Part shown: positions 1-64,000 of the stretch, one piece after another | Layout of the letters: every line of letters begins with the position of its first letter | How positions within the stretch are numbered: the stretch's first letter is position 1 | NCBI GenBank assembly: GCA_963736875.1 | Contig: CAVTQH010000003.1 | Coordinates: 129,756 to 193,755 of the forward strand | Direction: 5' to 3' | Length of the DNA stretch: 64,000 bases | Source: Candidatus Amesbacteria bacterium | GTDB taxonomy: Bacteria; Patescibacteriota; Microgenomatia; CAZETR01; Amesbacteraceae | Notes under the pieces: model-generated | Database searches by the model: none | What the model saw: only the letters and a program-made list of their open reading frames with translations | What the model was told of the DNA's origin: nothing | Made by a program: the position numbers and the translations under genes

Positions 1-2601
1 ACAATTACAATCCCGGCAGAGGATGGATATATCTTACCGCGGGGAATTATATTTTCAGGTCAACGGGGTGCCGGACCGGGGGTTATTGGCTGGATTGGCC
101 GAATAATTCCTGCAGGGCTTACGGGCAGGTTGATGACAGGCTGCTTATTAACGGAGTCTGGCTTTGGGGAGGGAGCAGTTCATGGGTAGGTTATGGGGGT
201 GATAACGGTAATTTTTGCAGTTCAGGAATGGCGTCGCATCAGGGCAGCATTACTATTATCTCGGACGGATGGTATATTTTTCAATTTGACCAGCTGTACT
301 GGCCTGAAACCAAATTCTGGGTAGATTACAGCATAAATGGCGGGGCGACGTGGAATTATATTACAGCTGCAATGCTCAGGTCCTGTAATCCGGGGAGTTC
401 TCCCACTCCAATGCCTACAAAAACCTGCAATATTTCTGCACCGGCTACAGCTACCTGCGGTATACCGTTTACAGTGAGTTGGAACGGGCAGGGAAATCCC
501 GGTGAAACCAATCAGGTAAGAGCCTTCCTGGAAAGACAGGACGGGGGCAGACTGCCCACCCCGATTGCATACCCTTCATATCTGTTTCCGTCCCCGACAC
601 CGGCTTTTTATTCATATAACCTGGGCTTCTGCAACAGCATCAACGGAGTCAGCTGCACCGATTCGGAACCCGTAGGCGGGATAATTCCGCCGGGAAATTA
701 CTGGGTGCACTGCGATGTGCCGGGAAATGTCAACCAGTGCTCAGGCAATCCGATGTGCGTTTTCCTGGGATGGGCCTGCACCTGGCCGACCTGCGCCGGT
801 ACGGGTTATGACTCAATTACCGTTTCGGCTCCGGTCCAGCCCACACCCGGCGGAGTTACGGTTACGCATAGCTGCAATTACACTTCAGCCAGGGCGAATA
901 TAAGCTGGAGTCCCGCTCCGGGGGCGACTTCCTACAGAGTGCTGGTTGACGGTGTGGCAAATCCGACAATATATCCAAACAGTCCCGCTAGTAATCTGCC
1001 GGTAGCCTGCGGGGTGCATACTTTCCGGGTCAGGGCTCTGAATGCCTGCGGCAGTACCGGGACAAGCGCCGCAGTAAGTGCCGGAGTATGTCCCACACCG
1101 GGGACACCGGCAAACCCCACGGTAACAGTCAACTGCAGTTCGGTGGATGTGAATTGGGCGACAGTACCCCTGGCAGCATATTACCAGGTCAGAAAAGACC
1201 TGGTGGCGCAGCCGACCGTAGTGGCTCCGACACAGACCGTTGCCCAAATCTGCGGGACAGCCAGCAATTATGCAGTCAGAGCGATTTCAGCCTGCCGGGC
1301 AAACAGCCCGTATTCCGGAAATACTGCCGGGCCGGTGGCGGTATGCACACCCATCCCGCCCATCCAATATCACGGCGGATTGCCTGATTGACGATATTGT
1401 AGTCAATTGGACCGACAATGCGACTAATGAAACCGGTTACGGAATAGCCCGGACACCGGACATGCCCGGTGAATATGTATCACTTCCGGCTAATACCGTT
1501 ACCTACACTGATAACAATCCGCCTGTTCCCCCTGCGGCATTTAATTACCAGATACGATCGGAAATCGCATCGAATCCTCCTGCCTGCCGGTACGGGGAGA
1601 GGAGCGGACCGTCCCCATTTCATCCCGCCTGTCCGGTGTACACCAGATGGTTTCAGTGCCAGGGAGGGGGTGCGGCGGCGGCTACCGGGAATTTGGGTGT
1701 CCAACTGCCGCCGACCGGTGTTCCGGATAATCCCCAGGCTAAACTGATATTGCAGGGGGAACCGACTGTTGCTCCTCCTAATCCCGCCGGCCTTCCGGGA
1801 ATGGTTTTCGGGAACGGGTTTACCGGGAATTTGACCCCGAATAACGTGAGTATCAAAGGATGGCTGGTACCCATCGGATCAGGGTGGGGGGGAGGCGGCG
1901 GCAGCGGGATGACGGAGAAGGTGGAAAATCAATATACATCGATCAGGGAAAGGATACTCTCCCGGGCTTCCGCGTATCACCTGAGCGATTCCGTATTAAC
2001 CGCCGGTGATTTGAATAATGCCATTGATGCAGCGAACGGATCTTCCAGTACGAGAAGAACGTTTACATATGAATACGGGGGAGCCTTTAATGTGGCAATT
2101 ATTGAGACGACCGGGTCAATTACTTTGGGTGCTGCACCGGGTAATCCTCTGGCCAGTCTGCAAACCAGAAAGGCAGTCCTGCTGGTTCCCGGGGATGTAA
2201 CGATAGGGAGCAGCATACTGAGTGATTCAAATCCGACCGGCAACCCGGCAACCCAGGGCTTTGTGGCAATTATTGCTTCGGGTTCCGTAACTGTGGAGAC
2301 CAGTGTGGCGGTAACCCCCACGCCCGTGACTATGCCTTTTCAGGATGATATAGCGAATTCGGCATTTCCCGCGCATATTTCCGCGGTGATTTACGCCCAG
2401 GGCAATTTTACGGTGAATTCAGTACTCAACCAGCTGAAAATTGACGGAGGAGTGGTGGCCATGGGAGCGATTAACATCAGTCCCGGGCGGACGAGCAAGG
2501 GACCGTGGCCGGCCGAGTTTGTGCACTACAACCCGGGAATGATGCGGATCTTAAGAGACGTGGGATTGAGACGGAAAGTGGTGTTTGAACCGATACCGTA
2601 G
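1..2601 (+). pseudogene. 3' portion (5' end lies upstream of the window) of a PA14/FN3 cell-surface protein paralog, interrupted by a 1-nt insertion at ~1366
   Basis: The frame of ORF 228..1391 stays open back to nt 3, so the gene runs off the window edge. From nt ~418 to 2601 the sequence is near-identical at the nucleotide level to 5264..7439 of the 1085-aa gene. Copy 1 reads 'gcccatccaat' where copy 2 reads 'gccctccaat'. This gives a premature stop at 1391, and the +1 frame ORF 1240..2601 continues the homology to an identical stop context. Confidence 0.55.
418..2601 (+). repeat. Segmental duplication, copy 1 of 2 (matches 5264..7439, ~2.2 kb, high nt identity)
   Basis: Direct comparison shows long identical runs, e.g. 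'aaaacctgcaatatttctgcaccggctacagctacctgcgg' in both copies. Both copies end at the same stop codon 'ccgataccgtag'. Confidence 0.85.
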
Positions 2602-2603
2602 GT

Positions 2604-2631
2604 TTGACATGTAAAAAACCGGATTTATAAT
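2604..2631 (+). promoter_or_regulatory. Consensus sigma70-type promoter TTGACA-N16-TATAAT for the lipoprotein gene, overlapping the stop codon of the upstream copy
   Basis: TTGACA at 2604-2609 and TATAAT at 2626-2631. The GTG start codon is at 2640, only 8 nt after the -10 box, so the mRNA is leaderless or has a very short leader. Confidence 0.55.
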
Positions 2632-2639
2632 CGGTCCAG

Positions 2640-4133
2640 GTGAAAAAAGAACATTTAAGCAAAAGGGAAGCCATTATTGCAGTAGGGTTACTTACCATAG
2701 CTATGGTGGCGTGTGGAAAAGAAATAACCGGCCAAATTATATTACCAACAACCGAACCTTCCGTAACTTCAGGTGTAATATATCCCGGAGAAACCATAAC
2801 TCTGACTTCAACTTTAAAACCCTTAGATTCACCAGTGCCTTTGGAAACAATTACTCCCACACCTCAAGAATCGTGCTTGATCGACGGGACAGTATTTGCG
2901 GAGGGGAACCGCCATCCCGATGGGGGATACAGGTACCCGGCGGATATGAGTAAAATTGATAAACCCTTAAATCAGTGGAACCAGGCGGAAAGAACAACGA
3001 TTGTGGATGCAGCCGGGAACTCCATCTATGACGGGGTGGGATACATCGCGAATTCAGGCTGGGTTTCTGATAATAAATTAAATTATGCCGGTACATGGAT
3101 CGGCAGGGGCTGCGGATATGGGCTGATGTTTGAAGACCAGAACGGCCAAGATGTTTGGGCAACCAATGTTCTGGGTATGGCCATGGGCCGGCCGGACGGA
3201 AATGGTCTGGGTTTCGGTGCCCAACCAATTCCCAACCCAGGGATAGAAGGTCGGATGGAACTGATTGTCGGCAGAGAGCAGACGGCCGTCTGGGTCAGAG
3301 GTACAGACCAGATCATCGGCAAATATGATCCGGTTACCCAAGTTTGGAATTTTGAGCAGGCATACAGGCCTACTGAGGCATATGAATTGTATGAATTATC
3401 ATCCGAACAGCTGGCGGCAAAACATTTATACGGCTCCGGTTTTGAAATAAATGCTGAGTATGAAGGCGTTCCGGTTAATTTTACCGCAGTGACATCCGAA
3501 GGAAATCTTATAAGGTACAATCAAACCCGCGGATGTATGCTTAATACGGAGATGGCGAAATACGGGTATCCGGCTGAAGACAGGATAGCGAAAATGGTTT
3601 TTTTGGGGCATTATGTCGGTTACCTTCGGGATAATCGTTTAAGCGAGACTCAATTTACCTTCGAAGAATATATGGCAAACCTGAAAGCGGGAAGAGATAT
3701 GGGTTATGCAATATACGGAATCAAGACGGATCAGGATACGGGTGAATTTTTGGTCGACCCACTTAAACCGGTTGAGTATGTGGTCACAGAATCCGAAACG
3801 GATCCGAATGGCAGAGGAACAGCGCTTCTTAATGACAACGCCAGTAGACGCGGGTATATACAGTTAGAAAACGGGGGATTAAGGATAATCCAGCAATTAG
3901 CAGGCTCTGCTTCAAATATGTTTAATTTCTGCATCGTCACAGGCAACGAGCTATCCACGAGTTTATTATCATTAGGGGGTGAGTTGGGGGCTTTACAGGG
4001 CTGGGGCCAATTTACTTATCCCGGTTTTGTTTACCCTATTACAAAAGTTGAACTTGAAAATACTGTAATTAATTTACAAATTTATTATAACTCCAATAAA
4101 AAAATTAGCAGTAACGTATTTGCGGCGCCGTAA
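2640..4133 (+). CDS. Hypothetical secreted lipoprotein (497 aa)
   Basis: Long ORF whose N-terminal signal peptide ends in a lipobox-like 'LTIAMVACGKE'. It has no recognisable catalytic motifs. A GTG start is implied by the ORF track. Confidence 0.6.
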   Translation: MKKEHLSKREAIIAVGLLTIAMVACGKEITGQIILPTTEPSVTSGVIYPGETITLTSTLKPLDSPVPLETITPTPQESCLIDGTVFAEGNRHPDGGYRYPADMSKIDKPLNQWNQAERTTIVDAAGNSIYDGVGYIANSGWVSDNKLNYAGTWIGRGCGYGLMFEDQNGQDVWATNVLGMAMGRPDGNGLGFGAQPIPNPGIEGRMELIVGREQTAVWVRGTDQIIGKYDPVTQVWNFEQAYRPTEAYELYELSSEQLAAKHLYGSGFEINAEYEGVPVNFTAVTSEGNLIRYNQTRGCMLNTEMAKYGYPAEDRIAKMVFLGHYVGYLRDNRLSETQFTFEEYMANLKAGRDMGYAIYGIKTDQDTGEFLVDPLKPVEYVVTESETDPNGRGTALLNDNASRRGYIQLENGGLRIIQQLAGSASNMFNFCIVTGNELSTSLLSLGGELGALQGWGQFTYPGFVYPITKVELENTVINLQIYYNSNKKISSNVFAAP

Positions 4134-4181
4134 CACTGCAGTTTGTATAGTCATTTGTTTTTGTGATAATCTGAACGAGTA

Positions 4182-7100
4182 ATGAGAATGAAGTTGTTCT
4201 TGTCCTTCGCTGTATTTTTTGGCTTTTTTTTCTTGTATATTTTCAAAGCTGATAGAGTTTATGCTGCCCCTTGTAGCGGCGCCACGATTAACTGCGGGCA
4301 TATAAATTATTCCGGCGGTTGTACATGCAGTGATCCGGGTGGAAATCCATGTACTGATCCAGGAGCTGCATGTGGCTCCGGAGGTACATGTACTTGTTCC
4401 CTGCCGTGGTGTAATTGTGTGGGAGGTCAGCCTGGTGACGGCTGGCATAACTGCAGCACGCTGTCCTGTCCCAGCCCTTGCGGGGTAGGTAATTGTGCCT
4501 GCGAAGGAAGTTGCAGCGGCGGCGGCGGTTTTTGCGGGGATGGAATTTGTGGAAACAGTTTTGGTGAAGCTTGTGATGTTTGTGTAGCAGATTGCGGTGG
4601 TTGTAGTGCGCCTCCCCCCCAATGCGATGCGGTGGATTCTGTTCATAGAAGCTGCGCTTATTATGGTTGGAATGCAGCGACCAGGGGACTGATGGTTGAA
4701 ACATATGTGTATGACACGGTGAGTTGTTCACCCAATCATTTTCCCGGGTATACCTGCCGCATTCAGGATGCACCTGTGAGTGTTGACACAAAATTGTCAG
4801 ATACGGAAGGAATTCGAGGCCCTAAGGACATTCTTGGTAATTCCGGGTGCTGGCCGGGTATGAGGGGGGTAGCTTGGGGAGGGGAAGTTGAGGATGGCAA
4901 CGGAAATCACGGATTTATTAACATCAAAATCGCCGGGGTGTGGAGTTTTAAAGTGGAGGAACTTGAACTGGATGGTGAATGGTTTCATGTGATTGTAGAT
5001 GGTGTTGTGGTGGTAAGTAATGGTCCGGGAGGTTATGCCTGTGAAGTTGACGGCGATGAGGATGGTACTTGTTGGGAAGGGAGTGTCAACCTGAGTCAAG
5101 GCTGGCACACTTTTCAGGTGCAGGTGGGTGGTTGGGGTTGGAGTAATTCGATATTTCACACTTTCATCAGACCTCCGGGTGTGGGATGGTTTATCCATAT
5201 AAATAATTCTTACCCTGCATACTATGAAACGAGTCCATGTGTGCAGGCGATGCCTCAAAAAACCTGCAATATTTCTGCACCGGCTACAGCTACCTGCGGC
5301 ATACCGTTTACGGTCAGCTGGAACGGGCAGGGAAATCCCGGTGAAACCAATCAGGTAAGAGCCTTCCTGGAAAGACAGGACGGGGGCAGACTGCCCACAC
5401 CGATTGCATACCCTTCATATCTGTTTCCGTCCCCGACACCGGCTTTTTATTCATACAACCTGGGTTTCTGCAACAGCGTCAACGGAGTCAGCTGTACCGA
5501 TTCGGAACCCGTAGGCGGGATAATTCCGCCGGGAAATTACTGGGTGCACTGCGATGTGCCGGGAAATGTCAACCAGTGCTCAGGCAATCCGATGTGCGTT
5601 TTCCTGGGATGGGCCTGCACCTGGCCGACCTGCGCCGGTACGGGTTATGACTCAATTACGGTTTCGGCTCCGGTCCAGCCCACACCCGGCGGAGTTACGG
5701 TTACGCATAGCTGCAATTACACTTCAGCCAGGGCGAATATAAGCTGGAGTCCCGCTCCGGGGGCAACGTCATACAGAGTGCTGGTTGACGGTGTGGTAAA
5801 TCCGACAATATATCCAAATAGTCCCGCTAATAATCTGCCGGTAGCCTGCGGGGTGCATACTTTCCGGGTCAGGGCTCTAAATGCCTGCGGCAGTACCGGG
5901 ACAAGCGCCGCAGTAAGTGCCGGAGTATGTCCCACACCGGGGACACCGGCAAACCCCACAGTAACAGTCAACTGCAGTTCGGTGGATGTGAATTGGGCGA
6001 CAGTACCCCTGGCAGCATATTACCAGGTCAGAAAAGACCTGGTGGCGCAGCCGACCGTAGTGGCTCCGACACAGACCGTTGCCCAAATCTGCGGGACAGC
6101 CAGCAATTATGCAGTCAGAGCGATTTCGGCCTGCCGGGCAAACAGCCCGTATTCCGGAAATACTGCCGGGCCGGCGGCGGTATGCACACCCATCCCGCCC
6201 TCCAATATCACGGCGGATTGCCTGATTGACGATATTGTAGTCAATTGGACCGACAATGCGACTAATGAAACCGGTTACGGAATAGCCCGGACACCGGACA
6301 TGCCCGGCGAATATGTATCACTTTCGGTTGATGCCGTTACCTACACTGATAACAATCCGCCTGTTCCCCCTGCGGCATTTAATTACCAGATACGATCGGA
6401 AATCGCATCGAATCCTCCTGCCTGCCGGTACGGGGAGAGGAGCGGCCCGTCTCCATTTCATCCCGCCTGTCCGGTGTACACCAGATGGTTTCAGTGCCAG
6501 GGAGGGGGTGCGGCGGCGGCTACCGGGAATTTGGGTGTCCAACTGCCGCCGACCGGTGTTCCGGATAATCCCCAGGCTAAACTGATATTGCAGGGGGAAC
6601 CGACTGTTGCTCCTCCTAATCCCGCCGGCCTTCCGGGAATGGTTTTCGGGAACGGGTTTACCGGGAATTTGACCCCGAATAACGTGAGTATCAAAGGATG
6701 GCTGGTACCCATCGGATCAGGGTGGGGGGGAGGCGGCGGCAGCGGGATGACGGAGAAGGTGGAAAATCAATATACATCGATCAGGGAAAGGATACTCTCC
6801 CGGGCTTCCGCGTATCACCTGAGCGATTCCGTATTAACCGCCGGTGATTTGAATAATGCCATTGATGCAGCGAACGGATCTTCCAGTACGAGAAGAACGT
6901 TTACATATGAATACGGGGGAGCCTTTAATGTGGCAATTATTGAGACGACCGGGTCAATTACTTTGGGTGCTGCACCGGGTAATCCTCTGGCCAGTCTGCA
7001 AACCAGAAAGGCAGTCCTGCTGGTTCCCGGGGATGTAACGATAGGGAGCAGCATACTGAGTGATTCAAATCCGACCGGCAACCCGGCAACCCAGGGCTTT

Positions 7101-7439
7101 GTGGCAATTATTGCTTCGGGTTCCGTAACCGTGGAGACCAGTGTGGCGGTAACCCCCACGCCCGTGACTATGCCTTTTCAGGATGATATAGCGAATTCGG
7201 CATTTCCCGCGCATATTTCCGCGGTGATTTACGCCCAGGGCAATTTTACGGTGAATTCAGTACTCAACCAGCTGAAAATTGACGGAGGAGTGGTGGCCAT
7301 GGGAGCGATTAACATCAGTCCCGGGCGGACGAGCAAGGGACCGTGGCCGTCCGAGTTTGTGCATTACAACCCCGGGATGATGCGGATCTTAAGAGACGTG
7401 GGATTGAGACGGAAAGTGGTGTTTGAACCGATACCGTAG
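4182..7439 (+). CDS. Secreted Cys-rich / PA14-like / 3x fibronectin-III surface protein (1085 aa) with a conserved C-terminal domain of unknown function
   Basis: Signal peptide 'MRMKLFLSFAVFFGFFFLYIF'. A dense CxC/CxxC block spans residues 30-150. The PA14-like segment reads 'GVWSFKVEELELDGEWFHVIVDGVVVV'. There are three FN3-like units, e.g. 'TVTHSCNYTSARANISWSPAPGATSYRVLVDG...FRVRALNACGS'. Confidence 0.8.
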   Translation: MRMKLFLSFAVFFGFFFLYIFKADRVYAAPCSGATINCGHINYSGGCTCSDPGGNPCTDPGAACGSGGTCTCSLPWCNCVGGQPGDGWHNCSTLSCPSPCGVGNCACEGSCSGGGGFCGDGICGNSFGEACDVCVADCGGCSAPPPQCDAVDSVHRSCAYYGWNAATRGLMVETYVYDTVSCSPNHFPGYTCRIQDAPVSVDTKLSDTEGIRGPKDILGNSGCWPGMRGVAWGGEVEDGNGNHGFINIKIAGVWSFKVEELELDGEWFHVIVDGVVVVSNGPGGYACEVDGDEDGTCWEGSVNLSQGWHTFQVQVGGWGWSNSIFHTFIRPPGVGWFIHINNSYPAYYETSPCVQAMPQKTCNISAPATATCGIPFTVSWNGQGNPGETNQVRAFLERQDGGRLPTPIAYPSYLFPSPTPAFYSYNLGFCNSVNGVSCTDSEPVGGIIPPGNYWVHCDVPGNVNQCSGNPMCVFLGWACTWPTCAGTGYDSITVSAPVQPTPGGVTVTHSCNYTSARANISWSPAPGATSYRVLVDGVVNPTIYPNSPANNLPVACGVHTFRVRALNACGSTGTSAAVSAGVCPTPGTPANPTVTVNCSSVDVNWATVPLAAYYQVRKDLVAQPTVVAPTQTVAQICGTASNYAVRAISACRANSPYSGNTAGPAAVCTPIPPSNITADCLIDDIVVNWTDNATNETGYGIARTPDMPGEYVSLSVDAVTYTDNNPPVPPAAFNYQIRSEIASNPPACRYGERSGPSPFHPACPVYTRWFQCQGGGAAAATGNLGVQLPPTGVPDNPQAKLILQGEPTVAPPNPAGLPGMVFGNGFTGNLTPNNVSIKGWLVPIGSGWGGGGGSGMTEKVENQYTSIRERILSRASAYHLSDSVLTAGDLNNAIDAANGSSSTRRTFTYEYGGAFNVAIIETTGSITLGAAPGNPLASLQTRKAVLLVPGDVTIGSSILSDSNPTGNPATQGFVAIIASGSVTVETSVAVTPTPVTMPFQDDIANSAFPAHISAVIYAQGNFTVNSVLNQLKIDGGVVAMGAINISPGRTSKGPWPSEFVHYNPGMMRILRDVGLRRKVVFEPIP
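5264..7439 (+). repeat. Segmental duplication, copy 2 of 2 (matches 418..2601)
   Basis: Same as above. The ORF-track peptides of 228..2601 and of the C-terminal 720 aa of 4182..7439 are almost identical. Confidence 0.85.
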
Positions 7440-7443
7440 AGAG

Positions 7444-7519
7444 TGGTGGACCCAGCGGGATTCGAACCCGCCGCCTCTCGCATGCCATGCGAACGCTCTA
7501 CCAAATGAGCTATGGGCCC
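7444..7519 (-). tRNA. tRNA-Ala (anticodon GGC), 76 nt with encoded CCA
   Basis: The reverse complement folds as a cloverleaf: acceptor GGGCCCA/TGGGTCC with G3:U70 (the Ala identity pair), D-stem GCTC/GAGC, anticodon stem TTCGC/GCGAG, loop ATGGCAT (anticodon GGC), T-stem GCGGG/CCCGC and T-loop TTCGAAT. It ends in ACCA. Confidence 0.85.
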
Positions 7520-7559
7520 AAGATTAAGGATCTATTTTAGCAAATTTATTGTGGACCAT

Positions 7560-7597
7560 GGGGGAATCGCACCCCCGTATCCGCAATGCGAATGCGG
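7560..7597. terminator. Two adjacent GC-rich hairpins between the end of the 7653..9722 (-) gene and the tRNA-Ala
   Basis: GGGGG-aatcgca-CCCCC at 7560-7576 and CCGCA-atgcgaa-TGCGG at 7581-7597. There is no U-tract, so this would not be a canonical intrinsic terminator. Confidence 0.25.
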
Positions 7598-7652
7598 CGC
7601 ACTACTACTATGCTAATGGCCCACTGAGACAGATATTATTTTACCAGAGGGG

Positions 7653-9722
7653 TCAGGGTAACGGGGCGGGGGAGGCAGCCGGAGACGGAGCGGGAGTAAC
7701 TGTAGCTTCGGGGCCGAGGTTTGAAGGCAAAGTGATGGGAGGGTTGACTTTGGGAGTGGGGAGAGGCTGGGGTGCTGCCAACTGAGTACCTTCGGGAGCT
7801 GCGGGAACCTGGGCTGTGGTGCCGGCCAGCTTGGCCAGTTCTTCCAATTCACTCTGGGCTTTGGAAAAGTCGGGAGAGGTACGGTCAAGCTTACTTACCA
7901 CAAGCTGCATGGCGGCAAAAGCGTTTTGGTAGTCTTTCTTTTCCTTGTAGGCGGCGGAAATGTTATAGAAAGCATTTGCCAGGTCGGGCTTTAGGTCTGC
8001 TGACTGTTGGAAGAGGCGGATGGCTTCATCATAATTCTTCTGGGCAAAATAGATACCTCCCAGAGAAATCCGCAGCGAAGGATTGGTGGGATCCAGAGCG
8101 ATCGCCTGGCGGTAAGAGGCAATTGACCACTGATCGGCCCCCTGGGCGAAGTTTAAAAGGTTCTGATAGATGGCGGCCAGATTCTCGACATTTGTGGCTT
8201 TGAAGGGGTTTAAGGCCACGGCATTTTTTGCTTCCTGAATGGACTGCTGAATCAGCTGGGTAATCAGAGTCCGGTCTTCCGCAGTGAGGTTGGTTTTGGT
8301 AGCGGCAGAGTTGGCCAGCAAAAGATTGGTCTGGGAAGCGGTGACACGGTAGCTGTCTTTAGCGGGATTGTAATTGATGGCGGAAACCAGGTTCTGGTAA
8401 GTGTTACGGCCTTCGTTTTTACCGGCAGCAAATATGGCTTTCTGGAAATAAGTTTCAGCATAGTAGGCTTTACCCAGAGAATAAAATCCGGGGATGATCA
8501 GCCCGAGAGCTAAAAGCAGGGAAATCCAGGGAAGGATGGGAGTGCGCACTCCGGAGTCGGAAGCGGCTACAATGTCAATGTTGGCTTCGTGGACTAAAGA
8601 CGACCCCATAAGCTTGAAAGAGGAGATAGCCAGGATTAAGAGGATAAAGAGCAGAAACAAAGTGATGATGCTGGGAGGAATAAACAACAGTGAGGTCAGA
8701 ATAAGAGCGGCACTGACAAGCGCGGCAATTGCCCCGGAATGGGCCGGGGATTCGGAAGCCGATCTGATGGACCGGACCAGGAGATCAATGACTTTATAAG
8801 CTAAAAATATCATGGACGTCAGACCCAGAAGTCCCAGGGTGGTCAGGATCTGCAGGTAATAATTGCTGGCGCTGGTGAAACGGATAGCCCAGTTGGGGGT
8901 GAGATTGTAGGTGACCGGCTTGAAACGGGTGAAATCCGACAAATAGGTGCTGGGACCGGTGCCCAGAAGCGGTGAAAGCTTCAAAGATTCCATAGCGATT
9001 GCCCAGCTGACCTGCTGAGAGAGAAATACCGGGCGGTTACCCGGTTGGCGGAAGAGCCGGTAGGCAATCAGACCGGAAGAGATCACAAAAAGGAACAGAG
9101 CAATGGAAAGTGCCAGGACTTTGGATGAATTGTCTTTCAGGCGAAGGATTAAAAGCCCTACAAAAGGGACTAATATAAGAAGCGAGGTTAATACGGTCAG
9201 GGGATTGCCGGCGGGAGTCCAGAGAGGTGTTTTGGCAAAAGCCCAGGGAACGATTTTTTCGGCCAGTCCGCTTCCCCAAAGGAGGGAAATCAGAGCCAGT
9301 ACGGAGAAAGAAAGAATCAGGGTATGAGTGAGCTGGTCCAGTTCTTTCTTGGTTTTGATAAAGCTCGTGGCTGTAATAAAAATGATGGAGAGAGCAATTA
9401 TGGTGCCGGTTGAACCGGGTTCCAAAAGGGCATCAAGGCGGTTGGGGGTCTGGGAAAAAGTGGAGATAATCCAGACACCCAGTAAAGCCAGAATGGGAAG
9501 ACCGAGAGGGTTTCTGGTAATCCTGACCTGGTGGTTTAATACGAAAGACAAAGTCCAGATGAGTAAGAGGAAAGCCGAGGAGAGCAAAAGAAGAAAGTGT
9601 TTGTTATATTCGTAATACTCCGATGTTATGGGAAGAAACAGTAACGGAAAGATAAATACCAAGCCAACAATAATATAAAAACCTATTTTATGAAGGAGAG
9701 TGGGTGATTTCATATTAAACAT
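7653..9722 (-). CDS. Polytopic membrane protein with an O-antigen-ligase (Wzy_C)-like domain, C-terminal TPR repeats and a Pro/Ala-rich tail
   Basis: About 10 predicted TM helices. The 'NYYLQILTTLGLLGL' motif resembles the Wzy_C HN.YL..E.G motif. TPR-like repeats include 'AIALDPTNPSLRISLGGIYFAQKNYDEAIRLFQQS'. The C-terminal tail reads 'APQPLPTPKVNPPITLP...APSPAASPAPLP'. Confidence 0.75.
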   Translation of the reverse strand: MFNMKSPTLLHKIGFYIIVGLVFIFPLLFLPITSEYYEYNKHFLLLLSSAFLLLIWTLSFVLNHQVRITRNPLGLPILALLGVWIISTFSQTPNRLDALLEPGSTGTIIALSIIFITATSFIKTKKELDQLTHTLILSFSVLALISLLWGSGLAEKIVPWAFAKTPLWTPAGNPLTVLTSLLILVPFVGLLILRLKDNSSKVLALSIALFLFVISSGLIAYRLFRQPGNRPVFLSQQVSWAIAMESLKLSPLLGTGPSTYLSDFTRFKPVTYNLTPNWAIRFTSASNYYLQILTTLGLLGLTSMIFLAYKVIDLLVRSIRSASESPAHSGAIAALVSAALILTSLLFIPPSIITLFLLFILLILAISSFKLMGSSLVHEANIDIVAASDSGVRTPILPWISLLLALGLIIPGFYSLGKAYYAETYFQKAIFAAGKNEGRNTYQNLVSAINYNPAKDSYRVTASQTNLLLANSAATKTNLTAEDRTLITQLIQQSIQEAKNAVALNPFKATNVENLAAIYQNLLNFAQGADQWSIASYRQAIALDPTNPSLRISLGGIYFAQKNYDEAIRLFQQSADLKPDLANAFYNISAAYKEKKDYQNAFAAMQLVVSKLDRTSPDFSKAQSELEELAKLAGTTAQVPAAPEGTQLAAPQPLPTPKVNPPITLPSNLGPEATVTPAPSPAASPAPLP

Positions 9723-9767
9723 ATGTATAAAGGGAAAAAAAAGCTATGTCAAGCAGGAAAATGAAAC

Positions 9768-9799
9768 GGGTCTGACCTATTGCGCGATAGGTCTGACCC
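9768..9799. promoter_or_regulatory. 32-nt imperfect palindrome/hairpin immediately upstream of the IS200-like gene
   Basis: GGGTCTGACCTATTGCGCGATAGGTCTGACCC. Pairing is 14 bp per arm with one T:T mismatch and one T:G wobble. Confidence 0.5.
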
Positions 9800-9815
9800 A
9801 TGATAACATGAGTGC

Positions 9816-10517
9816 ATGCCGGTCAAAAACAGGGTGAAGATTTATAAAAGCGGGGGTATATACCATATATATAATAGGGGGATAGACGGAAAAGAGATAT
9901 TCCGCGGGGAGGAAGATATGGCGTATTTTATTGACGTCATCCGGCGCTACCTGGATCAATATAAGGAAGAACCTGAAAGCGGATATAAAACGGAACGGCC
10001 GTATTTAAGAAAACACAGGCAGGATATGAATTTACAGGGGAAAGTAGAATTGATGGCTTATTGTCTGATGCCGGATCATTTCCATATTATGGCCAGACAG
10101 CAGTCTGCCGAGGGAATTACCCAGCTGATGCGCCGGGTAATGACCAATTATGTGATGTACTTTAACAAAAAGTACAAAAGAAGGGGAGTACTTTTTGAAA
10201 ATGTGTACCGGGCAGTACTACTTCCTGATGACCGGGTGGTGGTCGGGCTTTCCAGGTATCTGCACTTAAATCCGGTTGCCCGGGTGGTAAAAAGGTTCGG
10301 TTTGGTGGAAACGGTAACGGTGTCATCACCTGAGTATTATATATACTCAAGTTATCAGAATTATTTGGGGTTAAGGCAGGAGGGGTGGGTTAAATCCGGT
10401 CCGGTATTGGACATGTTTGAAAGACTTTCTGAAAATCAGAAACAAAGTTACCGCCAGTACGTGGAGGGAGAGACTAAGAGAATAAAAGAAGAACTTTTTG
10501 ATTGGGTCCTGGAATAA
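9816..10517 (+). CDS. IS200/IS605-family Y1 (HUH) transposase-domain protein with a ~90-aa C-terminal extension (RAYT-like, possibly domesticated)
   Basis: HUH motif 'PDHFHIMAR', catalytic-Tyr helix 'FENVYRAVLL', and an N-terminal 'YHIYNRGIDGKEIF' typical of IS200-like TnpA. At 233 aa it is longer than canonical TnpA. Confidence 0.7.
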   Translation: MPVKNRVKIYKSGGIYHIYNRGIDGKEIFRGEEDMAYFIDVIRRYLDQYKEEPESGYKTERPYLRKHRQDMNLQGKVELMAYCLMPDHFHIMARQQSAEGITQLMRRVMTNYVMYFNKKYKRRGVLFENVYRAVLLPDDRVVVGLSRYLHLNPVARVVKRFGLVETVTVSSPEYYIYSSYQNYLGLRQEGWVKSGPVLDMFERLSENQKQSYRQYVEGETKRIKEELFDWVLE

Positions 10518-10556
10518 CGACCCGCTGTAGTCGCTTAGAACGGCAGATTTCCGACT

Positions 10557-11270
10557 TTAACGGAACAGAATAAGGGTGAGAATGAAGGTGGTAAAAAAAG
10601 ATAACAAAGCAACAATATACGGGAGAGGAGAACGGCGGGATATGTTTTCTGATACGGAGGAAGGTGTAGTCCGGGGGGCAGCGGCGGCTGAATGGATCGG
10701 GGTAACATCGGGGATAAGATTAGCCAGATCCTGAAAAGGATCCGGGATATTTTCCCGGGGAGTGGTTGCAGTCAAATCTTCCGGTATCCGGTGAGTGATG
10801 CGGGAGTACTCGGGAGGGGTGGTAACCGGTTCGGGGGTGGTGTCGGGATAGTAGACAGGAGGCGAAAAAGACGGTTCCGGGGACGGAATGACCGGCGGAG
10901 ATGACGCAAAAGTTTGAGCAGGGGGAGGTGTTTGGACCGGCGGAGGCGGAGGGGTCATATGGGGAATCGAAGGCAGAGGAAATATTTCCTGTGTGGCGCA
11001 ATAATCGATAAATTTTTTCAGTGATGATAAACGGCGTTTGGCTGTGGCCGGGGGATTGGAACTGGCCAAATATTCTTCATAACCCCGGAGAAATTCAGAA
11101 GAGATAAAAAACGGGAGAGACTGGGGGAGTAAATTCTGGCGCTGGTTTTCGGTGATAAAGGCGAAAAATAACCTAAGGTCCGAAAGATAGTTTTTAATGG
11201 TATTGACAGAGGACGTCTGAAGAGAAATATACTTTTTAAATTCCTGGATATAGTAGCGGGGGTAATCCAT
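10557..11270 (-). CDS. Membrane-anchored protein with a phage-integrase N-terminal SAM-like (core-binding) domain only, plus Pro-rich linker and C-terminal TM helix
   Basis: N-terminus 'SVNTIKNYLSDLRLFFAFI...AKRRLSSLKKFIDYC' matches the XerD/integrase N-terminal-domain pattern. There is no catalytic R-K-H-R-H-Y region. It ends in the hydrophobic stretch 'YIVALLSFFTTFILTLILF'. Confidence 0.6.
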   Translation of the reverse strand: MDYPRYYIQEFKKYISLQTSSVNTIKNYLSDLRLFFAFITENQRQNLLPQSLPFFISSEFLRGYEEYLASSNPPATAKRRLSSLKKFIDYCATQEIFPLPSIPHMTPPPPPVQTPPPAQTFASSPPVIPSPEPSFSPPVYYPDTTPEPVTTPPEYSRITHRIPEDLTATTPRENIPDPFQDLANLIPDVTPIHSAAAAPRTTPSSVSENISRRSPLPYIVALLSFFTTFILTLILFR

Positions 11271-11683
11271 ATGTAATCAGCCTTGTTACACGCTGGAATA
11301 TATACCAGTTACACCATAAATTCAAGTGGGTCTTTGGTGAAAATCTTGTACATGAAAATGTGTCCCATTGGATAATATTAGATGGTGCCAAAGCGATTTT
11401 AGAAAATCTAATTTACTCTTTAGTAAAGTTACTATCGGATATAAGTGAAAGAAAGGTGGCAGATTTACGTGTATGAGTGCCAGATTTTTTTGACAACTAA
11501 ATATCACCAAGGGACCGGATATAAGCCAAATGCTCAGATTAGCGATACTTCAGGATACCGGAAACATGTCTGACGATATAGGATTGGACCGGATAATATT
11601 AAATATATTTTCAGTGATTGGATGTTTGAAGTTCTCAAGTGTAATTGGGTATTTATGGTTTATAATTTGGATAAGGAAAAATT

Positions 11684-14083
11684 ATGCCACAAACGTATCG
11701 TCCTTCGGAAATCGAGAAGAAATGGGCAGAAGTATGGCAAAAAGAAAAAATATATCAGGCTGAAGATTTTTCCAAAAAACCCAAAAGCTATGTTTTGATA
11801 GAATTCCCATATCCGTCCGGTGACAGATTACACGTAGGCCATGCCAGAAGTTACTCCTGTCTGGACGCGGTTGCGAGGTTGAGGCGGATGAAGGGGTTTA
11901 ATGTGATGTATCCGTTCGGGTGGGACGCATTCGGGCTGCCGGCTGAAAATTATGCTGTTAAAACCGGAATTCATCCGGCAATTACCACAAGGGAGAATAT
12001 CAGGCATTCCCGGCTTCAGGCAATTTCGTGGGGAATGTCTTTTGACTGGAGCAGGGAAATAAACACCTCGGATCCTGATTATTACCGGTGGACCCAGTGG
12101 ATTTTTGTAAAGCTTTTTGAGAAGGGTTTGGCTTACAAGGAAGAGATTGCCGTGAATTGGTGCCCGGAGTGTAAAATAAACCTGGCTAATGAAGAAGTAA
12201 TTGACGGAAAGTGCGAAAGATGCGGAACCGAAACCGAGAGACGAAAACAATCCCAATGGCTTTTGAGGATAACCAAATACGCCGACCGGCTGCTGGAAGA
12301 TTTGAAAACCGTAAATTTCAGGGATGACATAGCAGCCCAGCAGATAAACTGGATCGGTAAAAAAGAAGGAGCCAGGGTGAATTTTCCGGTTGCCGGTGAC
12401 CGGTTACCGGCAAAAAATCTGGAGGTGTTTACCACCAGGCTGGATACGATATTCGGAGTAACGTTTTTAGTGGCGGCCCCGGAGGTAGTAAAAGAGTGGG
12501 AGGGACTGCCGGTTGAAGTAAATAGATATGTCGAAGAGGTTTTGAATAAAAGCGAGAGGGATAGGAAGCAAAAAGCGGAAAAAACAGGCATGGATACGGG
12601 AATAGAAGTGATTAATCCGGCAAACGGAAAAAAAGTCCCCGTGTGGGTGGCGGAGTATGTGATGATGGATATCGGAACAGGGGTGGTGATGGGCGTCCCG
12701 GGACATGACACACGGGATTGGGAATTTGCCAAGAAATATAATTTACAGATAGTCGAGGTTGTCAGCGGCGGGAAGGTAACCGACCGGGCATATGAGGGTG
12801 AAGGAGTGCTGGTCAATTCAGGAAAATATGACGGAGTACGGTCGGAAACTGCCAGGGAACGGATGATTAATGACGGAATCGGAAAAAGCAGTTTCCATTA
12901 CCATTTGCGGGACTGGGTATTTTCCAGGCAGCACTATTGGGGAGAGCCGATACCGATGATTTTGTGCTCCAAAGACGGCTGGCAGCCGGTACCGGAGCGG
13001 GAGCTGCCGGTGAAATTGCCGGAAGTGGAAAAATTCCAGCCTACCCAAACCGGAGAATCACCCCTGGCTCATGTTGACAGCTTTGTGAATACCATCTGTC
13101 CGAAGTGCGGGGGTAAAGCCAGGCGGGAAACAGATACCATGCCGAATTGGGCGGGATCGTCCTGGTATTTCCTGCGCTATTGCGATCCGCATTATGATAA
13201 GGGGTTGGCTGATCCGGCCAGGCTGAAGTATTGGCTGCCGGTGGATTGGTACAACGGAGGGATGGAACATACCACCCTCCACCTTTTGTACTCCCGGTTT
13301 TGGCATAAGTTCCTGTTTGATCTCGGGGTGGTATCTTCCGCGGAGCCGTATGCCAAAAGAACCAGCCATGGTGTGGTATTGGGCCCGGATGGGAGGAAAA
13401 TGAGCAAAAGCCGGGGGAATGTAATTAATCCTGATGATATCGTATCCAAGTTCGGGGCGGATACTTTCCGGATGTATGAAATGTTTATTGGTCCGTTTGA
13501 CCAGACGGTGGTTTGGAGTGAAGAGTCATTGGAAGGGGTATACCGGTTTTTGAAAAGAGTATGGGGATTGGTAACAAAAATCCAAAATTCAAATCACAAA
13601 TCACAAACAGTAAATAGAGAACTGGCAAAGCTGGTCAAAAAAGTCGGGGAGGATTTGGAAGAGATGAAGTTTAACACGGCGGTGGCGGCCATGATGGAGT
13701 TTGTCAATTGGTGGATGGAAAATCCAGGGGAAGTCGGCAGAAAGGAAGCGGAAACTTTTGTTAAAGTGCTGGCTCCTGCGGCTCCCTTTATGGCGGAGGA
13801 ATTGTATCAGTACTTAAATCCCGGGAAGCAGAAATTTGCTTCAATTCACTCTCAAACCTGGCCGAAATATGATCAAAATGACCTGGAGGGCGGGGAGGTA
13901 ACGGTGGTGGTGTCGGTGGACGGGAAAGTCAGGGCTCTGCTTCACCTGAAGACCCGGGAAGGGCAGGAAAAAATTGAGCAGCTGGCTTTAAAAGAAGAGA
14001 ACGTCAAAAAGCATCTGGCAGGCGGGGGGTATAAAAAAGTGGTATATGTACCGGGGAGAATCATTAACTTTATTACCAAATGA
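11684..14083 (+). CDS. leuS: Leucyl-tRNA synthetase
   Basis: HIGH motif 'HVGHARSY', KMSKS motif 'KMSKSRGN', LeuRS editing/CP1 sequences, and Zn-binding CxxC pairs. A TATAAT lies at 11663 and an AAGGA SD 6 nt upstream of the ATG. Confidence 0.9.
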   Translation: MPQTYRPSEIEKKWAEVWQKEKIYQAEDFSKKPKSYVLIEFPYPSGDRLHVGHARSYSCLDAVARLRRMKGFNVMYPFGWDAFGLPAENYAVKTGIHPAITTRENIRHSRLQAISWGMSFDWSREINTSDPDYYRWTQWIFVKLFEKGLAYKEEIAVNWCPECKINLANEEVIDGKCERCGTETERRKQSQWLLRITKYADRLLEDLKTVNFRDDIAAQQINWIGKKEGARVNFPVAGDRLPAKNLEVFTTRLDTIFGVTFLVAAPEVVKEWEGLPVEVNRYVEEVLNKSERDRKQKAEKTGMDTGIEVINPANGKKVPVWVAEYVMMDIGTGVVMGVPGHDTRDWEFAKKYNLQIVEVVSGGKVTDRAYEGEGVLVNSGKYDGVRSETARERMINDGIGKSSFHYHLRDWVFSRQHYWGEPIPMILCSKDGWQPVPERELPVKLPEVEKFQPTQTGESPLAHVDSFVNTICPKCGGKARRETDTMPNWAGSSWYFLRYCDPHYDKGLADPARLKYWLPVDWYNGGMEHTTLHLLYSRFWHKFLFDLGVVSSAEPYAKRTSHGVVLGPDGRKMSKSRGNVINPDDIVSKFGADTFRMYEMFIGPFDQTVVWSEESLEGVYRFLKRVWGLVTKIQNSNHKSQTVNRELAKLVKKVGEDLEEMKFNTAVAAMMEFVNWWMENPGEVGRKEAETFVKVLAPAAPFMAEELYQYLNPGKQKFASIHSQTWPKYDQNDLEGGEVTVVVSVDGKVRALLHLKTREGQEKIEQLALKEENVKKHLAGGGYKKVVYVPGRIINFITK

Positions 14084-14673
14084 GCGGGTTTGATGACTGG
14101 GTTGAAAAACGCAGATGGGAATTGGGGTTGATGCTTCTGGGGCTAATCCTGACCGGTCTGGGGATATTTATATGGAAATCCGAAGGGAATACACCCGGAG
14201 CGCAGGTTGTAAAAGTGGAAGGTACAGCAACAGGGGCCGGGCAATTGGTGGTGGATGTCAGCGGAGCGGTCAACCGTTCGGGTGTATATACATTACCTGC
14301 CAATACACGCGTGGAGGAAGCCATAAAAGCGGCCGGGGGATTGTCTCCCGAGGCAGATGTAAAGTGGTATGAAGCCAATGTAAACAGGGCGCGAAAAATT
14401 ACAGACGGCGAAAAGATTTACATACCCAAACTGAACACAGGCTCAAGCACAACAGATTCTGTACAAGTTTTGCAGGATACACAAATTACAAACCGGATAA
14501 GTATAAACGGGGCCGGTGTATCCGAGCTGGATACACTTCCCGGTATTGGTCCGGTGACCGCCCAAAAAATTATTGCCAACAGACCATATCAGAGTCTGGA
14601 GGAACTACTTACTAAAAAAGTGGTGGGGCAGAAAGTTTTTGATCAAATAAAAGAGCAAATAAGCCTGTGGTAA
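14080..14673 (+). CDS. comEA: ComEA-like competence protein (TM anchor + SLBB + helix-hairpin-helix)
   Basis: N-terminal TM helix. The C-terminal HhH reads 'ISINGAGVSELDTLPGIGPVTAQKIIANRP'. A 4-nt ATGA overlap with the leuS stop indicates translational coupling. Confidence 0.8.
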   Translation: MSGFDDWVEKRRWELGLMLLGLILTGLGIFIWKSEGNTPGAQVVKVEGTATGAGQLVVDVSGAVNRSGVYTLPANTRVEEAIKAAGGLSPEADVKWYEANVNRARKITDGEKIYIPKLNTGSSTTDSVQVLQDTQITNRISINGAGVSELDTLPGIGPVTAQKIIANRPYQSLEELLTKKVVGQKVFDQIKEQISLW

Positions 14674-15647
14674 ACATCAGATGGATGGCAGCGGGACTTT
14701 TGGCCTTAATATTTTTAGTCAGATACCAGGGAGTGAGGGAACAGACAATTTCTCAGACGGCTGTTAATCCGATGGGAAGCATCAGGATGATGATGCAAAA
14801 GAATCTGATCAGGTGGCTGCCGGGAGATACGGGACCGCTGGCTTCGGGAATACTTTTAGGGGGTAATGAGGGTTTGTCCAAAAAGGCCAAACAGTCTTTT
14901 ATCAGATCGGGCATCATGCATATTACGGCTGCTTCGGGATATAACGTGACGGTTGTGGCGGGCTGGATGATGGCTTTGGGAATAAGATTTGTGGGCCGGA
15001 GAAAGGCCATCTGGCTGGGGGTGGGGGGTACATTAATATATATGTGTTTAGCCGGCCTTTCGACGGCGGTGATCAGGGCCGGAGTGATGGCTATATTGAC
15101 TCTGATAGCTTCTTTTTGGGGGAGGAAAGCAGACGCCGGCTGGACGCTAATTCTTGCCTGCCTCCTGATGCTTTCCGTAAATCCCGCGTGGATTACGGAT
15201 ATCGGATTTCAACTGTCGGTGGCGGCAACTGCGGGGTTGATCTGGATAAATACGGTTCCCGGTAAAAGCCTATTGAGTGATTTTAAAACCACTGTTGTGG
15301 CTCAAATTACTACCCTACCGATAATTCTTCACCACTTCGGCAGTTTAAGTGTGATATCCCCCGCGGTAAACGGAGCGGTATTGTGGGCAGTGCCTCCGGT
15401 AATGCAGATTTCAGCGCTAGCTTCCATTGCCGGTATTATCTGGAAGCCGGCAGGCAGTATATTGGCTTTGCTGGCCTGGCCGTTTCTGACATTAATGGTC
15501 CGGGTGGTGGAATGGTCCGCTTCATGGCCGGGTGCCAGCCTGACGCTTTCCCGGCTGGGGTGGGGATGGGTGGGAGTTTACTACCTGGTGATATTTTTAA
15601 TCATCAAAATTTCAAATAAAAAGTCAGGAAATTTATGGGGAGTCTGA
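14667..15647 (+). CDS. comEC: ComEC/Rec2 'competence' membrane domain protein (N-terminal part of a split ComEC)
   Basis: Polytopic membrane ORF containing the 'ILLGGNEGLS...IMHITAASGYNV' competence-domain motif. It overlaps the comEA stop by 7 nt. Confidence 0.75.
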   Translation: MVNIRWMAAGLLALIFLVRYQGVREQTISQTAVNPMGSIRMMMQKNLIRWLPGDTGPLASGILLGGNEGLSKKAKQSFIRSGIMHITAASGYNVTVVAGWMMALGIRFVGRRKAIWLGVGGTLIYMCLAGLSTAVIRAGVMAILTLIASFWGRKADAGWTLILACLLMLSVNPAWITDIGFQLSVAATAGLIWINTVPGKSLLSDFKTTVVAQITTLPIILHHFGSLSVISPAVNGAVLWAVPPVMQISALASIAGIIWKPAGSILALLAWPFLTLMVRVVEWSASWPGASLTLSRLGWGWVGVYYLVIFLIIKISNKKSGNLWGV

Positions 15648-16369
15648 AATGGTTAATATTGGCGGGTGTAACCATCTGGATGGCAGTGCTGGCTCTGCCG
15701 GATAAGAAACTGCATGTGGTATTCTGCGATGTGGGACAGGGGGATGCCATTTTGATCAGCCGGGGAACCGATCAACTGCTGGTTGACGGCGGACCGGATG
15801 ATAAAGTGATCCGCTGCCTGTCCGATCATATGCCTTTTTATGACCGAAGAATAGAAACAGTGGTCTTGACTCATGACGATTCCGATCACAGCCGGGGAAT
15901 ATCCTATGTTAGAGATAGATATAGTGTTATATATTATGAGACGGCTCTGGTTAGGGGAGATACGGTGAAGACGGGAGGGTTTGAGTATCGGGTGGAGTGG
16001 CCGGTGGAAAGATTAATAAATAATGAGAAAGATCAGGAAGACAATACGCAGGCAACTGTCGGCCGGATTGAGTACGGTCAATTTTCCCTGCTTTTGACTT
16101 CCGACACACCCACAAAACTGTATCCGCCGGAAACAGGAATCGAGGTAGTTAAAGTCCCGCATCACGGAAGTAAAACCGATTTTGATGCGGGGTGGTGGCG
16201 CCAGGTCCGGCCGGCGCTGGCAGTGATATCGGTGGGAAAGAACAGTTACGGACATCCGGTGCCGGAAGTAATGAAAGCAATCAGTGATCTGGGGATCGGG
16301 ATTTTACGGACTGACCGGGAGGGAGATATTGAAATTGTCAGCGACGGGTTAAAATGGTGGGTGAAATGA
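15635..16369 (+). CDS. comEC: ComEC C-terminal metallo-beta-lactamase domain protein (second part of the split ComEC)
   Basis: 'VVFCDVGQGDAILI', 'THDDSDHSRG' and 'VPHHGSKTD' are MBL-fold ComEC motifs. It lies in a different frame from the upstream ORF with a 13-nt overlap. Confidence 0.75.
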   Translation: MGSLKWLILAGVTIWMAVLALPDKKLHVVFCDVGQGDAILISRGTDQLLVDGGPDDKVIRCLSDHMPFYDRRIETVVLTHDDSDHSRGISYVRDRYSVIYYETALVRGDTVKTGGFEYRVEWPVERLINNEKDQEDNTQATVGRIEYGQFSLLLTSDTPTKLYPPETGIEVVKVPHHGSKTDFDAGWWRQVRPALAVISVGKNSYGHPVPEVMKAISDLGIGILRTDREGDIEIVSDGLKWWVK

Positions 16370-17493
16370 GAATCGGAATTGACGCTAGCCGGGCATTTGT
16401 AAAAGAGCCTACAGGGACGGAGAGATATGCTTTCGAAGTGATAACCAGGATGCTTGGGTTGCCGGAGGCCGGGAAACATAAGTGGATCCTGTATGTAAAA
16501 CAATCACAAAATGTTCGCTCGATAAATGCGGAACACGTGAATGTAACAATTGTTGAAATCCCGTTAAAGTACCTGTGGACACAGGCGGGGTTGGCCGCCA
16601 GAACCTGGATTGACAGGCCGGATGTGCTTTGGGTGCCGGCACATACCCTTCCGGTACTGCGAAAACCGGGGATCAGGACTTTGGTCACAATTCACGGGAT
16701 TGAATATGAGTGGCTGCCGGCATATGAGAATAAATTACAAAGATGGTACCTGCCTTTAAGTACCCGGTACGCGGTGCACAGCGCTTCCCGGATTATTGCG
16801 GTGTCGGAATTTACCAAAAAGCAGCTTATAGCAAGGCTTAACGGAGATCAGAATAAGATAAAAGTCATTCCGGAGGGATTTGACGTCCAAATGCCAAAAT
16901 TCAAATTTCAAATGACAAATAAAATTCAGGTTTTAAACAAATACAAATTAACACCGAAGCGGTATTTGTTGTTTGTGGGGACCATACAGCCGAGAAAAAA
17001 CCTGGTGAGGTTGATAGAGGTATTTGCACAACTTGAACAAAACAACCCACGGCTTAAACTGGTGATTGCCGGTAAGCCGGGGTGGAATTACCAGGAGGTA
17101 CTGGATGCGCCGAAGAAATTCGGAGTTGAAGGCAGGGTCGTGATTACCGGTTACATAGGTGATTACACAAGGCAAATATTGTTACACCAGGCTCTGGTAT
17201 ACGTGCAGCCCAGTATTACGGAAGGATTCGGACTGCCGGTTTTGGAGGCAATGGCGGCCGGAATTCCGGTCGTATCCTCAAACGGAGGAGCCTTAAAAGA
17301 GGTGGTCGGTAAAGCAGGGGTGTTGTTTGACCCAACGGACAATCGGGACATTGGTCATAAGTTGTTGTCGGTCATAAATGATCGGGTGTTTCAAAAGAAA
17401 CTGGTAAAGCAGGGCAGGGAGAGGGCAAAATTGTTTAACTGGGAGAAAGCCGCAAGACAGACATATCAACTTATAGTTTCTGATGACTTATAA
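16354..17493 (+). CDS. Glycosyltransferase family 4 (GT-B, Glycos_transf_1)
   Basis: C-terminal 'EGFGLPVLEAMAAGIPVVSS' EX7E-type motif. Confidence 0.8.
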   Translation: MVGEMRIGIDASRAFVKEPTGTERYAFEVITRMLGLPEAGKHKWILYVKQSQNVRSINAEHVNVTIVEIPLKYLWTQAGLAARTWIDRPDVLWVPAHTLPVLRKPGIRTLVTIHGIEYEWLPAYENKLQRWYLPLSTRYAVHSASRIIAVSEFTKKQLIARLNGDQNKIKVIPEGFDVQMPKFKFQMTNKIQVLNKYKLTPKRYLLFVGTIQPRKNLVRLIEVFAQLEQNNPRLKLVIAGKPGWNYQEVLDAPKKFGVEGRVVITGYIGDYTRQILLHQALVYVQPSITEGFGLPVLEAMAAGIPVVSSNGGALKEVVGKAGVLFDPTDNRDIGHKLLSVINDRVFQKKLVKQGRERAKLFNWEKAARQTYQLIVSDDL

Positions 17494-17675
17494 ACATTAT
17501 AGGATTGGGGACAAAATGGGGATAAGTGGCTATATTAGCCTTGATATATTGCAGGTGTTTTGTGAACAACAATGCAAGTATTTTGTTTCAATATGTTGCC
17601 TTATATGTCTTGTAGTAATTTGACATTTAAAGGAAGAACGTTTTTTTAAGTTATTATTTTGTATAATTGTTAAAA

Positions 17676-18527
17676 ATGAACGATTCAAGTGAAGCTGGGA
17701 AAGAAAATATAGACGGTAATAAAGCCATAATCCTGGGGGTAGTGGTGAATAGCACTTCGGCAAGTAAAGTGCTAACAAAAATAGGCAGTTTATGCACGGA
17801 AAAGGCCTATACAAAGCCCTATTTTATAATTACGGCCTATTCAGAGAATATCCTGCAAACCAAAGAGGACAGTCAATTGGCCAAAGCTTTCGGAGTAGCC
17901 GACCTGGTGGTATCGGACGGGATAAGCGCGGTAGCCGCAAGAGATTATCTGAAAAGAAGAAAAGGCCGGATTTTGGATGATTTGGGTCTGGGGCTTATCG
18001 TCGGGTGGAATATTCTGAAGGGAAAATACTCGGGCCAGAAAATAACCGGGGTGGATCTGACCAGAAAGCTTTTAAGGCTAAGCGGAGAAAAAGGATGGAG
18101 AATATTTCTTTTGGGCGGATGGCGGGATGTGGAAGAAAAATTATCCGGAATGATGCGCCGGGATTTTCCGAAAATCAGGATTAACAGCGACCCCGGGCCG
18201 ATAAACGCCGGATTCGGGGTTGATAAAGAGCTGGTGGCCAAGATAAACAGCTTCAGGCCGGATATTCTGCTGGTGGCATTCGGCAGATTCAGGCAGGAGA
18301 AATGGATTGCGGCGAATCTGAAGCTTTTAAATGCCAAAGTGGTGATGGGGGTGGGCAGCAGCTTTGATGAACTGACAGGTATCGGACCGTGGGCGGCGGC
18401 TACACCCCGCTGGGTGGACCGGATGGGTCTGAAATGGCTGTGGCGGGTAGTTCGAAACCCCGGGCATCTGCGGCGGGCCTGGAATGCCTTCCCGGTATTT
18501 GCCTGGAAAGTGTTCAGGAGCCGGTAG
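17676..18527 (+). CDS. WecB/TagA/CpsF-family (GT26) glycosyltransferase
   Basis: Motifs 'VVSDGIS', 'IFLLGG', 'PDILLVAFGRFRQEKWI' and 'VMGVGSSFD'. The ATG at 17676 is preferred over the TTG at 17667. A TATAAT at 17662-17667 sits 8 nt upstream. Confidence 0.75.
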   Translation: MNDSSEAGKENIDGNKAIILGVVVNSTSASKVLTKIGSLCTEKAYTKPYFIITAYSENILQTKEDSQLAKAFGVADLVVSDGISAVAARDYLKRRKGRILDDLGLGLIVGWNILKGKYSGQKITGVDLTRKLLRLSGEKGWRIFLLGGWRDVEEKLSGMMRRDFPKIRINSDPGPINAGFGVDKELVAKINSFRPDILLVAFGRFRQEKWIAANLKLLNAKVVMGVGSSFDELTGIGPWAAATPRWVDRMGLKWLWRVVRNPGHLRRAWNAFPVFAWKVFRSR

Positions 18528-19680
18528 TAAGTTTGACAAATTTTCGGGAGCCGACGGAAAGGACACCTTCATGTACTTCAAGTTTATAGTCTGATACTGT
18601 CTGACCATTAATTTTTACTCCGCCCTGATCAATCAATCTCCGGGCATCGGAGTTGGACTTGGCAAGGCCGGAAGAGACAAGGACGCCTATTACGCTAATA
18701 TCGCCTGATTCTGAGACATTAATTGTGTCATGAACATTAATTGAAAGAGTATCTTTGTTCTGGATGGTCTTTTCAAAATAATTTTGGGCGGAAGTGGCAG
18801 CCTGCGCATCATGAAGTTCAGAGACTATTTGCAGGGCAAGCTGCTTTTTCCGGTCCATGGGATGGCCGTTTTGGGGAATTTTATTCTGGGGGAGGTTTGT
18901 AGCCAGCAGAAAATAGCGGTCAATCAAATCGTCTTTGAGGCTCATCACTTTACCGAACATCTCTTCCGGTTTGTCAGTTAACCAGATGGCATTGTCCCAG
19001 GTTTTACTCATTTTCCGGCCGTCGGTGCCTTCCAGAAAGACGGTAGACATAACAAATGAATCTTTGTGCCGCAGATCTTTCTGCAGGGTTCTGCCGGCCT
19101 GCATATTAAAGGTCTGATCGGTGCCGCCGATCTGCAGGTCGGTATCCATAAAATAAGAATCGTAGCCCTGCATCACCGGGTACAGGACTTCCGGCAGGGA
19201 GACGGATTTACCGTCGCCCAGGCGTTTTTTGATCAGTTCCCGGGATATAAAATCGTTGAGGCTGAAGTGGCGGATGAGCTTGACAATTTCATCAAACGTC
19301 AGGGCTTTTAACCATTCACTGTTGTGGCGGACTGAAACCCGGGAAAAATCCAGAATTTTGGAGGCTTGCTCCCGGTATGTCTGAAAGTTGGCCTCGATTT
19401 GTTCATAGGTGAGGACCGGGCGCTCGGAATCTTTGTCGGAAGTGTCGCCGATCAAAGCCGTGAAATCGCCGATTAAAAAAGTGACGTGGTGGCCAAGGTC
19501 AACCAGCTGTTTGAGCTTTCTCAAAGGAACCGCGTTCCCCAGGTGAATACGAACTGCGGTCGGATCGATACCCAGGTAGATATTCAGTTTGCGCTCGGAG
19601 CGAAGCACTTTTTCCAGCTCCTCCCGGCCGGGGATGATATTGGCAACGCCGCGGGCGAGAAATTCGGATATTGGATCCAT
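18514..19680 (-). CDS. tyrS: Tyrosyl-tRNA synthetase with C-terminal S4 domain
   Basis: HIGH-type 'HLGN', KMSKS-type 'KMSKT', and a C-terminal S4-like segment 'DARRLIDQGGVKINGQTV'. Confidence 0.9.
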   Translation of the reverse strand: MDPISEFLARGVANIIPGREELEKVLRSERKLNIYLGIDPTAVRIHLGNAVPLRKLKQLVDLGHHVTFLIGDFTALIGDTSDKDSERPVLTYEQIEANFQTYREQASKILDFSRVSVRHNSEWLKALTFDEIVKLIRHFSLNDFISRELIKKRLGDGKSVSLPEVLYPVMQGYDSYFMDTDLQIGGTDQTFNMQAGRTLQKDLRHKDSFVMSTVFLEGTDGRKMSKTWDNAIWLTDKPEEMFGKVMSLKDDLIDRYFLLATNLPQNKIPQNGHPMDRKKQLALQIVSELHDAQAATSAQNYFEKTIQNKDTLSINVHDTINVSESGDISVIGVLVSSGLAKSNSDARRLIDQGGVKINGQTVSDYKLEVHEGVLSVGSRKFVKLTTGS

Positions 19681-19728
19681 GAGATTATTTTAGCATCCAA
19701 TGAGGAATGGCGTATAATTCGGGACATA

Positions 19729-20406
19729 ATGGGCGGAAGTAAGGAGGGACTGCAATATGTTTTTGCGGAAACATTGGGATTTAGAGATGAAGTTAAGGCA
19801 GTGGGCGTGAGAATGAAGCCAGGGAAAAGAGTCGAAATTACCGGGCGTCTTCTCTACGGTGAAGAGGGAGAAGTTGTAGATACGAAGGATATTTTACAGG
19901 TTTGGCATGATAAAAAAGTACGTTTTGCTGATAAGGAATCGGGAATAGTTGATTGGGAAGGAGTTCGGGCAGACCGTAAAAGAAACTATGCTTTAAATCC
20001 CCGAAAATGGGATCGAAAGGTTCAGGAAGGTATAAAAACGATGGACATGATGATAAAGTGGGACCGGTGTTATCTTTCTGACCGGATTAATAAAAAGATT
20101 GAGGTATTAGATATGAGGCTTGGGACCGTACTGAAGAAACTGGCCATGATCGCTTTGGTTAACGAGAAGGATGTAGGAGAAATGCTGGAGTTTTTGGCAT
20201 CGGGGATTAATTTTGATAAAAACGCTGTAACTAAGAAAAATGTGGCTAAGTTATTAAAGTATTTTCAGGGAGAGGAAGGACTGATGGTCGGAAATCTGGA
20301 CTGGCAGGCGGTGGAGGCTTACGGGGTGATGGTAAAGAATATGCCGTCTTTTGAAGAATTCTGCCAAAAAGAATATCCGAAAGAGCTGCTGCGGGGTAAA
20401 GAATAA
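19729..20406 (+). CDS. Hypothetical protein (start uncertain; alternatives are 19813, or 19486 which overlaps tyrS antisense)
   Basis: Long ORF with no recognised motifs. The first 80 codons of the track ORF are antisense to tyrS and so are unlikely to be coding. A TATAAT at 19713 sits 10 nt before the ATG at 19729. Confidence 0.45.
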   Translation: MGGSKEGLQYVFAETLGFRDEVKAVGVRMKPGKRVEITGRLLYGEEGEVVDTKDILQVWHDKKVRFADKESGIVDWEGVRADRKRNYALNPRKWDRKVQEGIKTMDMMIKWDRCYLSDRINKKIEVLDMRLGTVLKKLAMIALVNEKDVGEMLEFLASGINFDKNAVTKKNVAKLLKYFQGEEGLMVGNLDWQAVEAYGVMVKNMPSFEEFCQKEYPKELLRGKE

Positions 20407-20423
20407 TATTTTCGTGATAAGAT

Positions 20424-21851
20424 TTGAATATGAACCGGGAGAAAAGGCAGCTGCCGAAAAAAAGCGAGGATTTGTCGGATTGGTACAACCGGGTGGTACT
20501 GCTGTCGGAGCTGGCTGATTACGGGCCGGCCAGGGGGACGATGATATTCCGGCCTTACGGCTATGCCATCTGGGAAAATATCCAGAAAGCGATGGACTGG
20601 GAAATCCGGTCAGCCGGGGTAGAGAATGCCTATTTTCCGATGTTAATACCGGAATCGTTTATAAAACGGGAGAAGGAACATATAGAGGGGTTTGCGCCGG
20701 AGCTGGCTGTCGTGACTATCGGTGGGGGGGAAGAGTTGAAAGAGAGACTGATTGTCCGGCCGACCTCGGAGACGATTATGTATGACGCTTATTCCAAATG
20801 GATACATTCGTGGCGGGATTTGCCTCTGGAAATTAACCAGTGGAACAATATTGTCCGCTGGGAGAAGCGGACATATCTGTTTTTACGGACTCTGGAATTT
20901 TTGTGGCAGGAAGGGCACAGTGCCCATGCCACACATGAGGAGTCTTTGGCCCGGGTGAAGTGGGCAATTGAAATGTATGCGTCCATTTACCGCGACTGGT
21001 GTGCCATGCCGGGGGTGATCGGGAGAAAATCGGAAGCGGAGAAATTTGCCGGGGCGGGGGCGACCTGGACCTATGAAATGATGATGCCCGGCGGCAAAGC
21101 TTTGCAGGCCTGCACGTCACATGATCTGGGGCAGAACTTTTCAAAGCAGTTTGACGTCAAGTTTCAGGACAAGGACGGACAAACGAAATATGTCTGGCAA
21201 AACAGCTGGGGATTTTCGACGAGATCAATAGGTGGCATGCTTCTGGCTCACGGCGACGATGCGGGGATAGTATTGCCACCTAAACTGGCTCCCATCCAGG
21301 TGATTGTCCTGCCGGTAACGTATGAGGCGGATGTTCTGGAGCACAGTTTTAAGATACTGACGGGTCTGGTCGAAGACGGATTCAGAGTTAAAGTTGATGA
21401 CCGGGAGGATGAATCGATGGGTTACCGGATCAACAAATGGGAACTTAAGGGAGTCCCCTTACGGCTTGAAATCGGCAAGAAGGAAATGGAAAGCGGAGTG
21501 TGGACGGCAGCCCGCCGGGATACCGGTGAGAAAGTAAAAGTCAAAACTTCCGGTGAAATTGAGAAGCTGTTAACCGATATCCAGGCAAATCTTCTGGCCA
21601 GGCAGGAGAAGTTTTTGGCTGAAAGTACCCGCAGAGTTGATGAATACAAGGATTTTAAGGAAATTATGGAAAGCGTGAGGGGACTTCTGGAAGCTTTCTG
21701 GTGTGAGGATCCCGGTTGTGAGGAGAAAATCAAAGAGGAAACAAAAGCGACGGTCAGGTGTCTGCCGCGGGAGGCCAGGGAGGAGAACGGGAAGTGTATC
21801 AAGTGCGGAAAGAAGGCTACCTACCGCTGGCTGTTTGGGTTGTCCTATTAA
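20424..21851 (+). CDS. proS: Prolyl-tRNA synthetase, archaeal/eukaryotic type (class II, C-terminal Zn-binding domain)
   Basis: Class II motifs 'FRPYGYAIWE' and 'LRTLEFLWQEGHSAHAT', plus a C-terminal C-x2-C...C-x2-C. It is short (475 aa) and lacks the bacterial insertion domain. Confidence 0.9.
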   Translation: MNMNREKRQLPKKSEDLSDWYNRVVLLSELADYGPARGTMIFRPYGYAIWENIQKAMDWEIRSAGVENAYFPMLIPESFIKREKEHIEGFAPELAVVTIGGGEELKERLIVRPTSETIMYDAYSKWIHSWRDLPLEINQWNNIVRWEKRTYLFLRTLEFLWQEGHSAHATHEESLARVKWAIEMYASIYRDWCAMPGVIGRKSEAEKFAGAGATWTYEMMMPGGKALQACTSHDLGQNFSKQFDVKFQDKDGQTKYVWQNSWGFSTRSIGGMLLAHGDDAGIVLPPKLAPIQVIVLPVTYEADVLEHSFKILTGLVEDGFRVKVDDREDESMGYRINKWELKGVPLRLEIGKKEMESGVWTAARRDTGEKVKVKTSGEIEKLLTDIQANLLARQEKFLAESTRRVDEYKDFKEIMESVRGLLEAFWCEDPGCEEKIKEETKATVRCLPREAREENGKCIKCGKKATYRWLFGLSY

Positions 21852-21905
21852 TTAAGAAGGACTTTTTAATCTAGATTGGCATATTTAACGAAAATACGTT
21901 GGTTA

Positions 21906-21934
21906 TTGACAACCAAGGTATATTTTAGTAGTAT
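21906..21934 (+). promoter_or_regulatory. Putative promoter TTGACA-N17-TAGTAT upstream of the ATPase gene
   Basis: Perfect -35 at 21906-21911 and a 4/6 -10 at 21929-21934. An 'AAAGG' SD-like element lies 5 nt before the ATG at 21947. Confidence 0.35.
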
Positions 21935-21946
21935 TCTCAAAGGTTT

Positions 21947-23164
21947 ATGATTCATTCATTTTCGTGCAAGAATTTCTACTCTTTTAAGGATTTTGCAACA
22001 GTCAATTTTGTGGTAAATGATAAAGCACCGGATAACTATGGGTATTTTATGGCTAAGTCGGGGAAGCGGTTATCGAAGATTGAAACAATAATTGGGGCGA
22101 ATGCATCTGGGAAAACGAATATGTTGAGAGTGTTACCGTTTATGAAGTGGTTGATTGTGGATTCCTATGCTAGAGATCCGGCCAGTAGCATTCCGGTAAA
22201 AAGTTTTGCTTTTACCGGTGAGAAAAACAAATTATCGGAAGTGGCAGCTGATTTCGAAATTGATGGCAATATTTATAGTTATGAGTTTTGTTTGAATGAT
22301 AAGAGAATTTTATCTGAGAAACTGAGTGTAACTAATAAGTCAAGTAAAAAAGTGACTAAAAAAATGGTTTTTTGCAGGACGTGGGACAAAGCAACAAGCA
22401 ACTATGTGTGGGAAGATGCGCTTTTCCAGTTACCTAAGGGTTTTATGGATTTAGATCGTGGCAATGCCAGTGTAGTTAGTTCAGCTTTTCGGCTGGGGCA
22501 TTTAGGGAGCCAGAAGATTGTTGATGGTTGGAAAAAGGTGGAATTCAATGTGAAGGAGTTTGGTTGGATTGGGGATCTATTATCACCAGATTCCGGGCGC
22601 TATGTAATTAGCGCAGTTGATTTTTATAGTAAACCGGAAAATGCTTCCCAGAAAAAACAAGCAGATGAGATACTGGCGAGTTTCGATTTGGGTTTAAAAT
22701 CCATAGATCTTAAGAAAGAAGCTGATGAGGCAGGTAATTTTAAAATTACTGTGAGGGGAGTTCATATTTTTGATAACGGGGAAGGAAATTTGCCGTTCCA
22801 ATATGAATCAGCCGGAACAAGGCAGTTGTTTGTGCTGCTGAAGACGGTTTTGTCAGTGTTGAGCCAAGGCGGAGTGGCGGTTTTGGATGAGATGGATGCG
22901 AGTTTACATCCGGAGATAGTGCTGGCTTTAGTGAATTTGTTTTTGCAACCGGAAAAGAATCGTAATAATGCTCAGCTCATTTTTGCTACCCATGGTCACT
23001 CGATCTTGAATAGCCTGGATAAATACCAGATTATGTTGGTAGAAAAGAAGGATCACGGAGGGAGTGAGGTGTGGCGGCTAGACGATGTCTCAGGGATACG
23101 CTCTGATGAGAACTATTATTCAAAGTATATGGCCGGGGCGTATGGGGCGGTACCAAGAATCTAA
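21947..23164 (+). CDS. AAA_21-family ABC-type ATPase (AbiLi / AriA / RloA-like abortive-infection ATPase)
   Basis: N-terminal 'MIHSFSCKNFYSFKD', Walker A 'GANASGKTN', ABC-signature-like 'YESAGTRQ', Walker B/D-loop 'VAVLDEMDASLHP', and H-loop 'FATHGHS'. Sampled 60-mers are ~25-43% GC versus ~55-58% in flanking proS. Confidence 0.8.
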   Translation: MIHSFSCKNFYSFKDFATVNFVVNDKAPDNYGYFMAKSGKRLSKIETIIGANASGKTNMLRVLPFMKWLIVDSYARDPASSIPVKSFAFTGEKNKLSEVAADFEIDGNIYSYEFCLNDKRILSEKLSVTNKSSKKVTKKMVFCRTWDKATSNYVWEDALFQLPKGFMDLDRGNASVVSSAFRLGHLGSQKIVDGWKKVEFNVKEFGWIGDLLSPDSGRYVISAVDFYSKPENASQKKQADEILASFDLGLKSIDLKKEADEAGNFKITVRGVHIFDNGEGNLPFQYESAGTRQLFVLLKTVLSVLSQGGVAVLDEMDASLHPEIVLALVNLFLQPEKNRNNAQLIFATHGHSILNSLDKYQIMLVEKKDHGGSEVWRLDDVSGIRSDENYYSKYMAGAYGAVPRI

Positions 23165-23663
23165 TAAAATCCGTCACTATAAGAAAACGGCTTTAGTGTT
23201 TGGCGAAGGGTTAAAAGAGGCACGTTTTTTGAGATATTTAAACCGGTTGTACACGCGTGGAAATAGAGTGACTGTTTTTGTTCGGTCTGGGAGGGGTGGT
23301 ACGGCGGATCAGGTTGTGATTGACGCGGGCAGAGGATTGGCAGGTCATGATAAGAGGATAGTTGTATTGGATAACGACAAGCCGGTTTTGGAGATGAAGA
23401 AAGCTAGATCTGAAGCTGGCCGTAGGGGAATTGAGCTGATTGAAAACACCCCTTGTTTGGAGGCGGTTTTGTTATCAATTTTGGGGGTGGAAGTAAAAAG
23501 AAAGGGTTCGGGATGGTGCAAGAAGGAATTAGAGTCAAATTATATGGTTGAAGCTACAGAGGAAATGTATTTTCGGATGTTTCCCAAGAAACTATTAAAT
23601 AAACAAAAGGAGAAGTTTCTCATGTTGAGTAGGATAATCTCGATAATGGAAGGAAAGTTTTGA
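23142..23663 (+). CDS. RloB-like / OLD-family Toprim-like protein (AbiLii-like partner of the ATPase)
   Basis: 'TALVFGEGLKEARFL' resembles the RloB 'ILIVCEGEKTEPNYF' motif. 'IVVLDNDKP' matches the DxD Toprim motif, and 'NTPCLEAVLL' matches the RloB 'SNPCFEXWLL' motif. The start is uncertain among 23085, 23106 and 23142. It overlaps the ATPase 3' end. Confidence 0.65.
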   Translation: MGRYQESNKIRHYKKTALVFGEGLKEARFLRYLNRLYTRGNRVTVFVRSGRGGTADQVVIDAGRGLAGHDKRIVVLDNDKPVLEMKKARSEAGRRGIELIENTPCLEAVLLSILGVEVKRKGSGWCKKELESNYMVEATEEMYFRMFPKKLLNKQKEKFLMLSRIISIMEGKF

Positions 23664-23713
23664 GAGATACTAATAAGATATGGGGTTGGAGAGAGATAGT
23701 AGTCTAAGATATA

Positions 23714-24955
23714 ATGGCGGATATGCCGAAAAAAGAAGCGGATATTAAGTTGCCACCCGGAACAAAGGTACCGGATCATGTAGCTTTGATTTTGGACGGA
23801 AACCGCAGGTGGGCCAGAGCCCGGGGACTGCCCGCTTTTGAGGGGCACAGAGCCGGTTTTGAAGCCGGGATGAAAGTGGCCAGAGCCGCCAGAAATTTCG
23901 GGGTCCACACTTTTACCGTCTGGGGATTTTCGACGGAAAATTGGGAAAGATCGGCCGAGGAAATTGAGTGTCTGATGAAGCTTTTCCGGAAAATGGTGGA
24001 TGTTATCAGGGAGGAAGCGGTCAAGGAAAACATCCGGTTTGTGCATCTGGGAAGGAAAGACCGGTTTCCCCGGGATTTGGTTTCATATATCAGTCAGGTG
24101 GAGAAAGAAACCAGAGGCAATACCAAGCACGTTTTAAATGTGGCTCTGGATTACGGCGGGCACGACGAAATACTGCGGGCCGTAAAAAAGGTTATCAAAG
24201 ACAAAATACCCGCGGACCGGCTGGACGAGAAGATGTTTGAAAAATATCTGGATACCGGGGACCAGCCGTACCCTTATGTTGATTTGTTTATCAGAACCAG
24301 CGGGGAGCAGCGGTCTTCAGGCCTCCTGCCGTGGCAGATGCATTACGCGGAATTTTACTGGGAGCTGGATCATTTGCCGGATATGACACCGGAGAAACTG
24401 AGAGAAGCGGTGGTCGATTATTCCCGGAGAAGAAGAAGGTTCGGTGGAAATGACGCGGAGAAGCATCTGAAATTTGATCCGAAAATTGCGGCAAAATTGG
24501 AAATTGATCTGGGCAGGGAAGTGAAAGCCGGAAACGGCAAACGGTTTCGGGATCTGGTAGTAAGCTATATACGGGAGCAATACGGATTATCCAGGACATT
24601 AGCCAAAGAAGGCGGAAAAAGTCTGGCCAAAGCCCTCGTTTACCGGAAACAGGAAGACTGGGTGCAGGCCAAAGAAGCGCTTCAGGGGCTTTATGAAATT
24701 GTCAAAAAAAACCTGGGTCTGGCTTTGGAGCCGGAACTGGCAGCCCAGCTTCAGGTGAGCCTGTGGCAAAACGGGGATAACGAGGAGGATTACCGGAAAC
24801 TGTATGCCGAGACTTACCGGTTTTCGGATTTTCAGGCTTCAAAAAGCGCGCATCTGGCGTATCTGGCAAATAACGAACTGAAAAAAAACAATTTCAGGAG
24901 AGCGAGGGATTATCTGGAAAAGTTTTACGAAGCACTGAAAGAGAGAGTGGCATAG
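23714..24955 (+). CDS. uppS: Undecaprenyl-diphosphate synthase (cis-prenyltransferase) with an atypical ~170-aa C-terminal helical extension
   Basis: 'HVALILDGNRRWA', 'FTVWGFSTENWER' and the 'IRTSGEQRSSGLLPWQ' UPPS core. The core normally ends around residue 240, whereas this ORF is 413 aa. A TATAAT at 23710-23715 overlaps the first ATG, so the second ATG at 23723 may be the real leaderless start. Confidence 0.85.
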   Translation: MADMPKKEADIKLPPGTKVPDHVALILDGNRRWARARGLPAFEGHRAGFEAGMKVARAARNFGVHTFTVWGFSTENWERSAEEIECLMKLFRKMVDVIREEAVKENIRFVHLGRKDRFPRDLVSYISQVEKETRGNTKHVLNVALDYGGHDEILRAVKKVIKDKIPADRLDEKMFEKYLDTGDQPYPYVDLFIRTSGEQRSSGLLPWQMHYAEFYWELDHLPDMTPEKLREAVVDYSRRRRRFGGNDAEKHLKFDPKIAAKLEIDLGREVKAGNGKRFRDLVVSYIREQYGLSRTLAKEGGKSLAKALVYRKQEDWVQAKEALQGLYEIVKKNLGLALEPELAAQLQVSLWQNGDNEEDYRKLYAETYRFSDFQASKSAHLAYLANNELKKNNFRRARDYLEKFYEALKERVA

Positions 24956-24977
24956 ACGTTTGTGGTAAGCTAAAGGT

Positions 24978-25709
24978 GTGAAGTGTCCCGGGTGTACCAA
25001 GGAGATGGCCAAAATGTCAGTTTTAGGGATGGATGAATCCTTCCGCTGCGGTAGCTGCGGCGGGGTATGGACGGTCGGTTGGGTGATAAATTCTCTGGCA
25101 GAAGGAAAAGGACTGCGGATTGAGGAAGCGAAAATCAAAGGCGGAGGCAAAAAGATGGCGGAGAAGTATCTTTGCCCGGATGACGGAAGCTCGCTTCTGA
25201 GTGGCGAGGGAGACGGATTACCGCAGGTGGTGGAGATGTGGAAGTGCGGGAAGTGCAAACACTGGTTCCTGCCCGGAAACAGTATTTTTGAACTGACCAA
25301 GGCATTTGAAGTGAAAGCGGAATACCGGCGGTTATGGAAGAGGGGCGGTCCGGCGACGGCATTTGTACTGCCGGTGGTTCTGACTGCCGTGCTGATATTG
25401 GGTTTGGGAATGATCGTGACAGCAATCCAAAACCGCCAGCAATTACAGTCAGTGGCAGCATCACCGGTTACGGGAAAAATTTCGGTGGTGTATCTGGGGG
25501 ACAACCGGGCGGAGATAAGATTTATGACCAGCGGAGAAATTGAAATTGCTTTATACAAGCGGGAGCGGGATGACCAGTGGCAGGAGGCGATGATGCTGTC
25601 CCAGGGACAGTGGAAAGCGATTATCGTGTCCGGAGTGAATTTGAGAGAGAAACTGTGGTTGTCGCTTGACGGAAGAGTCTTCAGACTGACAGTGGGACAG
25701 AAACAGTGA
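24978..25709 (+). CDS. Paralog 1 of 3: double zinc-ribbon (MJ0042-type CxxC...CxxCGG) / single TM / C-terminal beta-rich domain protein
   Basis: 'CPGCTKEM...RCGSCGGVW' and 'CPDDGS...KCGKCKHWF', a TM helix 'FVLPVVLTAVLILGLGMIVTAI', and a ~90-aa C-terminal domain. GTG start. Confidence 0.7.
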   Translation: MKCPGCTKEMAKMSVLGMDESFRCGSCGGVWTVGWVINSLAEGKGLRIEEAKIKGGGKKMAEKYLCPDDGSSLLSGEGDGLPQVVEMWKCGKCKHWFLPGNSIFELTKAFEVKAEYRRLWKRGGPATAFVLPVVLTAVLILGLGMIVTAIQNRQQLQSVAASPVTGKISVVYLGDNRAEIRFMTSGEIEIALYKRERDDQWQEAMMLSQGQWKAIIVSGVNLREKLWLSLDGRVFRLTVGQKQ

Positions 25710-25751
25710 CGCAATTTACATTTAAATATTTAAAAATTACAATTAAACTAT

Positions 25752-26471
25752 ATGTTTTGTCCTGATTGCGGGCAGGATTTGGCGGAAGTTTCCGTGACCG
25801 GATTTGACAAGTCACGGCGCTGCGGAAACTGCGGCGGGGTGTTCATGGAAGGCTGGGTGGCCAACCGGGTAGCGGAAGGTCAGATGAAGGAGCTGCCGGA
25901 GGTAAAAACCGATATCGAGAAGTTTACGGGGAAAACCAATAAGTGTCCTGTGGACAATTCACCGCTTTTCGGCTATTCCGGGGACGATATGCCTCCCGAA
26001 GTGGTGGCCTTAAAGTGCAGTCATTGCGGCTGGTGGTGGTTTCCGATGGGCAACCTGGCTAAGTTTAAGCGGGCATATGAAGCCAAAAACAATTATCTTA
26101 AATGGTGGCGCAAAAAAAACGACGTCAGGTTGGTTGCCCTGCCGGTTCTGATGGTTCTGATACTTGCCGTGACACTGGGAATTTCGGTAGCCAATGTCAC
26201 CAGGCGCCAGTCGGTGAGCAGTTTAGCGTCCGTGGGGGCGGAGGAATTCCGGGCTACCTATCTGGGAGGAGGAGTGGAAGAAGTGAAATTCAAAACCAAT
26301 AAAACTCTGCAGTGGGTAATGGTAAAGCGGTTACAGGATGAAGAGTGGGGACCGGCGGATATAGAAGTCTTGGGTGAAGGGTGGTACCGGGTTAGACTTT
26401 CAAATATTGATGAAACCAGCGTATATCAGATGCAGATTTCGGGAGTGAGATATTACTTCAAAGCCAAATAA
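25752..26471 (+). CDS. Paralog 2 of 3: double zinc-ribbon / TM / C-terminal domain protein
   Basis: 'CPDCGQD...RCGNCGGVF' and 'CPVDNS...KCSHCGWWWFP', with a TM helix and a homologous C-terminal domain. Confidence 0.7.
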   Translation: MFCPDCGQDLAEVSVTGFDKSRRCGNCGGVFMEGWVANRVAEGQMKELPEVKTDIEKFTGKTNKCPVDNSPLFGYSGDDMPPEVVALKCSHCGWWWFPMGNLAKFKRAYEAKNNYLKWWRKKNDVRLVALPVLMVLILAVTLGISVANVTRRQSVSSLASVGAEEFRATYLGGGVEEVKFKTNKTLQWVMVKRLQDEEWGPADIEVLGEGWYRVRLSNIDETSVYQMQISGVRYYFKAK

Positions 26472-26516
26472 TTGTGAAGTGTCCTGATTGCTCATACCCC
26501 GCTGACGGAGATATCG

Positions 26517-27191
26517 GTGGAGAGTGGATCGGTTCACCGCTGTTTTAAATGCGGAGGTTTTTGGGTGGATGCGGTGACGGTCAACCAGTTGACATCGCAG
26601 CAGCTGTCGCAGTGGCGCAGAATCAGCTCCATGAATCCGCTGATGGGTCACGGGGGGAAAGGACTTTGCCCGGCCGACCAGACAATACTAACCCGGTATG
26701 TGGGAGAGGCGATTCCGCCCAATATGGTGGTGGTCCGGTGTTCCAGATGCGGCAAGTGGTGGTTTCCCGGAGACAGCCTGTTTTCCTACAAACCGGCGAT
26801 TGAAGCCAAAATAAATTTTCTGCGCCAGTGGGGAGTGACCTCAAATGCGGTATCGCTCGTTCTGCCGGTGCTGACAATTGCAGTTCTGGCACTGGGGACT
26901 CTGACCGGGGTGGATTTGGTACGAAAAAGACAGCAGGCAAACGCGGCTGCAACAATGGGCCTTCGCGAATTGTCAGTGACTTATCAGGGGCAAGGCCGGG
27001 GGCTGGTGTTATTTAAACTTAACCAGCAGGTTGGGCAAATAGAGTACAAGAGAGCGGGTGCGTGGATGTGGAATAAAGCGGAAGTGACTGCCCGGGACGG
27101 ATATTATCTGGGGAATCTGACAGGGCTTTCGGAAGGAGCGGAATATTTTCTGAAAGTGGCGGGGAAGGAAGTCAAGTTTACGGCGAAATAA
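26517..27191 (+). CDS. Paralog 3 of 3: its first zinc ribbon is disrupted by a 1-nt insertion in a C4 run (26497-26500); the intact reading would start at GTG 26474
   Basis: From GTG 26474 frame A gives 'VKCPDCSYP...' then a stop. Frame +1 continues as 'LTEISVESGSVHRCFKCGGFW', which aligns to paralog 2 'LAEVSVTGFDKSRRCGNCGGVF'. The downstream region is colinear with the paralogs. Confidence 0.6.
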   Translation: MESGSVHRCFKCGGFWVDAVTVNQLTSQQLSQWRRISSMNPLMGHGGKGLCPADQTILTRYVGEAIPPNMVVVRCSRCGKWWFPGDSLFSYKPAIEAKINFLRQWGVTSNAVSLVLPVLTIAVLALGTLTGVDLVRKRQQANAAATMGLRELSVTYQGQGRGLVLFKLNQQVGQIEYKRAGAWMWNKAEVTARDGYYLGNLTGLSEGAEYFLKVAGKEVKFTAK

Positions 27192-27192
27192 T

Positions 27193-27396
27193 TTAAGCAG
27201 TTTTTGGAGTCATTCCCAGAAGCCAGAGGATGGCTTCTTTTTTATAGCGGCGGTCACCCCGGGAGTTGATGCGGATGGGAACCAGTTTGCCGCGCTTGCC
27301 CCAGCGTTTGATGGTGAGAGTGGAGACTCGGAGAACCTGGGCGACTTCACGGACAGTGAGAAGATCCGGCAGTGAATCGAGGTTCAGAGATGTCAT
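27193..27396 (-). CDS. Small HTH DNA-binding protein, AlpA/excisionase (MerR-superfamily HTH_17)-like
   Basis: 'LLTVREVAQVLRVSTLTIKRWGKRGKLVPIRINSRGDRRYKKEAILWL' fits the AlpA/Xis pattern of HTH followed by a beta wing. Confidence 0.7.
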   Translation of the reverse strand: MTSLNLDSLPDLLTVREVAQVLRVSTLTIKRWGKRGKLVPIRINSRGDRRYKKEAILWLLGMTPKTA

Positions 27397-27407
27397 CTGA
27401 TATAGAA

Positions 27408-27434
27408 ATTATCACTTTGATGGGGAAGTGTCAA
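27408..27434 (-). promoter_or_regulatory. Promoter for the HTH gene: TTGACA-N15-GATAAT on the minus strand
   Basis: Plus-strand 'tgtcaa' at 27429-27434 and 'attatc' at 27408-27413. The ATG (27396) lies 11 nt downstream of the -10 box with no SD. Confidence 0.45.
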
Positions 27435-27454
27435 GTATTTGCATTACTTAATGT

Positions 27455-30400
27455 TTACGGGGTTCCGGTGACCGGGGCGATGCGGACAGCTCCTTCGTTA
27501 TAGACACCGCTGACTTGCTCCTGAGTAAGAGGGTAATTCCATATCTTTACCTCGTCGATTTTGCCTGAAAAATGTTGGTCCGCGCCAAGGTTATACGACC
27601 CAATACATAAAGAAGCTACTTCATCGCTCGGGTCACTTGTTTCTGATGCAGAATAAACCTGATTTCCATTAATATAGATTCTGAAAGTATCATTTATCGT
27701 ATCGAATACACAAACCGCATGGTACCAGGTTCCGGTTATACCATTAAATGAAGTTACATCGTGGTCATGATACGTACTCCCACCGATTCCAAATCCACAG
27801 TTTAGGTCGTCGGCGTCATTTATCTCTAAAAAGTAGCCATCGGCGCTGTCGCTTTTATTGACTAGTGTATCCCAGTTTCCGCTGCCCGGCCAGGCGTTTG
27901 CGTTAAACCATGCCGCAAGAGAGAATGAGCCGGTAAATTGTTGAGGATAATCATCAAAGATTTCTACATAATCCCCGGTACCGTCAAATGTTCCGCCATT
28001 ATTTATTTTTCCGGTTGCGGTTGTCGCATCTCCGCCCCTGACACCATGCATATTGTTTCCTGAAGAGTCTTTTACCTCTTCGGATGTCCCATCCCAAGAG
28101 CTCTCATCAAGTTTCCACCAGCCTACAGGTTTTCCCCGGTTATAGTCCCAGGCGATCTGGGCCGGGGTGCGGACATAATTGTATAACCTGGCTTCGTCGA
28201 TCTTACCTTTGACGGGATAAGATGCGTCACTGAATTCAATACCTCCGCTTCTGTTTTCCATGGCAACATATGTACCGACGTTGTCATCCAGATTGTCGAC
28301 TCTGATGCCGTCAAGATATATTTTGATGCCGCCGGCAGTACCGCTGCCGTCGTAGGTGGCTTCCACATGGTGCCATTGGTTAAGGGTGAAGGTGCCGGCG
28401 TCGAATCTGCGGCCGATCCTGGCACCGGCGCTGTAATCGTATAGAAAAAATTTGAGAGTGGGGGTACTGCTGATCTGGAGAGTGTATTCATTACCTTTAT
28501 CAACCATAATTTGGGCGCTGGCGCTTTGACTGAAGTTTACCCAGACAGAGACAGAAAAGGGGGAATCAGTGGTGCCGTTGCCGAAGGTGTGAAGATCGGT
28601 GTCGGAGGCTTGGGAACGATCATCTGTACCGTTGAAGTTGCCGGCAGAGCCAAATATTCCACTGGCCCAGTGGACAGGTCCGGTACCGTAAATAGTGGTG
28701 GGATAGTTATTACCCGAGCTGTCGATGTAGGAGGTGCCGGTATTTTCATCGAACTTCCATTCTCCGACCGGGGGGTTGCAGGTGCCGGTGTCTCCGGGAG
28801 GACAATATGAGCGGGCAGCGGAGGTCATGGTGGCAGAAGAGGAGGCGGTGGAAAGAACTCCCATAGAGGCGGCAAAGCCCTGGTTATAAAGAAGTTTTAC
28901 CTGGTCGGCTGTCAGGGTGGTGTTGAAGACTTTGACTTCGTCGATCAAACCGGGAAAACCGCCGGTCAAGGGAGTGTAGCTTCTGATACCGATAGTCATG
29001 TCAGCAGTTTCACTGATGGAGCCGGTATGGGTGCCGGTGGTTTCAAGAGCACCGTTGATGTACAGATTACCCTGTGAGGAATCGGAAGTGCAAGTTACAT
29101 GGTACCACTGCCCGGTGCTGATGGTGGTGGTGGAGTTCAGATTCTGGCCGTTGTAGCCGCATCTGACGGTATCATCACTGTAGACGTTAAGAAACCAGCC
29201 GTCGGAAGCGCTGTCCTGGTTGCTGACAAGATATTCAATGGCACCACTGTCGGTATCCCTTCTGATCCAGGCAGAGACGGTGAAGTCGTTGGTTGACAGC
29301 AGGTTCCATTCACCGGTAGCAACTGCATAATCATCGGTACCGGTGGTGCTTAATTTCATGGATTTTCCGTACTTGCCGTCGTTTGACCAGGAGGGGCAGG
29401 CATCATCAGCTCCCGTGGGGCAGGTGGTGCCTGTTCCGGCCAAATTAGCACCAGGGGTAGCCGTACCGGAGTTGTTGGCCGTATCACCATAACCTTCATC
29501 AAACTTGTACCAGAAAAGGGAACTGCCTACCGGACTTCCGGGGGCCGGATGGCCGGCATTCATGTCTTCGATTATCTGGGCGGGAGTGCGGGCGTAGTTA
29601 TAGATTTTGGCATCATCCATTTGACCAACATATTCATATCCTGATCCATCCCCCCCCAAGGCAAAGGTGTAAGTGGAATCGAAGGATGTGTTTATTAAAT
29701 CAGTCTCATCGGATGATGCCAGAAGGACTCCGTCTAAGTATATTTTTCCGGTATCTGTTGTGGCTGACCGTGACAAAGTGACCGTTAAGTAATGCCATAA
29801 TCCGTTCCATGTAACTATGGAGGGAGAGTAATAATAATCTCTCTGAGTGCCGTTGCCGGTCTGAAAAGCTATTCTGGTGTTTGAATAATCCCACCACAAC
29901 CAATAACCGGGGTCCGTCGCGCCACTGGCTGCGCCTTTGTATATTATTGTCATAGGGTGCGTAGTGGATGGATTGGGTTTTACCCATAAACCCAAAGTAA
30001 AACTTCCGGTAGAAGCATCAAGTCCACCATTATTTAAAGTCCATGTTCCGCCGGGATCTGTTTTTTCACCGTGTCCTCCTGTACTTGAATAGTCCACACC
30101 TCCTCCATATTTACCAGGTTTCCATTTGTAACCGGTCAAGGTTAAGTTATTACCTTTACCGCTGGTGTCATAAGCGGTACTACCGGTGTTTTCATCAAGT
30201 TTCCATTCAGCGATCGGTCCCGGAGCCCAGTTATAGAGCTGTCGGACTTCAGAGGGGGTAAAGGCACGGTTGTACAGACGGACTTCATCCAGAGTGCCGT
30301 CGTAATAATTAGAACCAACCCGGCCGATATAAAACTGATCGGCGTTGATAGCGGTATCGGATGTGACGGTAACCAAAGACCAGGTATTGGCAGAAAGGGT

Positions 30401-33400
30401 GGTACCGGCAACACCGTTAACATAGATTTGGGGGTTGGTGAAACCGTTGGCTGAAATAACACCCGAAGAGTTGGACTGGATGTTTGCGGAGGAGGAAAGA
30501 TTAATATAATAATTTGTAAGAGCATCGGGATTGGTCCAGAAAGAAACAGATTTAATGCTGTCCATTCCCGATACAGATACATCAGTAACCCGTACTTCAG
30601 CCTGATAAGCATATACGGTTGAACCTATTATGTTTAAAGCGCCGAAACTTACGGATAAAGATTGTAATTTACTCCATGTCCATCCGCCACTTGGTTCATC
30701 AAGTGTAGTGTATCCAGTCCACTGACAAGTAGTTCCGGCGGCATTCACATATCCCAATGAATCTCCACCATCATACGCAGATGCTCTTACTGATCCTGAA
30801 GTTCCCAAAGCAGAACGGCAGCCATAAAGTCGTAATTCTACCTGAGATGTTGGGCATCCGTTTGCAGGGGCGTTTGTTCCGCCTCCAGTTAAAGCACCAG
30901 GTTCCGACCCATTATTACAACTTGCACTCGTAGACGTTAAACTATCAAAAGCATCTGCATCATTACTCCAATCAGATTCTGTATCGGTGGGACCGCTATC
31001 GCTGGCATTAAAGTAGTAATCATGAGTCGAACCATCACAAGTACTAAGATATTGCGAAGATCCGGGAACATGTTCCGAACCGTTTGCGAATTTTCCGGAC
31101 GCAATTGCAACAGTATTGTTATCTGCCAGTGAATTGCCATTTCCCGAATAGTCAGTTCTTGATAAACCCGAAGTTGTTTCATCCATCTTCCAGTAACCAA
31201 CCAAACCATTGGAAAGGTAACTGTTGTCGGGGCCAAAGCGGGCAGAGGACCCGTCGGATGAACCGCGGGAGGTATAAATAGCTTTGATTTGATCAGCGGT
31301 TAACTGAGCGGCGTTGAAGCGGACTTCGTCCATGAATCCGGTAAGATAACCGGTTGAGTAATTTCCCAAAACCATTGATGAACCGCTTACGGTTGTTCCG
31401 GTTGTGACCGCCACATGCTGCCATTGGTTTGCAGTCAGGACCGGGGAAATTGTTGCCCGGCCGTTGATGTAAAAAGCGGGCGAGGTAAAACCTGTTGCGG
31501 ACAGATTTCCGGAGCCGTCTGTTTCTATCCTTGTACTTCCGCCAAGGTCTGCAAGAGCGATACTGGCAATTGTATTCGGTCTGATCCACATGGATACCGT
31601 TTTTATATTCATGTTCGATGCCAATGTAACTTTTGCAGCGGAGCCTTCAAAATAAAGACATTTACCCGATACACACATATCTTCTGTCTGCCAAGTGGGA
31701 AGGCCGCTACCTGCGAGTGTTCCGTTGATGGCATTTGAACCTGCGTTGGCCGAATCTGCGGTGGTTGTACCGTAGCCCTCATCCATCGGCCAGTAGGCAT
31801 TGGTTGCCGCGGGAGTCGGAGTCGGGGTCGGCTCTGTTTCTTCACCGGTGGGTAAACCGGCGTAAGGAACCCGGGAGGAATCGGCCGTTGGAGAGGTTGA
31901 AGGTGCCCCGGAATCGGTATAATCAACGTGGATTCTTCCGTTGCCTCCGTCACCCCCGCCGGCAATGTTTGTACCTTCGCCTCCGTCACCCCCGCCAAGA
32001 GAGGTTACCAAACTCGTTCCCAGTGTATCGGTGATTGTTTTAATAAGGACCGAACCTCCGGCACCGCCTCCTCCGTTACCGCCGTGCGTTGTTGCCTGAG
32101 TTGTCGTTTGACCCGTTGCCTGAATATAACCGTCATTGGTAGAATCCAGGGTAACCGTATTGGCACTGATATATACAATTCCTCCGCCGGTTCCTCCGTT
32201 TGTGCCGTCGGCACCATCATCTCCTGCTCCTCCACCTCCGCCGCCGGAGCCAAAAAAGATAGTGGTCAGCGCTGCCGAGCCATATGTTCCTCCTCCTCCG
32301 CCACCGGCACCGGTTCCGTTTACGTTGGCAACTCCGCCTCCTCCGGCGCCCTGGGTAGATCCGCTTCCTACACTGCCACCACCGCCGGTTCCGTTACCAC
32401 AGCCCGAGCCGCCCGAACCGGCGCTTCCGGCATTACCACCTGCCATACCACCCGATGCGCCTCCCGATGTGTCCAGACACGCACCACCCCCCCCGCCGCC
32501 GGCAGTTCCCGCACTGCCTCCGGTGCCGCCGGTACCGCCGGTGCCGCCGGGAGGGCTGGGATCATCACTATTACTGCCTCCTCCGCCGCCGCCGCCTGCA
32601 TATCCTCCCCCTCCTCCTCCGGCACCGCCTCCGGTGGAGTTATCATCCGATCCGGCTGAACCTCCTCCTCCGCCTGCACCGGTAGCTACCCCGTCGGCAG
32701 CTCCGCCGGGATTACTTCCCGCTGCCCCGTCGCCGGCTCTTCCGCCGCCCCGGGATTCACCGCCGCTAGATCCGTTACCTCCGCGGCCTGATGCTGTTCC
32801 GTCGTAACTTTCTCCTGTATTTCCGCCTATTTCTGTCAGAGTACCGGCAGTTCCCCCCGCATATCCCAAGGAATTTGCGTTGATGGTGCAGGCTGTTGCA
32901 GTACAACCCGAGGCGTTAACGGTACCTGTTGCCCGAAACGCCATCACACCACCTCTGAAATTAGTTGTTCCGTCCCATGCCGACGGGGTGAAGTCGGTTC
33001 CGGAGTTGGAGAGAGTAACACCGGTATAATTGGGAATCCTTTGGACCATTATTTTATCAGCCGTGCCGTTGTATCCGTTTACGAGGTTTCTGTCCAAAGT
33101 CAGGGTGGCGGTGGAGATGGTGGTAATCCGTCTGGTTTCGTATTGCCCGGCATTTGTTCCGCGTAAATTAATAATTAAAATTTCGTCTCCGACAGCCAGA
33201 CAGCCGGAACTCGGGGTGGATGAAAGGACAATCTGATTTGTTCCGGATGACCGGTTTTCTGTAACGGAGTAATTGACCGCGTCGCCGCCGTCGGAACATG
33301 ATCTTCCGGAAATAGAAGTAGCGGTATTAATGTTGGTATCGGCGGTTATACTTATCGAGCCATCCCTGCCGCTTCCGATGTTTATGCCCGTGGGATTGGA

Positions 33401-33832
33401 AGAGAGGGTGGTTGTTCCGTCTGTAGCTCCGGAATTGCCGTAATACATATACATGGTTGTGGCACCGGCGGGCAGGCTTGTGTAAGTAACCCAGACCACT
33501 GTTTTTCCTGATGAAGCGCTGCTGACACAATATTCCTCGTAGTAATCAAGAACAGTGGTGCCGTCGCTTTTGGTAAAGATCAGGTCATCACAGTCTGACT
33601 GGAGTTTGGTGTCATTGATCAAGGTATAAGTATCCACGGCGACCATGATGGTATAAGTGGCTGATGAGCTGTTATTGGTAATGGAAATTGCCTGACGATA
33701 AAGCCAGCTTGAGTTATACCAGGCGGCTCTGACTTTGGAAGTACGGAAGAAGATTAGAGAAATCAGGGCAAAGACCAGAACCAGAGAAGATGTGCGGGAA
33801 AGCAGGCGGATTAGTTGTTTACGTTTTTTCAT
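27455..33832 (-). CDS. Giant secreted/anchored surface protein (2125 aa) with a DUF2341-like N-terminus, multiple LamG/Laminin_G_3 (concanavalin-like) domains and a ~300-aa Gly-rich low-complexity region
   Basis: N-terminal TM/signal followed by 'AAWYNSSWLYRQAISITN'. There are repeated 'DEVR(I/L)YN(R/Y)A.T..E(V/I)' Laminin_G_3 hallmark motifs. The shared linker 'PAQIIEDMNAGHPAPGSPVGS' is also found in the 2032- and 2904-aa proteins. The Gly-rich block spans ~32000-32800. Confidence 0.8.
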   Translation of the reverse strand: MKKRKQLIRLLSRTSSLVLVFALISLIFFRTSKVRAAWYNSSWLYRQAISITNNSSSATYTIMVAVDTYTLINDTKLQSDCDDLIFTKSDGTTVLDYYEEYCVSSASSGKTVVWVTYTSLPAGATTMYMYYGNSGATDGTTTLSSNPTGINIGSGRDGSISITADTNINTATSISGRSCSDGGDAVNYSVTENRSSGTNQIVLSSTPSSGCLAVGDEILIINLRGTNAGQYETRRITTISTATLTLDRNLVNGYNGTADKIMVQRIPNYTGVTLSNSGTDFTPSAWDGTTNFRGGVMAFRATGTVNASGCTATACTINANSLGYAGGTAGTLTEIGGNTGESYDGTASGRGGNGSSGGESRGGGRAGDGAAGSNPGGAADGVATGAGGGGGSAGSDDNSTGGGAGGGGGGYAGGGGGGGSNSDDPSPPGGTGGTGGTGGSAGTAGGGGGGACLDTSGGASGGMAGGNAGSAGSGGSGCGNGTGGGGSVGSGSTQGAGGGGVANVNGTGAGGGGGGTYGSAALTTIFFGSGGGGGGAGDDGADGTNGGTGGGIVYISANTVTLDSTNDGYIQATGQTTTQATTHGGNGGGGAGGSVLIKTITDTLGTSLVTSLGGGDGGEGTNIAGGGDGGNGRIHVDYTDSGAPSTSPTADSSRVPYAGLPTGEETEPTPTPTPAATNAYWPMDEGYGTTTADSANAGSNAINGTLAGSGLPTWQTEDMCVSGKCLYFEGSAAKVTLASNMNIKTVSMWIRPNTIASIALADLGGSTRIETDGSGNLSATGFTSPAFYINGRATISPVLTANQWQHVAVTTGTTVSGSSMVLGNYSTGYLTGFMDEVRFNAAQLTADQIKAIYTSRGSSDGSSARFGPDNSYLSNGLVGYWKMDETTSGLSRTDYSGNGNSLADNNTVAIASGKFANGSEHVPGSSQYLSTCDGSTHDYYFNASDSGPTDTESDWSNDADAFDSLTSTSASCNNGSEPGALTGGGTNAPANGCPTSQVELRLYGCRSALGTSGSVRASAYDGGDSLGYVNAAGTTCQWTGYTTLDEPSGGWTWSKLQSLSVSFGALNIIGSTVYAYQAEVRVTDVSVSGMDSIKSVSFWTNPDALTNYYINLSSSANIQSNSSGVISANGFTNPQIYVNGVAGTTLSANTWSLVTVTSDTAINADQFYIGRVGSNYYDGTLDEVRLYNRAFTPSEVRQLYNWAPGPIAEWKLDENTGSTAYDTSGKGNNLTLTGYKWKPGKYGGGVDYSSTGGHGEKTDPGGTWTLNNGGLDASTGSFTLGLWVKPNPSTTHPMTIIYKGAASGATDPGYWLWWDYSNTRIAFQTGNGTQRDYYYSPSIVTWNGLWHYLTVTLSRSATTDTGKIYLDGVLLASSDETDLINTSFDSTYTFALGGDGSGYEYVGQMDDAKIYNYARTPAQIIEDMNAGHPAPGSPVGSSLFWYKFDEGYGDTANNSGTATPGANLAGTGTTCPTGADDACPSWSNDGKYGKSMKLSTTGTDDYAVATGEWNLLSTNDFTVSAWIRRDTDSGAIEYLVSNQDSASDGWFLNVYSDDTVRCGYNGQNLNSTTTISTGQWYHVTCTSDSSQGNLYINGALETTGTHTGSISETADMTIGIRSYTPLTGGFPGLIDEVKVFNTTLTADQVKLLYNQGFAASMGVLSTASSSATMTSAARSYCPPGDTGTCNPPVGEWKFDENTGTSYIDSSGNNYPTTIYGTGPVHWASGIFGSAGNFNGTDDRSQASDTDLHTFGNGTTDSPFSVSVWVNFSQSASAQIMVDKGNEYTLQISSTPTLKFFLYDYSAGARIGRRFDAGTFTLNQWHHVEATYDGSGTAGGIKIYLDGIRVDNLDDNVGTYVAMENRSGGIEFSDASYPVKGKIDEARLYNYVRTPAQIAWDYNRGKPVGWWKLDESSWDGTSEEVKDSSGNNMHGVRGGDATTATGKINNGGTFDGTGDYVEIFDDYPQQFTGSFSLAAWFNANAWPGSGNWDTLVNKSDSADGYFLEINDADDLNCGFGIGGSTYHDHDVTSFNGITGTWYHAVCVFDTINDTFRIYINGNQVYSASETSDPSDEVASLCIGSYNLGADQHFSGKIDEVKIWNYPLTQEQVSGVYNEGAVRIAPVTGTP

Positions 33833-34554
33833 AGTATTTCATTTTCCAACTGGTTTAATACTTCGAATTTTAAAGACTTGCGGATTGTCTGATACTTGTC
33901 TGAGGGTAACAGTGTATTAAGGTCCTCATTTATAGCAGTGCCGGTAACCTTTTGTTCGATAAAGGATTTAAGAGCAACCAGAAATTCTTTTACCGGAAGA
34001 CCGGTTCTTTCTTTGATGATACCTGTATCGTATTTGTACCCGCTGATAAAAAAGTGGTGGATGTCGTAAATATCCCTGCCGGCGATTGAACCATGTTTTT
34101 CGTATCTGTCCAGAACAGCTACCAACTTGTGAGCGAACATGGTTTCTACCGTTTGACAAATCAGGTAACGGTCTATTTCGGATAAATAAGAGGGGAGATG
34201 TTTATCAGACAGAAACGGGTGATTGACGGCGTCGATCTTTATGCTATTTCTTTGATTGTTTTGGGCTTCATATCGGACTACATATTGGATCGAATTGATA
34301 CTTTGGTCTTTAATTTCCAGGTTGAGTGTTTTAAACGTTTTTTCCAGATGGTTTTTTATAGTTTTAATATTTGCTTCTTTTTGAATATCGAAATCAAGGT
34401 CGACAGAAAACCTGTCCAGCCGGCCAAGCATGGAAGCGCAGGTACCACCTTTAAAAATAAGAGAATTAGTTAAAATGTTATTGTCGGCAATTTCGATTAA
34501 CAGACGGTAGAGCTGACCCCGATGGATGGCGTCTGTGGCTTTGGGCAGTATCAT
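33829..34554 (-). CDS. abiEii: AbiEii/AbiGii-family nucleotidyltransferase toxin (DUF1814)
   Basis: 'LIFKGGTCASMLGRLDRFSVDLDFD' matches the AbiEii KGGTAL...RFSEDLDF motif. Its stop overlaps the start of the 2125-aa gene by 4 nt. A sampled 60-mer is ~38% GC. Confidence 0.8.
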   Translation of the reverse strand: MILPKATDAIHRGQLYRLLIEIADNNILTNSLIFKGGTCASMLGRLDRFSVDLDFDIQKEANIKTIKNHLEKTFKTLNLEIKDQSINSIQYVVRYEAQNNQRNSIKIDAVNHPFLSDKHLPSYLSEIDRYLICQTVETMFAHKLVAVLDRYEKHGSIAGRDIYDIHHFFISGYKYDTGIIKERTGLPVKEFLVALKSFIEQKVTGTAINEDLNTLLPSDKYQTIRKSLKFEVLNQLENEIL

Positions 34555-35084
34555 ATATATCCAATCTCCTTTCTTAATCGGGTAATCTTATCCCAGTCAA
34601 TTTTCGTGGTGTTGTCGAAGTGGTATCGGGGGTTGAAATAAAGCATATCGGCAATTGCCCTGTCGGTGGTAGCCTCAAGATATTTTCCGTTATTCACAAC
34701 TCCCGATGTTTGAAATAAGTATTTGTCTCCCAGCTGGCGGCTCAGATATGAGTAATCACCGATTTTAATCTGACGGTTTTTGGTGGAGCAAAAAGTTATA
34801 GGTTCAATTTTTTGAAAAATGACGCCATTTTTTGCCAGGACGGTTTCAGTACTGAGATAGGAGTACTGATGCAGTGCCGTTGTGCCCAATTCTACCGGGT
34901 CAAGTTTTTCAAAAGGCACGACAGAATAAAAACCCCGGTAAATCGGAATCAGAACGCCTTTTTTGACATACCGCCCCAGCGCAGAATACAGAGTTCTTTT
35001 ATTTGATATGCTCCAAAGCAGTTCCAGGTCTTTGGTATGAAATAACCTGCGATCCAGCTTGAGAAGTATATCTATCCTATTCAT
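34551..35084 (-). CDS. abiEi: AbiEi-family antitoxin / transcriptional regulator
   Basis: N-terminal wHTH-like 'RTLYSALGRYVKKGVLIPIYRGFYSV' fits the AbiEi_4 'rlvk.G.l.rv.rGvY' pattern. It overlaps abiEii by 4 nt (ATGA). Confidence 0.7.
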   Translation of the reverse strand: MNRIDILLKLDRRLFHTKDLELLWSISNKRTLYSALGRYVKKGVLIPIYRGFYSVVPFEKLDPVELGTTALHQYSYLSTETVLAKNGVIFQKIEPITFCSTKNRQIKIGDYSYLSRQLGDKYLFQTSGVVNNGKYLEATTDRAIADMLYFNPRYHFDNTTKIDWDKITRLRKEIGYI

Positions 35085-35112
35085 ATATGCCTAGTATAAT
35101 ATAACATAGTTA

Positions 35113-38100
35113 TTAGAATCTGACGGCTCCGTTACTATAATCTGTTTTGACCTGCTCCGGAGTCAGGGCGTAGTTAAATATTTTGACCTCGTCGATCTGG
35201 CCGTCATAATAATATAACCAGCTTCCGTTATCTCTGGCACCCAGTCCAAATTTAACACTATTACTATAACCCGATGAAAGGATTGTTGTGTCGGAATTTA
35301 TTAAAGATCCGTCAACATAAATCTTAGTGGTGTTAGTGCTATGATCTCTGATCCCAACAAGATGGTGCCACGTATTATTATTCACGCTACCACCGTCGGC
35401 TTGAGATGTTGTGCTATCGTTTCTGACCTGAAAATAGATATGATTGGAATCATCTGAATTCAGATATAGTCCATAACCATTACATCCCCCCGTAAGGAAA
35501 CATTTTCCGGCAATGGCCTTATAGGTTCCTCCGGAAGCGTCTGTTTTTATCCAAGCGGATATTGAAAAAGAATCCGTGAAGTCAAGAGCAGACTGATCAC
35601 CAATATCAACATAATCACCAGCCCCGTCAAAGTCCAGGGAAGCGGAGTATTTGCCGGTGGTTCCACCGTTCCACATTTCGGTCGAGACGCCGGAACTGCA
35701 ACTTCCAACCGACCTGCCGGTATTGGGAGTGATGGTACCGTTGTATCCGGAAATTCCCCGCGGGTCGGCTTTAGGAGCGGTATTATTGAGAGTTGTGCCG
35801 GAACATTCATCAAAACGGTAGTGGGCGACCGGTTCCCCCAGGTTGTAGTCCCAGGCGATTTGGGCGGGGGTGCGGGCGTAGTTGTAGATTCTGACTTCAT
35901 CGACTAAACCATTGTAGCCAAAGTTATAGTAACCCGGAAATCCGTCTTGGGCGGATGCAATACCTTTGGTGTATGTAGTTTGTCCAAAACTGACTGCTTG
36001 TGAAGTCTCCAGTTTTCCATTTATGTAAATGTATACTATGTCATTGGTATAGTCGATAACAGTGGAGAAGTTGGTCCATTGATTTAGGGGTATAGCTGAA
36101 GACGAAAGCGCAGTTTGAGCTGAGTCAGACGATTGACTTTCGGCGGATACTCTTAATTTATAAGATTCACCGTCATCAATTTCGATCTGAATTCCATTAT
36201 CAGAATTAGAATTTATAAAGCTATTAAAGATTCCATTCCCCCATTGAATCCACGATCTTGGTTTAATCCACCCATTAACTGTAACAACTGAAGCGCCATT
36301 AATCATATTGTTAAGAGTGTCTGTGCCTAGATCTACCTCACTATAGTCGGAGAACGATGTTGCCCCCAGATCTATAGAAGAACCGAATTTCCCATGTGAC
36401 CAGGTTGGCATTCGGCCACTATTGTTAACTGTCAATGTACCATTTTTTTCATTACCACTCGTATCATATGTAGACTGTCCCGTATTTTCATCAAATTTCC
36501 ATTCTGCTATGGGTGGATTGCAGGTGTCGGTATCACCGGGAGGGCAATATGAGCGGGCAGAGGAAAACATTTCAGCACTGGACGAAGCGGTGGAAACAGC
36601 TCCAAAAACAGCTGACTGGCCCTGGTTGTAAAGTTGTTTGATCTGATCAGCGGTGAGAGCGGAGGAAAAGATCTGAACTTCGTCTATCTTGCCGTCGAAA
36701 TAATCGCCGTCTACATTGTCTCCGGTACCGGGATTGGCTCCAATTAAGGGTTTGACGTTAGAGGGATTGGAAATTGTACCTGCGGCAGTAACAGTGTCTT
36801 TTAACGCGCCATTCAAATAGATTTTTGAATCAGTTCCGTCAAATGTGCCCACAATGTGATACCAGGTTCCGGCGGATATTTCGGAAAGGTTGAAACCGGC
36901 TTTTTGGTAGGCACTATTGATATAAAAATAAGTTTCAATTTTACCGCTTTCCACTTGATTGGGCAGAAGACCCCAGCCGCCGCTATTGTTGTTGCTCATG
37001 ATGGTGGTTTCAGTCAGACCAGTGGGTATAGTATCAAAGTTTACCCATGCCGAAAGGGTAATGGCGTTACTGATTTTAAGCGAGTCAACCGGGCCAATGG
37101 ACAGGTAATCGTCTGTACCGTCGAAGCTTAAAGCTTTACCGAATTTTCCGTCGTTTACCCAACCGGGGCAGGGGACTGTTCCGGAAGCAGGACAAGATTG
37201 ATTTACAGCTCCGAGATCACCGTTTATAGAAGTTCCTCCGCTGCCGGAATTATTTGCAGTATCTCCATAACCTTCATCAAAATTCCAATCTCCGACAGCC
37301 GAACCAACGGGGGATCCCGGTGCAGGATGGCCGGCATTCATGTCCTCGATGATCTGGGCGGGAGTGCGGGGGTAGTTGTAGATTTTGACTTCGTCAATGA
37401 CGGCATCCGTGCTATTATCGGGATTAATTTCAAAAGCTGATATATAAAGAGGTTGGGTGTTGGAATAAATATTTCCGCTGGGGCTGGTATTTTCGTCTAT
37501 AAATACACCATCCACATAATGATTGAGGGTCTCCCCGTCGTAGGTACAGGTGGAGTAATACCAGGTATTTAGATTGATTGTGTGGGCGGAATTATTATAT
37601 TTAGTGGATCCGTTATTGGATACTTCGCAATAAACTTCATAAGCGTCACCCGCCACATTACTTATGACCATCATGTCGTAGGTATAATTTGAAGAGCTGT
37701 TGCTTTTTTGAATGATTACTTTTGACCAGTTAGCCGGCATGGATTTTAATTTAAACCAGGCAGAATAGGTGATGGTTTTGGGATTCAATGAGGTATTATG
37801 TTCTACTGTGATGTATTCTCCACTATTGTTGTCGTATTCCAAATCTAAGGCACCTCCATATTTGCCGGTAACCCAATCATTACTTTCAATATTTTGAATC
37901 GTACCGGTAAAACCGTTACCCGATTTATCATATGCAACCGTACCGGTATTTTCATTAAGGTCCCAATATCCCACCGGTCCCGGAGCCCAGTTATATAATT
38001 GCTGGACTTCGGCAGAGGTAAGGGCGCGGTTGTAGATGCGGGTTTCATCAATCTTGCCATCGAAACCCTGAGTTCCGTTATACCCGGCACCGATACTGAT

Positions 38101-41100
38101 GTTGCCGTTGCCCGTCAGAAAACCGCTATTGGAGGTTTGACTGTCGAGGTAACCATTAACAAACAACTTAGTGGCAACCCCATCGCTAGTGACAGTTACC
38201 AGGTACCAGGAGTTGGTTGTTAGAGTGGTGTTTGATGTGCCGGTATTGGTACCACCATCCAGGCTGTATACCAGTTTACCGGAGTTGGTGGCTGATGCTC
38301 CGAGAAACCAGTCAAAAGACGGAGACGAACCCCGGGCTATAATCATACGTTGGTTTGAATCAAGAGTGTCTGCTTGTACCCAAGCAGAAACGGAGATTGG
38401 TATGGTAGTAGCGTGGGTCTGTTCAAGTCCTATAGACGATACAGGTTCGGAAGCAGCATATTTTCGTATAAACACATAATCATACTTAGATTCTGCAATT
38501 TTCGTTGAATCATCATCATGCATAATTGCAATATTTCCAGTACAGGAGAAATCGTTAAGATTTGCGTAAACCGTCTGTAATCCTGATCCGGAATAAGCCT
38601 GTTCAGGAGTGAGTCCCCAGCTTTGAGTACCAGCCATTTGATAAAAATATGATGCGCTATTATATCCGTAAATATTTCCACAAAAATAAATTCCATGAAT
38701 TTCTTTAAGAACTGATGGCTGGAAACTTGCCTGGACTTGATACGATCCACTTGTTACCGCAAATGAGCCAGTAATCTGGTATCCATGATCCATACCAAAG
38801 GCAGACGAAGTATTTTCCGTAAGAGTAATTACACTGCCTGATACAGTATATGAGCCGTCTCCTCCTCCTACTTTTGTATAACCCGGATCAGAATCGAATC
38901 CATCAAAAAATTCAAAAGTATTTGAACTATTTGATTGTGAAGATACTCCACTATTTCCGTAGTACATGATAATGGTCGATGAGCTATAAGCGGGTATTGA
39001 ATTAATTTCGACCCAAACATTAGCTGATACTGAATCCGTTTTACTCTCTAACCAATAGTCAAGATTTGCCCCAGCATTATCGGTAAAGCGTATATCGTCA
39101 AAATCAGACTGCATATCAGAGTCATATAGAATTGATAATTCTAATTGGTAATTTGTTAAGTTGGAGATGTTACTATTGTTAATAGTTATTAATCTACGTT
39201 GAGTCCAGCTTGATAGTTCTGATGCCCAGGTGTAATGAATCGGAACCCTTATTGCAGAGTTTGTGGCCACCCGGTCGTTCGTGCCATCAAGATCAATAGC
39301 ATTACCGAATTTTCCATTTCCCGAAGTTGCATTATCGTACCATTCTGCATGATTATTGTTTCGGGAAAAATCGCAGGCATCATTCGTTGCATCGCAAGTA
39401 TTGGAAGTACTTTCGTCCATCTTCCAATAAGCAGCAAGATCATTATTGAGAATGTATTCTGTTGAGGATCCGAAGATCTCACCGGCGTTGTTGAAGTCAA
39501 CTTTGACCTGATCTGCGGTTCTGGCAAAGGGATAGATTTTAATTTCATCAAGTGATCCCAACCAGGGGCTACCTGCTCCGTCTCCGTCAATTCCCATATA
39601 GAGAGAATCGGTATTAGCGAGCGTGGAGGCAGCCGAAATTGCATAATCAGTACCAACTGGTATACCGTCGATATAAAGCGTGAGACTTGAGGTACCGGTT
39701 TTTACGGCAACTACATGGTGCCATTTATTGTCATCATATGACGCGGCTGTTGAAGTTACCGAATCATCAGGTCCCCAGGTTGAATCATCGTCTACGGCAA
39801 AAGTGATGTCACCATCTACTTCCATTATAAGTTTGTAGCCTCCGTCGGTACCTGTTGTCGAGTAGTATTTTGAAAGAATCGTATCGGCTCCCGATGGGCT
39901 TTCCGGATTTTTGAACCAGGCGGAAATCGAAAAGGAATCAGACGCAGTGAAATCAATAACACTACTGTCACCAACGGCTACAAAATCATTTGTTCCGTCA
40001 AATGAAAGGCATTTATCAAATCTGCAGTCCGCCCCATCTTTCCAGGTGGGACATGCCGAATTTCCGGGACATGAATTTGACTCGGCTAAATTTCCATTTA
40101 GGCTTGATCCTCCACTTCCTGAGTTGTGTGTAGTATCTCCGTATCCTTCATCAAAATTCCAGTAGGCGACAGGGTTCGGGGATTTTTCTTCAGAATCCAG
40201 GGAAACTGTTGGTTCAGTTGAAAGTTGTTGACGGATAATCCAGTTGTCAGTGTATGAGTATTCACCAGAATCGTAATGGACAGCACCGGGTTTTAGCGGG
40301 GTTTCTGATGAGTAGTTGGAATTATAAATCGAAGTCCAGGTATTTGAATCTACTGCTTTGTAGTAATAGTAGGCGCCGGTGGCTTTAAGTACAACCTTGA
40401 TATCATACCAGGTACCCACAGTATAACTACCGCTACCTACCCGATTATTACCGTCTTCATAAATGTCAAATGTTCCGGCATCTAAAAAGATTGCATAAAC
40501 CAAGTCACTGCGGTTGGAACCTGATCCGCTATCGTGCCACCCGATTACTGATCTGGCACCGCTTGTTGCCTTGAACTTTGCCTGAAAGGCAAGATCGGCA
40601 GCCCTTGCCTGGGTGCTGGTTGCATATACATAGGAATCCCAAGCATCGGAATTATTTAGAAGCCATAGGTATTCGTCCTGCGTTGTCGTACCTCCGTCTA
40701 CGGTTATCTTGGAAGTATCAATACTTGTTCCTGCAAAATCGTGCATATAAGTAAAAAAGCTTTCAGGATTAGCCATGATACTGGAAGCATCTGAATTACC
40801 ATAGTAGACGTAAAGGATTGTACTGTCGTTAGCCAGGGAACTGAATTTGATCCAGACTGTCGGACTGTTTGGTACGGTACAGTCAACCCAAAAAGGATCA
40901 ATAATTGGATTGGAGTTGGTATCATTAACACGGATATCGCTGCAGTCACTATTAATCTGGCCGCTGGTCAGTGCACCCAGGGAGAAACCGTAGGTGTAAT
41001 TTGATTGTGTTCCTGCGGTATTTGTTATCAGTATTTTTTTGCGGTATAACCAGCTATCATTCCACCAACCGGCACTGACGTTTTGGGGAGCTTTGGTTAG

Positions 41101-41211
41101 AAGAAGGAATAGGAGGGGAACCAGAAGGATGATAATTACTGCCTCAATTCTGATAATGTTTCGACGCAGAATGTTATACTTTGATGTTTTTGTATGCATA
41201 TTGAAAATCAA
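35113..41211 (-). CDS. Giant surface protein (2032 aa), paralog of the 2125- and 2904-aa proteins, with many LamG/Laminin_G_3 domains
   Basis: N-terminal 'IEAVIIILLVPLLFLLLTKAPQNVSAGWWNDSWLYRKKILITN'. Motifs include 'DETRIYNRALTSAEVQQLYNWAPGPVGYW', 'DEVKIYNYPRTPAQIIEDMNAGHPAPGSPVGS' and 'YCPPGDTDTCNPPIAEWKFDENTG'. Its start overlaps the stop of the upstream ORF by 4 nt. Confidence 0.8.
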   Translation of the reverse strand: MIFNMHTKTSKYNILRRNIIRIEAVIIILLVPLLFLLLTKAPQNVSAGWWNDSWLYRKKILITNTAGTQSNYTYGFSLGALTSGQINSDCSDIRVNDTNSNPIIDPFWVDCTVPNSPTVWIKFSSLANDSTILYVYYGNSDASSIMANPESFFTYMHDFAGTSIDTSKITVDGGTTTQDEYLWLLNNSDAWDSYVYATSTQARAADLAFQAKFKATSGARSVIGWHDSGSGSNRSDLVYAIFLDAGTFDIYEDGNNRVGSGSYTVGTWYDIKVVLKATGAYYYYKAVDSNTWTSIYNSNYSSETPLKPGAVHYDSGEYSYTDNWIIRQQLSTEPTVSLDSEEKSPNPVAYWNFDEGYGDTTHNSGSGGSSLNGNLAESNSCPGNSACPTWKDGADCRFDKCLSFDGTNDFVAVGDSSVIDFTASDSFSISAWFKNPESPSGADTILSKYYSTTGTDGGYKLIMEVDGDITFAVDDDSTWGPDDSVTSTAASYDDNKWHHVVAVKTGTSSLTLYIDGIPVGTDYAISAASTLANTDSLYMGIDGDGAGSPWLGSLDEIKIYPFARTADQVKVDFNNAGEIFGSSTEYILNNDLAAYWKMDESTSNTCDATNDACDFSRNNNHAEWYDNATSGNGKFGNAIDLDGTNDRVATNSAIRVPIHYTWASELSSWTQRRLITINNSNISNLTNYQLELSILYDSDMQSDFDDIRFTDNAGANLDYWLESKTDSVSANVWVEINSIPAYSSSTIIMYYGNSGVSSQSNSSNTFEFFDGFDSDPGYTKVGGGDGSYTVSGSVITLTENTSSAFGMDHGYQITGSFAVTSGSYQVQASFQPSVLKEIHGIYFCGNIYGYNSASYFYQMAGTQSWGLTPEQAYSGSGLQTVYANLNDFSCTGNIAIMHDDDSTKIAESKYDYVFIRKYAASEPVSSIGLEQTHATTIPISVSAWVQADTLDSNQRMIIARGSSPSFDWFLGASATNSGKLVYSLDGGTNTGTSNTTLTTNSWYLVTVTSDGVATKLFVNGYLDSQTSNSGFLTGNGNISIGAGYNGTQGFDGKIDETRIYNRALTSAEVQQLYNWAPGPVGYWDLNENTGTVAYDKSGNGFTGTIQNIESNDWVTGKYGGALDLEYDNNSGEYITVEHNTSLNPKTITYSAWFKLKSMPANWSKVIIQKSNSSSNYTYDMMVISNVAGDAYEVYCEVSNNGSTKYNNSAHTINLNTWYYSTCTYDGETLNHYVDGVFIDENTSPSGNIYSNTQPLYISAFEINPDNSTDAVIDEVKIYNYPRTPAQIIEDMNAGHPAPGSPVGSAVGDWNFDEGYGDTANNSGSGGTSINGDLGAVNQSCPASGTVPCPGWVNDGKFGKALSFDGTDDYLSIGPVDSLKISNAITLSAWVNFDTIPTGLTETTIMSNNNSGGWGLLPNQVESGKIETYFYINSAYQKAGFNLSEISAGTWYHIVGTFDGTDSKIYLNGALKDTVTAAGTISNPSNVKPLIGANPGTGDNVDGDYFDGKIDEVQIFSSALTADQIKQLYNQGQSAVFGAVSTASSSAEMFSSARSYCPPGDTDTCNPPIAEWKFDENTGQSTYDTSGNEKNGTLTVNNSGRMPTWSHGKFGSSIDLGATSFSDYSEVDLGTDTLNNMINGASVVTVNGWIKPRSWIQWGNGIFNSFINSNSDNGIQIEIDDGESYKLRVSAESQSSDSAQTALSSSAIPLNQWTNFSTVIDYTNDIVYIYINGKLETSQAVSFGQTTYTKGIASAQDGFPGYYNFGYNGLVDEVRIYNYARTPAQIAWDYNLGEPVAHYRFDECSGTTLNNTAPKADPRGISGYNGTITPNTGRSVGSCSSGVSTEMWNGGTTGKYSASLDFDGAGDYVDIGDQSALDFTDSFSISAWIKTDASGGTYKAIAGKCFLTGGCNGYGLYLNSDDSNHIYFQVRNDSTTSQADGGSVNNNTWHHLVGIRDHSTNTTKIYVDGSLINSDTTILSSGYSNSVKFGLGARDNGSWLYYYDGQIDEVKIFNYALTPEQVKTDYSNGAVRF

Positions 41212-41963
41212 AATTTGAATGCAGAATCCTGGTTATATAACGTTTGGACTTGCGGTTGAGTCAGGGCATAGTTGAAAATTTTGAGGTCATCCATTTGTCC
41301 ATCATAAAAGTTACCCGGGTTTCCATCTTGTCGAATCCAGTAGCCTATCATTAAAGGAGCGGTAGTATTGTCTATAGTGGAAAAACTGCCACCGGCTGTT
41401 GGTGTTTTATCGGCTCGTAGCCCATCGATATATAGTTTAATACTGGAATGTTCACTAATACCACCATCATAGGCGGCAACGATATGGTGCCAGCTCCCTT
41501 CTGGGAATGCTGTATTTGTTAATCTCCCGATATATCCCCCGGAAGATTGATCATAAATAGTGAAATTTAAAAAATCAGAAGAGTTTATATATAACTGGAA
41601 TTCCATTTTAGTATCTCCGGTGGTTTCATCGTCTTTACTTACTATCCAGACATTTGTTGCGTCGTTAATTTTCACCCAGGTGGAGATAGAGAAAGGGAAA
41701 TTATTACTGCTGTTTCCAAAAGAAAAAATATCGTTATCAGGTACCGTTACGATATCATCCGTTCTATCGAAACCCAGAGAAGCACTGTATTTACCAGTTG
41801 TACCGTCATTCCACATTTCGGTTGAAACTCCGGAGCTGCAGGAACCTACAGAAGTGTTTCCTGAAGCACCGGGAGTAGATGGTACCGCTGTAGCCGGTGG
41901 TACTTCTGTCGGCTTTGGGAGCCGTATCGTGGAGGACGGTGCCGGAACATTCGTCAAAGTCAT
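41208..41963 (-). CDS. Single LamG-domain ORF that is almost certainly the frameshifted C-terminal end of the 2904-aa gene
   Basis: Its 'VGSCSSGVSTEMWNDGTTGKYSASLGFD' is homologous to the in-frame continuation of the 2032-aa paralog after '...DFDECSGT...'. The 2904-aa ORF ends in an unrelated out-of-frame tail 'SRCFRKHFCRFLQLRSFNRNVE'. Confidence 0.5.
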   Translation of the reverse strand: MTLTNVPAPSSTIRLPKPTEVPPATAVPSTPGASGNTSVGSCSSGVSTEMWNDGTTGKYSASLGFDRTDDIVTVPDNDIFSFGNSSNNFPFSISTWVKINDATNVWIVSKDDETTGDTKMEFQLYINSSDFLNFTIYDQSSGGYIGRLTNTAFPEGSWHHIVAAYDGGISEHSSIKLYIDGLRADKTPTAGGSFSTIDNTTAPLMIGYWIRQDGNPGNFYDGQMDDLKIFNYALTQPQVQTLYNQDSAFKF

Positions 41964-44900
41964 ACTGGGCTACCGGTGCTCCACGGTTATAGTCCCAGGC
42001 AATCTGGGCAGGAGTGCGGGCGTAGTCATAAAGAACGAAGTTATCAAGTTGGCCACCCAACCAATTTAGGTTAGCTGATACATTGCCACCGAAATATAAA
42101 CTTTGATCCGAGTTTTTGATATTACCGGAGACGTCTGTCGAACCGGTGATGCGGGATCCGTTAACATATAAATATAAGTTTGATCCGCTCCTGACAAATT
42201 CCAAGTGATACCAGGTGTTAACAGAGAGAGCTGGAGTATATGAAACGGTATATACTGTATCAGAGGTGTTGCAGTAGTAGCAGATAATATCGTCTGATGA
42301 TATGGATGAAATCATACATCTATAACTAACATAAGGTGAAGCATTATTCAGTTTATGGAACAGGTAATCTGCAACACCCTTTACACTTGGGAGTTGGTCA
42401 AGCTTAAACCAGATAGCGGCCGTCATATCATTACTTGGAGTGAGCAAGTCGTTATCTTCAATAGTGACATGATCGTTGATACCGTCAAAATTTAGACCGC
42501 TTCCGTTTTTTGTATTTGTCCAAGCGGGGTCATCCGTTCCGACTGAAGAGGTGTCACCCAGGACACCGCTGAGATTATTACCAGAAGAATCGTTTGTTAT
42601 TTGACCTGTATTTTCGTCAAATTTCCATTCACCTACAGGCGGGGAGCAGGGGTCGGAGGAGCCGGGGATGCAATATGCGGCGGAGGCGGAGTTGGAGGCA
42701 ATAGAGCCACCGGTTAAGCTTGAGGTGTCAGAGAGGACACCCATGACAGCAGACGAGCCCTGGTTATAAAGGAGTTTGATCTGGTCAGTTGTTAAAGCCG
42801 AGTTGTATATTCTTAATTCATCTAATACTCCATCAAAATACTCACTGTCTGAAGAATTATATAATCTACCGATCATCAAGTATTGCCCGGTTGTTTCCCA
42901 TGTTCCCGTTGACGTATCGGTTTCACTATTATCTAAAATTCCGTTGATATAAATACTGTCGGTGTCCAAACTCGTATCTCTTACAAACACGATATGATAC
43001 CAATTACCCGATGATAATGTTGATGTTGAAGAGATTGAAGATGAAGCGGTATCAGGTCCATAGTTTACTGCTACTTTATTGTCGTTAGCGACTCTAATAA
43101 GATAAAAATTTCGACTACAGTTTGTATCTCCATCTCCACTATCGCAATCGTCGTATCTGAAGATATTTTGGTAAAGTCCGGTGCTTTCCAGATTTATCCA
43201 GGCCGAAAATGTCATAGATTTGCTTTGATCCATGTGGATGGAGGAGCTATCACCCGCATTTACCCAATCCGAATCTGATCTTTCAAAATCAAGCCCTTTG
43301 TTAAATTTCCCGTGATTTGTCCAGGACGGACAAGTAGCATCACCGGGACAGGATCCGTACAGATTTCCATCCAGAGAGGTTCCGCCACTGCCGGTGTTGT
43401 GGGCGGAGTCGCCGTAGCCTTCATCGAATTCAAGATGCAGGACCGATGAGCCTATGGGAGATCCGGGTGCCGGATGCCCGGCATTCATGTCTTCGATAAT
43501 CTGTGACGGTGTACGGATGTAGTTGTAGATTTTGAGGTCGTCAATGGCTCCGTTGAAGTGGTCGGAGAATGTGTTTGTCCCAATTAAAAAATTATTTCCT
43601 GTATCATTGTCTCTTGTACCTGTCATCGATTGAGTGGTTAGGAATGGGTATAAAACACCATTTTTGTAGTATTTAACACCGCTGCATGTACCAGATCCGT
43701 CCCAAGAAAAGGATATATAATCCCATTGATTTGCCACGGGTTCTCCACCGCCAGTAACTGGTGCGTCGCAGGTTAGAGATGTCCCATCTGAATTGACATC
43801 AAACTGATATTTGTTTGAGTTTAGTAACACAGACCAACCTGTACTATCACCCCCGGTTTTATCAAGGATGTTATAGGTAATAATTTCTTCAGGTTTTATC
43901 CATGCCGATATAGTATAGGCCGGTAAATAATCTATACTGGCATCACTTGGTACAGTAATATAATCCTGGGTTCCTGCATATTTCGTGGCTGATCCGAACT
44001 TACCTTGAGTCCATGAAACGTTGTTGGTAAAAGATGTGGAATTATTACCGTTTCCGGAGGAGTCATAAGCCGAAGTTCCTGTGCCTTCATCCATCTTCCA
44101 ATATCCAACCGGTCCCGGAGCCCAGTTGTAAAGCTGACTGACTTCGGCGGGGGAGAGGGCGCGGTTATAGATACGGACCTCGTCGATCTTGCCGTCCCAG
44201 CCTTGGGTACCGTTGTAGGCGGAGCCGATACTGATATCACCGCTACCGGGTAGGACACCGGAATTATTGGTTTCCGAGTCATACTGGCCATTGATATACA
44301 ATTTGTTTTTAACACCATCGGATACCAAAGTTACCAGATTCCAGCTACCGGTGGAGAGTGTAGCATTGGATGTGCCGGTATTGGTAAGACCGTCAAGGGT
44401 ATACCAGAGTTTTCCGGAACTGGTGGCTGAAGCACCTATTCCCCAATCAAAGGAAGGAGAAGAACCACGGGCAAGGATCATTCTTTGAGAGCTATCTAAA
44501 GTTGTGGCGTTCACCCAAGCCGAGAAGGATATTGATTCACGTAAAGCGCCGGTTTGTTCCTGACTGAACGATGCAGTCGGTTCAACGGACGCAGTTTTAA
44601 CCGGACCTTGCCATTTATTGATGTAATCATCATTACGGTCTGACTGATAGATATATTTATCTTTCCAGGTCAATCCGGCAACTTCGGTGAGGGTGTGACC
44701 ACTTGAATCAAACCAATCTGTAACGATTGGTGAACTCCAGTTAGAAATGTCGATCAAATATACACGATTGCCATTGGCACCATATGATCCTGATGTACCG
44801 GCGAAAAGGTAGCCATAGGCGTACGTAAGTCCTTGTCCTCCCCAGTCAAATCCGGAGAGGGTATCCATATTTATCGAAGAACTGGAATTGTTGGAAATGA

Positions 44901-47900
44901 GATTTCTCTTGATCAACCCGTTTCTATGATTAGTATAAACGTACGTAGAATCAGTAGCGCAATCAATAGGCTCGTCACCTACGCTTTGATCCATAGGTGA
45001 AGTTTCGGTGAAGCTGGTGGAAAACGTGGACCATTGTTTGTTGGTCCAATCAATACCATAGAACCGGTCTTCACGATCGTCATAACAAAGTCCAGTATAT
45101 ATATCGAGGCTTCCGTACTGTTGTTGATAAGACCAGCTTGTGTTAAAGCGGTTTACATAACCCGTCTGTGAAATATAGAAATTGTTCTGCCGATCCGATG
45201 AAAGACCGTGATTGTCGGCAATATTCGCATTAGAAAATTGGGAAATGTAAGTGCCCGCCAGTGTCGGATCAAAAACGTCATTTCTACTGGAAGTTGTTGT
45301 GACAATCCCGTTTCCGTAATACATATGAATGGTCGTTCCGGAAGATGCAATTGAAGGAATTTTTACCCACACACTTGCGGAAATGCCGGGTTTATACCGT
45401 TCATCCAGCCAATAGTTTATTTGAGTGCCGGTGGAGTCTGTAAACCGCAAATCGTCAAAATCAATCTGCATATCAGAATCGTATGTAACGCTCAGCATAA
45501 CCTGAAAATCAGTTAACGCTGAACCAGTGCTGTTTGAGATATCAATTAGTTTGCGTTTTGACCAGGCTGAAAAAGCAGGAGGCCATGCCGGATAAATCGG
45601 TATACCATAAGCTGATGCACTGGCTTGATCGTAGGTACCGTCAAAGTTTAAAGAATTACCGAATTTACCTACAGCGGATCCAGTGTTTCCCATCCAGGTG
45701 GCGTTGTTGCCATGACCAGACGAGTCCAGTGATGGGGTAGAGTTTTCATCCACCTTCCAGTAACCAACCAAACCGTTTTCCAGCGGTGATTCATTCTTGA
45801 TTCCCAATACAGATGCTCCTCCTACGTAGTCGTTTTTAAGTTCGCTGGCGGTACGGGCATAGGGATAGAATTTGATTTCATCAATGATACCCTTAAAGGC
45901 ATTGGATGAACCATCACCGTCGATACCAAAATACAGGGGATCGGTGTTGGCCAGGGTGTTGGTGGCGGTAATAATGTTATCACTACCAATAATCTGCCCA
46001 TCAATGTAAAGCAAGAGATTTGTCTGACCGTTTTTTACCATAGCTACCTGGTGCCAAACATTGTCATCGTATGCTTCTATTGAGGTTACCGAGTCATCCG
46101 GTCCCCATGTATTGTCATCATCCATTCCGGCGATTACGTGACCGCCAGAATCAAGGTAGATTTTATAACCTCCATCAGTCCCGGTGGTACTCTGGTATTT
46201 GGCCAGAATGGTATCAGTAGTAGCTGTAACAGGGATTTTAAACCAGGCAGTGATGGTGTATGAGTCGGTGTCTACGTCTATACCAGGCGAATCGGAAACA
46301 ATGACGTAGTTATTACTTCCATCATATTCAAGACAATTTCCCCATCTGCAGGTTGATCCGCTTAGCCAAGTTGGCCCATATATTACACCACTGTAGCAGG
46401 CATTTATGCTGTTATGGACATTTGCGTTAGCAATTATATTTACCTGTAATACAAGCCAAGAAGATGAGGCAGTGGTGGTATTTCCCGATGATGCAGAATT
46501 CTTCAGTCGTGATTCCATATTGGTAGCGGATCCGGGCAAAACCGACTTGATATCCCCGCTTCTTCTTCTGGTGAAGGTAGCAGAAGTAGTCGAGACTTCT
46601 GAGGATCCAATTTCACTGCTTCCCTTGAATATGGCATACCCGGTTCCGGCAGAAGTTTTAAGCGTAGCCTCAAAATATGCAGCATTAACACTATTGAAAT
46701 TGCCGACATTATAGGAATTTAAGTATCCCTGGTCGGTGTAGGTAGAATCGGTATCCGTCCTTTGTGTGCCAATCGATTGTTGAATAGTTTCTGTTGCCGT
46801 AATTCCATTGCATGAATTTGACTGGTCGAGAATTAACTTGGCGTTGGAGAGATAGATAGATGAGTTATTGGTGCCGGATCTTAACCTGACTACGTACTCT
46901 TTGCCTGAAGTCAGGGTGATTGCCGAAGATATTTGCCTGCTCCAGGTAATTGAGGTGGTGGAGACTTCGGAACCGGATACCTGGGTGCCGTCGGTTAAAT
47001 TGTAAAGATCGGCGTAGGCGGTCCAGGTGCCGGTGGTGGAGAGATTTGATACCTGGACAACAAGCCAGGAATTGGAGACAGAGGTGGTGTTGGTGGCGCT
47101 GTTTTTGATCTGGGTATCCATTTCTTTGGCTGTAAATGTCGGGTACTGGGGCAGATTGCCGGTAATATCCGAGCTTCTCTGGCGGGCAAGGGTGGCAGAG
47201 GTGGTACTAACTTCTGAACCGGAAATTGCCGAGCCGTCTGTGGCGTTATACAGCTGGGCATACCCTGTTCCTGCCGATGTTTTAAGAGTGGCTTCGTAGT
47301 ACAGATTCAGGTTACCGCCGGCAAAGGAATTCTGAGTGCCGTGGTATTCCAGGTTGAGGCGGTTATAGAGTCCCTGACTGGTGTAGGTACTGTCGGCATC
47401 GGTTTTCAGGGTGTTAACTTGCTGCTGCATGGTTTCTAGAGCGGTGATGCCGCCGCCGGCAGTTTGGTCGAGGACGATCTTGGCGTTGATAAGATAGATG
47501 GGCAGGGTATTAGTGCCGGATCTAAGCCTGACAACGTACTCTTTGCCTGAAGTCAGGGTGATTGCCGAAGATATTTGCCTGCTCCAGGTGATTGAGGTTG
47601 AGGAGACTTCGGAACCGGATACCTGGGTGCCGTCGGTTAAATTGTAAAGATCGGCGTAAGCGGTCCAGGTGCCGGTGGTGGAGAGATTTGATACCTGGAC
47701 AACAAGCCAGGAATTGGAGACAGAGGTGGTGTTGGTAGCGTTGTTTTTGATCTGGGTATCCATTTCTTTGGCTGTAAATGTCGGGTACTGGGGCAGATTG
47801 CCGGTGATATCCGAGCTTCTCTGGCGGGCAAAAGTAGCCGATGTGGTTGAGACTTCCGAGCTGGTGATGGCATTGCCGTTTGTGGCGTTATACAGCTGGG

Positions 47901-50520
47901 CATACCCTGTTCCTGCCGATGTCTTGAGGGTGGCTTCGTAATACAGATTCAGGTTACCGCCGGCAAAGGAATTCTGAGTGCCGTGGTATTCCAGGTTGAG
48001 GCGGTTATAGAGTCCCTGACTGGTGTAGGTACTGTCGGCATCGGTTATTAAAGAGTTGACTTCCTGCTGCATGGTTTCCAGGGCGGTAATGCCGCTGCCG
48101 CCATGCTGGGTGAGAATAATTTTGGCATTGCTGATGCTGCCGGAGCAGCCGTCGACACCCCCGTCGGAACAATAGACCCTAACAACATAGTCATCATCGT
48201 TGGTGGTATCCCAATCAGCATCACCGTCGATGTTGGTGGTAGTTTTATAGTTCCAGCTGGTATTCCCGGTATGGGATACGGTAGCCACGACAGTGCTGTT
48301 TGTATTGTTGTACAGCTCGGCATAGACAGTGTCACCGCTGCTGGCAATTTTTAAGGTGGCGGAAAAAGTGGCGTCGCCGCTGGATTCCACAGTAGGACTG
48401 AAAGCACCGGCATTGTATTGATAAATTTTTGAATTGGTTAGTTCGGCGGCAGAGGTGTTGGTAAAAGCGGTTTGATAATTTCCCATTTCAATACTGGTCT
48501 CAGTGTTGGTGATTTTGGTGGTACTAGTCTGCTGGATAACCAGACGAGCGGCATAAATGTTGGCAGTACCATCGCATCTGACGCGAATGGTATAGTCGGT
48601 GTTGTCGGTTAGGGTAAGGGCGGCACTTCTGACTCTGTCGTATGAACCACTGGATGTATGAAGTTCGCTGCCGGAAACAGCGCTGCCTCCGGAAGTATAT
48701 AATGTGGCGTACTGGTGCCAATTTACTCCGTTGCTTTTCATATCCGCTTCGAAATAGACGGTGGCTCCTGAATATTTACTTGCATCCCAATGGATTAAAC
48801 CTAAAGAATTATCGGTGGGAATATTTGATCCGGAGGAATAGTTATATGTCTGATCCATGATGTTAATCTGCTGTTCAATTGTCGGCTGGTTGGTTTTCAG
48901 GTTGGCTTCAAAGTAGGCCGTAGGAGCGGGGGAAAACTTACTGGAGTCATAACTGTAGATTTTCTTGTTGGTAAGCTGGGTGGCGGTATCACTGGATTGG
49001 GATTCTGCATTACCGAGTTCGATCTGGGTTTCGGTATCGGTGATTTTGGTTGTGCTTGTCTGCTGGATAATCAGACGGGCGGCATATACGTAAGAGGCAC
49101 CGTCGCCTACGGTACGGATGGTGTAATCGGTTTCGTCGGTAAGTGTCAGGGCGGCACTTCTGACCCGGTCATATGAACCACTGCTTGAGTGAAGTTCACC
49201 TCCGGAAACAGCGCTGCCTGCGGAAGTATACAAAGCGACATACTGATGCCAATTTACTCCGGCACTTTTCATATCCGCTTCGAAATAGACGGTGGCTCCA
49301 GAGTATTTGTCCGCGTCCCAGTGAACCAATCCCAGGGAATTATCGGTGGGAACATATGAACCGGAGTAATAGTAGTATGTTTGGTCGATGATATTAATCT
49401 GCTGTTCAATTGTCGGCTGGTTGGTTTTCAGGCTGGCTTCAAAGTAGGCTGTAGGAGCAGGAGAGAACTTGCTGGAGTCATAACTGTAGATTTTCTTGTT
49501 GGTAAGCTGGGTAGCGGTATCACTGGATTGGGATTCTGCGTTTCCGAGTTCAATCTGGGTTTCGGTGTCGGTGATTTTAACGGTATTTGTTTGGATGATT
49601 ATCAGTCTGGCCGCATACAGGTAAGCGGTACTACCATCTGTTCTGAGACGGACGGAATAACTGGTGTTATCGGTAAGGGTAAGAGCGGCACTTCTGACCC
49701 GGTCATATGAACCACTGGATGTATGGAGTTCGCCTCCTGAGACAGCACTGCCTGCGGAAGTATATAAAGTTGCATATTCATGATAATTTGTTCCCCAACT
49801 TTTCATATCCGCTTCGAAATAGACAGTGGCTCCCGGATATTTATCCGCGTCCCAGTAGATTAAACCCAGGGAGTTATCCGAAGGAATATCAGAACCGGAG
49901 TTGGTGTAGAACGTCTGGCTCATGATATTTATCTGTTGTTCGAGCTTAGAAGTGATGGGAGTAGTATTGTAACCCTCATCAAATTTCCAGTGGGCGACGG
50001 GACCCGGGGTTTTTTCTTCGGAGCCGGAGGTCGGACCGGAGGTAGGTGTAAAAGTTGACTGCGAAAATTGAGATGACTCAGTACCGTTTATGGCTTGGGG
50101 ATTGCCATAGTAGTGATAGATGACGTTTGTGCCGCTGGTGATGGCGGGGAACAGCACGTAATAGTCGGTTGAGGTGGTATTGCAGGCTCCGCCGGATGAG
50201 TCCAGGTAGTAACGGAGGATCTGACCGTTTTCGGTGACAAACCGAGAATCTCCGCAGTCAGATTGCATTTTACCGGCAGTGATAAGAGTTGCCGTATCGA
50301 TGTCAAACTTGACTTTTTTGTCGGTATCAGCAGAGCCGGAATTACCGAAGATAATTTTTGTTTTGTAGTTCCAGTTGTCATCCCACCAGCCGGCGCTGAC
50401 GGTTTGGGGAGCTTTGGTTAAAAGGAGAAATAACAGGGGAGCCAGGAGAATAATAATAACTGCCTCAATTTTGACTATATATTGACGCAGAATGTTATGC
50501 TTTGATAGCTTTTTAAACAT
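41806..50520 (-). CDS. Giant surface protein (2904 aa; ~3100 aa if joined to 41208..41963), with a DUF2341-like N-terminus, internal tandem repeats, a possible beta-propeller segment and C-terminal LamG domains
   Basis: N-terminal 'IEAVIIILLAPLLFLLLTKAPQTVSAGWWDDNWNYKTKIIF'. Three ~180-aa repeats begin 'IEQQINIM.QT(F/Y)Y..SGS.(I/V)P(S/T)DNSLGL(I/V)(Y/H)WDADKY'. Two ~214-aa repeats read 'GGITALETMQQ(E/Q)VN(S/T)L(I/K)TDADSTYTSQGLYNRLNLEYHG'. The C-terminal part has 'DEVRIYNRALSPAEVSQLYNWAPGPVGYW' and 'PSQIIEDMNAGHPAPGSPIGS'. Confidence 0.8.
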   Translation of the reverse strand: MFKKLSKHNILRQYIVKIEAVIIILLAPLLFLLLTKAPQTVSAGWWDDNWNYKTKIIFGNSGSADTDKKVKFDIDTATLITAGKMQSDCGDSRFVTENGQILRYYLDSSGGACNTTSTDYYVLFPAITSGTNVIYHYYGNPQAINGTESSQFSQSTFTPTSGPTSGSEEKTPGPVAHWKFDEGYNTTPITSKLEQQINIMSQTFYTNSGSDIPSDNSLGLIYWDADKYPGATVYFEADMKSWGTNYHEYATLYTSAGSAVSGGELHTSSGSYDRVRSAALTLTDNTSYSVRLRTDGSTAYLYAARLIIIQTNTVKITDTETQIELGNAESQSSDTATQLTNKKIYSYDSSKFSPAPTAYFEASLKTNQPTIEQQINIIDQTYYYYSGSYVPTDNSLGLVHWDADKYSGATVYFEADMKSAGVNWHQYVALYTSAGSAVSGGELHSSSGSYDRVRSAALTLTDETDYTIRTVGDGASYVYAARLIIQQTSTTKITDTETQIELGNAESQSSDTATQLTNKKIYSYDSSKFSPAPTAYFEANLKTNQPTIEQQINIMDQTYNYSSGSNIPTDNSLGLIHWDASKYSGATVYFEADMKSNGVNWHQYATLYTSGGSAVSGSELHTSSGSYDRVRSAALTLTDNTDYTIRVRCDGTANIYAARLVIQQTSTTKITNTETSIEMGNYQTAFTNTSAAELTNSKIYQYNAGAFSPTVESSGDATFSATLKIASSGDTVYAELYNNTNSTVVATVSHTGNTSWNYKTTTNIDGDADWDTTNDDDYVVRVYCSDGGVDGCSGSISNAKIILTQHGGSGITALETMQQEVNSLITDADSTYTSQGLYNRLNLEYHGTQNSFAGGNLNLYYEATLKTSAGTGYAQLYNATNGNAITSSEVSTTSATFARQRSSDITGNLPQYPTFTAKEMDTQIKNNATNTTSVSNSWLVVQVSNLSTTGTWTAYADLYNLTDGTQVSGSEVSSTSITWSRQISSAITLTSGKEYVVRLRSGTNTLPIYLINAKIVLDQTAGGGITALETMQQQVNTLKTDADSTYTSQGLYNRLNLEYHGTQNSFAGGNLNLYYEATLKTSAGTGYAQLYNATDGSAISGSEVSTTSATLARQRSSDITGNLPQYPTFTAKEMDTQIKNSATNTTSVSNSWLVVQVSNLSTTGTWTAYADLYNLTDGTQVSGSEVSTTSITWSRQISSAITLTSGKEYVVRLRSGTNNSSIYLSNAKLILDQSNSCNGITATETIQQSIGTQRTDTDSTYTDQGYLNSYNVGNFNSVNAAYFEATLKTSAGTGYAIFKGSSEIGSSEVSTTSATFTRRRSGDIKSVLPGSATNMESRLKNSASSGNTTTASSSWLVLQVNIIANANVHNSINACYSGVIYGPTWLSGSTCRWGNCLEYDGSNNYVIVSDSPGIDVDTDSYTITAWFKIPVTATTDTILAKYQSTTGTDGGYKIYLDSGGHVIAGMDDDNTWGPDDSVTSIEAYDDNVWHQVAMVKNGQTNLLLYIDGQIIGSDNIITATNTLANTDPLYFGIDGDGSSNAFKGIIDEIKFYPYARTASELKNDYVGGASVLGIKNESPLENGLVGYWKVDENSTPSLDSSGHGNNATWMGNTGSAVGKFGNSLNFDGTYDQASASAYGIPIYPAWPPAFSAWSKRKLIDISNSTGSALTDFQVMLSVTYDSDMQIDFDDLRFTDSTGTQINYWLDERYKPGISASVWVKIPSIASSGTTIHMYYGNGIVTTTSSRNDVFDPTLAGTYISQFSNANIADNHGLSSDRQNNFYISQTGYVNRFNTSWSYQQQYGSLDIYTGLCYDDREDRFYGIDWTNKQWSTFSTSFTETSPMDQSVGDEPIDCATDSTYVYTNHRNGLIKRNLISNNSSSSINMDTLSGFDWGGQGLTYAYGYLFAGTSGSYGANGNRVYLIDISNWSSPIVTDWFDSSGHTLTEVAGLTWKDKYIYQSDRNDDYINKWQGPVKTASVEPTASFSQEQTGALRESISFSAWVNATTLDSSQRMILARGSSPSFDWGIGASATSSGKLWYTLDGLTNTGTSNATLSTGSWNLVTLVSDGVKNKLYINGQYDSETNNSGVLPGSGDISIGSAYNGTQGWDGKIDEVRIYNRALSPAEVSQLYNWAPGPVGYWKMDEGTGTSAYDSSGNGNNSTSFTNNVSWTQGKFGSATKYAGTQDYITVPSDASIDYLPAYTISAWIKPEEIITYNILDKTGGDSTGWSVLLNSNKYQFDVNSDGTSLTCDAPVTGGGEPVANQWDYISFSWDGSGTCSGVKYYKNGVLYPFLTTQSMTGTRDNDTGNNFLIGTNTFSDHFNGAIDDLKIYNYIRTPSQIIEDMNAGHPAPGSPIGSSVLHLEFDEGYGDSAHNTGSGGTSLDGNLYGSCPGDATCPSWTNHGKFNKGLDFERSDSDWVNAGDSSSIHMDQSKSMTFSAWINLESTGLYQNIFRYDDCDSGDGDTNCSRNFYLIRVANDNKVAVNYGPDTASSSISSTSTLSSGNWYHIVFVRDTSLDTDSIYINGILDNSETDTSTGTWETTGQYLMIGRLYNSSDSEYFDGVLDELRIYNSALTTDQIKLLYNQGSSAVMGVLSDTSSLTGGSIASNSASAAYCIPGSSDPCSPPVGEWKFDENTGQITNDSSGNNLSGVLGDTSSVGTDDPAWTNTKNGSGLNFDGINDHVTIEDNDLLTPSNDMTAAIWFKLDQLPSVKGVADYLFHKLNNASPYVSYRCMISSISSDDIICYYCNTSDTVYTVSYTPALSVNTWYHLEFVRSGSNLYLYVNGSRITGSTDVSGNIKNSDQSLYFGGNVSANLNWLGGQLDNFVLYDYARTPAQIAWDYNRGAPVAQYDFDECSGTVLHDTAPKADRSTTGYSGTIYSRCFRKHFCRFLQLRSFNRNVE
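46350..48100. repeat. Intragenic tandem repeat, ~642-nt unit, 2-3 copies
   Basis: Antisense ORFs recur at 46995/47637 and 47027/47669 (offset 642 nt) with near-identical peptides. Nucleotide runs such as 'ccggtggtggagagatttgatacctggacaacaagccaggaattggagacagaggtggtgttgg' are duplicated. Confidence 0.8.
48560..50000. repeat. Intragenic tandem repeat, ~531-534-nt unit, 3 copies
   Basis: Antisense ORFs at 48642, 49173 and 49707 (spacing 531/534 nt) share 'MNHW(M/L)(Y/S)EV(R/H)...QRCLRKY'. The protein repeats 'IEQQINI..QT.Y' three times. Confidence 0.8.
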
Positions 50521-50531
50521 AGACGACGGGG

Positions 50532-51227
50532 TTAATTAATCACCCACCAATTAATATTGATATCCTGCCTGGCGACCTTATCCATAGAGATAATGAAGCG
50601 ACCGGAATCGGTGGCGGTAGCAGCCAGGGCTACAGGGAAATCGGGCGTGACGAAAATGGCAGAACCGGTGGATACGGCATCGGTTTGGATTGTCAGCTGC
50701 TGGGTGCCGGTGGGCAGGACAGCTCTGCCGATGGAAGCTGAAGAAGTTGCCACGCCGGAATCCGTACCCAGGACTTTGACTTTTTCAGTTTTAACTTCTT
50801 TGGCAATCAGGGTTCCGGTAATGGTCAGGTCTCCGGAATCAGTAAGGATGGCGGCGCCGTTTTGCAGCGACAGGTAGCCGATGAGGGATGACAAGTCTCC
50901 GAGAATGTCATCAAACTTAAGAAGCCCCACCCGGAGAATTCCGGCAATGGTGGTATCGGAAAGAACTGACGGAGCGGTGACGGTCAGGCGACCGGAGATG
51001 GTGGCGTCTCCCAAAAGGTCCAGACTTGAAGCGGAGACGGGAGAAAGAGCAGCTGAAACCGAAGCCATATTCATACTTGCCAACTGGGCGGAAATGGAGG
51101 CAATTTGAGAATCGAGAAGCTGACAAGGAAATATTGCAGGCCGCGGTGCCGATGTCAGAGGCGATGATCTGACCTTGGACAGCCAGATTGCCGGTGGTGT
51201 CGAAAGCCAGGGCATTGACCGGATCAA
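50532..51227 (-). CDS. C-terminal fragment ORF of the mega-gene (frameshifted relative to 50917..53337)
   Basis: The first ~45 aa look out of frame. Protein-like sequence starts at 'LLDSQIASISAQLASMNMASV'. It overlaps the preceding ORF by ~310 nt. Confidence 0.4.
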   Translation of the reverse strand: MIRSMPWLSTPPAIWLSKVRSSPLTSAPRPAIFPCQLLDSQIASISAQLASMNMASVSAALSPVSASSLDLLGDATISGRLTVTAPSVLSDTTIAGILRVGLLKFDDILGDLSSLIGYLSLQNGAAILTDSGDLTITGTLIAKEVKTEKVKVLGTDSGVATSSASIGRAVLPTGTQQLTIQTDAVSTGSAIFVTPDFPVALAATATDSGRFIISMDKVARQDININWWVIN

Positions 51228-53337
51228 CCCAAGAAGCGGAAGCGGATATGGATATGGTATCGGCAGGATTGGCCGGGTCCCAGGCAGTCAGAGCCTTGCC
51301 GATGGTAAAGCCGGGTTTGACGGATTTCGAAGCGGTGCCGGGCAGGGTAGAGGCGGTAAGGTAATCACCAATGGCGATAGCCGGGGATGCGGGATCAATT
51401 TTGACCGGGATCTGGCCGGAAATGGCTATCAGAACTTTGTCGGGACCATCCTGACCGCCGGAAAATCCGGATTCGGATGAAACCACACCTAAAAGCCTGG
51501 AGTCGTATGGCGTATCTGCCCTGGTGACACCATCAGGACCGAGTGCCGCCACCTCACCCGGAGTGAATTGACTGCCGTCTTTGACAAAATATTCGGCATA
51601 ATTGGTATTGTCGGTGGTGTATGTAATACTGCCGGTTTCGGTACTGGCGATGGCTCCCCGGATGATACCGCTGTCATCTTTGAAAACAAGATGATTTTCA
51701 CCCGGGACGGAGGTGGTGGTGAGGGTGCCGGTCATACTAACATCTGCGGGAAGAGTGAGATTGCCGGAGTCGTCAAAAGCCAGAGAGAAATTAGGATCAG
51801 CCCAGATCGGATTAACATAGGCCAAGATTTTGTCTTTACCGGAGGACGGGGTCCAGGATTCCAGGGCTTTGGCGATGGTAAACCCGGGTGTGCTGGCTTT
51901 TATTGCCCGACCGGCATCGGAGCTGGAAGTGAGCAAGTCTCCGGGTTGGATAGGTTGAGAGGTGGAAGAGATTTTAATAGCGATTTGACCAACAATACCG
52001 ACCATGACAGTGTTTGGACCCTCCTTACCTCCCAAGAATGCCGGATTTTCAGAGACGATTCCGATCATTTTTGAATCATTTGCAGAGGAACTTTTGGTTG
52101 CTCCCGAGGGTGACTGGGTTACGATTTCTCCGACTTCGAAAGAAGTGTCGGCAGAAGCAAAATACTCAGCAAAGTCGGCTGAACCTGATTGATATGTCGT
52201 ATCTAACGCACCGTTAGACCGGATATTACCGACCATGATTCCGCTACCATTCAGGAAACTGATGAAGCGGTTGGTGACAGCCCCATTTCCGGTATAACCA
52301 AGTTTGACTGCCAGACCGGCGGAATTGGGACCGTTGAACATATTTTCGATCATGGCGGATGCAGTGGATGACTGGGAATCGGAGACGGTGAATTTTAGAG
52401 TAGCCGAGCCGGTACCGATGAGAACCTTGCCGTCGGTGGCGGTATCAAAGACGATGTTGCCGGAGTTGTAGGTTTTAAGAGTCAGGTTATTGCATTCAAA
52501 AGATTCTCCGGCACGGATTGACAGCGGGCCGTAGGATTCAAATACGGAAGCGGTTTGGTTGGTCATAACCAGGTCATAGGCCATGGAGACATCACCGGCG
52601 GCGGTAAACTCGTGAGGTATGGAGGACGTGACCTTGGTTTCGGAGACGGAGAAGAGACCGGAACCGGCGGAAGTGATGTTGAAAAGATTGCCGGTAGTAT
52701 CCCCAGTTGCACCGATATTAATCCGGAAGAGGTCACCGGAGGCGGTGGCGGGTGAAGACGGGGACCAGTCCAGAGAAGCCAGTCTGCCGGAGGTCAGGGA
52801 AGTGGCGGTGGATGTCAGATTCAGGAGATTGCCGGTAGTCCAGGTGTTGCCGGAGGTAGTCAGGTTTAGGAGTGAACCGCTGGTAAGAGCGGAAGCGGTA
52901 ATACCCATGACATTTCCGGTGGTGGTGACGGTGGAGTTGATGGCAGCAACCCCGCCGGCTGCAGCCTCCACACCGTAGGCTGCAAACTTGGCGGAAGCGG
53001 TGGATGTGGCTCCCACCAGCAGGTCAAAAGTGGAATTGACAGGGGAAACCTGCTGATCAGTCAGTTGCCAGTAGTTGGTACCGGCACCTCCGGAACAGGC
53101 AGACCAGGAAAGAGTGCCGGAGCCGTTACTGGACAGACACTGGGTACCGGTGGAATCAACATTGGGAAGAGTCCAGATCCTGGAGGTGGTGATGGCATCG
53201 GGACCTTTGAAACCGACGTATTCGGAACCGCCGGCAGCCAGTTCCCGGAATCTGAAGTTCGGCAGTGTTTCCGGCTCCCGTATTGTACGGATACATATTG
53301 ATGTCACCGTTGTTACCCAGGACAAAGCGGGTGGCAC
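50917..53337 (-). CDS. Mega-gene segment (806 aa): repeated ~100-aa modules 'GIVSENPAFLGGKEGPN...GQI.(I/V)K(I/V)...PGFTI(A/G)KAL' preceded by a 'FRFRELAAGGSEYVGFKGPDAITTS' module
   Basis: Its N-terminal 'NFRFRELAAGGSEYVGFKGPDAITTSRIWTLPNVDSTGTQCLSSNG' is the continuation expected after 'GDINMYPYNTGAGNTAEL' at the end of ORF 53156..62137. That motif recurs in-frame three times inside that ORF. The last ~70 aa look out of frame. Confidence 0.55.
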   Translation of the reverse strand: MPPALSWVTTVTSICIRTIREPETLPNFRFRELAAGGSEYVGFKGPDAITTSRIWTLPNVDSTGTQCLSSNGSGTLSWSACSGGAGTNYWQLTDQQVSPVNSTFDLLVGATSTASAKFAAYGVEAAAGGVAAINSTVTTTGNVMGITASALTSGSLLNLTTSGNTWTTGNLLNLTSTATSLTSGRLASLDWSPSSPATASGDLFRINIGATGDTTGNLFNITSAGSGLFSVSETKVTSSIPHEFTAAGDVSMAYDLVMTNQTASVFESYGPLSIRAGESFECNNLTLKTYNSGNIVFDTATDGKVLIGTGSATLKFTVSDSQSSTASAMIENMFNGPNSAGLAVKLGYTGNGAVTNRFISFLNGSGIMVGNIRSNGALDTTYQSGSADFAEYFASADTSFEVGEIVTQSPSGATKSSSANDSKMIGIVSENPAFLGGKEGPNTVMVGIVGQIAIKISSTSQPIQPGDLLTSSSDAGRAIKASTPGFTIAKALESWTPSSGKDKILAYVNPIWADPNFSLAFDDSGNLTLPADVSMTGTLTTTSVPGENHLVFKDDSGIIRGAIASTETGSITYTTDNTNYAEYFVKDGSQFTPGEVAALGPDGVTRADTPYDSRLLGVVSSESGFSGGQDGPDKVLIAISGQIPVKIDPASPAIAIGDYLTASTLPGTASKSVKPGFTIGKALTAWDPANPADTISISASASWVDPVNALAFDTTGNLAVQGQIIASDIGTAACNISLSASRFSNCLHFRPVGKYEYGFGFSCSFSRLRFKSGPFGRRHHLRSPDRHRSVSSFRYHHCRNSPGGAS

Positions 53338-56300
53338 CCGAGGCGGATGCGGCGAAGAGATTTTGAGCGCCGGTACCGTTTAATATCAAAGCTGCTTTGC
53401 CAGGGTTATTGGCAGCCAGATCAAATGATCCGGAGTTATTGTATTCAACTATGTTGCCATTTCCGGTGTTATTTTCGATAGTTCCGGCAGTGTTTCCAAG
53501 AAGATTGTTTCCGGATACGTACATGTTGGAATTTGTGGAACCGCCAAGATCGATAGCGTAACCTGCACAACCGGTGATGGTGTTACCGGTGATGGTGCCG
53601 TGGGTGTTACTGTTATCGTTAATGTAAATTCCATCATCGTCACCTACGGAACTGATAGTGTTACCGGTAATGGAAAAGTTATCCGAGTCGTAAATATCTA
53701 TAGCACCGGAAGTGGTATCGATATCGTAGATGGAATTTCCGGAGATGACGGTATTGTTTCCTGTGACTGTGATGGCTGTTCCTCCGGTGCCATAACCATC
53801 GAAAACGTTACCGGTTATAGTATCCCTTCCACCGGTTCCGGTAGTTGATACTGCTTTCACCCCGGCGGTTGGGTATATGAAATAGTTATTACTTACAACT
53901 GATAAAAATCCCAGGATTATGATTTGCTCGGATCCGACTCCGTTTCCAATATTTTCAAAAGTGTTTCCGGAAATAATATTACCCGTCGAAGCCGTACTGG
54001 TCCAAATCGAATGGTCGGACTGACCGGAGAATAACGAATTAATGATTTTAGAGTCAAAGATTTCATACAAATTCATCCCGGTTAGTCCGTTGGTAATTTT
54101 AAGGTTTTCAAAAACCAGATGAACATGTTCACCGGACGAGTAGAGAGAGTCGATGATATTTTGAGTAATACCGGCATTAGTGATGGTCATGTCATGAAAT
54201 TCGATATCGTCAATACCATCTGAGAGGCTGACTGTGGCCGATCCGCTTCCGCCGCTAATTGATGTCCGGTCACTACCGGCTCCATAGAATTTAAGAGCTT
54301 TTGTGACAGTGATGTTTTCTGAATACGTGCCGGGGGAGATAAAGATGGAGCCACCGGTGGGGGCGTTGGTGATGGCAGCAGCGACAGTGGTATCAGTACC
54401 CCCGCCGTTGGCATCTACAACCCGGTCATATTTAGCCCGCTCGAAAGCGGCGGATTCAGAAGCGATGTTGGTCCAGTTACCGGCGCTGTTTCTCAGCTGC
54501 ATAACTCCTGAGTTGTCCCTGATACCGTAACCGCTGGCTCCGGCGGTGGTACCGAAGTTGAGATATGAAGAAGCATTGAGGACCAGTTCACCGGCGTAAG
54601 TTAATCTGAAGCGGGTGGTACCGGCAGCGGAAGCAGTCAGCAGATCCATATTATCAGTGGAGAGCTGGTTTATTATCACAGCGGCTTTGCCACGAGTTAA
54701 GGATCCGGGAAGAACCACCCGGGCGGAGGAGGTGGCAGTAGCACCCAGAAGAACATCTTCCATAATGTTTCTTTGGGTAAGAGCACCGGTGCCGGTTTCC
54801 TGCCAGTTGCTGGAACCTGATCCACTGGAACAGGCAGACCAGGAAAGAACACCGGAGCCGTTACTGGAAAGACACTGGGTGCCGGTGGAGTCAACATTGG
54901 GCAGGGTCCAGATTCTGGAAGTGGTGATGGCATCGGGACCTTTAAATCCGACGTATTCCGAACCGCCGGCTGCCAGTTCCCGGAATCTTAATTCAGCAGT
55001 ATCTCCGGAGTCGGTATGGTACGGATACATATTAATATCGCCGTTACTGTCGACGGTGAACAAGGTGTTGTTGGCTTTGTTGAATTTCAGGAAGTTACCT
55101 GAAAAGCCATTGCCGCCGGCACCGGTGTTATCAATATCGGCAAAGAGGACATTGCCCGAGAAAGCGGAATTTCCGCCCTGGCCCAACTGAACGATGTTGC
55201 CGGTGGTGATGGCGGAGGCGGTAGCGGTCAGGATATTGCCGGTAAGAGTACCTGAGCTCAAAAGGGCAGCGCTGCCGGTGTGGGCGCCGGAAGCATTGAG
55301 GTAGAATGCCCCGTTGGTAAAGGCTGCGGTACTGCCTGTCGTGAGAGAAAGCAAGCTGCCGGTCAATCCTGTACCAGAAGAACCAACAGCCAGGAGATTA
55401 CCGCCGGTTGCGGAATTGGCAGCCAAATTGAGCAGCCCCGTACCAGTGTATATGCCGGAGGTGGTGATGGTTGCACCGTTGCCGGCGGTAGCTGCTCCCA
55501 TGTTTAAGTCAAGCAGTTCGCCGTTGGTGGTCATGGAAGTGCCGCCGATGATTTCCATGCCGGTGCCCGAAGTAAGGCCGGTAAAGGAAAGCTTTGAGCC
55601 GTCGCCGGTGGTCAGGGAATTGGCAACGACGTTAATCAGGCCGTCGGCAGCTCCGGTTCCGGTGTACACGCCGGTGGAAGTGACGGTGACGCCGGCACCC
55701 ACGGTATTGGCTCCCAGGACCAGGTCAACCAGTTCACCGCCGGTGGCCATGGTGGCGGCTGATCCGGTGATCCTCAGACCCGAGCCGGTGGTCAGAGAGC
55801 TGGCAATAATGGAAACAGCATTGTTGGTAGTAGCGGGAGTCCCGATGGCGGTGAAGTAGGCAGAAGCGGTAGCGGTATCACCGACAAATAAATCCTGGGT
55901 GGTGTTTAAGGAAGCCAGACCGGTATTGGTGTTAACCAGCTGCCACTTACTGGTACCGGTGCCTCCTCCGCACGAAGACCAGGAGAAAACTCCGGCACCA
56001 TTACTGGACAGACACTGGGTTCCGGAGGAATCAACATTGGGCAGGGTCCAGATTACGGATGTGGTGATGGCATCGGGACCTTTGAACCCGACGTATTCGG
56101 AACCACCGGCTGCCAGTTCCCGGAATCTTAATTCAGAGGTGTTGCCGGTGGCGGTACCGTAAGGATACATATTAATATCGCCGTTACTGTCGACGGTGAA
56201 CAAGGTGTTGTTGGCTTTGTTGAATTTCAGGAAGTTACCTGAAAAACCATTGCCGCCGGCACCGGTGTTATCAATATCGGCAAAGACGACATTGCCCGAG

Positions 56301-59300
56301 AAAGCGGAATTTCCGCCCTGGCCCAACTGAACGATGTTGCCGGTGGTGATGGCGGAGGCGGTAGCGGTGAAGACGTTACCGGTGGCGGTACCCGAAGTCA
56401 GGTTAAGAAGACCTCCGGTTCCGGTGTAGGCGCCGGCGGCGGAGATCTGGACCAGGCCGTTGGTTAAAGCTGTGGCTCCCGAAGGACCGGTGACTTTGAT
56501 TCCGTAGCCGGTGCCGTTCAGGCCGGTCGTTGAGATATTCAAAGCGCCGCCGGTGCCGGTGGTCAGGGAGTTGGCGGTCAGGGCTTCAAGGACACCGTTA
56601 TTGGTGGTCATGGTAGAGGAGACATCGAGAAGGTTACCGGTCAGGGTAGTGCCGGTGTTGGTGATTTTGAGGCCGGTGCCGGAGGTTACAGAGTTGGCAA
56701 TAATGGCGACGGCATTGTTGGTAGTAGCGGGAGTCCCGATGGCGGTGAAGTAGGCAGAAGCGGTAGCGGTATCACCGACAAACAAATCCTGGGTGGTATT
56801 TAAAGAGGCCAGACCGGTATTGGTGTTAACCAGCTGCCACTTACTGGTACCGGTGCCTCCCCCGCACGAAGACCAGGAGAAAACTCCGGCACCGTTACTG
56901 GACAGACACTGGGTTCCGGAGGAATCAACATTGGGCAGGGTCCAGATTACGGATGTGGTGATGGCATCGGGACCTTTGAACCCGACGTATTCCGAACCGC
57001 CGGCAGCCAGTTCCCGGAATCTTAATTCAGAGGTGTTGCCGGCTCCGGTATTGTACGGGTATAAATTGAGGTCGCCGTTGTTACCCAGAACGAAACGGGT
57101 GGAACCGGAGACGGAAGCTGTAAGAATATTCTGGTCAGTGTTGGTAATATTGAATATAGCCATTGCTTTACCTGAGACGGATCCGTAAACATTTAATATT
57201 CCTTCGGCCGGTGCACTACCATAGAGCACCTTGCCACTATCAGTAATGGTCATGGCAGCTGTCTTGGCACCGTTCTGGTTGGTGTACATGATCAGACTTC
57301 CCTGATCCTGATAGATTGATCCGTCACTCATAATCAGTGACCCGCCGGCGTATACCGCACCCGAGAGGTACAAATCCTTGAAACGGGAAGAGGAGGTGGC
57401 ACCGATATCGACTGCGGAATCGGTGGCAGGAAGCACGGCACCCGTACCCAAGTCAAAAACAATGTTGCCGGAGTTATATGTTTTAAGAGTCAGGTTATTG
57501 GATTCGTAATTATCGCCAACCTCGATGGTAAAGGGAGCTTTGGTTTTAATATTGGATGATGTTTGGTTAGAAAAGTTTAGATCGTAGGCCATGGTGACGT
57601 CGCCGGCGTTATTGAAGGCTGTAGGCAAGTTGGATATAACCTGTGAAGTGGAAACGGAGAAGAGTGATGAACCGTTGTCGGTGATGTTTAGGAGATTACC
57701 GGTGGTATCACCGTTGGCGCCGATGTTTATCCGGAACAAGTCTCCGGAAGCGGTGGCGGCGGATGAGGGAGACCAGTCAAGGGAAAGGAGACGGCCGGAG
57801 GTAAGGGCAGTGCCGGTGCCGGAGATGCTGAAAGCGTTGCCTGTCGTCAGGGAATTGACATTCAGAGTCATGGCGTTTCCGGTCGAGGCTGCCAGACCGG
57901 CAACGTTTAAGAAAGCCGAAGCGGTAGCGGTAGCACCGATATTTAAGTCATCGGTGACGTATGAAGGAGCCAGTGAGCCGTCGGTTCTCTGCCAGAAGTC
58001 ATTGGCTGAAAGACCCAGAGTGCCTCCGGCATCCGGCAGAGTCCAGATGCGGGCAGCTGTCAGGTCAGCGGTGGTTAAAGTACCGGTGTAGGCGGTTCCG
58101 GCTGTGGCGGAGGGAGAAATCTTGAAAGTGTCAGCTGTGGCTGTACCGGAATAGAGGAAGGTATTACCGGTTAAGCCCTCCACCTGGAATCTGGCAGAGC
58201 CGGTAGCAGTACCGCCGATGAAGAGATCCTGAATATCGGCATTTAACGGAGCAAGACCGGTATCGCTGTTGACTAACTGCCAGAAGTTAGTGCCGGAAGG
58301 AGTACCCCAGCTCAAAGTTCCGGAGCCGTTATTCATCAGATACTGGGAACCGGATGACTGGCCGGTAGGCAATGTCATAGAGTAAGTGGTGCCGGTAACA
58401 CCTGAAACCAAAGTAACGGTATTGGCGTTGGAAGCGTTTTGAAGTACCAGACTACCTGCATTGGCGGAGGCAGTACCTAAAGTCAAGCTGCCCGTCCTAT
58501 CAAGTTTCATCACGGTGGCACCTGAAGCTGAAGCTGTCAGGATATTTTGGTCACCGGTTTCGTTTAGCTGGACTAAAGCCTGGCCAACTTTAGCTCCGGA
58601 AATAGTGAGCAGACCGGCTGGGGTAACGGCAGTACCGATGCCGACTCCGCCGGTACCTACGTCCAACAGGATATTGCCGGCGTTGTAGGTTCTCAAGGTC
58701 AGGTTGTTGCTTTCGTGGCTTTCACCAACGTTAATAGTAAACGGACCCAGGGATTCGATCTGGGAAGATGTTTGATTAGTCATGTTGATGTCGTAGCTGA
58801 AGGAGACATCACCGGCGGCGGTAAAGACGGCGGGGATGTTGGAGGTCATCTGGGAAGTGGAGACGGAGAAGAGTGAGGAACCGTTGTCGGTGATGTTTAG
58901 GAGATTGCCCGTGGTATCACCGTTGACCCCGATGTTAATCCTGAACAAGTCTCCGGAAGCGGTAGCGGGGGATGAAGGGGACCAGTCAAGGGAAAAGAGC
59001 CGGCCGGAGGTAAGAGCAGTGCCGGTGCCGGAGATGCTGAAAGCGTTGCCTGTCGTCAGGGAATTGACATTCAGAGTCATGGCGTTGCCGGTTGTGGCTG
59101 CCAGACCGGCAACATTCAGGAAAGCGGAGGCGGTAGCGGTGGCTCCGACATTCAAGTCATCAGTGACAAATGAAGGAGCCAGTGAGCCGTCGGTTCTCTG
59201 CCAGAAGTCATTGGCTGAAAGTCCCAGAGTGCCTCCGGCATCCGGCAGAGTCCAGATGCGGGCAGCTGTCAGGTCAGCGGTGGTTAAAGTACCGGTGTAG

Positions 59301-62137
59301 GCGGTTCCGGCTGTGGCGGAGGGAGAAATCTTGAAAGTGTCAGCTGTGGCAGTCCCTGATATCAAGCTGACATCACCGGTACTGCTTACAGTAAAGCGGG
59401 TGGAGCCGGAAAGAGATGCGGTAAGGATATCCTGGGCTTCGGTCTGGTTAATGATGGCTGCTGCCATTCCCCGGTCAAGTGAACCAGCCAGAGAAATCTT
59501 AGCGGAGGCGGTAGCGGTGGCTCCGAGGTTAACGTCGGCAGTCAGGGAGAAAGGAGACAGCGAGCCTGTGGCAGATAGTTGCCAATAATTTGCTCCCCCG
59601 CTTTGCACTGTTAAATCAACCCAGGTATCCGTAGCTTCACAGTAGTAGATATTAGTGCCACTGCTATACATTTCTCCGACCGTACAGTTGGCAGGAGTTG
59701 TTCCCGGGTCCAGGTAGAGGATGCCTCCATCGGCTGCCGCATTTACTCCGAAGTAGCCAAGATTTATGGAACCATTACCAAAACCTATTCTTCCGTCTGT
59801 CTGATTACTGATAGTCTCGGCATTTTCCAAAACAATTTCTGTCGTTAAATCAGCGGCGTCAAATGTAATCCCTGTTCCGATTGTACCGGCAGAGAAGTTA
59901 ATACCATTGGTCAGCGTCCCCGCATTTTGAGCAATGTTTATGGCATTGGTGGTTGTTCCGCCGGTTCCGTTTCTGTATATATATAATCCGTTGGTCTGTG
60001 TACCTCCTGTATTTGTCATGAAGAAGTCTGCAGCATTTCCGGTACCTGCATTTGTCAGTTCGATCACACTTCCGGTGCAGTCGGCATTTGCTCCGCAGTT
60101 TTGAGCGAGAGATACTAAGTTGGAGGAATCCGAGATGCTGCCTGCGGTTTCGGTTAGGCTGGATGCAATTTTTAGTACATCACCATCTACTACAGTAGAA
60201 CCACTGGCATGAGTATTAGTTATTGATCGGTTTAGTTCTGCAAGATTTACTGAATCGGTAAATGCGGTACCAGACATACTGTTTGAGGTGAGATCGTTTA
60301 AGATTAATAAGTCCATAGAGTTTGTCTGGCCTGACGCTCCGGTATCGTATGAACCGATGTTTATACCTCTGCCACTGCCAATGCCATCCATATTTATTAA
60401 TATTCCTGTGCCCGGTCCTGCTGCTTGGGTAATTTCCAGGACAGCGGCTGATGATAATACGTCAGATTGGCTAAGTTTTAATAAATTCCCGGTCGAATTA
60501 TTTGAACCGTCATTTGCCTGTGTTATTTCCATAACATTCGAAGTTCTGCCACCACTTGCCAAGTTTGAAGTGATAGTAAAAGTGCCTGCGTTTGCAGGAT
60601 TGTAAGCCATATCGTAATCAGAAAGAGCTTCAACGCTGAATATTGCAGATGAAGTGGCCGTTCCCCCTATCGCCAGATCAGCCGTGGTCGAGAATGGCGC
60701 CAGGACCCCGGCGTTTAACTGCCAGAAACCGAACTGGCCGGATGAAGGACCGTAACAGACGGAGCCTGACAGACAGACGGTGCCTGTCGCATCCGGGAAA
60801 GTGATGATGTGGGAGGAAGTCTGGGCGGAAGTCAGAGTCAGAGTGTTGGTGGTACCCAGGACCAGCTGGTTGCTTGCCGCTGCAAAAGTGCCGGAGAGAA
60901 GAGAAGCCGCGCCGGTGTTGGCGATGTTGTATGTGGTGGCTCCGCCGAAACTGACACCCTGGCTGAACTGGGTGTAGTTGGCGACGCCGGTCAAAGTATT
61001 GGTGTTGGGCAGAGTGACGGTGCCGGCCGTCGTCACATTACCCGTCCCGGGAGCGACGGAGAAGTTACTGCCGCCGACGGTTAAATTGGCCGTGGTCACA
61101 TCCAGGCCGTTGGTGGCATCGACGTTGCCGGCAAAAGTAGCCAGGCCGGTTTCGGATATCGTCAACCCCGTGGTCCAGGCATCCTGGCCGCTTTTATACT
61201 GCAGAGTCAAAGGACCCATGTCGGGCCTGATGACGTTGCCGGCGGTGAAGATCCCGGCCACGGAAGCGGTGCCGGATGTCAGCAGATTGCCGGTGTCGGC
61301 ATATACATGGAAGAGAGCGGAAGCGGTGGCCGTTCCCCCTATCGCCAGATCAGCCGTGGTCGAGAATGGCGCCAGGACCCCGGCGTTTAACTGCCAGAAA
61401 CCGAACTGGCCGGATGAAGGACCGTAACAGACGGAGCCTGACAGACAGACGGTGCCTGTCGCATCCGGGAAAGTGATGATGTGGGAGGAAGTCTGGGCGG
61501 AAGTCAGAGTCAGAGTGTTGGTGGTACCCAGGACCAGCTGGTTGCTTGCCGCTGCAAAAGTGCCGGAGAGAAGAGAAGCCGCGCCGGTGTTGGCGATGTT
61601 GTATGTGGTGGCTCCGCCGAAACTGACACCCTGGCTGAACTGGGTGTAGTTGGCGACGCCGGTCAAAGTATTGGTGTTGGGCAGAGTGACGGTGCCGGCC
61701 GTCGTCACATTACCCGTCCCGGGAGCGACGGAGAAGTTACTGCCGCCGACGGTTAAATTGGCCGTGGTCACATCCAGGCCGTTGGTGGCATCGACGTTGC
61801 CGGCAAAAGTAGCCAGGCCGGTTTCGGATATCGTCAACCCCGTGGTCCAGGCATCCTGGCCGCTTTTATACTGCAGAGTCAAAGGACCCATGTCGGGCCT
61901 GATGACGTTGCCGGCGGTGAAGATCCCGGCCACGGAAGCGGTGCCGGATGTCAGCAGATTGCCGGTGTCGGCATATACATGGAAGAGAGCGGAGGCGGTG
62001 GCCGTTCCCCCTATGGCCAGATCAGCCGTGGTCGAGAAAGGCGCCAGGACGCCGGCGTTTAACTGCCAGAAACCGAACTGGCCGGATGAAGGACCGTAAC
62101 AGACGGAGCCTGACAGACAGACGGTGCCGGTCGGCAT
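53156..62137 (-). CDS. Mega-gene main segment (2993 aa; the real gene continues upstream past 64000 and downstream to ~50532). It is a GC-rich beta-helix/tail-fibre-like surface protein
   Basis: The N-terminus is the 224-aa tandem repeat, present ~2.5 times here. The middle has 'GSEYVGFKGPDAITTSVIWTLPNVDSSGTQCLSSNGAGVFSWSSCGGG' modules and 'GVGIGTAVTPAGLLTISG' tail-fibre-like motifs. The C-terminal ~330 aa are parallel beta-helix (PbH1) repeats such as 'ITGNVFDGYGTGGTAITVTGNNTVISGNSIYDIDTTSGAIDIYDSDNFSITGNTIS'. A sampled 60-mer is ~63% GC. Confidence 0.75.
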   Translation of the reverse strand: MPTGTVCLSGSVCYGPSSGQFGFWQLNAGVLAPFSTTADLAIGGTATASALFHVYADTGNLLTSGTASVAGIFTAGNVIRPDMGPLTLQYKSGQDAWTTGLTISETGLATFAGNVDATNGLDVTTANLTVGGSNFSVAPGTGNVTTAGTVTLPNTNTLTGVANYTQFSQGVSFGGATTYNIANTGAASLLSGTFAAASNQLVLGTTNTLTLTSAQTSSHIITFPDATGTVCLSGSVCYGPSSGQFGFWQLNAGVLAPFSTTADLAIGGTATASALFHVYADTGNLLTSGTASVAGIFTAGNVIRPDMGPLTLQYKSGQDAWTTGLTISETGLATFAGNVDATNGLDVTTANLTVGGSNFSVAPGTGNVTTAGTVTLPNTNTLTGVANYTQFSQGVSFGGATTYNIANTGAASLLSGTFAAASNQLVLGTTNTLTLTSAQTSSHIITFPDATGTVCLSGSVCYGPSSGQFGFWQLNAGVLAPFSTTADLAIGGTATSSAIFSVEALSDYDMAYNPANAGTFTITSNLASGGRTSNVMEITQANDGSNNSTGNLLKLSQSDVLSSAAVLEITQAAGPGTGILINMDGIGSGRGINIGSYDTGASGQTNSMDLLILNDLTSNSMSGTAFTDSVNLAELNRSITNTHASGSTVVDGDVLKIASSLTETAGSISDSSNLVSLAQNCGANADCTGSVIELTNAGTGNAADFFMTNTGGTQTNGLYIYRNGTGGTTTNAINIAQNAGTLTNGINFSAGTIGTGITFDAADLTTEIVLENAETISNQTDGRIGFGNGSINLGYFGVNAAADGGILYLDPGTTPANCTVGEMYSSGTNIYYCEATDTWVDLTVQSGGANYWQLSATGSLSPFSLTADVNLGATATASAKISLAGSLDRGMAAAIINQTEAQDILTASLSGSTRFTVSSTGDVSLISGTATADTFKISPSATAGTAYTGTLTTADLTAARIWTLPDAGGTLGLSANDFWQRTDGSLAPSFVTDDLNVGATATASAFLNVAGLAATTGNAMTLNVNSLTTGNAFSISGTGTALTSGRLFSLDWSPSSPATASGDLFRINIGVNGDTTGNLLNITDNGSSLFSVSTSQMTSNIPAVFTAAGDVSFSYDINMTNQTSSQIESLGPFTINVGESHESNNLTLRTYNAGNILLDVGTGGVGIGTAVTPAGLLTISGAKVGQALVQLNETGDQNILTASASGATVMKLDRTGSLTLGTASANAGSLVLQNASNANTVTLVSGVTGTTYSMTLPTGQSSGSQYLMNNGSGTLSWGTPSGTNFWQLVNSDTGLAPLNADIQDLFIGGTATGSARFQVEGLTGNTFLYSGTATADTFKISPSATAGTAYTGTLTTADLTAARIWTLPDAGGTLGLSANDFWQRTDGSLAPSYVTDDLNIGATATASAFLNVAGLAASTGNAMTLNVNSLTTGNAFSISGTGTALTSGRLLSLDWSPSSAATASGDLFRINIGANGDTTGNLLNITDNGSSLFSVSTSQVISNLPTAFNNAGDVTMAYDLNFSNQTSSNIKTKAPFTIEVGDNYESNNLTLKTYNSGNIVFDLGTGAVLPATDSAVDIGATSSSRFKDLYLSGAVYAGGSLIMSDGSIYQDQGSLIMYTNQNGAKTAAMTITDSGKVLYGSAPAEGILNVYGSVSGKAMAIFNITNTDQNILTASVSGSTRFVLGNNGDLNLYPYNTGAGNTSELRFRELAAGGSEYVGFKGPDAITTSVIWTLPNVDSSGTQCLSSNGAGVFSWSSCGGGTGTSKWQLVNTNTGLASLNTTQDLFVGDTATASAYFTAIGTPATTNNAVAIIANSVTSGTGLKITNTGTTLTGNLLDVSSTMTTNNGVLEALTANSLTTGTGGALNISTTGLNGTGYGIKVTGPSGATALTNGLVQISAAGAYTGTGGLLNLTSGTATGNVFTATASAITTGNIVQLGQGGNSAFSGNVVFADIDNTGAGGNGFSGNFLKFNKANNTLFTVDSNGDINMYPYGTATGNTSELRFRELAAGGSEYVGFKGPDAITTSVIWTLPNVDSSGTQCLSSNGAGVFSWSSCGGGTGTSKWQLVNTNTGLASLNTTQDLFVGDTATASAYFTAIGTPATTNNAVSIIASSLTTGSGLRITGSAATMATGGELVDLVLGANTVGAGVTVTSTGVYTGTGAADGLINVVANSLTTGDGSKLSFTGLTSGTGMEIIGGTSMTTNGELLDLNMGAATAGNGATITTSGIYTGTGLLNLAANSATGGNLLAVGSSGTGLTGSLLSLTTGSTAAFTNGAFYLNASGAHTGSAALLSSGTLTGNILTATASAITTGNIVQLGQGGNSAFSGNVLFADIDNTGAGGNGFSGNFLKFNKANNTLFTVDSNGDINMYPYHTDSGDTAELRFRELAAGGSEYVGFKGPDAITTSRIWTLPNVDSTGTQCLSSNGSGVLSWSACSSGSGSSNWQETGTGALTQRNIMEDVLLGATATSSARVVLPGSLTRGKAAVIINQLSTDNMDLLTASAAGTTRFRLTYAGELVLNASSYLNFGTTAGASGYGIRDNSGVMQLRNSAGNWTNIASESAAFERAKYDRVVDANGGGTDTTVAAAITNAPTGGSIFISPGTYSENITVTKALKFYGAGSDRTSISGGSGSATVSLSDGIDDIEFHDMTITNAGITQNIIDSLYSSGEHVHLVFENLKITNGLTGMNLYEIFDSKIINSLFSGQSDHSIWTSTASTGNIISGNTFENIGNGVGSEQIIILGFLSVVSNNYFIYPTAGVKAVSTTGTGGRDTITGNVFDGYGTGGTAITVTGNNTVISGNSIYDIDTTSGAIDIYDSDNFSITGNTISSVGDDDGIYINDNSNTHGTITGNTITGCAGYAIDLGGSTNSNMYVSGNNLLGNTAGTIENNTGNGNIVEYNNSGSFDLAANNPGKAALILNGTGAQNLFAASASGATRFVLGNNGDINMYPYNTGAGNTAELQIPGTGCRRFRIRRFQRSRCHHHLQDLDSSQC
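55800..57650. repeat. Intragenic tandem duplication of a ~894-nt unit, 2 copies
   Basis: Antisense ORFs 55899.. and 56793.. begin with identical 60-aa peptides ('MVFKEARPVLVLTSCHLLVPVPPPHEDQEKTPAPLLDRHWVPEESTLGRVQITDVVMASGPLNPTYSEPPAASSRNLNSEVLP'). Long identical nucleotide runs include 'atattaatatcgccgttactgtcgacggtgaacaaggtgttgttggctttgttgaatttcaggaagttacctgaaaa'. Confidence 0.8.
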
Positions 62138-64000
62138 CCGGGAAAGTGATGATGTGGGAGGAAGTCTGGGCGGAAGTCAGAGTCAGAGTGTTGGTGGTAC
62201 CCAGGACCAGCTGGTTGGTGGCCGGCTGAAAAGTGCCGGAGAGAAGGTTGGCCGCGCCGGTGTTGGCGATGTTGTATGTGGTGGCTCCGCCGAAACTGAC
62301 ACCCTGGCTGAACTGGGTGTAGTTGGCGACGCCGGTCAAAGTATTGGTGTTGGGCAGAGTGACGGTGCCGGCCGTCGTCACATTACCCGTCCCGGGAGCG
62401 ACGGAGAAGTTACTGCCGCCGACGGTTAAATTGGCCGTGGTCACATCCAGGCCGTTGGTGGCATCGACGTTGCCGGCAAAAGTGGCCAGGCCGGTTTCGC
62501 ATATCGTCAACCCCGTGGTCCAGGCATCCTGGCCGCTTTTATACTGCAGAGTCAAAGGACCCATGTCGGGCCTGATGACATTGCCGGCGGTGAAGATTCC
62601 GGCCACGGAAGCGGTGCCGGATGTCAGGAGATTGCCGGTGTCGGCATATACATGGAAGAGAGCGGAGGCGGTGGCCGTTCCCCCTATCGCCAGATCAGCC
62701 GTGGTCGAGAAAGGCGCCAGGACGCCGGCGTTTAACTGCCAGAAACCGAACTGGCCGGATGAAGGACCGTAACAGACGGAGCCTGACAGACAGACGGTGC
62801 CGGTCGCATCCGGGAAAGTGATGATGTGGGAGGAAGTCTGGGCGGAAGTCAGAGTCAGAGTGTTGGTGGTACCCAGGACCAGCTGGTTGGTGGCCGGTGA
62901 AAAGTGCCGGAGAGAAGGTTGGCCGCGCCGGTGTTGGCGATGTTGTAGGTGGTGGCTCCGCCGAAACTGACACCCTGGCTGAACTGGGTGTAGTTGGCGA
63001 CGCCGGTCAAAGTCTTGGTGTTGGGCAGAGTAACGGTGCCGGCCGTCGTCACATTACCCGTCCCGGGAGCGACGGAGAAGTTACTGCCGCCGACGGTTAA
63101 ATTGGCCGTGGTCACATCCAGGCCGTTGGTGGCATCGACGTTGCCGGCAAAAGTGGCCAGGCCGGTTTCGCCTATGGTCAACCCCGTGGTCCAGGCATCC
63201 TGGCCGCTTTTATACTGCAGAGTCAAAGGACCCATGTCGGGCCTGATGACATTGCCGGCGGTGAAGATTCCGGCCACGGAAGCGGTGCCGGATGTCAGGA
63301 GGTTGCCGGTGTCGGCATATACATGGAAGAGAGCGGAGGCGGTGGCCGTTCCCCCTATGGCCAGATCCAGAGTGGTCGAGAAAGGCGCCAGGATGCCGTC
63401 GTTTAACTGCCAGAAACCGAACTGGCCGGATGAAGGACCGTAACAGACGGAGCCCGACAGACAGACGGTGCCGGTGGCATCCGGGAAAGTGATGATGTGG
63501 GAGGAAGTCTGGGCGGAAGTCAGAGTCAGAGTGTTGGTGGTACCCAGGACCAGCTGGTTGGTGGCCGGGTGAAAAGTGCCGGAGAGAAGGTTGGCCGCTC
63601 CGGTATTGGCGATGTTGTAGGTGGTGGCTCCGCCGAAACCGACGCCGTTACTGAACTGGGTGTAGCCGGCGACGCCGGTCAAAGTCTGGGTGTTGGGCAG
63701 AGTAATGGTGCCGGCCGTCGTCACATTACCGGTCCCGGGAGCGACACTGAAGTTACTGCCGCCGACGGTTAAATTGGCCGTGGTCACATCCAGGCCGTTG
63801 GTGGCGTCGACGTTGCCGGCGAAAGTGGCCAGGCCGGTTTCACTGATGGTTAACCCCGTGGTCCAGGCATCAAGGCCGCTTTTATACTGCAGAGTCAAAG
63901 GACCCATGTCGGGCCGGATGACATTGCCGGCGGTGAAGATTCCGGCCACGGAAGCGGTGCCGGATGTCAGGAGGTTGCCGGTGTCGGCATATACATGGAA
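60640..64000. repeat. Tandem array of >=5 copies of a 672-nt (224-codon) repeat, continuing beyond the window edge
   Basis: Antisense ORFs recur at 60978, 61650, 62323 and 62994 (spacing 672/673/671) and at 60780/61452. The encoded peptides are near-identical. Confidence 0.9.
62022..64000 (-). pseudogene. Upstream continuation of the mega-gene through the 672-nt repeat array, split into ORFs 62022..62606 and 62855..63949 by a +1 indel at ~62140 and a -1 indel at ~62896. It runs off the window
   Basis: All fragments encode the same 224-aa unit 'AGIFTAGNVIRPDMGPLTLQYKSG(Q/L)DAWTTGLTI.ETGLATFAGNVDATNGLDVTTANLTVGGSNFSVAPGTGNVTTAGT'. 'gtcggcatccggg' contrasts with 'gtcgcatccggg' in the other copies, and 'ggccggtgaaaag' contrasts with 'ggccggctgaaaag'. 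Confidence 0.5.

Follow-up and report, generated by a model that had tools for sequence, protein, structure and literature searches.

Two neighbouring genes near the start of the window (the whole 64,000-nt stretch of DNA analysed here) end in almost the same 2.2 kb of sequence, and one of them carries a single extra base that breaks its reading frame. The question raised by this locus is whether that gene is a decaying or switchable copy of a surface-protein gene, or an intact one whose sequence was altered on its way into the database. We think it rather probable that the locus encodes two intact paralogous secreted proteins, with modules made alike by duplication or conversion, and that the base at 1362 is a consensus error. 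Gene 1 and gene 2 belong to a family of secreted proteins, probably located at the cell surface, that is so far uncharacterised; their host looks like a small-genome, Patescibacteria-like bacterium. Each protein is predicted to consist of a signal peptide, a Cys-rich stretch, a variable beta-rich head of ~200 aa and a constant module of 730 aa.

BLASTN and global alignment place the similarity between 411-2601 and 5250-7439 in one collinear block of 2,191 columns, at 98.45% identity, with 34 substitutions and one 1-nt gap; at 2.2 kb and 98% identity the match is too long and too close to have arisen by chance. Its edges are abrupt. Identity falls within a few bases to a random-like level upstream of 411/5250, at the junction of head and module, and is random-like again right past the shared TAG stop (2599-2601/7437-7439). 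The initial annotation had recognised near-identical stretches of ~2.2 kb ending at the same stop codon, while its starting points, 418 and 5264, lie slightly too far in. A pair of tRNA-Ala genes (7444..7622) marks the 3' limit of the second copy. Each copy is made up of one unassigned beta-rich segment, three FN3-like domains and a family-specific C-terminal domain of ~340 aa.

Features of the locus, with coordinates in the window
Feature	Position	Strand	Remarks
Gene 1, upstream reading frame (frame 3)	1..1391	+	Residues 252-713 of annotated 713-aa P0001
Gene 1 head, in-window part (variable region)	1..410	+	DNA unrelated to gene 2 head
Shared module, copy 1	411..2601	+	2,191 nt including the extra base; from alignment
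Extra nucleotide	1362..1362	+	Copy 1 CCG CC[C][A] TCC; copy 2 CCG CCC TCC; outgroups L004, L005 CCG CCA TCC
Gene 1, downstream part	1363..2601	+	+1 frame; annotated as 379-aa P0153 from ATG 1462
Sigma-70 consensus, perfect (TTGACA-16-TATAAT)	2604..2631	+	3 nt past gene 1 stop, 8 nt before next gene start
Mid gene	2640..4133	+	497 aa; lipoprotein-like signal (…LLTIAMVAC)
Gene 2, intact	4182..7439	+	1,085 aa; in the public annotation 1,083 aa, from ATG 4188
Gene 2 head	4182..5249	+	Signal peptide, Cys-rich stretch, beta-rich region
Shared module, copy 2	5250..7439	+	2,190 nt; from alignment
Three Cys-containing FN3-like units, gene 2	5640..6461	+	Residues about 487-582, 583-671, 672-760
C-terminal family domain, ~340 aa	6417..7436	+	Ends GPWPSEFVHYNPGMMRILRDVGLRRKVVFEPIP; distantly DUF7305-like
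tRNA-Ala(GGC)	7444-7519	-	Convergent with gene 2, begins 5 nt past gene 2 stop
tRNA-Ala(CGC)	7551-7622	-	Convergent with gene 2

Gene 1 does run off the window, as had been supposed: its start, with the signal peptide MKQYKNFLKVLLLLLVLFYIFS, lies ~750 nt upstream. Public annotation of the 193,912-nt contig splits it into P0001 (713 aa) and P0153 (379 aa, ATG 1462-2601), so the frameshift is present in the deposited sequence. Gene 2 follows on the same strand, 1.6 kb away, and its head holds 23 Cys within residues 30-150. In the relatives L006, L004 and L007 the mid gene is likewise found downstream of module genes, as a conserved partner; its N-terminal half is ~80% identical to that in L006 and its C-terminal half is unrelated. 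Pfam, NCBIfam and PDB sequence searches matched gene 1, gene 2, the mid gene and the heads to no known family.

What the two genes share is confined to the 3' module. Their heads (~360-390 aa) have ~25% amino acid identity (E=0.005), their DNA is unalignable and no synonymous-site similarity between them is recognisable. In two relatives known from metagenome contigs, L004 and L005, this module (82% amino acid and 84.5% nucleotide identity) follows a head of a third kind, and it starts precisely at the position of gene 2 residue 355. The copies in the window are 98.45% identical to one another as against 84.5% to L004, so their homogenisation is later than that split (identity to L005 is 83%). 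Paralogues in one genome are thus closer than orthologues, in a tract bounded exactly by the head/module junction and the stop codon. Such a bounded tract is likewise compatible with a single recent duplication of the module. Runs of polarised sites, examined for the block-wise clustering of derived alleles that conversion would leave, number 10 against 14.9 expected, a marginal departure by hand calculation (one-sided p about 0.03). Essentially unrelated heads joined to modules that are 98.45% identical and sharply edged point to a recent copying of the module onto a second gene or to ongoing gene conversion, and the best reading is accordingly one of these two, module duplication or conversion between old paralogues, which look alike in these data. 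The initial annotation had instead proposed tandem, recently duplicated genes with paralogous N-terminal parts. A recent tandem duplication of the whole gene, its N-terminal parts diverging afterwards, would fit the common strand, the spacing of 1.6 kb and the 98.4% identity of the 3' 2.2 kb, but we hold it to be very improbable: the module dS, a mere 0.043, is far too low for the heads to have dropped to ~25% amino acid identity and unalignable DNA since such an event, identity is lost within a few bases at 411/5250, and the module of L004 and L005 is joined to yet another head.

The domain labels given to these proteins fared unevenly. The N-terminal parts had been called PA14-like, yet the gene 1, gene 2 and L004 heads gave no Pfam match to PA14 (PF07691) at a threshold as loose as E<=10, and none appeared in NCBIfam or in PDB sequence and profile searches with the heads. 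The beta-rich region of the gene 2 head is PA14-like by eye only, as a resemblance of motifs. An AlphaFold2 model of the head, built from a 2-sequence alignment, had a pLDDT of 33 and was unusable for testing PA14. The FN3 label, by contrast, was borne out indirectly. Neither gene 2 nor its module directly matches Pfam fn3 (PF00041) at E<=10, but among family repeat units matching gene 2 residues 490-760 in HMMER 16 of 40 match it (best E 9.7e-13), and the family profile matches FN3 structures of titin, fibronectin and RPTP at E from 2e-49 to 1e-9. Foldseek, run on a low-confidence model of the module, returned FN3 arrays only; that AlphaFold2 model (10-sequence alignment, pLDDT 44) was too poor for assigning the C-terminal fold. 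In gene 1 the equivalent units span about 801-1623, with the frameshift located where unit 2 meets unit 3.

The family itself is sizeable, an HMMER search giving 1,127 matches, and in homologues the C-terminal domain is always C-terminal; the proteins that carry it begin with a signal peptide and are Cys-rich at the N-terminus. A word-indexed homologue search with full gene 2 found its own paralogue only, an alignment of the heads found nothing, and a scan of a collection of species-representative genomes yielded only two distant loci, in a Candidatus Amesbacteria MAG and in a genome labelled Gammaproteobacteria. For the C-terminal domain, a profile search of its alignment against the PDB gave a best E of 0.87. 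The closest named family is DUF7305 (PF23981), which 8 of 18 family C-terminal domains match weakly (best E 4.5e-5) over a strand-rich part containing ...IYAQG.F......QLKIDG...... The domain in the window is itself without a match, and full-length matches all fall under the Pfam gathering score (homologue P0012, for instance, scores 18.5 bits against a cut-off of 27). The tail GPYPAEFVHYNPxMxRILRDVGLRRK is specific to the family in the window and not shared with DUF7305, which no paper mentions and which has no known function.

At the frameshift itself, copy 1 reads cccatcccgcccAtccaat where copy 2 reads cccatcccgccctccaat. The initial annotation had described this single-base lesion accurately. 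Nine codons past the extra base, TGA 1389-1391 closes the upstream frame of gene 1, and between 1240 and 2601 the +1 frame stays open for 453 codons. With the extra base copy 1 reads CCCGCCCATCC, also CCGCCCATCC; with it removed the sequence becomes CCGCCATCC (or CCGCCCTCC), and the peptide expected across the site if gene 1 is intact is CTPIPPSNITADC. Whether the C or the A at 1362 is the extra one is ambiguous. Copy 1 here contains the allele of copy 2 (C) together with that of the outgroups (A), and so both alleles of one synonymous site; at every variable site between 1040 and 1495 it has the outgroup state. No homopolymer or short tandem repeat that could form a hypermutable tract occurs in cccatcccgcccAtccaat, where the longest run is 3 C.

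The same signature recurs elsewhere in the window. A tandem array of 672-nt units (60654-64000, 97.7% identical) shows it at two indels: unit 3 has GC[C][G] where other units have GCG or GCC, and in unit 4 a base is missing at a position occupied by G or C in the adjacent units. Three single-base edits (~62133, ~62897 and ~53257) fuse four open reading frames of a giant gene into 4,360 codons with no stop, and at the fourth and fifth giant-gene frameshifts (~53257, ~51000) the pattern of doubled alleles is not clear. Frameshifts are confined to repeat-bearing genes; the conserved single-copy genes examined (LeuRS, TyrRS, ProRS, UppS and glycosyltransferases) are all intact. Gaps between more diverged repeats (46.8-49.9 kb and 57.4-59.4 kb), considered as further frameshifts, proved to be compensated pairs or multiples of three. 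A SAM-like protein at 10557-11270 was likewise considered as the product of another frameshifted gene; it finishes with a transmembrane helix of its own and so is not broken.

Selection on the module speaks to the state of gene 1. The two copies differ by 23 synonymous and 11 non-synonymous changes, and dN/dS between them, a comparison that the initial annotation had proposed, is 0.157 over the module, which is under purifying selection. Past the frameshift, all five copy-1-specific changes polarised with L004 (1608, 2292, 2526, 2535 and 2538) are synonymous, an outcome with a probability of about 0.25^5 = 0.001 under neutrality. No relaxation of selection is seen beyond the break, nor does copy 1 hold any further stop or indel. 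A young pseudogene, as had been suggested, finds no support in this absence of decay.

Two accounts compete for the extra base as an accident, one of the consensus and one of the genome. In the former, reads of the two near-identical modules, or of strain variants, would have been mixed during consensus building or polishing at a site that truly differs by a synonymous SNP, CCA in copy 1 and CCC in copy 2, and gene 1 would encode an intact protein of ~1,116 aa. Single-base indels are reported to break giant genes in long-read metagenome assemblies, and local errors are reported for Illumina assemblies (bioRxiv 10.1101/2023.11.21.568195). Strict de Bruijn assembly of short reads cannot invent k-mers, so if the contig were Illumina-only, some of the reads at least would have to contain the insertion, which would count against an artefact. 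At 1362 taken singly, moreover, the presence of both alleles is not a very improbable coincidence, its chance being roughly 0.1-0.3 by our estimate, given an outgroup 15% diverged. A real and very recent frameshift, leaving gene 1 a newly inactivated or truncated paralogue, is accordingly a possibility to be taken seriously, if a distinctly weaker one. It is what the deposited assembly and annotation contain; with the outgroup CCA as reference, it may represent a CC run lengthened by one C, an ordinary slippage mutation; and loss of redundant paralogues is common. The giant gene would then be a pseudogene as well, fitting a lineage that is shedding surface proteins. The product would be a secreted protein of 713 aa, with the head and two FN3 domains but lacking the third FN3 and the C-terminal domain, and the downstream 379-aa frame, having no signal peptide, would be useless. 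An internal restart that would make this frame functional was considered and set aside: ATG 1462 has no recognisable ribosome-binding context and its product no signal peptide. Other genes here also lack a Shine-Dalgarno sequence, so the missing context at ATG 1462 says little. Against a real frameshift stand the unrelaxed constraint (five of five later changes in copy 1 synonymous, dN/dS 0.157), the repaired frames of gene 1 (1,116 codons) and of the giant gene (4,360 codons), free of any stop, the position of indels at sites that vary between paralogous copies, where they carry the other copy's base, and the restriction of breaks to repeat-bearing genes. A real +C slip in the short C-run of copy 1 would yield an identical sequence.

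The frameshift might also be a regulated one, through phase variation of a surface antigen or programmed +1 ribosomal frameshifting at the proline codon CCC-A, which would still give the full-length protein. Paralogous surface-protein genes are typical phase-variable loci, the +1 frame is open across the site, and tRNA-Pro is prone to +1 slippage at CCC-N. We nevertheless regard regulation as very improbable. With no homopolymer or short tandem repeat and CCC as the longest run, a simple-sequence tract is absent, which leaves the phase-variable antigen of the initial annotation unsupported; the A site holds neither a slow codon nor a stop, the next codon being ATC and the 0-frame stop 27 nt away; and the orthologous sites of copy 2, L004 and L005 are in frame, so the +1 feature is not conserved. 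That annotation had also held a real frameshift plausible for want of a homopolymer, and had listed a read error among its options. The former argument is weakened, since by comparison with the outgroup CCA a run of C may just as well have gained one C, and since both paralogue alleles stand at the site in a pattern recurring elsewhere; the latter option now looks the likeliest.

If the base is an artefact, single-base errors cluster in the near-identical repeats of this assembly and split surface-protein genes into false "pseudogenes": gene 1 is cut to 713 and 379 aa, and a second gene, not less than 4,360 aa long, is broken into at least four fragments, so that pseudogene counts and protein catalogues of the genome would be wrong. 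The locus also brings to light an uncharacterised family of secreted proteins whose head and C-terminal domain have no match in Pfam, NCBIfam or the PDB; the heads are interchangeable, and both the FN3/C-terminal module and the lipoprotein partner are conserved. From their architecture these proteins probably act at the cell surface, perhaps as adhesins, and it is plausible that the locus is a cell-attachment system in poorly known bacteria. This is a modest lead, and will not surprise specialists in surface-protein evolution. A more speculative view, which we would call doubtful, sees a modular "swappable head" surface system of a small-genome, probably episymbiotic bacterium, in which a stalk and C-terminal module kept alike by conversion is combined with unrelated Cys-rich heads and with a lipoprotein partner of which one half is constant and the other variable. 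New host- or substrate-binding specificities could then arise through recombination at the domain junction and, in the boldest version, the +1 site CCC-A would be real and would tune expression of one copy.

Known systems offer several parallels. Paralogous adhesin genes of Helicobacter pylori, babA/babB/babC and sabA/sabB, undergo concerted evolution or gene conversion. Like the genes in the window, they combine a divergent ligand-binding part with a near-identical remainder across sharp boundaries, and frame-disrupting changes switch copies off. The Hop adhesins of H. pylori differ in being outer-membrane beta-barrels switched through CT-dinucleotide tracts, of which the genes in the window have none; the proteins here contain FN3 domains and an unrelated C-terminal domain, and conversion between them is one of two readings of the alignment. 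Modular adhesins built of head, stalk and anchor, with PA14/GLEYA heads, are found in yeast Flo/Epa proteins and in bacterial RTX adhesins such as MpIBP. The proteins in the window have no PA14 match, RTX repeats, or GPI or LPXTG signal, and their C-terminal family is distinct, but they follow the overall logic of these adhesins: a signal peptide, a variable N-terminal beta-sandwich head, a repeated Ig/FN3-like stalk, a conserved C-terminal part and membership of a recombining multigene family. The closest parallel for the extra base is that of single-base indel errors splitting large, repeat-rich genes in metagenome assemblies (bioRxiv 10.1101/2023.11.21.568195). There the errors were proven with reads, whereas our argument draws on the doubled alleles and on selection statistics; in both cases adjacent same-strand reading frames fuse after correction of one base, and the breaks are concentrated in surface-protein genes that are giant or repetitive, ordinary genes being unbroken.

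Genes 1 and 2 share a single collinear repeat, 411-2601 against 5250-7439, established by ORF listing, repeat finding, BLASTN and global alignment; the last two give 98.4% identity over 2,191 columns, with 34 substitutions and one 1-nt gap between the copies. Both edges are abrupt: no alignable sequence lies upstream of 411/5250 in the global alignment, and the likeness stops right behind a common TAG (2599-2601 and 7437-7439). The near-identical ~2.2-kb 3' parts with one stop codon in common, as described in the initial annotation, are thus confirmed. The recent duplication of whole genes proposed there is not. The dS of 0.043 for the shared module of ~730 aa is incompatible with the unalignable N-terminal heads, which rules out whole-gene tandem duplication. 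The heads themselves (~360-390 aa) give a best BLASTP segment of 27% identity (E=0.005) and are essentially unrelated.

Two metagenome contigs, L004 and L005, serve as outgroups for the module. Their version of it is 82% identical in amino acids and about 84.5% in nucleotides; homology with gene 2 opens at residue 355, the exact repeat edge, and upstream of it stands a third, different head. With copies 1 and 2 mutually 98.45% identical against 84.5% to L004, the shared segment is a discrete module, copied or homogenised within this lineage. Outgroup-polarised sites fall into 10 runs where 14.9 would be expected (p about 0.03, one-sided, hand calculation), a distribution that seems somewhat block-like; either gene conversion or one duplication of the module would fit. 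At L005 1261-2310 the module homology breaks off at gene 2 residue 739, followed by unrelated sequence, perhaps through rearrangement or because the contig is chimeric. In a species-representative genome collection the only two relatives are MAGs, one of Candidatus Amesbacteria and one labelled Gammaproteobacteria; taken with the genes present in the window, they suggest a small-genome, Patescibacteria-like host. Database proteins of the family are often truncated, as illustrated by JGI gene calls of 379 aa (P0005) and 265 aa (P0004), which fall far short of the uninterrupted frames there, open as far as the contig edge. The equal length (379 aa) of P0005 and P0153, the publicly annotated downstream piece of gene 1, is fortuitous and stems from a conserved Met.

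Both proteins begin with a signal peptide, modelled by AlphaFold as a helix over residues 2-22 (pLDDT >80), and continue into a Cys-rich stretch with 23 Cys at gene 2 residues 30-150. An exhaustive HMMER search gathered 1,127 relatives of gene 2, of two kinds, none matching its head: residues ~490-760 match repeat units present 5-22 times in giant proteins, and residues ~745-1085 match a domain that is C-terminal in every case, in proteins that likewise carry a signal peptide and Cys-rich N-terminus. This domain has weak DUF7305 likeness in 8 of 18 homologues, and no DUF7305 match in the window protein. None of gene 1, gene 2 and the intervening mid gene matches Pfam, NCBIfam or PDB sequences directly. 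The FN3 label survives indirectly, via the family profile: 16 of 40 repeat units match Pfam fn3, the unit profile matches titin and fibronectin FN3 structures (E down to 2e-49), and a low-confidence module model (pLDDT 44) retrieves only FN3 arrays with Foldseek. The PA14 label is unsupported: neither Pfam, the PDB profile search nor the AlphaFold model backs it in the heads; a PA14-like motif across three heads is a resemblance by eye only. The protein family is uncharacterised, and the phenomenon is of a known kind.

Coordinates of features in the window and on related contigs
Feature	Position	Strand	Size	Remark
P0001			713 aa	gene 1 upstream frame, public annotation
P0153	1462-2601		379 aa	gene 1 downstream piece from ATG, public annotation
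Sigma-70 consensus	2604-2631			perfect 12/12, TTGACA-16-TATAAT
Mid gene	2640-4133		497 aa	lipoprotein-like
Mid gene homologues	L006 1735-3267; L004 2936-3061; L007 676-1014
Gene 2	4182-7439		1,085 codons	intact, ORF listing
P0158			1,083 aa	gene 2, public annotation
tRNA-Ala (GGC)	7444-7519	minus
tRNA-Ala (CGC)	7551-7622	minus
IS200-like Y1 transposase gene	9816-10517
SAM-like domain protein	10557-11270	minus	237 aa
ComEC-like ORFs	14667-15647; 15635-16369			Competence; metallo-beta-lactamase domain
Three intact giant genes	27455-50520	minus	2,125, 2,032, 2,904 aa
Giant repeat-rich gene	50532-64000	minus		runs past window end
Its ORF pieces	62855-63949; 62022-62606; 53156-62137; 50917-53337; 50532-51227	minus
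Tandem array	60654-64000		672-nt (224-codon) units	at least 5 copies, 92-98% identical
JGI calls P0005; P0004	L003 1-1767; L004 3-2888		379; 265 aa

The 1-nt gap is an extra base at 1362, where the sequence is cccgcccAtccaat in copy 1 against cccgccctccaat in copy 2. As first described, it closes the gene 1 frame (frame 3 at window entry) at TGA 1389-1391, and the +1 frame stays open over 1240-2601 (453 codons); the public annotation of the 193,912-nt contig already shows gene 1 broken. Removing one base restores a clean frame of ~1,116 codons. At this site L004 and L005 have CCG CCA TCC, copy 2 has CCG CCC TCC and copy 1 CCG CC-C-A TCC, so that the two alleles of a synonymous difference at the third position stand side by side in copy 1. 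Since copy 1 agrees with the outgroups at all variable sites on either side between 1040 and 1495, the codon it truly carries should be CCA. The placement outside a homopolymer, stressed in the initial annotation, depends on alignment: with CCA as the reference, a C-run has gained one C.

We consider a consensus or polishing artefact the probable origin of this base. Similar breaks occur in the giant repeat-rich gene, where single-base indels between array units sit on sites variable among units. In this array (97.7% identity) unit 3 reads GC-C-G where others have GCG or GCC, and unit 4 lacks a base that is G or C in the adjoining units. Outside the array there is one more 1-nt insertion, at ~53257, and another frame switch near 51000; three single-base edits (~62133, ~62897, ~53257) join four ORFs into a 4,360-codon frame with no stop. 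More diverged repeats lie within intact ORFs with compensated or in-frame gaps, and the conserved single-copy genes examined are all intact. For long-read metagenome assemblies, giant genes broken by single-base indels are documented, as are local errors for Illumina assemblies (bioRxiv 10.1101/2023.11.21.568195). A real, very recent frameshift is possible, if doubtful: module dN/dS between the copies, a comparison envisaged in the initial annotation, is 0.157, and all five private changes of copy 1 past the break, polarised with L004 (1608, 2292, 2526, 2535, 2538), are synonymous (probability about 0.001 under neutrality), which together with the clean repaired frame makes the lesion extremely young or not real. 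The young pseudogene or phase-variable antigen suggested earlier is the less likely reading. That the base at 1362 serves phase variation or a programmed +1 frameshift is very improbable, as repeat tract and stimulatory context are absent and the site is not conserved in copy 2, L004 or L005.

Three more giant genes are intact, with a short N-terminal likeness in common, small ORFs of 177-251 aa between them and lower G+C (43-48%) than the broken one (53-61%). The ComEC-like gene occurs as two ORFs in different frames, with an overlap of 13 nt, and may be naturally split or broken by another frameshift.

Mid gene homologues follow module genes downstream in L006, L004 and L007, and by this conserved partnership the order of gene 1 and mid gene looks ancestral. 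Gene 2 is followed by two tRNA-Ala genes rather than a mid gene homologue; beginning 5 nt past its stop, they delimit repeat copy 2 on its 3' side. The transposase gene lies near this pair. The SAM-like domain protein (phage-integrase N-terminal type, with a proline-rich linker) has a C-terminal transmembrane helix and no catalytic domain; it is not a truncated integrase. The mid gene resembles its L006 homologue over the N-terminal ~245 aa (about 80% identical) and is unrelated over the C-terminal half, and so has constant and variable halves of its own. The sigma-70 consensus, which trails the stop of gene 1 by 3 nt and precedes GTG 2640 by 8 nt, suggests that it has a transcript of its own, possibly a leaderless one; Shine-Dalgarno sequences are generally absent from genes of the window.

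With the extra base read as an artefact, both genes would encode intact secreted, probably surface-attached proteins. Judged by architecture, the variable Cys-rich head may serve binding, the three FN3-like domains may form a stalk, and the family-specific C-terminal domain may mediate attachment or assembly. Recombination would keep the module uniform between the two loci, its tract bounded by the extent of homology, from head junction to stop codon. The repeat observation is real, and its biological interest modest. Paralogous adhesins such as those encoded by bab and sab of H. pylori undergo concerted evolution, and Flo/Epa and RTX adhesins are built as head, stalk and anchor; the two-gene pattern seen here resembles both.

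Follow-up and report, generated by a model that had tools for sequence, protein, structure and literature searches.

A 64-kb stretch of a Patescibacteria (Microgenomates-like) chromosome, referred to here as the window, contains a pair of genes that very probably constitutes a self-contained, horizontally acquired antiphage cassette of the AbiL type (abortive-infection or toxin-antitoxin-like). The first gene encodes an AbiLi-type ABC ATPase, and the second encodes a small AbiLii-type protein of the RloB/Toprim kind that is predicted to be a nuclease. This reading draws on the identity and architecture of the genes, their intact catalytic motifs, their fold, their foreign composition, their distribution among genomes, and the defense islands in which their homologs reside. 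Analogy with related systems suggests how the two proteins would form a complex, what would trigger them, what they would cut, and how infection would end.

Organization of the locus

The two genes lie next to each other on the same strand between proS and uppS, the ATPase gene (ORF A) coming first (Table 1). The mechanical call of ORF B starts at position 23085 and yields 192 aa, but alignment with 25 and then 72 homologs, which begin MSRTNPxKKKRR, set the start at the ATG at position 23142, yielding 173 aa. The resulting overlap with ORF A, whose stop codon occupies positions 23162 to 23164, suggests that translation of the two genes is coupled; in the six homologous loci with called gene ends that were compared, the genes are 3 to 72 nt apart and do not overlap.

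Table 1 Features of the AbiL locus and its flanks (positions are those of the window)
Feature	Position	Strand	Description
proS	20424..21851	+	Class II ProRS (Pfam)
Palindrome TTGGTT-ATTGAC-AACCAA	21901..21918		Spans the -35 hexamer; read from the sequence; speculative operator
Sigma-70-like candidate promoter, TTGACA-17 nt-TAGTAT	21906..21934	+	10/12 consensus matches; ends 12 nt before the ATPase ATG
ORF A	21947..23164	+	AbiLi-type ABC (AAA_21, Rad50/SMC-like) ATPase, 405 aa
Walker A, GANASGKT	22094-22117	+	ORF A, aa 50-57
Signature, YESAGTRQ	22802-22825	+	ORF A, aa 286-293
Walker B, VAVLDEMD	22874-22897	+	ORF A, aa 310-317
H-loop, FATHGH	22982-22999	+	ORF A, aa 346-351
ORF B	23142..23663	+	AbiLii-type RloB/Toprim predicted nuclease, 173 aa
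ORF A/ORF B overlap	23142..23164	+	23 nt, reading frames overlap
FGEGLKE	23199-23219	+	ORF B, includes E22
VLDNDK	23364-23381	+	ORF B, D77-N-D79-K80
ENTPCLE	23442-23462	+	ORF B, E101/E107
Second promoter-like site	23687..23715		In front of uppS
uppS homolog	23714..24955	+	Prenyltransf, 3.6e-67

The neighbors of the module in the window encode glycosyltransferases, tyrS, proS, uppS, and zinc-ribbon membrane proteins, and no other defense gene was found beside it. An AbiE cassette lies at 33.8 to 35.1 kb of the same window. The same 2,286 nt were recovered from an independent sequencing run (ERR12040022, locus L001) with 4 mismatches (99.8% identity), which points to a stable arrangement in that population; L001, the one close relative recovered, has the same arrangement.

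A sigma-70-like candidate promoter falls inside the 95-nt gap between proS and ORF A. The earlier note, which was made from the DNA sequence before our analysis, had described a perfect -35 element at this place, and TTGACA is indeed present at position 21906, although the number of promoter-like sites returned by a consensus scan of 2.5 kb (5, versus an expected 3.9 ± 1.9) is by itself within chance. Sites of the form TTGACA-17-TA(G/A)TAT also occur upstream of the homologous ATPase genes in two other loci (L002 and L038), suggesting that the cassette carries its own promoter. The palindrome that spans the -35 hexamer might, speculatively, serve as an operator, and locus L002 has a palindrome (TATGT-TATTG-ACATA) at the equivalent place.

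The ATPase

The earlier note had recognized in ORF A an AAA_21 ABC ATPase complete with Walker A, signature, Walker B, and H-loop, and our searches bear this out: all four motifs are present, their positions are invariant in an alignment with 53 homologs, and the protein matches Pfam AAA_21 at 6.6e-27. Its match to the PADLOC model for AbiLi (PDLC02335; 3.3e-76, 254 bits) is far above those to the models for AriA (1.2e-25 and 6.9e-13), HEC-01A, PtuA, and the other PADLOC ATPases. No NCBIfam equivalog was found for either the ATPase or its partner.

A search of solved structures with the ATPase sequence returned nothing at E ≤ 0.01. The AF2 model (pLDDT, 73.8) matches the heads of Rad50, SMC, PtuA, and OLD proteins in Foldseek. 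The closeness of this fold to Rad50 and SMC heads, together with the housekeeping genes on either side, would agree with a Rad50/RecF-like ATPase that acts with a Toprim protein in DNA repair or chromosome maintenance, but such a role is extremely unlikely. The RecF model attains 13 bits against a cutoff of 172, the RecF, SMC, and ABC-transporter models of NCBIfam attain 11 to 13 bits against cutoffs of 130 to 510, and the pair adjoins proS in 0 of 27 related proS loci. Moreover, the module has a foreign composition and its homologs occupy varied genomic contexts, and the Rad50-like fold is, to our knowledge, common to all AAA_15/21 defense ATPases. The earlier note had held that clustering with housekeeping ABC or SMC-like proteins would speak against its reading, and the ATPase falls on the other side of that divide (RecF, 13 bits; AbiLi, 254 bits).

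The C-terminal portion of the ATPase (residues 363 to 405, about 43 residues) has low model confidence and is predicted to be disordered, yet it contains a dozen invariant residues, and this tail may act as a docking element. Within the sampled family, the window ATPase forms the longest branch: it is 57% identical to homologs that share 71% identity with one another, and the window copy differs at 16 positions whose conservation elsewhere is 95% or higher. Most of these substitutions are conservative and lie outside the motifs, and divergence with retention of motifs fits long residence in the host rather than decay.

The partner

The overlapping downstream gene had been described as encoding RloB/Toprim-like motifs, and FGEGLKE, VLDNDK, and ENTPCLE occur as originally quoted. 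Residues E22, D77, D79, E101, and E107 are all present and are invariant across the family. The protein matches the PADLOC model for AbiLii (PDLC02338) at 3.3e-13. Its match to Pfam RloB is 1.2e-3 for the 192-aa version and 8.7e-4 for the 173-aa version (19.5 to 20 bits, below the gathering cutoff of 31.5), which is the weakest RloB score in the aligned family, in which 73 of 73 members match RloB at E ≤ 0.01, the best at 1.6e-11. A Toprim/RloB-family match, on which the earlier note had staked its assignment, therefore exists both for the protein itself and for its family. There is no AriB or DUF4435 match for the partner in Pfam or PADLOC.

The AF2 model of the partner, built from a 73-sequence alignment (mean pLDDT, 84.6; pTM, 0.78), consists of a four-stranded alpha/beta core followed by a helical bundle. 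In this model, E22 comes after strand 1, D77-N-D79-K80 after strand 3, and E101 and E107 after strand 4; acidic residues after strands 1, 3, and 4 constitute the canonical Toprim arrangement reported by Aravind, Leipe, and Koonin in 1998. When the partner was compared with the OLD/GajA family, a Toprim fold bearing the conserved glutamate and the DxD was likewise recognized. Foldseek returned no significant match for the partner model, such that the structural support for the partner is moderate. A search of solved structures with the partner profile yielded only noise (E ≥ 0.4), and tblastn of the partner against plasmids yielded nothing at E ≤ 0.01.

Because the ATPase is more divergent than any other in the sample, with 16 otherwise conserved positions changed, and the partner has the lowest RloB score of its family, one could regard the pair as a decaying, nonfunctional remnant of an AbiL system. 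We consider this very improbable: both reading frames are full length and without internal stops, the catalytic motifs are all intact, the substitutions are mostly conservative and outside the motifs, and a second sample contains the same 2,286 nt with only 4 mismatches.

Homologs and their neighborhoods

In a large protein database, the ATPase has 1,195 relatives at E ≤ 1e-3, the best 120 of which are 54 to 60% identical to it and nearly all about 404 aa in length, and the partner has 103 relatives (45 to 54% identical, about 176 aa). The named sources are mostly Patescibacteria (Parcubacteria, Falkowbacteria, Wolfebacteria, Magasanikbacteria, and Taylorbacteria), with a few relatives labeled Nanoarchaeota, Elusimicrobiota, Bacteroidales, or Clostridia. 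An exhaustive search with the partner profile recovered 1,176 clusters at 50% identity, and among the best 150 of these, nearly all full-length members are 165 to 185 aa long. A length of about 170 to 180 aa is thus usual for this family, and the short partner is typical of it. The HMM E values and the number of homologs together place the identity of the pair beyond chance.

A Photobacterium plasmid of 5.3 kb and a Stenotrophomonas phage carry the same architecture at approximately 30% identity, the partner being labeled "RloB domain-containing protein," and matches to the ATPase only were obtained from other phage and plasmid records. Close homologs already bear the names "RloB domain-containing protein" or "Abortive infection protein" in databases. 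The suggestion in the earlier note that the module might be an undescribed variant does not survive these results, given a partner length that is the norm across some 1,176 clusters and an architecture that recurs on a plasmid and in a phage. A literature search for AbiL in Patescibacteria found no matching paper; the defense systems of CPR bacteria have been cataloged at scale with standard tools, and these bacteria have few defense systems in each genome, although the density of such systems per megabase is high (PMC12259885).

The ATPase gene is directly upstream of the RloB partner in all seven homologous loci that were read, and five of six distinct neighborhoods contain defense or conflict genes: a type III-like restriction-modification (R-M) system and a serine recombinase (L004/L005), a KAP NTPase and SIR2 (L006), an MmeI-like R-M gene (L038), an N6_N4 methyltransferase (L039), and a DpnI fragment with PIN-TPR and Fic genes (L040). 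The sixth (L002) is housekeeping-like.

A DNA methyltransferase occurs within 6 kb in three of the six distinct neighborhoods, and the Pfam family of the partner is named after Campylobacter RloB, which is found in type I R-M loci (PMC10440598). Both observations would accord with a pair of the RloA/RloB kind that is an accessory to an R-M system and not an autonomous defense. That the window pair is such an accessory is nevertheless highly unlikely, in that the approximately 10 kb to each side of it contain no methyltransferase, restriction, or specificity gene, the pair occurs alone on the 5.3-kb plasmid, and, among the ATPase models, that for AbiLi has by far the highest score.

Composition and probable acquisition

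The G+C content of the module is 0.411, compared to a window mean of 0.492 (a contrast of approximately 8 points), and an AT content as high as that of the module is seen in just 1.1% of 1.7-kb windows. G+C content at third codon positions is 0.42 in ORF A and 0.45 in ORF B, versus 0.61 in proS and 0.56 in uppS. The earlier note had the direction of this contrast right but overstated its size, giving about 25 to 43% against 55 to 58%, whereas 400-nt windows range from 0.37 to 0.46 in the module and from 0.50 to 0.53 in proS and uppS. The two most AT-rich stretches of the window are its two Abi-type cassettes, AbiL and AbiE. At six other host loci, the homologs of the pair have a G+C content of 0.30 to 0.43, in flanks that range from 0.27 to 0.51, a pattern that fits a cassette moving among genomes and partly adjusted to this more GC-rich host.

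The composition of the module and its patchy, context-variable distribution support horizontal acquisition. As for the description of the module as inserted between proS and uppS, its foreign composition stands, and it is from composition that we infer the insertion event. A ProRS scan of genome contigs (best match, 66%, in a "Ca. Amesbacteria" genome, with other Patescibacteria MAGs also among the closest) retrieved 27 related proS loci, among which there was no empty proS-uppS site; in all 27, proS is adjoined by neither uppS nor the AbiL pair. Since uppS is not beside proS in these loci, synteny has been lost at this distance, and the loci are uninformative about insertion. A UppS scan of metagenomes returned one match, at 40%. 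No convincing direct or inverted repeats flank the module, and the 8 kb to each side of it are free of tRNA and integrase genes. The window has two tRNA-Ala genes, 14 kb upstream of the module.

Relation to known systems

AbiL of Lactococcus lactis has, like the window pair, an AAA_21 ABC ATPase gene followed by a small RloB/Toprim gene. A Lactococcus prophage pair (410 and 192 aa) annotated as "abortive phage resistance protein" matches the AbiLi model at 4.4e-76, a score equaled by that of the window ATPase. The partners differ: that of the window belongs to the compact type (about 170 to 176 aa) that matches PDLC02338, as do the RloB proteins of the Stenotrophomonas phage and the Photobacterium plasmid, whereas the lactococcal-type partner (proPhi7, 192 aa) matches PDLC02337. 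Comparison of the family profile with the 192-aa Lactococcus partner in hhalign gave a weak match (probability, 22%; E, 9e-4) in which the GEG/TEG, DxD, and E motifs are aligned. The window module also differs in being chromosomal and in having a Patescibacterium as host, and the phage resistance seen by experiment is that of the lactococcal prototype (PMC13064643). The window pair has the ATPase type, the partner type, the gene order, and the motifs of AbiL, and on these grounds it falls under PADLOC's definition of AbiL, within the subfamily that has a compact partner.

The module had initially been called AbiL/PARIS-like, of which the first half holds (AbiLi, 3.3e-76; AbiLii, 3.3e-13) and the second does not. 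PARIS (AriA/AriB) shares with the window pair an AAA_15/21-clade ABC ATPase and a separate Toprim nuclease, but the AriA models score far below AbiLi (1.2e-25 and 6.9e-13 versus 3.3e-76) and nothing matches AriB, so identity with PARIS was rejected. AriB is a DUF4435-type Toprim protein of about 300 aa and shows no detectable similarity to AbiLii. The 173-aa window partner is, as had been proposed, nearer in size to RloB and AbiLii than to AriB.

The Pfam RloB family is common to the Campylobacter RloA/RloB pair and the window partner. The "RloB domain-containing" pairs of the plasmid and the phage are approximately 30% identical to the Patescibacteria clade; in pairwise comparison, the 170-aa partner from the plasmid has 31% identity to the window partner over its full length, and the phage partner aligns with an hhalign probability of 98.8%. 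Identity with an R-M-embedded RloAB was rejected, as the window module has no R-M context. OLD proteins and Gabija GajA carry the ATPase and Toprim domains fused in one polypeptide, whereas the window has two separate ORFs, and identity to them is 13 to 16%; a fused OLD/GajA system was rejected on this ground. Septu PtuA has a similar ATPase fold (8sux and 8eea; Foldseek E of about 1e-10), and the PADLOC PtuA models match at 1e-15, but the effector of Septu is the HNH nuclease PtuB, whereas that of the window pair is a predicted Toprim protein.

Proposed function and mechanism

Lactococcal AbiL protects against phage and, in the case of Ceduovirus, acts at a stage that follows transcription (PMC13064643). 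AbiL has been grouped with PARIS and MADS3-4, in all of which an AAA15/21 ABC ATPase is paired with a TOPRIM nuclease, and PARIS is the only system with an ATPase and a separate Toprim protein whose mechanism is solved: an AriA hexamer holds AriB monomers, which a phage trigger frees to cleave tRNA (PMC11464382). The sensor-release model given here is borrowed from PARIS. By this analogy, AbiLi would oligomerize and keep the AbiLii nuclease inactive until a phage-derived trigger induced an ATP-dependent conformational change in AbiLi that released or activated AbiLii. The E/DxD/E metal site of AbiLii would then cut nucleic acid of the host or phage, whether tRNA, other RNA, or DNA, halting phage production at the expense of the infected cell.

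Pairs of an AAA antitoxin and a TOPRIM_OLD toxin have been validated as toxin-antitoxin systems in toxicity-neutralization assays (PMC10440598), and the window genes are tightly coupled, overlapping, and alone among housekeeping genes. The pair might accordingly be a plain type II addiction module, with AbiLii as toxin and AbiLi as antitoxin, that stabilizes itself and has no real part in phage defense. We judge this to be quite unlikely. The same study (PMC10440598) and the work on PARIS treat such pairs as defense systems, so one reading does not preclude the other; homologs occur beside R-M, SIR2/KAP, and other defense genes and in prophages; and the lactococcal prototype gives phage resistance (PMC13064643).

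Patescibacteria-clade ATPases share about 71% identity across the classes of this phylum, and it is conceivable, if unlikely, that the compact clade (about 404 plus 176 aa) represents a mechanistically distinct, minimal ATPase-Toprim immune system with a trigger and target of its own. Were this so, the target could, for example, be a cut in tRNA or rRNA suited to episymbionts that cannot afford large arsenals, the invariant ATPase tail and the basic N terminus of the nuclease may serve as docking elements, and the system may spread across domain boundaries.

To return to the reading of the pair as an AbiL-type cassette, it is an intact and ordinary member of a cataloged and widespread defense family, and the locus poses no challenge to current understanding. 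The two AT-rich Abi cassettes of the window fit a shared pool of mobile, AT-rich defense modules. The locus provides a clean, intact example of AbiL in a lineage of tiny genomes, where each retained gene is informative, and its compact pair (405 plus 173 aa), from a strongly conserved family, is convenient for structural and biochemical work on the mechanism of AbiL.

A second abortive-infection module within a run of giant genes

A second, two-gene Abi module, comprising AbiEi and the nucleotidyltransferase toxin AbiEii, occurs in the window on the reverse strand (33829..35084) and is flanked on both sides by giant LamG-type ORFs. Both genes are AT-rich (G+C contents of 0.39 for AbiEii and 0.42 for AbiEi), and the 1.7-kb interval that starts at position 33801 and covers the module is the AT-richest of the entire 64 kb. 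The portion of the giant-ORF run from 35.1 to 42 kb is likewise AT-rich, with a G+C content of 0.43 to 0.44.

The giant ORFs, which resemble typical CPR surface proteins, account for over half of the window. The first in the run is Gly/Thr/Ser-rich on inspection, and a neighboring ORF of 250 aa matches Laminin_G_3. Directly downstream of this first, LamG-rich ORF, and on the same strand, is a small HTH_17 gene; an HTH_17 gene likewise lies directly upstream of the AbiL pairs in the homologous loci L004 and L005.

Features of the window surrounding the AbiL pair
Feature	Position	Strand	Size (aa)	Match or remark
IS200-like Y1 transposase	9816..10517	+		1.4e-7
ORF adjoining the transposase	10557..11270	-		Only N-terminal SAM-like domain of phage integrases
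ORF between tyrS and proS	19681..20403	+	~241	
Promoter palindrome	21901..21918			TTGGTT-ATTGAC-AACCAA
AbiLi C-terminal tail	23033..23161	+		Residues 363-405
UppS homologue	23714..24955	+	413	Prenyltransferase domain limited to residues 26-244
Three tandem paralogues	24978..27191	+	243, 239, 224	Weak Zn_ribbon_TFIIB match (Pfam)
MerR/HTH_17 (excisionase-like)	27193..27396	-	67	Also PADLOC mad1, 2.4e-10
Giant ORFs	27455..62137	-	2125, 2032, 2904, 2993	
AbiEii	33829..34554	-		Pfam 7e-22; PADLOC 4.7e-25
AbiEi	34551..35084	-		PADLOC 2.3e-30
Laminin_G_3 ORF	41208..41963		250	

Genes neighboring the AbiL pair

The C-terminal extension of the UppS homologue, about 170 aa in length, matched no family. 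Each of the three paralogues that follow carries a pair of zinc-ribbon-like CxxC motifs and, at its C terminus, a domain of unknown function; the translations, judged by eye, also show a hydrophobic segment in each that is apparently membrane-spanning. Pfam returned nothing beyond the weak match listed. The ORF preceding proS, whose G+C content is slightly low (0.45), had no match in Pfam or PADLOC. Ten kilobases upstream of the AbiL module, the transposase and its adjoining ORF (9816..11270) possibly constitute a mobile-element remnant.

Features of the AbiL genes

In L004, from one assembly, the homologous AbiLi gene (4719..5928) is broken into ORFs of 102 and 299 aa, and the adjacent R-M genes are fragmented as well, whereas both the AbiLi (4717..5928) and R-M genes are intact in the near-identical L005. 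The broken genes reflect either an assembly or frameshift artifact or inactivation of the island.

The palindrome upstream of the AbiL pair overlaps the promoter -35 hexamer, and the equivalent position in L002, another locus with a homologous pair, holds a different palindrome (TATGT-TATTG-ACATA). The former may be an autoregulatory operator.

Although the C-terminal tail of the AbiLi ATPase has a predicted pLDDT below 50, it is rich in residues that are invariant in the family (W376, R385, D387, N389, Y390, K393, Y394, G397-A-Y-G400 and P403). The tail is a candidate motif for partner docking or oligomerization.

Follow-up and report, generated by a model that had tools for sequence, protein, structure and literature searches.

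Three paralogous genes lie between uppS and a giant-protein locus

The window analyzed here, a 64,000-nucleotide stretch of Candidatus Amesbacteria DNA (Patescibacteria, Microgenomates group), contains three co-oriented genes encoding homologous proteins of ~240 aa each. As stated in a preliminary description of this DNA, the genes sit between uppS and a locus of giant surface proteins (Table 1). Copy 1 starts 22 nt after the uppS stop codon, and a 42-nt AT-rich spacer carrying a promoter-like site precedes copy 2. The terminator-like hairpin beyond copy 3 falls within the convergent HTH gene. AbiL and AbiE pairs are also found near the array. The NCBI/ENA model of copy 1 (P0028) uses an internal ATG start and comprises 231 aa, so that the first CPxC motif is lost.

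Table 1 Features of the paralogue array and its flanks in the window; domain boundaries in copy 2 are those of the AlphaFold2 model
Feature	Position	Strand	Description
uppS (PF01255)	23714..24955	+	~160-aa C-terminal extension; conserved upstream neighbour in Amesbacteria
Copy 1 (c1)	24978..25709	+	243 aa, GTG start; PF13453-type ribbon, CPxD/CxxC ribbon, juxtamembrane helix, TM helix, FN3-like domain
Promoter-like site	25715..25743	+	TTTACA-17-TACAAT; consensus match only
Copy 2 (c2)	25752..26471	+	239 aa, ATG start
Copy 2, ribbon 1	25752..25886	+	aa 1-45
Copy 2, ribbon 2	25938..26051	+	aa 63-100
Copy 2, juxtamembrane helix		+	aa 101-122
Copy 2, TM helix	26127..26207	+	aa 126-152
Copy 2, beta-sandwich	26244..26462	+	aa 165-237
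Copy 3 (c3), 5' fragment	26474..26548	+	GTG start, MKCPDCSY; frame lost after CCCC; stop 26546-26548
CCCC run, copy 3 frameshift site	26497..26500	+	1 C more than the frame of all orthologues examined
Copy 3, main ORF	26517..27191	+	224 aa from GTG 26517
MerR/HTH_17-type HTH gene	27193..27396	-	67 aa; convergent with copy 3; conserved neighbour of the array
Terminator-like hairpin	27218..27244	+	AGAAGCCA-GAGGA-TGGCTTCT and T run; directly beyond copy 3
Giant DUF2341/LamG-repeat surface protein	27455..33832	-	2125 aa; first gene of the giant-protein locus flanking the array

The three genes belong to one family of bitopic membrane proteins and are paralogues of each other. Pairwise identities among them are 30%, 27% and 33%, with BLASTP E-values of 5e-42, 6e-30 and 6e-44, and copy 2 is the most conserved of the three. 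At the DNA level, the longest direct repeat within the triplet is 15 nt; the duplication is therefore old, and a recent repeat or an assembly duplication is ruled out. The claims that the triplet consists of diverged tandem paralogues and represents an old expansion thus hold, as does the layout proposed for all three, a double zinc ribbon followed by one transmembrane (TM) helix and a domain outside the cytoplasm, the latter measuring ~80 aa in our analysis.

The N-terminal module contains two PF13453-type zinc ribbons

Two PF13453-type zinc ribbons together make up a compact N-terminal unit of ~120 residues, with the motif CPxC...CxxCGG in ribbon 1 and CPx(D/C)...CxxC in ribbon 2. Both ribbons had been described as CPxC ribbons; their number was correct, and the second in the window copies is instead CPxD...CxxC, with three Cys and an invariant Asp. 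The Cys ligands are invariant or nearly so in every family alignment. P66 and D68 show no variation across the Amesbacteria-group alignments; family-wide, position 68 is occupied by either Cys or Asp. From these patterns, the Cys4 and Cys3Asp sites are predicted to bind zinc.

Against the PF13453 gathering cut-off of 22 bits, corrected copy 3 (see below) scores 33.9 bits, and copies 1 and 2 fall just under it at 21.5 and 19.6 bits. The model matches all 31 family members scanned (E<=0.1; best E 8.2e-12). When ribbon 2 segments of seven distant members were searched alone, they scored 24–38 bits, CPxD variants included. Ribbon 2 of the three window copies gave no PF13453 match, and in copies 2 and 3 it matched PF13717 only, well under the cut-off; these segments align column for column with those of the distant members. 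The 'MJ0042-like' label previously given to the ribbons does not stand, because the best scores with TIGR02098 (17.2 bits, copy 3) and PF13717 (18.3 bits) are under the respective cut-offs of 20.9 and 30.3, whereas PF13453 is found throughout the members scanned. A DZR label was dropped on the same grounds.

Among PDB entries, the ribbons are most closely related to ZifS of Thermus thermophilus (TTHA0897; PDB 8YOZ), which the family profile matches with an E-value of 4.7e-7 (8yoz_A). The shared element is the PF13453 motif CPxC...CxxCGGxW(L/F)D followed by a short helix. ZifS is also the top Foldseek match of the N-terminal model, a weak one (E 0.4, probability 0.75). It is a soluble protein of 82 aa with a single ribbon; the window proteins, in contrast, have two ribbons in tandem, which a TM helix connects to an FN3-like domain predicted to be external. 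In the literature searched we found no published function for PF13453 proteins or ZifS, only unrelated papers for COG3809 and ZifS, and nothing on zinc ribbons in Amesbacteria. Some family members carry the IMG label 'Zn-finger nucleic acid-binding protein'.

A single TM helix separates the ribbons from a predicted FN3-like domain

A single strong hydrophobic segment occurs in each copy, at approximately residues 125–150, with seven Cys residues N-terminal and none C-terminal to it. The same pattern is seen across the family: all 80 members inspected show one hydrophobic peak, with 7–8 Cys before it and ~0 after. The basic stretch that had been noted ahead of the TM helix is present in copies 1 and 2, which have 4–6 K/R on the N-side and 1–3 on the C-side, and is not clear in copy 3; family-wide, the proteins show only a weak positive-inside bias (2.45 vs 2.21 K/R). 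We infer an N-in/C-out topology, in which the ribbons would be cytoplasmic and the FN3-like domain would lie at the cell surface, near the membrane. Between the ribbons and the TM helix is a conserved amphipathic juxtamembrane helix with the strongly conserved motif FKxAQxxKxxYxKxWxxPLxS.

In the AlphaFold2 model of copy 2 (full-length pLDDT 86; N-terminal module alone pLDDT 83, pTM 0.76), the ribbons are three-stranded beta-ribbons, and a short linker after the TM helix leads to a ~75-aa, seven-stranded FN3-like beta-sandwich, modeled with pLDDT above 90. Foldseek searches with this C-terminal domain returned FN3-type folds only, the top matches having E-values of 5e-3 to 2e-2 and none reaching 1e-3; the best PDB matches were cytokine-receptor FN3 domains, the N-domain of purple acid phosphatase and an integrin beta4 FN3 domain. 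The C-terminal domain of the window copies has no significant Pfam match. In distant family members it corresponds to PF16656 (Pur_ac_phosph_N); in the window proteins no phosphatase domain is attached.

The assembled sequence of copy 3 contains a single-nucleotide frameshift

Copy 3 had been reported to be disrupted by a 1-nt insertion in a CCCC run, and our analysis bears this out. The 24-codon frame from GTG 26474 departs from the family frame at this run, and deletion of one C yields MKCPDCSYPLTEISVESGSVHRCFKCGGFW..., a 238-aa protein collinear with copies 1 and 2 and with intact orthologues. All invariant family residues 3' of the shift are intact. A 91%-identical relative (P0033) lies on a 2559-nt JGI contig, which also encodes P0203. 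The NCBI/ENA model of copy 3 (P0202; 26565-27191, 208 aa) starts at GTG 26565, which is preceded at a distance of 7 nt by GGAGG (26553-26557). If the frameshift is real, reinitiation at this codon could yield a protein devoid of ribbon 1.

The frameshift may be an error in the consensus; otherwise it is a lesion of very recent origin. Whether the gene is intact in the organism, the shift being an error of assembly or consensus, we regard as evenly balanced. This explanation agrees with the presence of a single surplus base in a C homopolymer, with intact downstream sequence that keeps all invariant residues, and with the intact N-terminus of every other copy-3 orthologue. It also agrees with the occurrence of at least two, probably three, more frame changes in the giant genes of the window, near 41.85 kb, 51.12 kb and 53.2 kb (overlapping ORFs being the only sign of the last); a surplus C in a C run would likewise explain the first of these. 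However, the giant genes are repetitive, and their frame changes may be genuine. Moreover, the last array copy has decayed independently in other genomes, ending after the TM helix in L013, L035, L036 and L037-L043, which makes a real loss of copy 3 plausible. Programmed frameshifting at CCC-C is unlikely, because all orthologues lack the site, we saw no stimulatory feature, and translation in the zero frame just ends 16 codons on.

The array is a lineage-specific expansion of a widespread family

The triplet is not an isolated novelty. Its constituent domains already have Pfam models. The family comprises 335 representatives at E<=1e-10, mostly of 245–265 aa, which match end to end. A single-protein scan of genome contigs gave no match. 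The distant relatives examined are single-copy and have no conserved neighbour gene, so gene context provides no functional handle. In Amesbacteria, the genes form arrays of one to four copies (triplets, pairs and a quadruplet) in the conserved order c1-c2-c3, with uppS/polyprenyl synthase on one side and the 67-aa MerR-type HTH gene and giant LamG proteins on the other. These arrays are a lineage-specific expansion of the wider family by tandem duplication. Conservation is highest in the ribbons (56–73% identity within orthologue groups, 38–39% between paralogues) and lowest in the FN3-like domain (29–52% and 23%, respectively).

In the window and in the loci L005, L008 and L013, the HTH gene lies next to the array on its downstream side, in convergent orientation. 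Its product is very conserved, ~95% identical to the L013 copy; recent horizontal transfer was rejected as the cause of this identity because synonymous sites differ. A functional link to uppS is weakened by the fact that distant members are not uppS-linked. The adjacency of uppS, the HTH gene and LamG genes is limited to one lineage and could reflect inherited synteny. PADLOC defence models did not match any of the three copies, which speaks against a role in a defence system.

The paralogues are not anti-sigma factors

The layout of these proteins had been likened to that of zinc-binding anti-sigma factors. Anti-sigma factors of the RsiW/RslA (ZAS) type likewise bind zinc at a cytoplasmic N-terminus and span the membrane once, with their C-terminal domain outside the cytoplasm; their anti-sigma domain is helical and carries HxxxCxxC, and their genes adjoin the gene of the cognate ECF sigma factor. 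The analogy holds for the shared layout and goes no further. The zf-HC2/ZAS model (PF13490) has no match in 31 family members, and the ribbons have a beta-ribbon fold rather than a helical one. The scan of window ORFs between 19.5 and 35 kb revealed no sigma-factor domain, in line with what had been noted for the adjacent genes; the same is true of the called genes of L001-L008, L015, L016, L018, L019 and L022. We conclude that the paralogues are not anti-sigma factors.

Proposed role and alternative explanations

On present evidence, we are dealing with an uncharacterized family of known domains and not with a new mechanism. The most likely role, analogous to that of ZitP, would be that of a non-enzymatic transmembrane adaptor or signal transducer. 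ZitP, a regulator of polarity and pili in Caulobacter crescentus, is built in a similar way: its N-terminal C4 zinc ribbon lies in the cytoplasm and binds PopZ, a single TM helix follows, and the beta-rich DUF3426 domain in the periplasm recruits CpaM (PMC5182063). This likeness is an analogy and not membership: the alphaproteobacterial ZitP has one PF13719 ribbon and DUF3426, in contrast to the two PF13453 ribbons and FN3-like domain of the window family, and neither the PF13719 nor the DUF3426 model matches the window proteins or the family members scanned. The window proteins are predicted to lack a catalytic domain. Their well-conserved ribbon module may bind a common cytoplasmic partner, either a protein or a nucleic acid, and the fast-evolving FN3-like domains of the paralogues may contact different partners outside the cell or in the envelope. 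The paralogues may work as hetero-oligomers, oligomerization being a prediction. As no function is described for PF13453 proteins or ZifS in the literature searched, 'binds a partner' stays generic. Taken as a whole, an Amesbacteria expansion of zinc-ribbon/TM/FN3 paralogues with an adaptor role across the membrane is the best explanation, which we favour tentatively, at slightly short of an even chance.

Several other roles were weighed against this proposal. The cytoplasmic zinc module, single TM helix and external domain would also suit a membrane-tethered transcription regulator, anti-sigma-like or ToxR-like, whose ribbons bind a sigma factor, RNA polymerase, the 67-aa HTH protein or nucleic acid, and whose FN3-like domain senses an envelope or surface cue so that the partner is released or activated. 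Small zinc-binding proteins that bind sigma factors or RNA polymerase have precedents in CsfB/Gin and DksA, and both the IMG name of some members and the very conserved convergent HTH gene point in this direction. However, no other anti-sigma model matches either, the fold and the absence of a sigma gene from all loci examined argue against it as set out above, and the HTH gene is on the opposite strand, apparently with its own promoter-like region, and is not found beside distant single-copy members. We consider such a regulator somewhat unlikely. An accessory role in envelope biogenesis, in organizing or anchoring large surface or secreted proteins or in the assembly of polyprenyl-phosphate-linked glycans, with the conserved amphipathic helix placed at the inner leaflet, would account for the strong conservation of the juxtamembrane motif. 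The position of the Amesbacteria array between uppS/polyprenyl synthase and the giant LamG surface proteins is consistent with it, as are distant family members directly 3' of a secreted glycosyl-hydrolase-like protein of 1300–1400 aa (L015 and L016) and of a CAP-domain protein (L022). Yet there is no uppS linkage outside Amesbacteria, other distant members lie amid housekeeping genes, a carotenoid cluster stands between the isoprenoid genes and the array in L008, and the polyprenyl synthase gene is missing at this position in the window. Giant proteins abound in these genomes, and their adjacency to the array is therefore likely due to chance. We judge the envelope role to be unlikely. We consider it distinctly improbable that the proteins are an unrecognized, possibly CPR-specific class of one-pass transducers, in which tandem ZifS-like ribbons would pass on to a conserved cytoplasmic target the contacts of a rapidly diversifying surface FN3 domain, made for example with a host cell or the giant surface proteins of the same cell, and the Amesbacteria paralogues would constitute a hetero-oligomeric receptor with several specificities.

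In the CPR/Patescibacteria, genomes are tiny and many species are attached to other cells; a role has been assigned to very few of those membrane proteins that could connect the surface with the cytoplasm. The family described here occurs in hundreds of sequence clusters, has a clear logic of inside and outside domains and forms a dynamic paralogue array in one lineage. It is thus a candidate surface-cytoplasm link that lends itself to study, with domains small enough for structural, zinc-binding and interaction work.

Three old tandem paralogues of a double zinc-ribbon membrane protein

The array comprises three co-oriented genes (see the table below), whose products share 30%, 27% and 33% pairwise protein identity and recover one another in BLASTP with E values of 5e-42, 6e-30 and 6e-44. 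No direct DNA repeat longer than 15 nt was found across the three copies. These observations indicate that the copies are real, old paralogues, in agreement with the preliminary description of a diverged tandem triplet that arose by an old expansion and not from recent repeats. Public annotation begins copy 1 at an internal ATG (24978-25013 region), giving a 231-aa protein (P0028) that has lost the first zinc knuckle, and several copy 2 orthologues are likewise under-called (204-208 aa).

By Pfam, ribbon 1 is PF13453 (Zn_ribbon_TFIIB): copy 3, once corrected by removal of one C from a CCCC run, reached 33.9 bits (cut-off 22), copies 1 and 2 fell just short (21.5 and 19.6 bits), and 31 of the 31 family members scanned were matched (best E 8e-12). 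The ribbons had been called MJ0042-like, which did not hold, as the MJ0042 models (TIGR02098, PF13717), like DZR, scored below their respective cut-offs. Ribbon 2 had been read as CPxC; in close-family alignments, window copies included, its first knuckle is CPxD, with the Asp invariant. It aligns column for column with ribbon 2 of distant members (family proteins outside the Amesbacteria arrays), in which this knuckle is CPxC or CPxD and isolated ribbon-2 segments, CPxD members included, scored 24-38 bits against PF13453. Judged by sequence, PF13453 occurs twice in these proteins, in a more degenerate form in ribbon 2. The best PDB match of the ribbon module was the small zinc-finger protein ZifS of Thermus thermophilus (8YOZ; Foldseek E 0.4, probability 0.75), to which the family also gave a sequence-profile match (E 4.7e-7). 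The ribbons are of the PF13453/ZifS type, not the MJ0042 type.

An AlphaFold2 model of copy 2, built with a 31-sequence alignment (pLDDT 86), contains two ribbons, a long helix, a transmembrane (TM) helix and a sandwich, and the N-terminal 124 residues modelled alone formed a single compact unit (pLDDT 83, pTM 0.76). Against the PDB the sandwich matched FN3-type domains only (IL-4 and IL-13 receptors, purple acid phosphatase N-domain, integrin beta4 FN3), at E values of 5e-3 to 2e-2, none attaining 1e-3; the external domain is best read as FN3-like. Each of the 80 family members analysed has a single strong hydrophobic peak, preceded by 7-8 Cys and followed by practically none, and copies 1 and 2 carry 4-6 K/R on the N-side of the TM helix versus 1-3 on the C-side. 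From these features we infer an N-in/C-out topology, with the zinc ribbons predicted to be cytoplasmic and FN3 outside. Pfam, the model and hydrophobicity agree with the proposed layout of double zinc ribbon, one TM helix and extracytoplasmic domain; the basic stretch described ahead of the helix is clear in copies 1 and 2 but not in copy 3.

Coordinates of the array genes, the modelled elements of copy 2 and other features (window positions unless a locus is named)
Feature	Location	Strand	Remarks
Copy 1 ORF	24978-25709	+	243 aa, GTG start
Copy 2 ORF	25752-26471	+	239 aa, ATG start
Copy 3 main ORF	26517-27191	+	224 aa, GTG start
Two three-stranded ribbons	copy 2 aa 9-32 and 71-97		AlphaFold2
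Long helix	copy 2 aa 101-122		AlphaFold2
TM helix	copy 2 aa 126-152		AlphaFold2
7-strand sandwich	copy 2 aa 165-237		AlphaFold2
67-aa MerR/HTH_17 gene	27193-27396	-	L013 12475-12678; L005 10724-10927; L008 10687-10890
Shortened last array copy	L013 10795-11292; L036 3905-4402
AbiL-type abortive-infection pair	21947-23663	+	between proS and uppS
AbiEii/AbiEi toxin-antitoxin pair	33829-35084	-	wedged between two giant LamG genes
ComEC, split in two ORFs	Competence domain 14667-15647; Lactamase_B domain 15635-16369	+	13-nt overlap
IS200-like Y1 transposase ORF	9816-10517	+
ORF matching only N-terminal SAM-like domain of phage integrase	10557-11270	-	adjoins Y1 transposase
Two adjacent tRNA-Ala genes	7444-7622		near the Y1 transposase and integrase-like ORFs

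An extra C shifts the reading frame of copy 3 as assembled

A GTG at 26474, two bases past the copy 2 stop, opens a frame (MKCPDCSY) that leaves the family frame at CCCC 26497-26500 and stops at 26546-26548. Deleting one C joined this 5' frame to the 26517 ORF and gave a 238-aa protein, MKCPDCSYPLTEISVESGSVHRCFKCGGFW..., collinear with copies 1 and 2, which confirms the 1-nt excess reported in this run. The extra C is unique to the window sequence, and the N-terminus is intact in all other copy 3 orthologues recovered. Downstream of the shift copy 3 shows no further damage and keeps all family-invariant residues, so the lesion is either very recent or an artefact.

We give an assembly error a roughly even chance: the extra C lies in a homopolymer, and the giant genes of the window contain at least two, probably three, more frame changes, of which the one at ~41.85 kb can likewise be explained by a surplus C in a C run. 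A real lesion is the alternative, in line with independent decay of the last array copy in other genomes. NCBI/ENA start copy 3 at GTG 26565 (208 aa, P0202), cutting off the whole first ribbon, and a 91%-identical JGI protein, P0033, has its start called there too. This GTG lies 7 nt behind a GGAGG formed by Cys-Gly-Gly codons, so that a gene caller could choose it with the upstream part intact or not; the annotated start does not, for either record, decide between error and real lesion. With a real lesion, translation could restart at 26565 and still yield a protein without ribbon 1.

Apparent frame changes in the giant surface-protein genes (minus strand) lie at ~41820-41880, ~51116-51133 and ~53156-53337. 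At ~41.85 and ~51.12 kb single homologues align over two reading frames, and at ~53.2 kb the change is seen from overlapping ORFs alone; shortening a CCC run by one C repairs the first. Either the giant genes are pseudogenised or the changes are indels of the consensus. The two-ORF state of ComEC may likewise be a natural split or a further frame change.

Gene context and array copy number

In Candidatus Amesbacteria (Patescibacteria group, Microgenomates group) the gene order is conserved: uppS and polyprenyl synthase precede the array, which is followed by an oppositely oriented 67-aa MerR/HTH_17 gene and then by giant LamG proteins. Among homologous loci (L numbers) the array has 1-4 copies: triplets in L001/L009, L004-L007, L010, L024, L030 and L034, pairs in L002, L008, L013, L014, L029, L033 and L035, and four copies in L026 (1610-4618); L011 reaches a contig edge right after copies 1 and 2. 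In two lineages (L013, L035, L036, L037-L043) the last copy is only 157-165 aa long, stopping just past the TM helix, without FN3. In L013 an ATPase gene directly follows this shortened copy.

The polyprenyl synthase gene (PF00348) lies between uppS and the array in every related locus (L001, L002, L004-L008); the window lacks it there (24955-24978), and no scanned ORF proved to encode it. The window UppS (23714-24955, plus strand) has 413 aa, with PF01255 at aa 26-244 and a ~160-aa C-terminal extension that has no Pfam match. The extension is conserved in length, UppS measuring 407-419 aa at every Amesbacteria locus seen. In L008, a carotenoid-type gene set (Caroten_synth, Amino_oxidase/CrtI-like, SQS_PSY, UbiA and a GT2 gene) at 3911-9269 separates polyprenyl synthase from the zinc-ribbon pair; this array is related to those of Amesbacteria, and L008 is putatively CPR, for which carotenoid genes would be unusual. 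The 67-aa HTH proteins of the window and L013 share ~95% identity, against only about 35-50% for the adjoining zinc-ribbon genes; synonymous sites of the HTH gene differ, which indicates strong purifying selection and not recent transfer. A promoter-like TTGAC...TAAT region ahead of this gene is conserved. Upstream of uppS, the AbiL pair consists of AbiLi (AAA_21 ATPase, E 3e-76) and AbiLii (RloB-like, E 3e-13); since relatives have unrelated genes at its position, it looks like a defence-gene insertion.

The triplet belongs to a wider family

Word-indexed searches gave only about 50 close clusters. An exhaustive profile search revealed a larger family, with 2295 representatives at E<=1e-3, of which 335 reached E<=1e-10 and 66 E<=1e-30. 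The best 150 matches were mostly 245-265 aa and aligned end to end; ~15 of them were giant proteins matching through FN3 repeats only. Distant members have the same architecture as the window copies, a strongly conserved juxtamembrane motif (FKxAQxxKxxYxKxWxxPLxS) and a C-terminal domain precomputed as PF16656 (Pur_ac_phosph_N). The ribbons are the most conserved region (56-73% identity within orthologue groups, 38-39% between paralogues) and FN3 the least (29-52% and 23%). Across the same genome pairs copy 2 is the best conserved paralogue, at 51-58% versus 40-44% for copy 1 and 41-51% for copy 3. In this wider, uncharacterised family, probably confined to CPR bacteria, the triplet represents an expansion specific to one lineage.

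In the five independent contexts examined, distant members are single copies with no common neighbour. The family gene follows that of a 1300-1400-aa glycosyl-hydrolase-like protein in L015 and L016 (close relatives, counted as one context) and that of a CAP-domain protein in L022, and adjoins S1 and HIT genes in L018 and GalT and Pth genes in L019. Linkage to uppS thus belongs to one lineage and cannot serve as ground for a functional claim.

A candidate transmembrane adaptor

No catalytic domain is present in the family proteins, which combine two zinc ribbons, predicted to be cytoplasmic, with a helix close to the membrane, a single TM helix and a small external FN3-like domain. Given the conservation of ribbons and helix and the fast evolution of FN3, we tentatively take them to be non-enzymatic adaptors or transducers that span the membrane. 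A transcription regulator tethered to the membrane, or an anti-sigma-like protein, would fit the layout, which had suggested zinc-binding anti-sigma factors, and the convergent HTH gene, which is very conserved. We consider it less likely: no sigma-factor gene was found at any locus examined, extending what had been noted for the window, the anti-sigma model zf-HC2 gave no match in HMM scans of the three copies and 31 family members, and the HTH gene is missing beside distant members. The likeness to anti-sigma factors does not go beyond layout, and the proteins did not qualify as anti-sigma factors by any test available. An accessory role for the envelope or surface proteins, to which the recurrent adjacency of large secreted proteins and isoprenoid genes points, is rated slightly lower again; this adjacency is inconsistent.

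As an adaptor or transducer, the protein would bind a conserved cytoplasmic partner through its ribbon module, and the partners contacted by FN3, external or in the envelope, would differ from paralogue to paralogue. By analogy, the best-studied protein with the same inside/outside logic is ZitP of Caulobacter, whose cytoplasmic zinc ribbon binds PopZ and whose periplasmic DUF3426 recruits CpaM (PMC5182063); ZitP is made of other domain families, and the comparison does not imply membership. Bitopic zinc-ribbon membrane adaptors are already known as a kind, of which the window proteins would be a variant.

Follow-up and report, generated by a model that had tools for sequence, protein, structure and literature searches.

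The mosaic adhesive trimer fibres of Bdellovibrio are cell-encoded, tail-fibre-like adhesins of predatory bacteria. CPR bacteria of the Microgenomates type have no known host; giant lectin-like proteins are commonly put forward as their means of attachment to partners, without a defined system; LamG and CBM folds also have functions other than adhesion. Giant DUF2341/LamG proteins were noted in the description of Patescibacterium danicum, with a role in adhesion or host interaction hypothesized (PMC11809585), and adhesion has already been proposed for such giants in CPR (PMC11809585, PMC11310336, PMC4858521). Host attachment has been proposed for the giant proteins of Vampirococcus (PMC8080830) and for the SPEARE proteins of nanohaloarchaea (PMC9563170). 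Archaeal DUF2341 proteins occur in type IV pilus loci (PMC4858521), and the haloarchaeal TafC is a LamG-tipped Tat-fimbria subunit (PMC11821415). The pre-neck appendage (tailspike) gp12 of phage phi29 is a homotrimeric receptor-binding spike (PMC6542822).

We analyzed a 64,000-nucleotide stretch of DNA (herein the window) that carries three giant DUF2341/LamG genes (G1 to G3) and a giant fibre gene (G4). The flanks hold housekeeping genes of CPR type (tRNA synthetases, ComEA/ComEC, and UppS), and the relatives of the LeuRS agree; the DNA comes from an ultrasmall member of the Patescibacteria (CPR) close to Microgenomates/WWE3, in line with the small-genome bacterium originally envisaged. The locus belongs to a known but uncharacterized kind of system. 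G1 to G3 are of the same family as the described Patescibacteria giants, with the same start (signal peptide, then DUF2341) and full-length homology; here, three paralogs stand in a row, one with a predicted CBM-like array, and their coupling to an upstream fibre gene is not described in PMC11809585. Like the Vampirococcus and SPEARE proteins, the giants of this locus are very large, multidomain, surface directed, and found in reduced genomes, but the domains of the former are WD40, PKD, integrin, fibronectin, and others, and no DUF2341/LamG-plus-fibre cassette has been reported for them. TafC and the archaeal DUF2341 proteins, for which a filament-tip adhesive role is proposed, have LamG or DUF2341 in common with G1 to G3.

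Locus layout

The same-strand block extends from 27455 to 64000 on the minus strand and fills 57% of the window, consistent with the earlier estimate of more than half. It runs from G4 (50532 to 64000), whose N terminus lies beyond the window, through G3 (41208 to 50520) to G2 (35113 to 41211), which is intact at 2,032 aa, is identical to homolog entry P0001, and probably has its true start at the ATG at 41199. The four giants had been described as consecutive; in fact, an AbiEi antitoxin gene (34551 to 35084, minus; PADLOC E 2.1e-30; NCBIfam NF047376 E 3e-11) and an AbiEii nucleotidyltransferase toxin gene (33829 to 34554, minus; Pfam PF08843 E 7e-22; PADLOC E 4.8e-25) lie between G2 and G1 (27455 to 33832, minus), the latter likewise intact at its predicted 2,125 aa. 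Profile matches assign these two adjacent genes, joined by a 4-nt overlap, to an AbiE type IV toxin-antitoxin/abortive-infection pair.

The two larger giants reach their predicted sizes only after correction. G3, expected at ~3,100 aa, is assembled as two open reading frames (ORFs) of 2,904 aa (41806 to 50520) and 251 aa (41208 to 41963) and becomes a 3,103-aa frame once one T near 41877 is removed. The frame map of G4, expected to exceed 4,500 aa, shows five ORF pieces in three frames (62858 to 64000, 62025 to 63053, 53159 to 62176, 50920 to 53379, and 50535 to 51287); after four 1-nt corrections they read through for at least 4,488 aa with no internal stop, and an intact homolog in a related locus (L003) spans the same pieces.

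ATGA overlaps exist at the gene junctions, as had been reported, but both belong to the previously missed AbiE genes, AbiEii overlapping AbiEi upstream and G1 downstream; the remaining junctions are gaps of 11, about 0 to 9, and 28 nt. On spacing, a single operon is plausible. Promoter and terminator scans across the locus performed no better than on shuffled sequence. A 67-aa MerR/HTH_17 gene (27193 to 27396, minus) lies directly downstream of G1, and its membership of the locus is uncertain; it has the same domain type as the start of most intact G4-family proteins. GC content varies from 0.43 to 0.61 along the locus and is higher in G1, the most divergent of the three paralogs. Glycosyltransferase and O-antigen-ligase-like genes are also present in the window.

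The LamG proteins G1 to G3

Pfam scans support the domain content originally predicted for the giants, including the β-helix of G4 described below. DUF2341 (PF10102) was matched in G1, G2, and G3, along with five to six LamG_3 stretches in each (E 1e-106 to 1e-147), and six LamG modules were mapped per protein. G1 comprises a signal peptide, DUF2341, a glycine-rich region, and the six LamG modules; in G2 the signal peptide is followed by DUF2341, LamG, a further DUF2341, and five more LamG modules. Residues about 185 through 1365 of G3 form an array of ~178- to 214-aa repeats (46426 to 49968, minus) that has no Pfam match and is predicted to adopt a CBM6/CBM36-like β-sandwich fold. None of the giants gave a profile match to the catalytic domain of a glycoside hydrolase or lyase.

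The three proteins are collinear, with 33 to 41% amino acid identity and 65 to 80% identity in their best DNA blocks, and by this sequence comparison they are paralogs, as proposed. The “AGWW...” motif and linkers quoted in the original prediction are present; the exchange of modules it envisaged is not supported, given this collinearity at low identity and given the linkers themselves, which are identical in protein sequence but have numerous synonymous differences, among them serine codons of the AGT versus the TCN type. Because the synonymous sites have diverged, the linkers appear to be kept by purifying selection rather than by recent conversion or module exchange.

Each protein starts with a single hydrophobic segment whose terminal AxA immediately precedes (A/G)W(W/Y)...; the segment resembles a Sec signal peptide of the cleavable kind, in place of the N-terminal anchor suggested earlier; homologs keep the layout of signal peptide followed by DUF2341. 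Neither a C-terminal LPXTG-like motif nor a hydrophobic 19-mer (helix) was found in G1 to G4, and classification as sortase-anchored (LPXTG) Gram-positive adhesins was rejected. At a threshold of E ≤ 1e-10 the LamG giants have 138 homologs, whose names point to Patescibacteria, Parcubacteria, and Komeilibacteria; homologs named for DUF2341 or LamG score E = 0 to 1e-100, and the closest non-self relative is 36 to 39% identical.

Identification with the TafC subunit was rejected, the matches to its model (NF052521) reaching 131 to 243 bits against a cut-off of 410 and covering only profile positions about 183 through 365, the LamG half, without the N-terminal TafA-like donor-strand domain. A type IV pilus tip adhesin (PilY1-like or archaeal DUF2341) was also rejected, given that no pilus genes lie within the window: the Pfam-scanned ORFs contain no pilin, PilB/C/M, or TadC, only ComEA and ComEC.

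The fibre protein G4

Positions 60650 to 64000 (minus) hold a tandem array of 672-nt (224-aa) repeats at spacings of 672, 673, 671, and 672 nt, which bears out the tandem repeats noted before; at least five copies, 90 to 100% identical, are present, and the array continues off the window end. A diversity-generating-retroelement target was considered for this locus and rejected, since the repeat families found are tandem protein repeats and not template/variable pairs; reverse transcriptase had no match among the scanned window ORFs. Related locus L003 carries an Avd-like PF05635 gene, and such a retroelement is possible elsewhere in the family.

A right-handed β-helix (53438 to 53890, minus; PF13229, E 1.7e-7 and 4.9e-9; 31.5 to 36.4 bits against a cut-off of 25.9) precedes a phi29-gp12-like autochaperone (Peptidase_G2) domain (51778 to 52236, minus; PF11962, E 1.2e-14, 54.7 bits against a cut-off of 25) whose match covers only profile positions 32 through 99 of 228. 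An AF2 model of a G4 piece is confident for only about 140 of 806 residues, and these include the gp12-like domain (pLDDT 89 to 97 over residues about 380 through 520). Foldseek matched this model to phi29 gp12 (Protein Data Bank [PDB]: 3suc, E 2.9e-5; 3gqh_A, E 7.4e-5, TM 0.50), and with the Peptidase_G2 match this upholds the tail-fibre-like description of G4. Within the domain, D388 and E391 of “SADFAEYF” are invariant across 40 homologs.

A second copy of the domain (“TNYAEYF...”; 51148 to 51585, minus) duplicates the first; most relatives of G4 have a single copy. The conserved C terminus of G4 reads ...FVTP...NWWVIN. Because the domain is internal rather than at the extreme C terminus, is duplicated, and has about 330 conserved residues after it, gp12-style release of the chaperone by autocleavage after trimer assembly is uncertain in G4. 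G4 thus shares with phi29 gp12 a right-handed β-helix and a Peptidase_G2 autochaperone-type domain; it differs in being >5 times longer, chromosomal, and outside a virion, in the duplication and C-terminal extension, and in the N-terminal HTH_17 and membrane helix of its relatives. With the Bdellovibrio fibres it shares the concept of a cellular, phage-fibre-like protein that recognizes another cell, whereas its predicted anchor differs and its genetic partner is the set of LamG giants.

Single-base frameshifts in G3 and G4

The corrections to G4 concern four sites on the minus strand. Frameshift A (62897) lacks one base relative to the sister repeats (TTTTCA-CCGG versus TTTTCACCCGG or TTTTCAGCCGG), and frameshift B (62133) has one extra C (GGATGC[C]GACCGG); together they shift about 254 codons to another frame. 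Frameshift C (53254) is one extra C in GAACTT[C]AGATTCCGGGAACTGG, where three sister copies read GAATTAAGATTCCGGGAACTGG (ELRFREL), and frameshift D is one extra base at approximately 51130 (within 51100 to 51160), upstream of the conserved C terminus. In G3, one extra T is present at 41877, also on the minus strand (ACCATC[T]ACTCCC), and the repaired reading GTITPGASGNTSVGSC agrees with GTITPNTGRSVGSC of G2. As assembled, G4 would be translated only in pieces, and the final LamG module of G3 would be lost.

Taken at face value, these five indels would make G3 and G4 pseudogenes and the locus a decaying relic in which only G1, G2, and the toxin-antitoxin pair function, a reading we regard as possible but rather less than probable. 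The G4 C-terminal region lies in one frame in 76 of 79 relatives, none of the indels falls in a long homopolymer, a duplicated gene at 411 to 2601 has one of its copies broken by a sixth indel, and an orphan N-terminal module sits beside an IS200-like transposase. Against decay, each shifted segment remains an open frame until the following indel, and neither the 4,488-aa nor the 3,103-aa repaired frame contains a stop, so that the indels, if real, must be very recent. All six, moreover, affect sequence of which the contig has a further, paralogous or repeated copy, the setting in which consensus polishing fails, and five of the six are insertions. The single-copy genes tested are intact, and the TyrRS is identical over 1,775 bp in an independent Logan assembly. 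As a sign of the rapid diversification suggested earlier, the G3 and G4 frameshifts are ambiguous: very recent inactivating mutations and uncorrected consensus errors in repeats both fit.

The near-identical 672-nt repeats, the indels, and the GC range could also be taken to mean that the whole locus was assembled from joined dispersed repeats. This is very improbable: the identities among G1, G2, and G3 are too low for mis-joins, and dozens of genomes show the same gene order in independent assemblies. Doubt about the assembly is confined to the indels and to how many copies the 672-nt array has. Two of the four giants are nevertheless single genes only after sequence editing, which calls for caution with this window, and claims of diversification or pseudogenization call for read-level support.

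Gene order in related genomes

The pairing of fibre and LamG giant extends well beyond this window. Among 66 species-level (GTDB) Patescibacteria loci with at least 5 kb downstream of the matched part of a G4-type fibre gene, 50 have a multi-LamG giant directly downstream on the same strand, its ORF starting a median of ~1 kb past the matched part. A multi-LamG ORF lies upstream in only 1 of 42 loci, a weak control because the fibre gene itself takes up most of the upstream flank. In many species, then, the fibre gene comes first and the LamG giant second, an order that is both conserved and directional. It recurs in related loci L003/L004, L005, and L006, and tandem LamG giants are also found in L002. 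Complete G4-type ORFs (2,400 to 5,900 aa) start with HTH_17 followed by a hydrophobic helix in 13 of 17 cases.

These data bear on the idea that the giants are viral receptor-binding proteins left by a prophage or tailocin. The gp12-type domain and β-helix of G4 would fit such an origin, as would 30 matches (E ≤ 1e-3) with structures predicted for proteins of tailed phages, the LamG proteins reported in CPR phages (PMC11310336), and the Abi systems and integrase-like fragment nearby. We nonetheless consider it highly unlikely. The Pfam-scanned window ORFs, a set that omits a few ORFs of ≥150 aa overlapping longer ones, contain no capsid, terminase, portal, or tail match, and a PHROGs search gave one weak match only; the flanks are the tRNA synthetase, ComEA/ComEC, and UppS genes; 50 species-level genomes have the same gene pair on the chromosome; and relatives of G4 have the N-terminal HTH domain and membrane helix. 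Classification of G4 as a phage-genome-encoded virion part was accordingly rejected, with no phage structural genes detected in the window and the cassette chromosomal in many species.

Discussion

The reading we favor, and hold to be somewhat probable, is that we see here a single instance of a surface cassette conserved among Patescibacteria, in which a membrane-held fibre displays glycan-binding LamG giants. The upstream gene would supply the fibre G4, and the downstream genes the secreted multi-lectin giants G3 and G2 and, past the inserted AbiE pair, G1. G4 may assemble as a trimer, aided by its gp12-like domain, and by analogy with intact relatives would be anchored to the membrane through an N-terminal helix encoded outside the window. 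The anchorless giants would be displayed on or near the fibre, a link suggested by gene adjacency, and could there recognize glycans, whether of a partner cell or of other surfaces. Host attachment, already the standard hypothesis for such proteins, is a plausible role.

The giants might instead form the cell's own envelope layer or capture polysaccharide for nutrition. The modules with which glycan-degrading enzymes bind polysaccharides typically have CBM6/36-like and LamG folds, dockerin-domain genes follow the LamG giant in related locus L006, the window has its glycosyltransferase and O-antigen-ligase-like genes, and the lineage is without a known host. The scans found no glycoside hydrolase or lyase catalytic domain in the giants, however, and coupling to a phage-type receptor-binding fibre suggests cell-surface recognition; we judge the envelope or nutritional role unlikely.

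The surface cassette could be taken a step further. The cytoplasmic N-terminal HTH_17 domain (MerR/excisionase-type) of the fibre might make it a ToxR-like one-component transmembrane sensor through which, speculatively, touching a partner cell would act directly on transcription or DNA binding. That the locus encodes a previously undescribed two-part surface apparatus of Microgenomates/WWE3-type Patescibacteria, an anchored trimeric fibre maturing in gp12-like fashion and displaying lectin giants, combined with such a sensor, seems to us a long shot. The gene order (50 of 66) and the HTH-helix-fibre layout (13 of 17) are observed; a physical complex of fibre and LamG giants and a signaling role are speculation.

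Together, the locus and the synteny survey define a concrete gene cassette that is widespread and whose parts can be tested: a gp12-like fibre that may assemble by itself, with an HTH domain and membrane-helix anchor in relatives; secreted LamG arrays with strongly constrained linkers; and a CBM-like repeat family without a Pfam model.

Organization of the Giant-Gene Locus

From position 27455 to its end, the minus strand of the window is nearly all coding. Read in gene order, from high to low coordinates, it begins with G4 (64000-50532), a giant phage-tailspike-like fibre gene whose N terminus lies beyond the window end, followed after 11 nt by G3 (50520-41208), a giant DUF2341/LamG gene, and then by its paralog G2 (41211-35113; an intact ORF of 2032 aa); the G3-G2 junction is a TTGA overlap or, with the G2 start taken as the ATG aligned with the G3 start, a gap of ∼9 nt. 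Two small genes, identified as an AbiEi/AbiEii toxin-antitoxin pair (35084-34551 and 34554-33829), begin 28 nt after G2 and precede the third paralog, G1 (33832-27455; an intact ORF of 2125 aa); ATGA overlaps join AbiEi to AbiEii and AbiEii to G1. Directly after G1, on the same strand, lies a free-standing gene of 67 aa with a MerR/HTH_17 domain (27396-27193). The original prediction had proposed one long operon; because promoter and terminator scans of the locus gave results no better than shuffled sequence, it is spacing that this proposal depends on. G1 has a GC content of 0.48-0.54, compared with a lower 0.43 in G2 and in the first half of G3. Plus-strand GC skew is positive nearly throughout the window (0.1-0.37), including over the minus-strand-coded G4, and near zero over G1-G3.

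The left 27 kb of the window encodes LeuRS, TyrRS, ProRS, ComEA, ComEC, UppS, and glycosyltransferases. G2 and G3 are identical to the database proteins P0001 and P0005, from a 193,912-bp NCBI/ENA contig. No relative of LeuRS exceeds 69% identity, and its named relatives (55 to 58%) come from WWE3, Shapirobacteria, Nealsonbacteria, and a "Patescibacteria group"; the best G4 relatives are from Microgenomates (Amesbacteria, Woesebacteria, and Gottesmanbacteria). By these protein relatives, the source is placed as a Patescibacteria (CPR) bacterium near Microgenomates/WWE3. Many related loci (L010, L014, L015, L018-L020, and others) are TPA MAGs that carry a Patescibacteria-type cassette under the title "uncultured Gammaproteobacteria" or "Pseudomonadales"; these look like wrong taxon labels, because the L010 and L019 contigs also hold a LeuRS 61 to 63% identical to that of the window.

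The same part of the window holds a second abortive-infection pair between ProRS and UppS (21947-23663, plus strand; AbiLi, PADLOC E 3e-76, and AbiLii, E 3e-13) and two adjacent tRNA-Ala genes (7444-7622, minus strand; anticodons GGC and CGC). A 237-aa ORF (10557-11270, minus strand) comprises Phage_int_SAM_1, a proline-rich linker, and a C-terminal membrane helix, right after which it ends; it looks like the N-terminal module of certain giants of the G4 family (P0189, P0197, and L080). Since it adjoins an IS200-like transposase (9816-10517, plus strand), it may be an orphaned gene start.

The Fibre Gene Carries a Predicted gp12-Like Domain

As had been anticipated from sequence, the fourth giant has beta-helix content (Pfam Beta_helix). 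G4 also contains a duplicated domain of the Peptidase_G2 type ("IMC autoproteolytic cleavage"; 54.7 bits, cut-off 25), and its C-terminal end is conserved (...FVTP...NWWVIN). The D and E of a "SADFAEYF" motif are invariant in 40 homologues. A PDB sequence search with an 806-aa piece of G4 gave no match. The AlphaFold model of this piece is poor overall (mean pLDDT 55) and confident at residues about 380 through 520; in the predicted structure, these residues match pre-mature phi29 gp12 (3suc; E 2.9e-5) and the gp12 C-terminal fragment (3gqh_A; E 7.4e-5, TM 0.50), and the modelled domain also matches many predicted tailed-phage proteins. PHROGs returned a single weak match, "minor tail protein." That the locus is a prophage remnant, a reading to which such resemblances might lead, we regard as highly improbable.

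G1-G3 Are Predicted to Be Secreted Multi-LamG Proteins

The LamG content proposed for three of the giants was confirmed for G1-G3: Pfam Laminin_G_3 matches five to six stretches of each (E 1e-106 to 1e-147), and a locally built profile gives six LamG modules per protein. DUF2341 occurs once in G1 and twice each in G2 and G3; a PDB sequence search with the N-terminal 304 aa of G2 found no match. Each protein has one N-terminal hydrophobic segment, which immediately precedes the DUF2341 motif and has AxA at its end (KVRA↓A, NVSA↓G, and TVSA↓G); it thus resembles a cleavable signal peptide instead of the N-terminal anchor originally suggested. Because of this AxA end, and because neither an LPXTG-like signal nor a helix was found at the C termini, G1-G3 look secreted with a cleaved signal peptide and not anchored. 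Tests for a sortase-anchored or TafC system were negative, as were, among the window ORFs scanned against Pfam, those for a pilus-tip or DGR system.

Residues about 185 through 1365 of G3 form a repeat array without a Pfam match. The AlphaFold model of the repeat (nine homologous segments) shows two confident beta-sandwiches (pLDDT 75 to 90), and the repeat profile matches 1128 cluster representatives among 1.84 billion proteins. Between its second DUF2341 and the next LamG, G3 carries an unassigned insert of ∼215 aa (residues about 1760 through 1975; window 44600-45240); the insert at the same place in G2 is different. Residues about 330 through 640 of G1 (window 31900-32900) are glycine-rich and of low complexity, with a weak match, far below the cut-off, to the N-terminal part of the gliding motility protein AgmC (E 7e-7).

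G1-G3 are collinear over their C-terminal ∼1100 aa (33 to 41% identity), and G2 and G3 have one further block in common (48% identity). The cores of the LamG modules are 25 to 35% identical, positional counterparts included, with the exception of the first two G2/G3 pairs (57% and 66%). Three linkers (RTPAQIIEDMNAGHPAPGSPVGS, YCPPGDT.TCNPP..EWKFDENTG, and RTPAQIAWDYN) are identical or nearly so in protein sequence, but their DNA has many synonymous differences, including serine codons from different codon families; this points to strong purifying selection on the linkers and not to recent gene conversion. The exchange of modules that near-identical linkers had suggested is thus not borne out. 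A tree of the LamG modules has a few non-positional groupings (G2_Lc with G3_Le; G1_L5 with G3_Lf), which we rejected as evidence of shuffling, the tree being poorly resolved at 25 to 35% identity.

Single-Base Indels Interrupt the Assembled G3 and G4

Four giant ORFs had been predicted; G1 and G2 are intact, and G3 and G4 become single genes only through editing. G3 as assembled consists of two ORFs in different frames (2904 and 251 aa), which removal of one T near 41877 converts to a protein of 3103 aa; the repaired junction reads GTITPGASGNTSVGSC and its counterpart in G2 GTITPNTGRSVGSC. G4 as assembled has five open segments in three frames. When the copies of its 672-nt repeat are aligned, one base proves to be missing near 62897 and one to be inserted at 62133; at 53254 there is an additional C (GAACTTCAGATTCCGG here vs. 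GAATTAAGATTCCGG in three sister copies), and the fourth indel lies near 51130. These repeats came from a separate repeat search; TRF, with a longest period of 500 nt, found no tandem repeats. With four single-base edits, G4 reads through 4488 aa without a stop, still N-terminally incomplete where it runs off the window.

Six single-base indels were found in the window, five of them insertions: five lie in G3 and G4 and one in a duplicated gene at 411-2601. None is in a long homopolymer, and each falls in sequence that recurs on the contig as a repeat or paralog. The repaired frames are free of stops and can be aligned with intact homologues over their whole length, and the single-copy genes examined appear intact. 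For TyrRS, a Logan contig of 1775 bp (ERR12040022) matches the window at 100% identity. The indels either arose by mutation very recently or are consensus errors left in repeats. That the interrupted frames mark a decaying relic is conceivable although doubtful, and a mis-assembly of the whole locus is scarcely credible. Programmed frameshifting and phase variation were rejected because the five G3/G4 sites lack slippery heptamers and simple-sequence tracts.

The duplicated gene belongs to a direct duplication of 2191 nt (411-2601 and 5250-7439, plus strand; 98.4% identity). One copy is intact and makes up the C-terminal part of a cysteine-rich secreted protein of 1085 aa without a Pfam match; the other copy is split by one inserted A near 1361. 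The ComEC "Competence" and "Lactamase_B" domains are in two ORFs (14667-15647 and 15635-16369, plus strand), which are in different frames and share 13 nt; the division is either natural or the result of a further frameshift. In L006, a related locus on a JGI contig, gene calling also gives the fibre gene region (2443-13219) as a series of short, overlapping ORFs, so fragmentation of repeat-rich fibre genes may be a recurrent assembly or gene-calling problem.

The Order Fibre Gene Then LamG Gene Is Conserved

Related loci have similar arrangements. L003/L004 have a G4-type gene followed on the same strand by four more giant genes, three with LamG (accompanied in two of them by DUF2341) and one, 1647 aa long, without a Pfam match; in L006, a LamG giant of 1570 aa directly follows the fibre gene; L005 has a fibre gene, a HigB/HigA-like pair, and then a LamG giant; and L002 has three DUF2341/LamG giants in tandem. 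These arrays also have small accessory genes wedged into them, namely an Avd-like PF05635 gene (L003, 22446-22805) and a Gp49/HTH_3 toxin-antitoxin-like pair (L005, 9558-10241), and dockerin-domain genes come after the LamG giant of L006 (18103-22116).

A search of one genome per GTDB species with an alignment of the G4 C terminus turned up 175 relatives, and 79 loci from these were retained. A downstream ORF on the same strand with at least two LamG modules was present in 50 of the 66 loci that have at least 5 kb downstream, starting a median of ∼1 kb past the matched part and thus immediately beyond the fibre gene. An upstream multi-LamG ORF was present in 1 of 42 loci, a weak control given that the upstream flank is for the most part occupied by the fibre gene itself. 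In 76 of the 79 loci, the region corresponding by homology to the last 1100 aa of G4 lies in one frame, and complete G4 relatives are single ORFs of 2400 to 5900 aa.

A HTH_17/MerR-type domain and then a hydrophobic helix stand at the start of 13 of 17 complete relatives (L015, L024, L028, L029, L032, L036, L050-L052, L055, L059, L078, and L083). For a giant extracellular fibre, fusion to a cytoplasmic-type HTH_17/MerR domain and a membrane helix is unusual; the 67-aa gene at 27193-27396 has the same domain type. That the fibre and the LamG giants form a two-part apparatus with a sensor role seems to us improbable.

Discussion

The best-supported reading of the locus is a conserved two-part surface cassette of a fibre and secreted multi-lectin giants. 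The first part would be a long, probably trimeric, phage-tailspike-like fibre, with an N-terminal membrane anchor in relatives; the second would be the multi-lectin giants, secreted without an anchor of their own. Public databases already contain the proteins, named by their domains, and the adhesion idea is standard. In the literature searched, three features appear undescribed: the directional pairing of fibre and LamG genes, the architecture in which a HTH domain and a membrane helix are followed by a fibre with a gp12-like domain, and the CBM-like repeat family of G3; no paper found there pairs "intramolecular chaperone" with Patescibacteria, and only nine mention DUF2341.

An envelope or nutrient-capture role for the giants is unlikely in our estimation. 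For the two-part cassette, the most economical function would be the binding of glycans on another cell, which agrees with the adhesion proposed for the LamG/DUF2341 giants of CPR and DPANN organisms (PMC11809585, PMC11310336, PMC4858521, PMC8080830).
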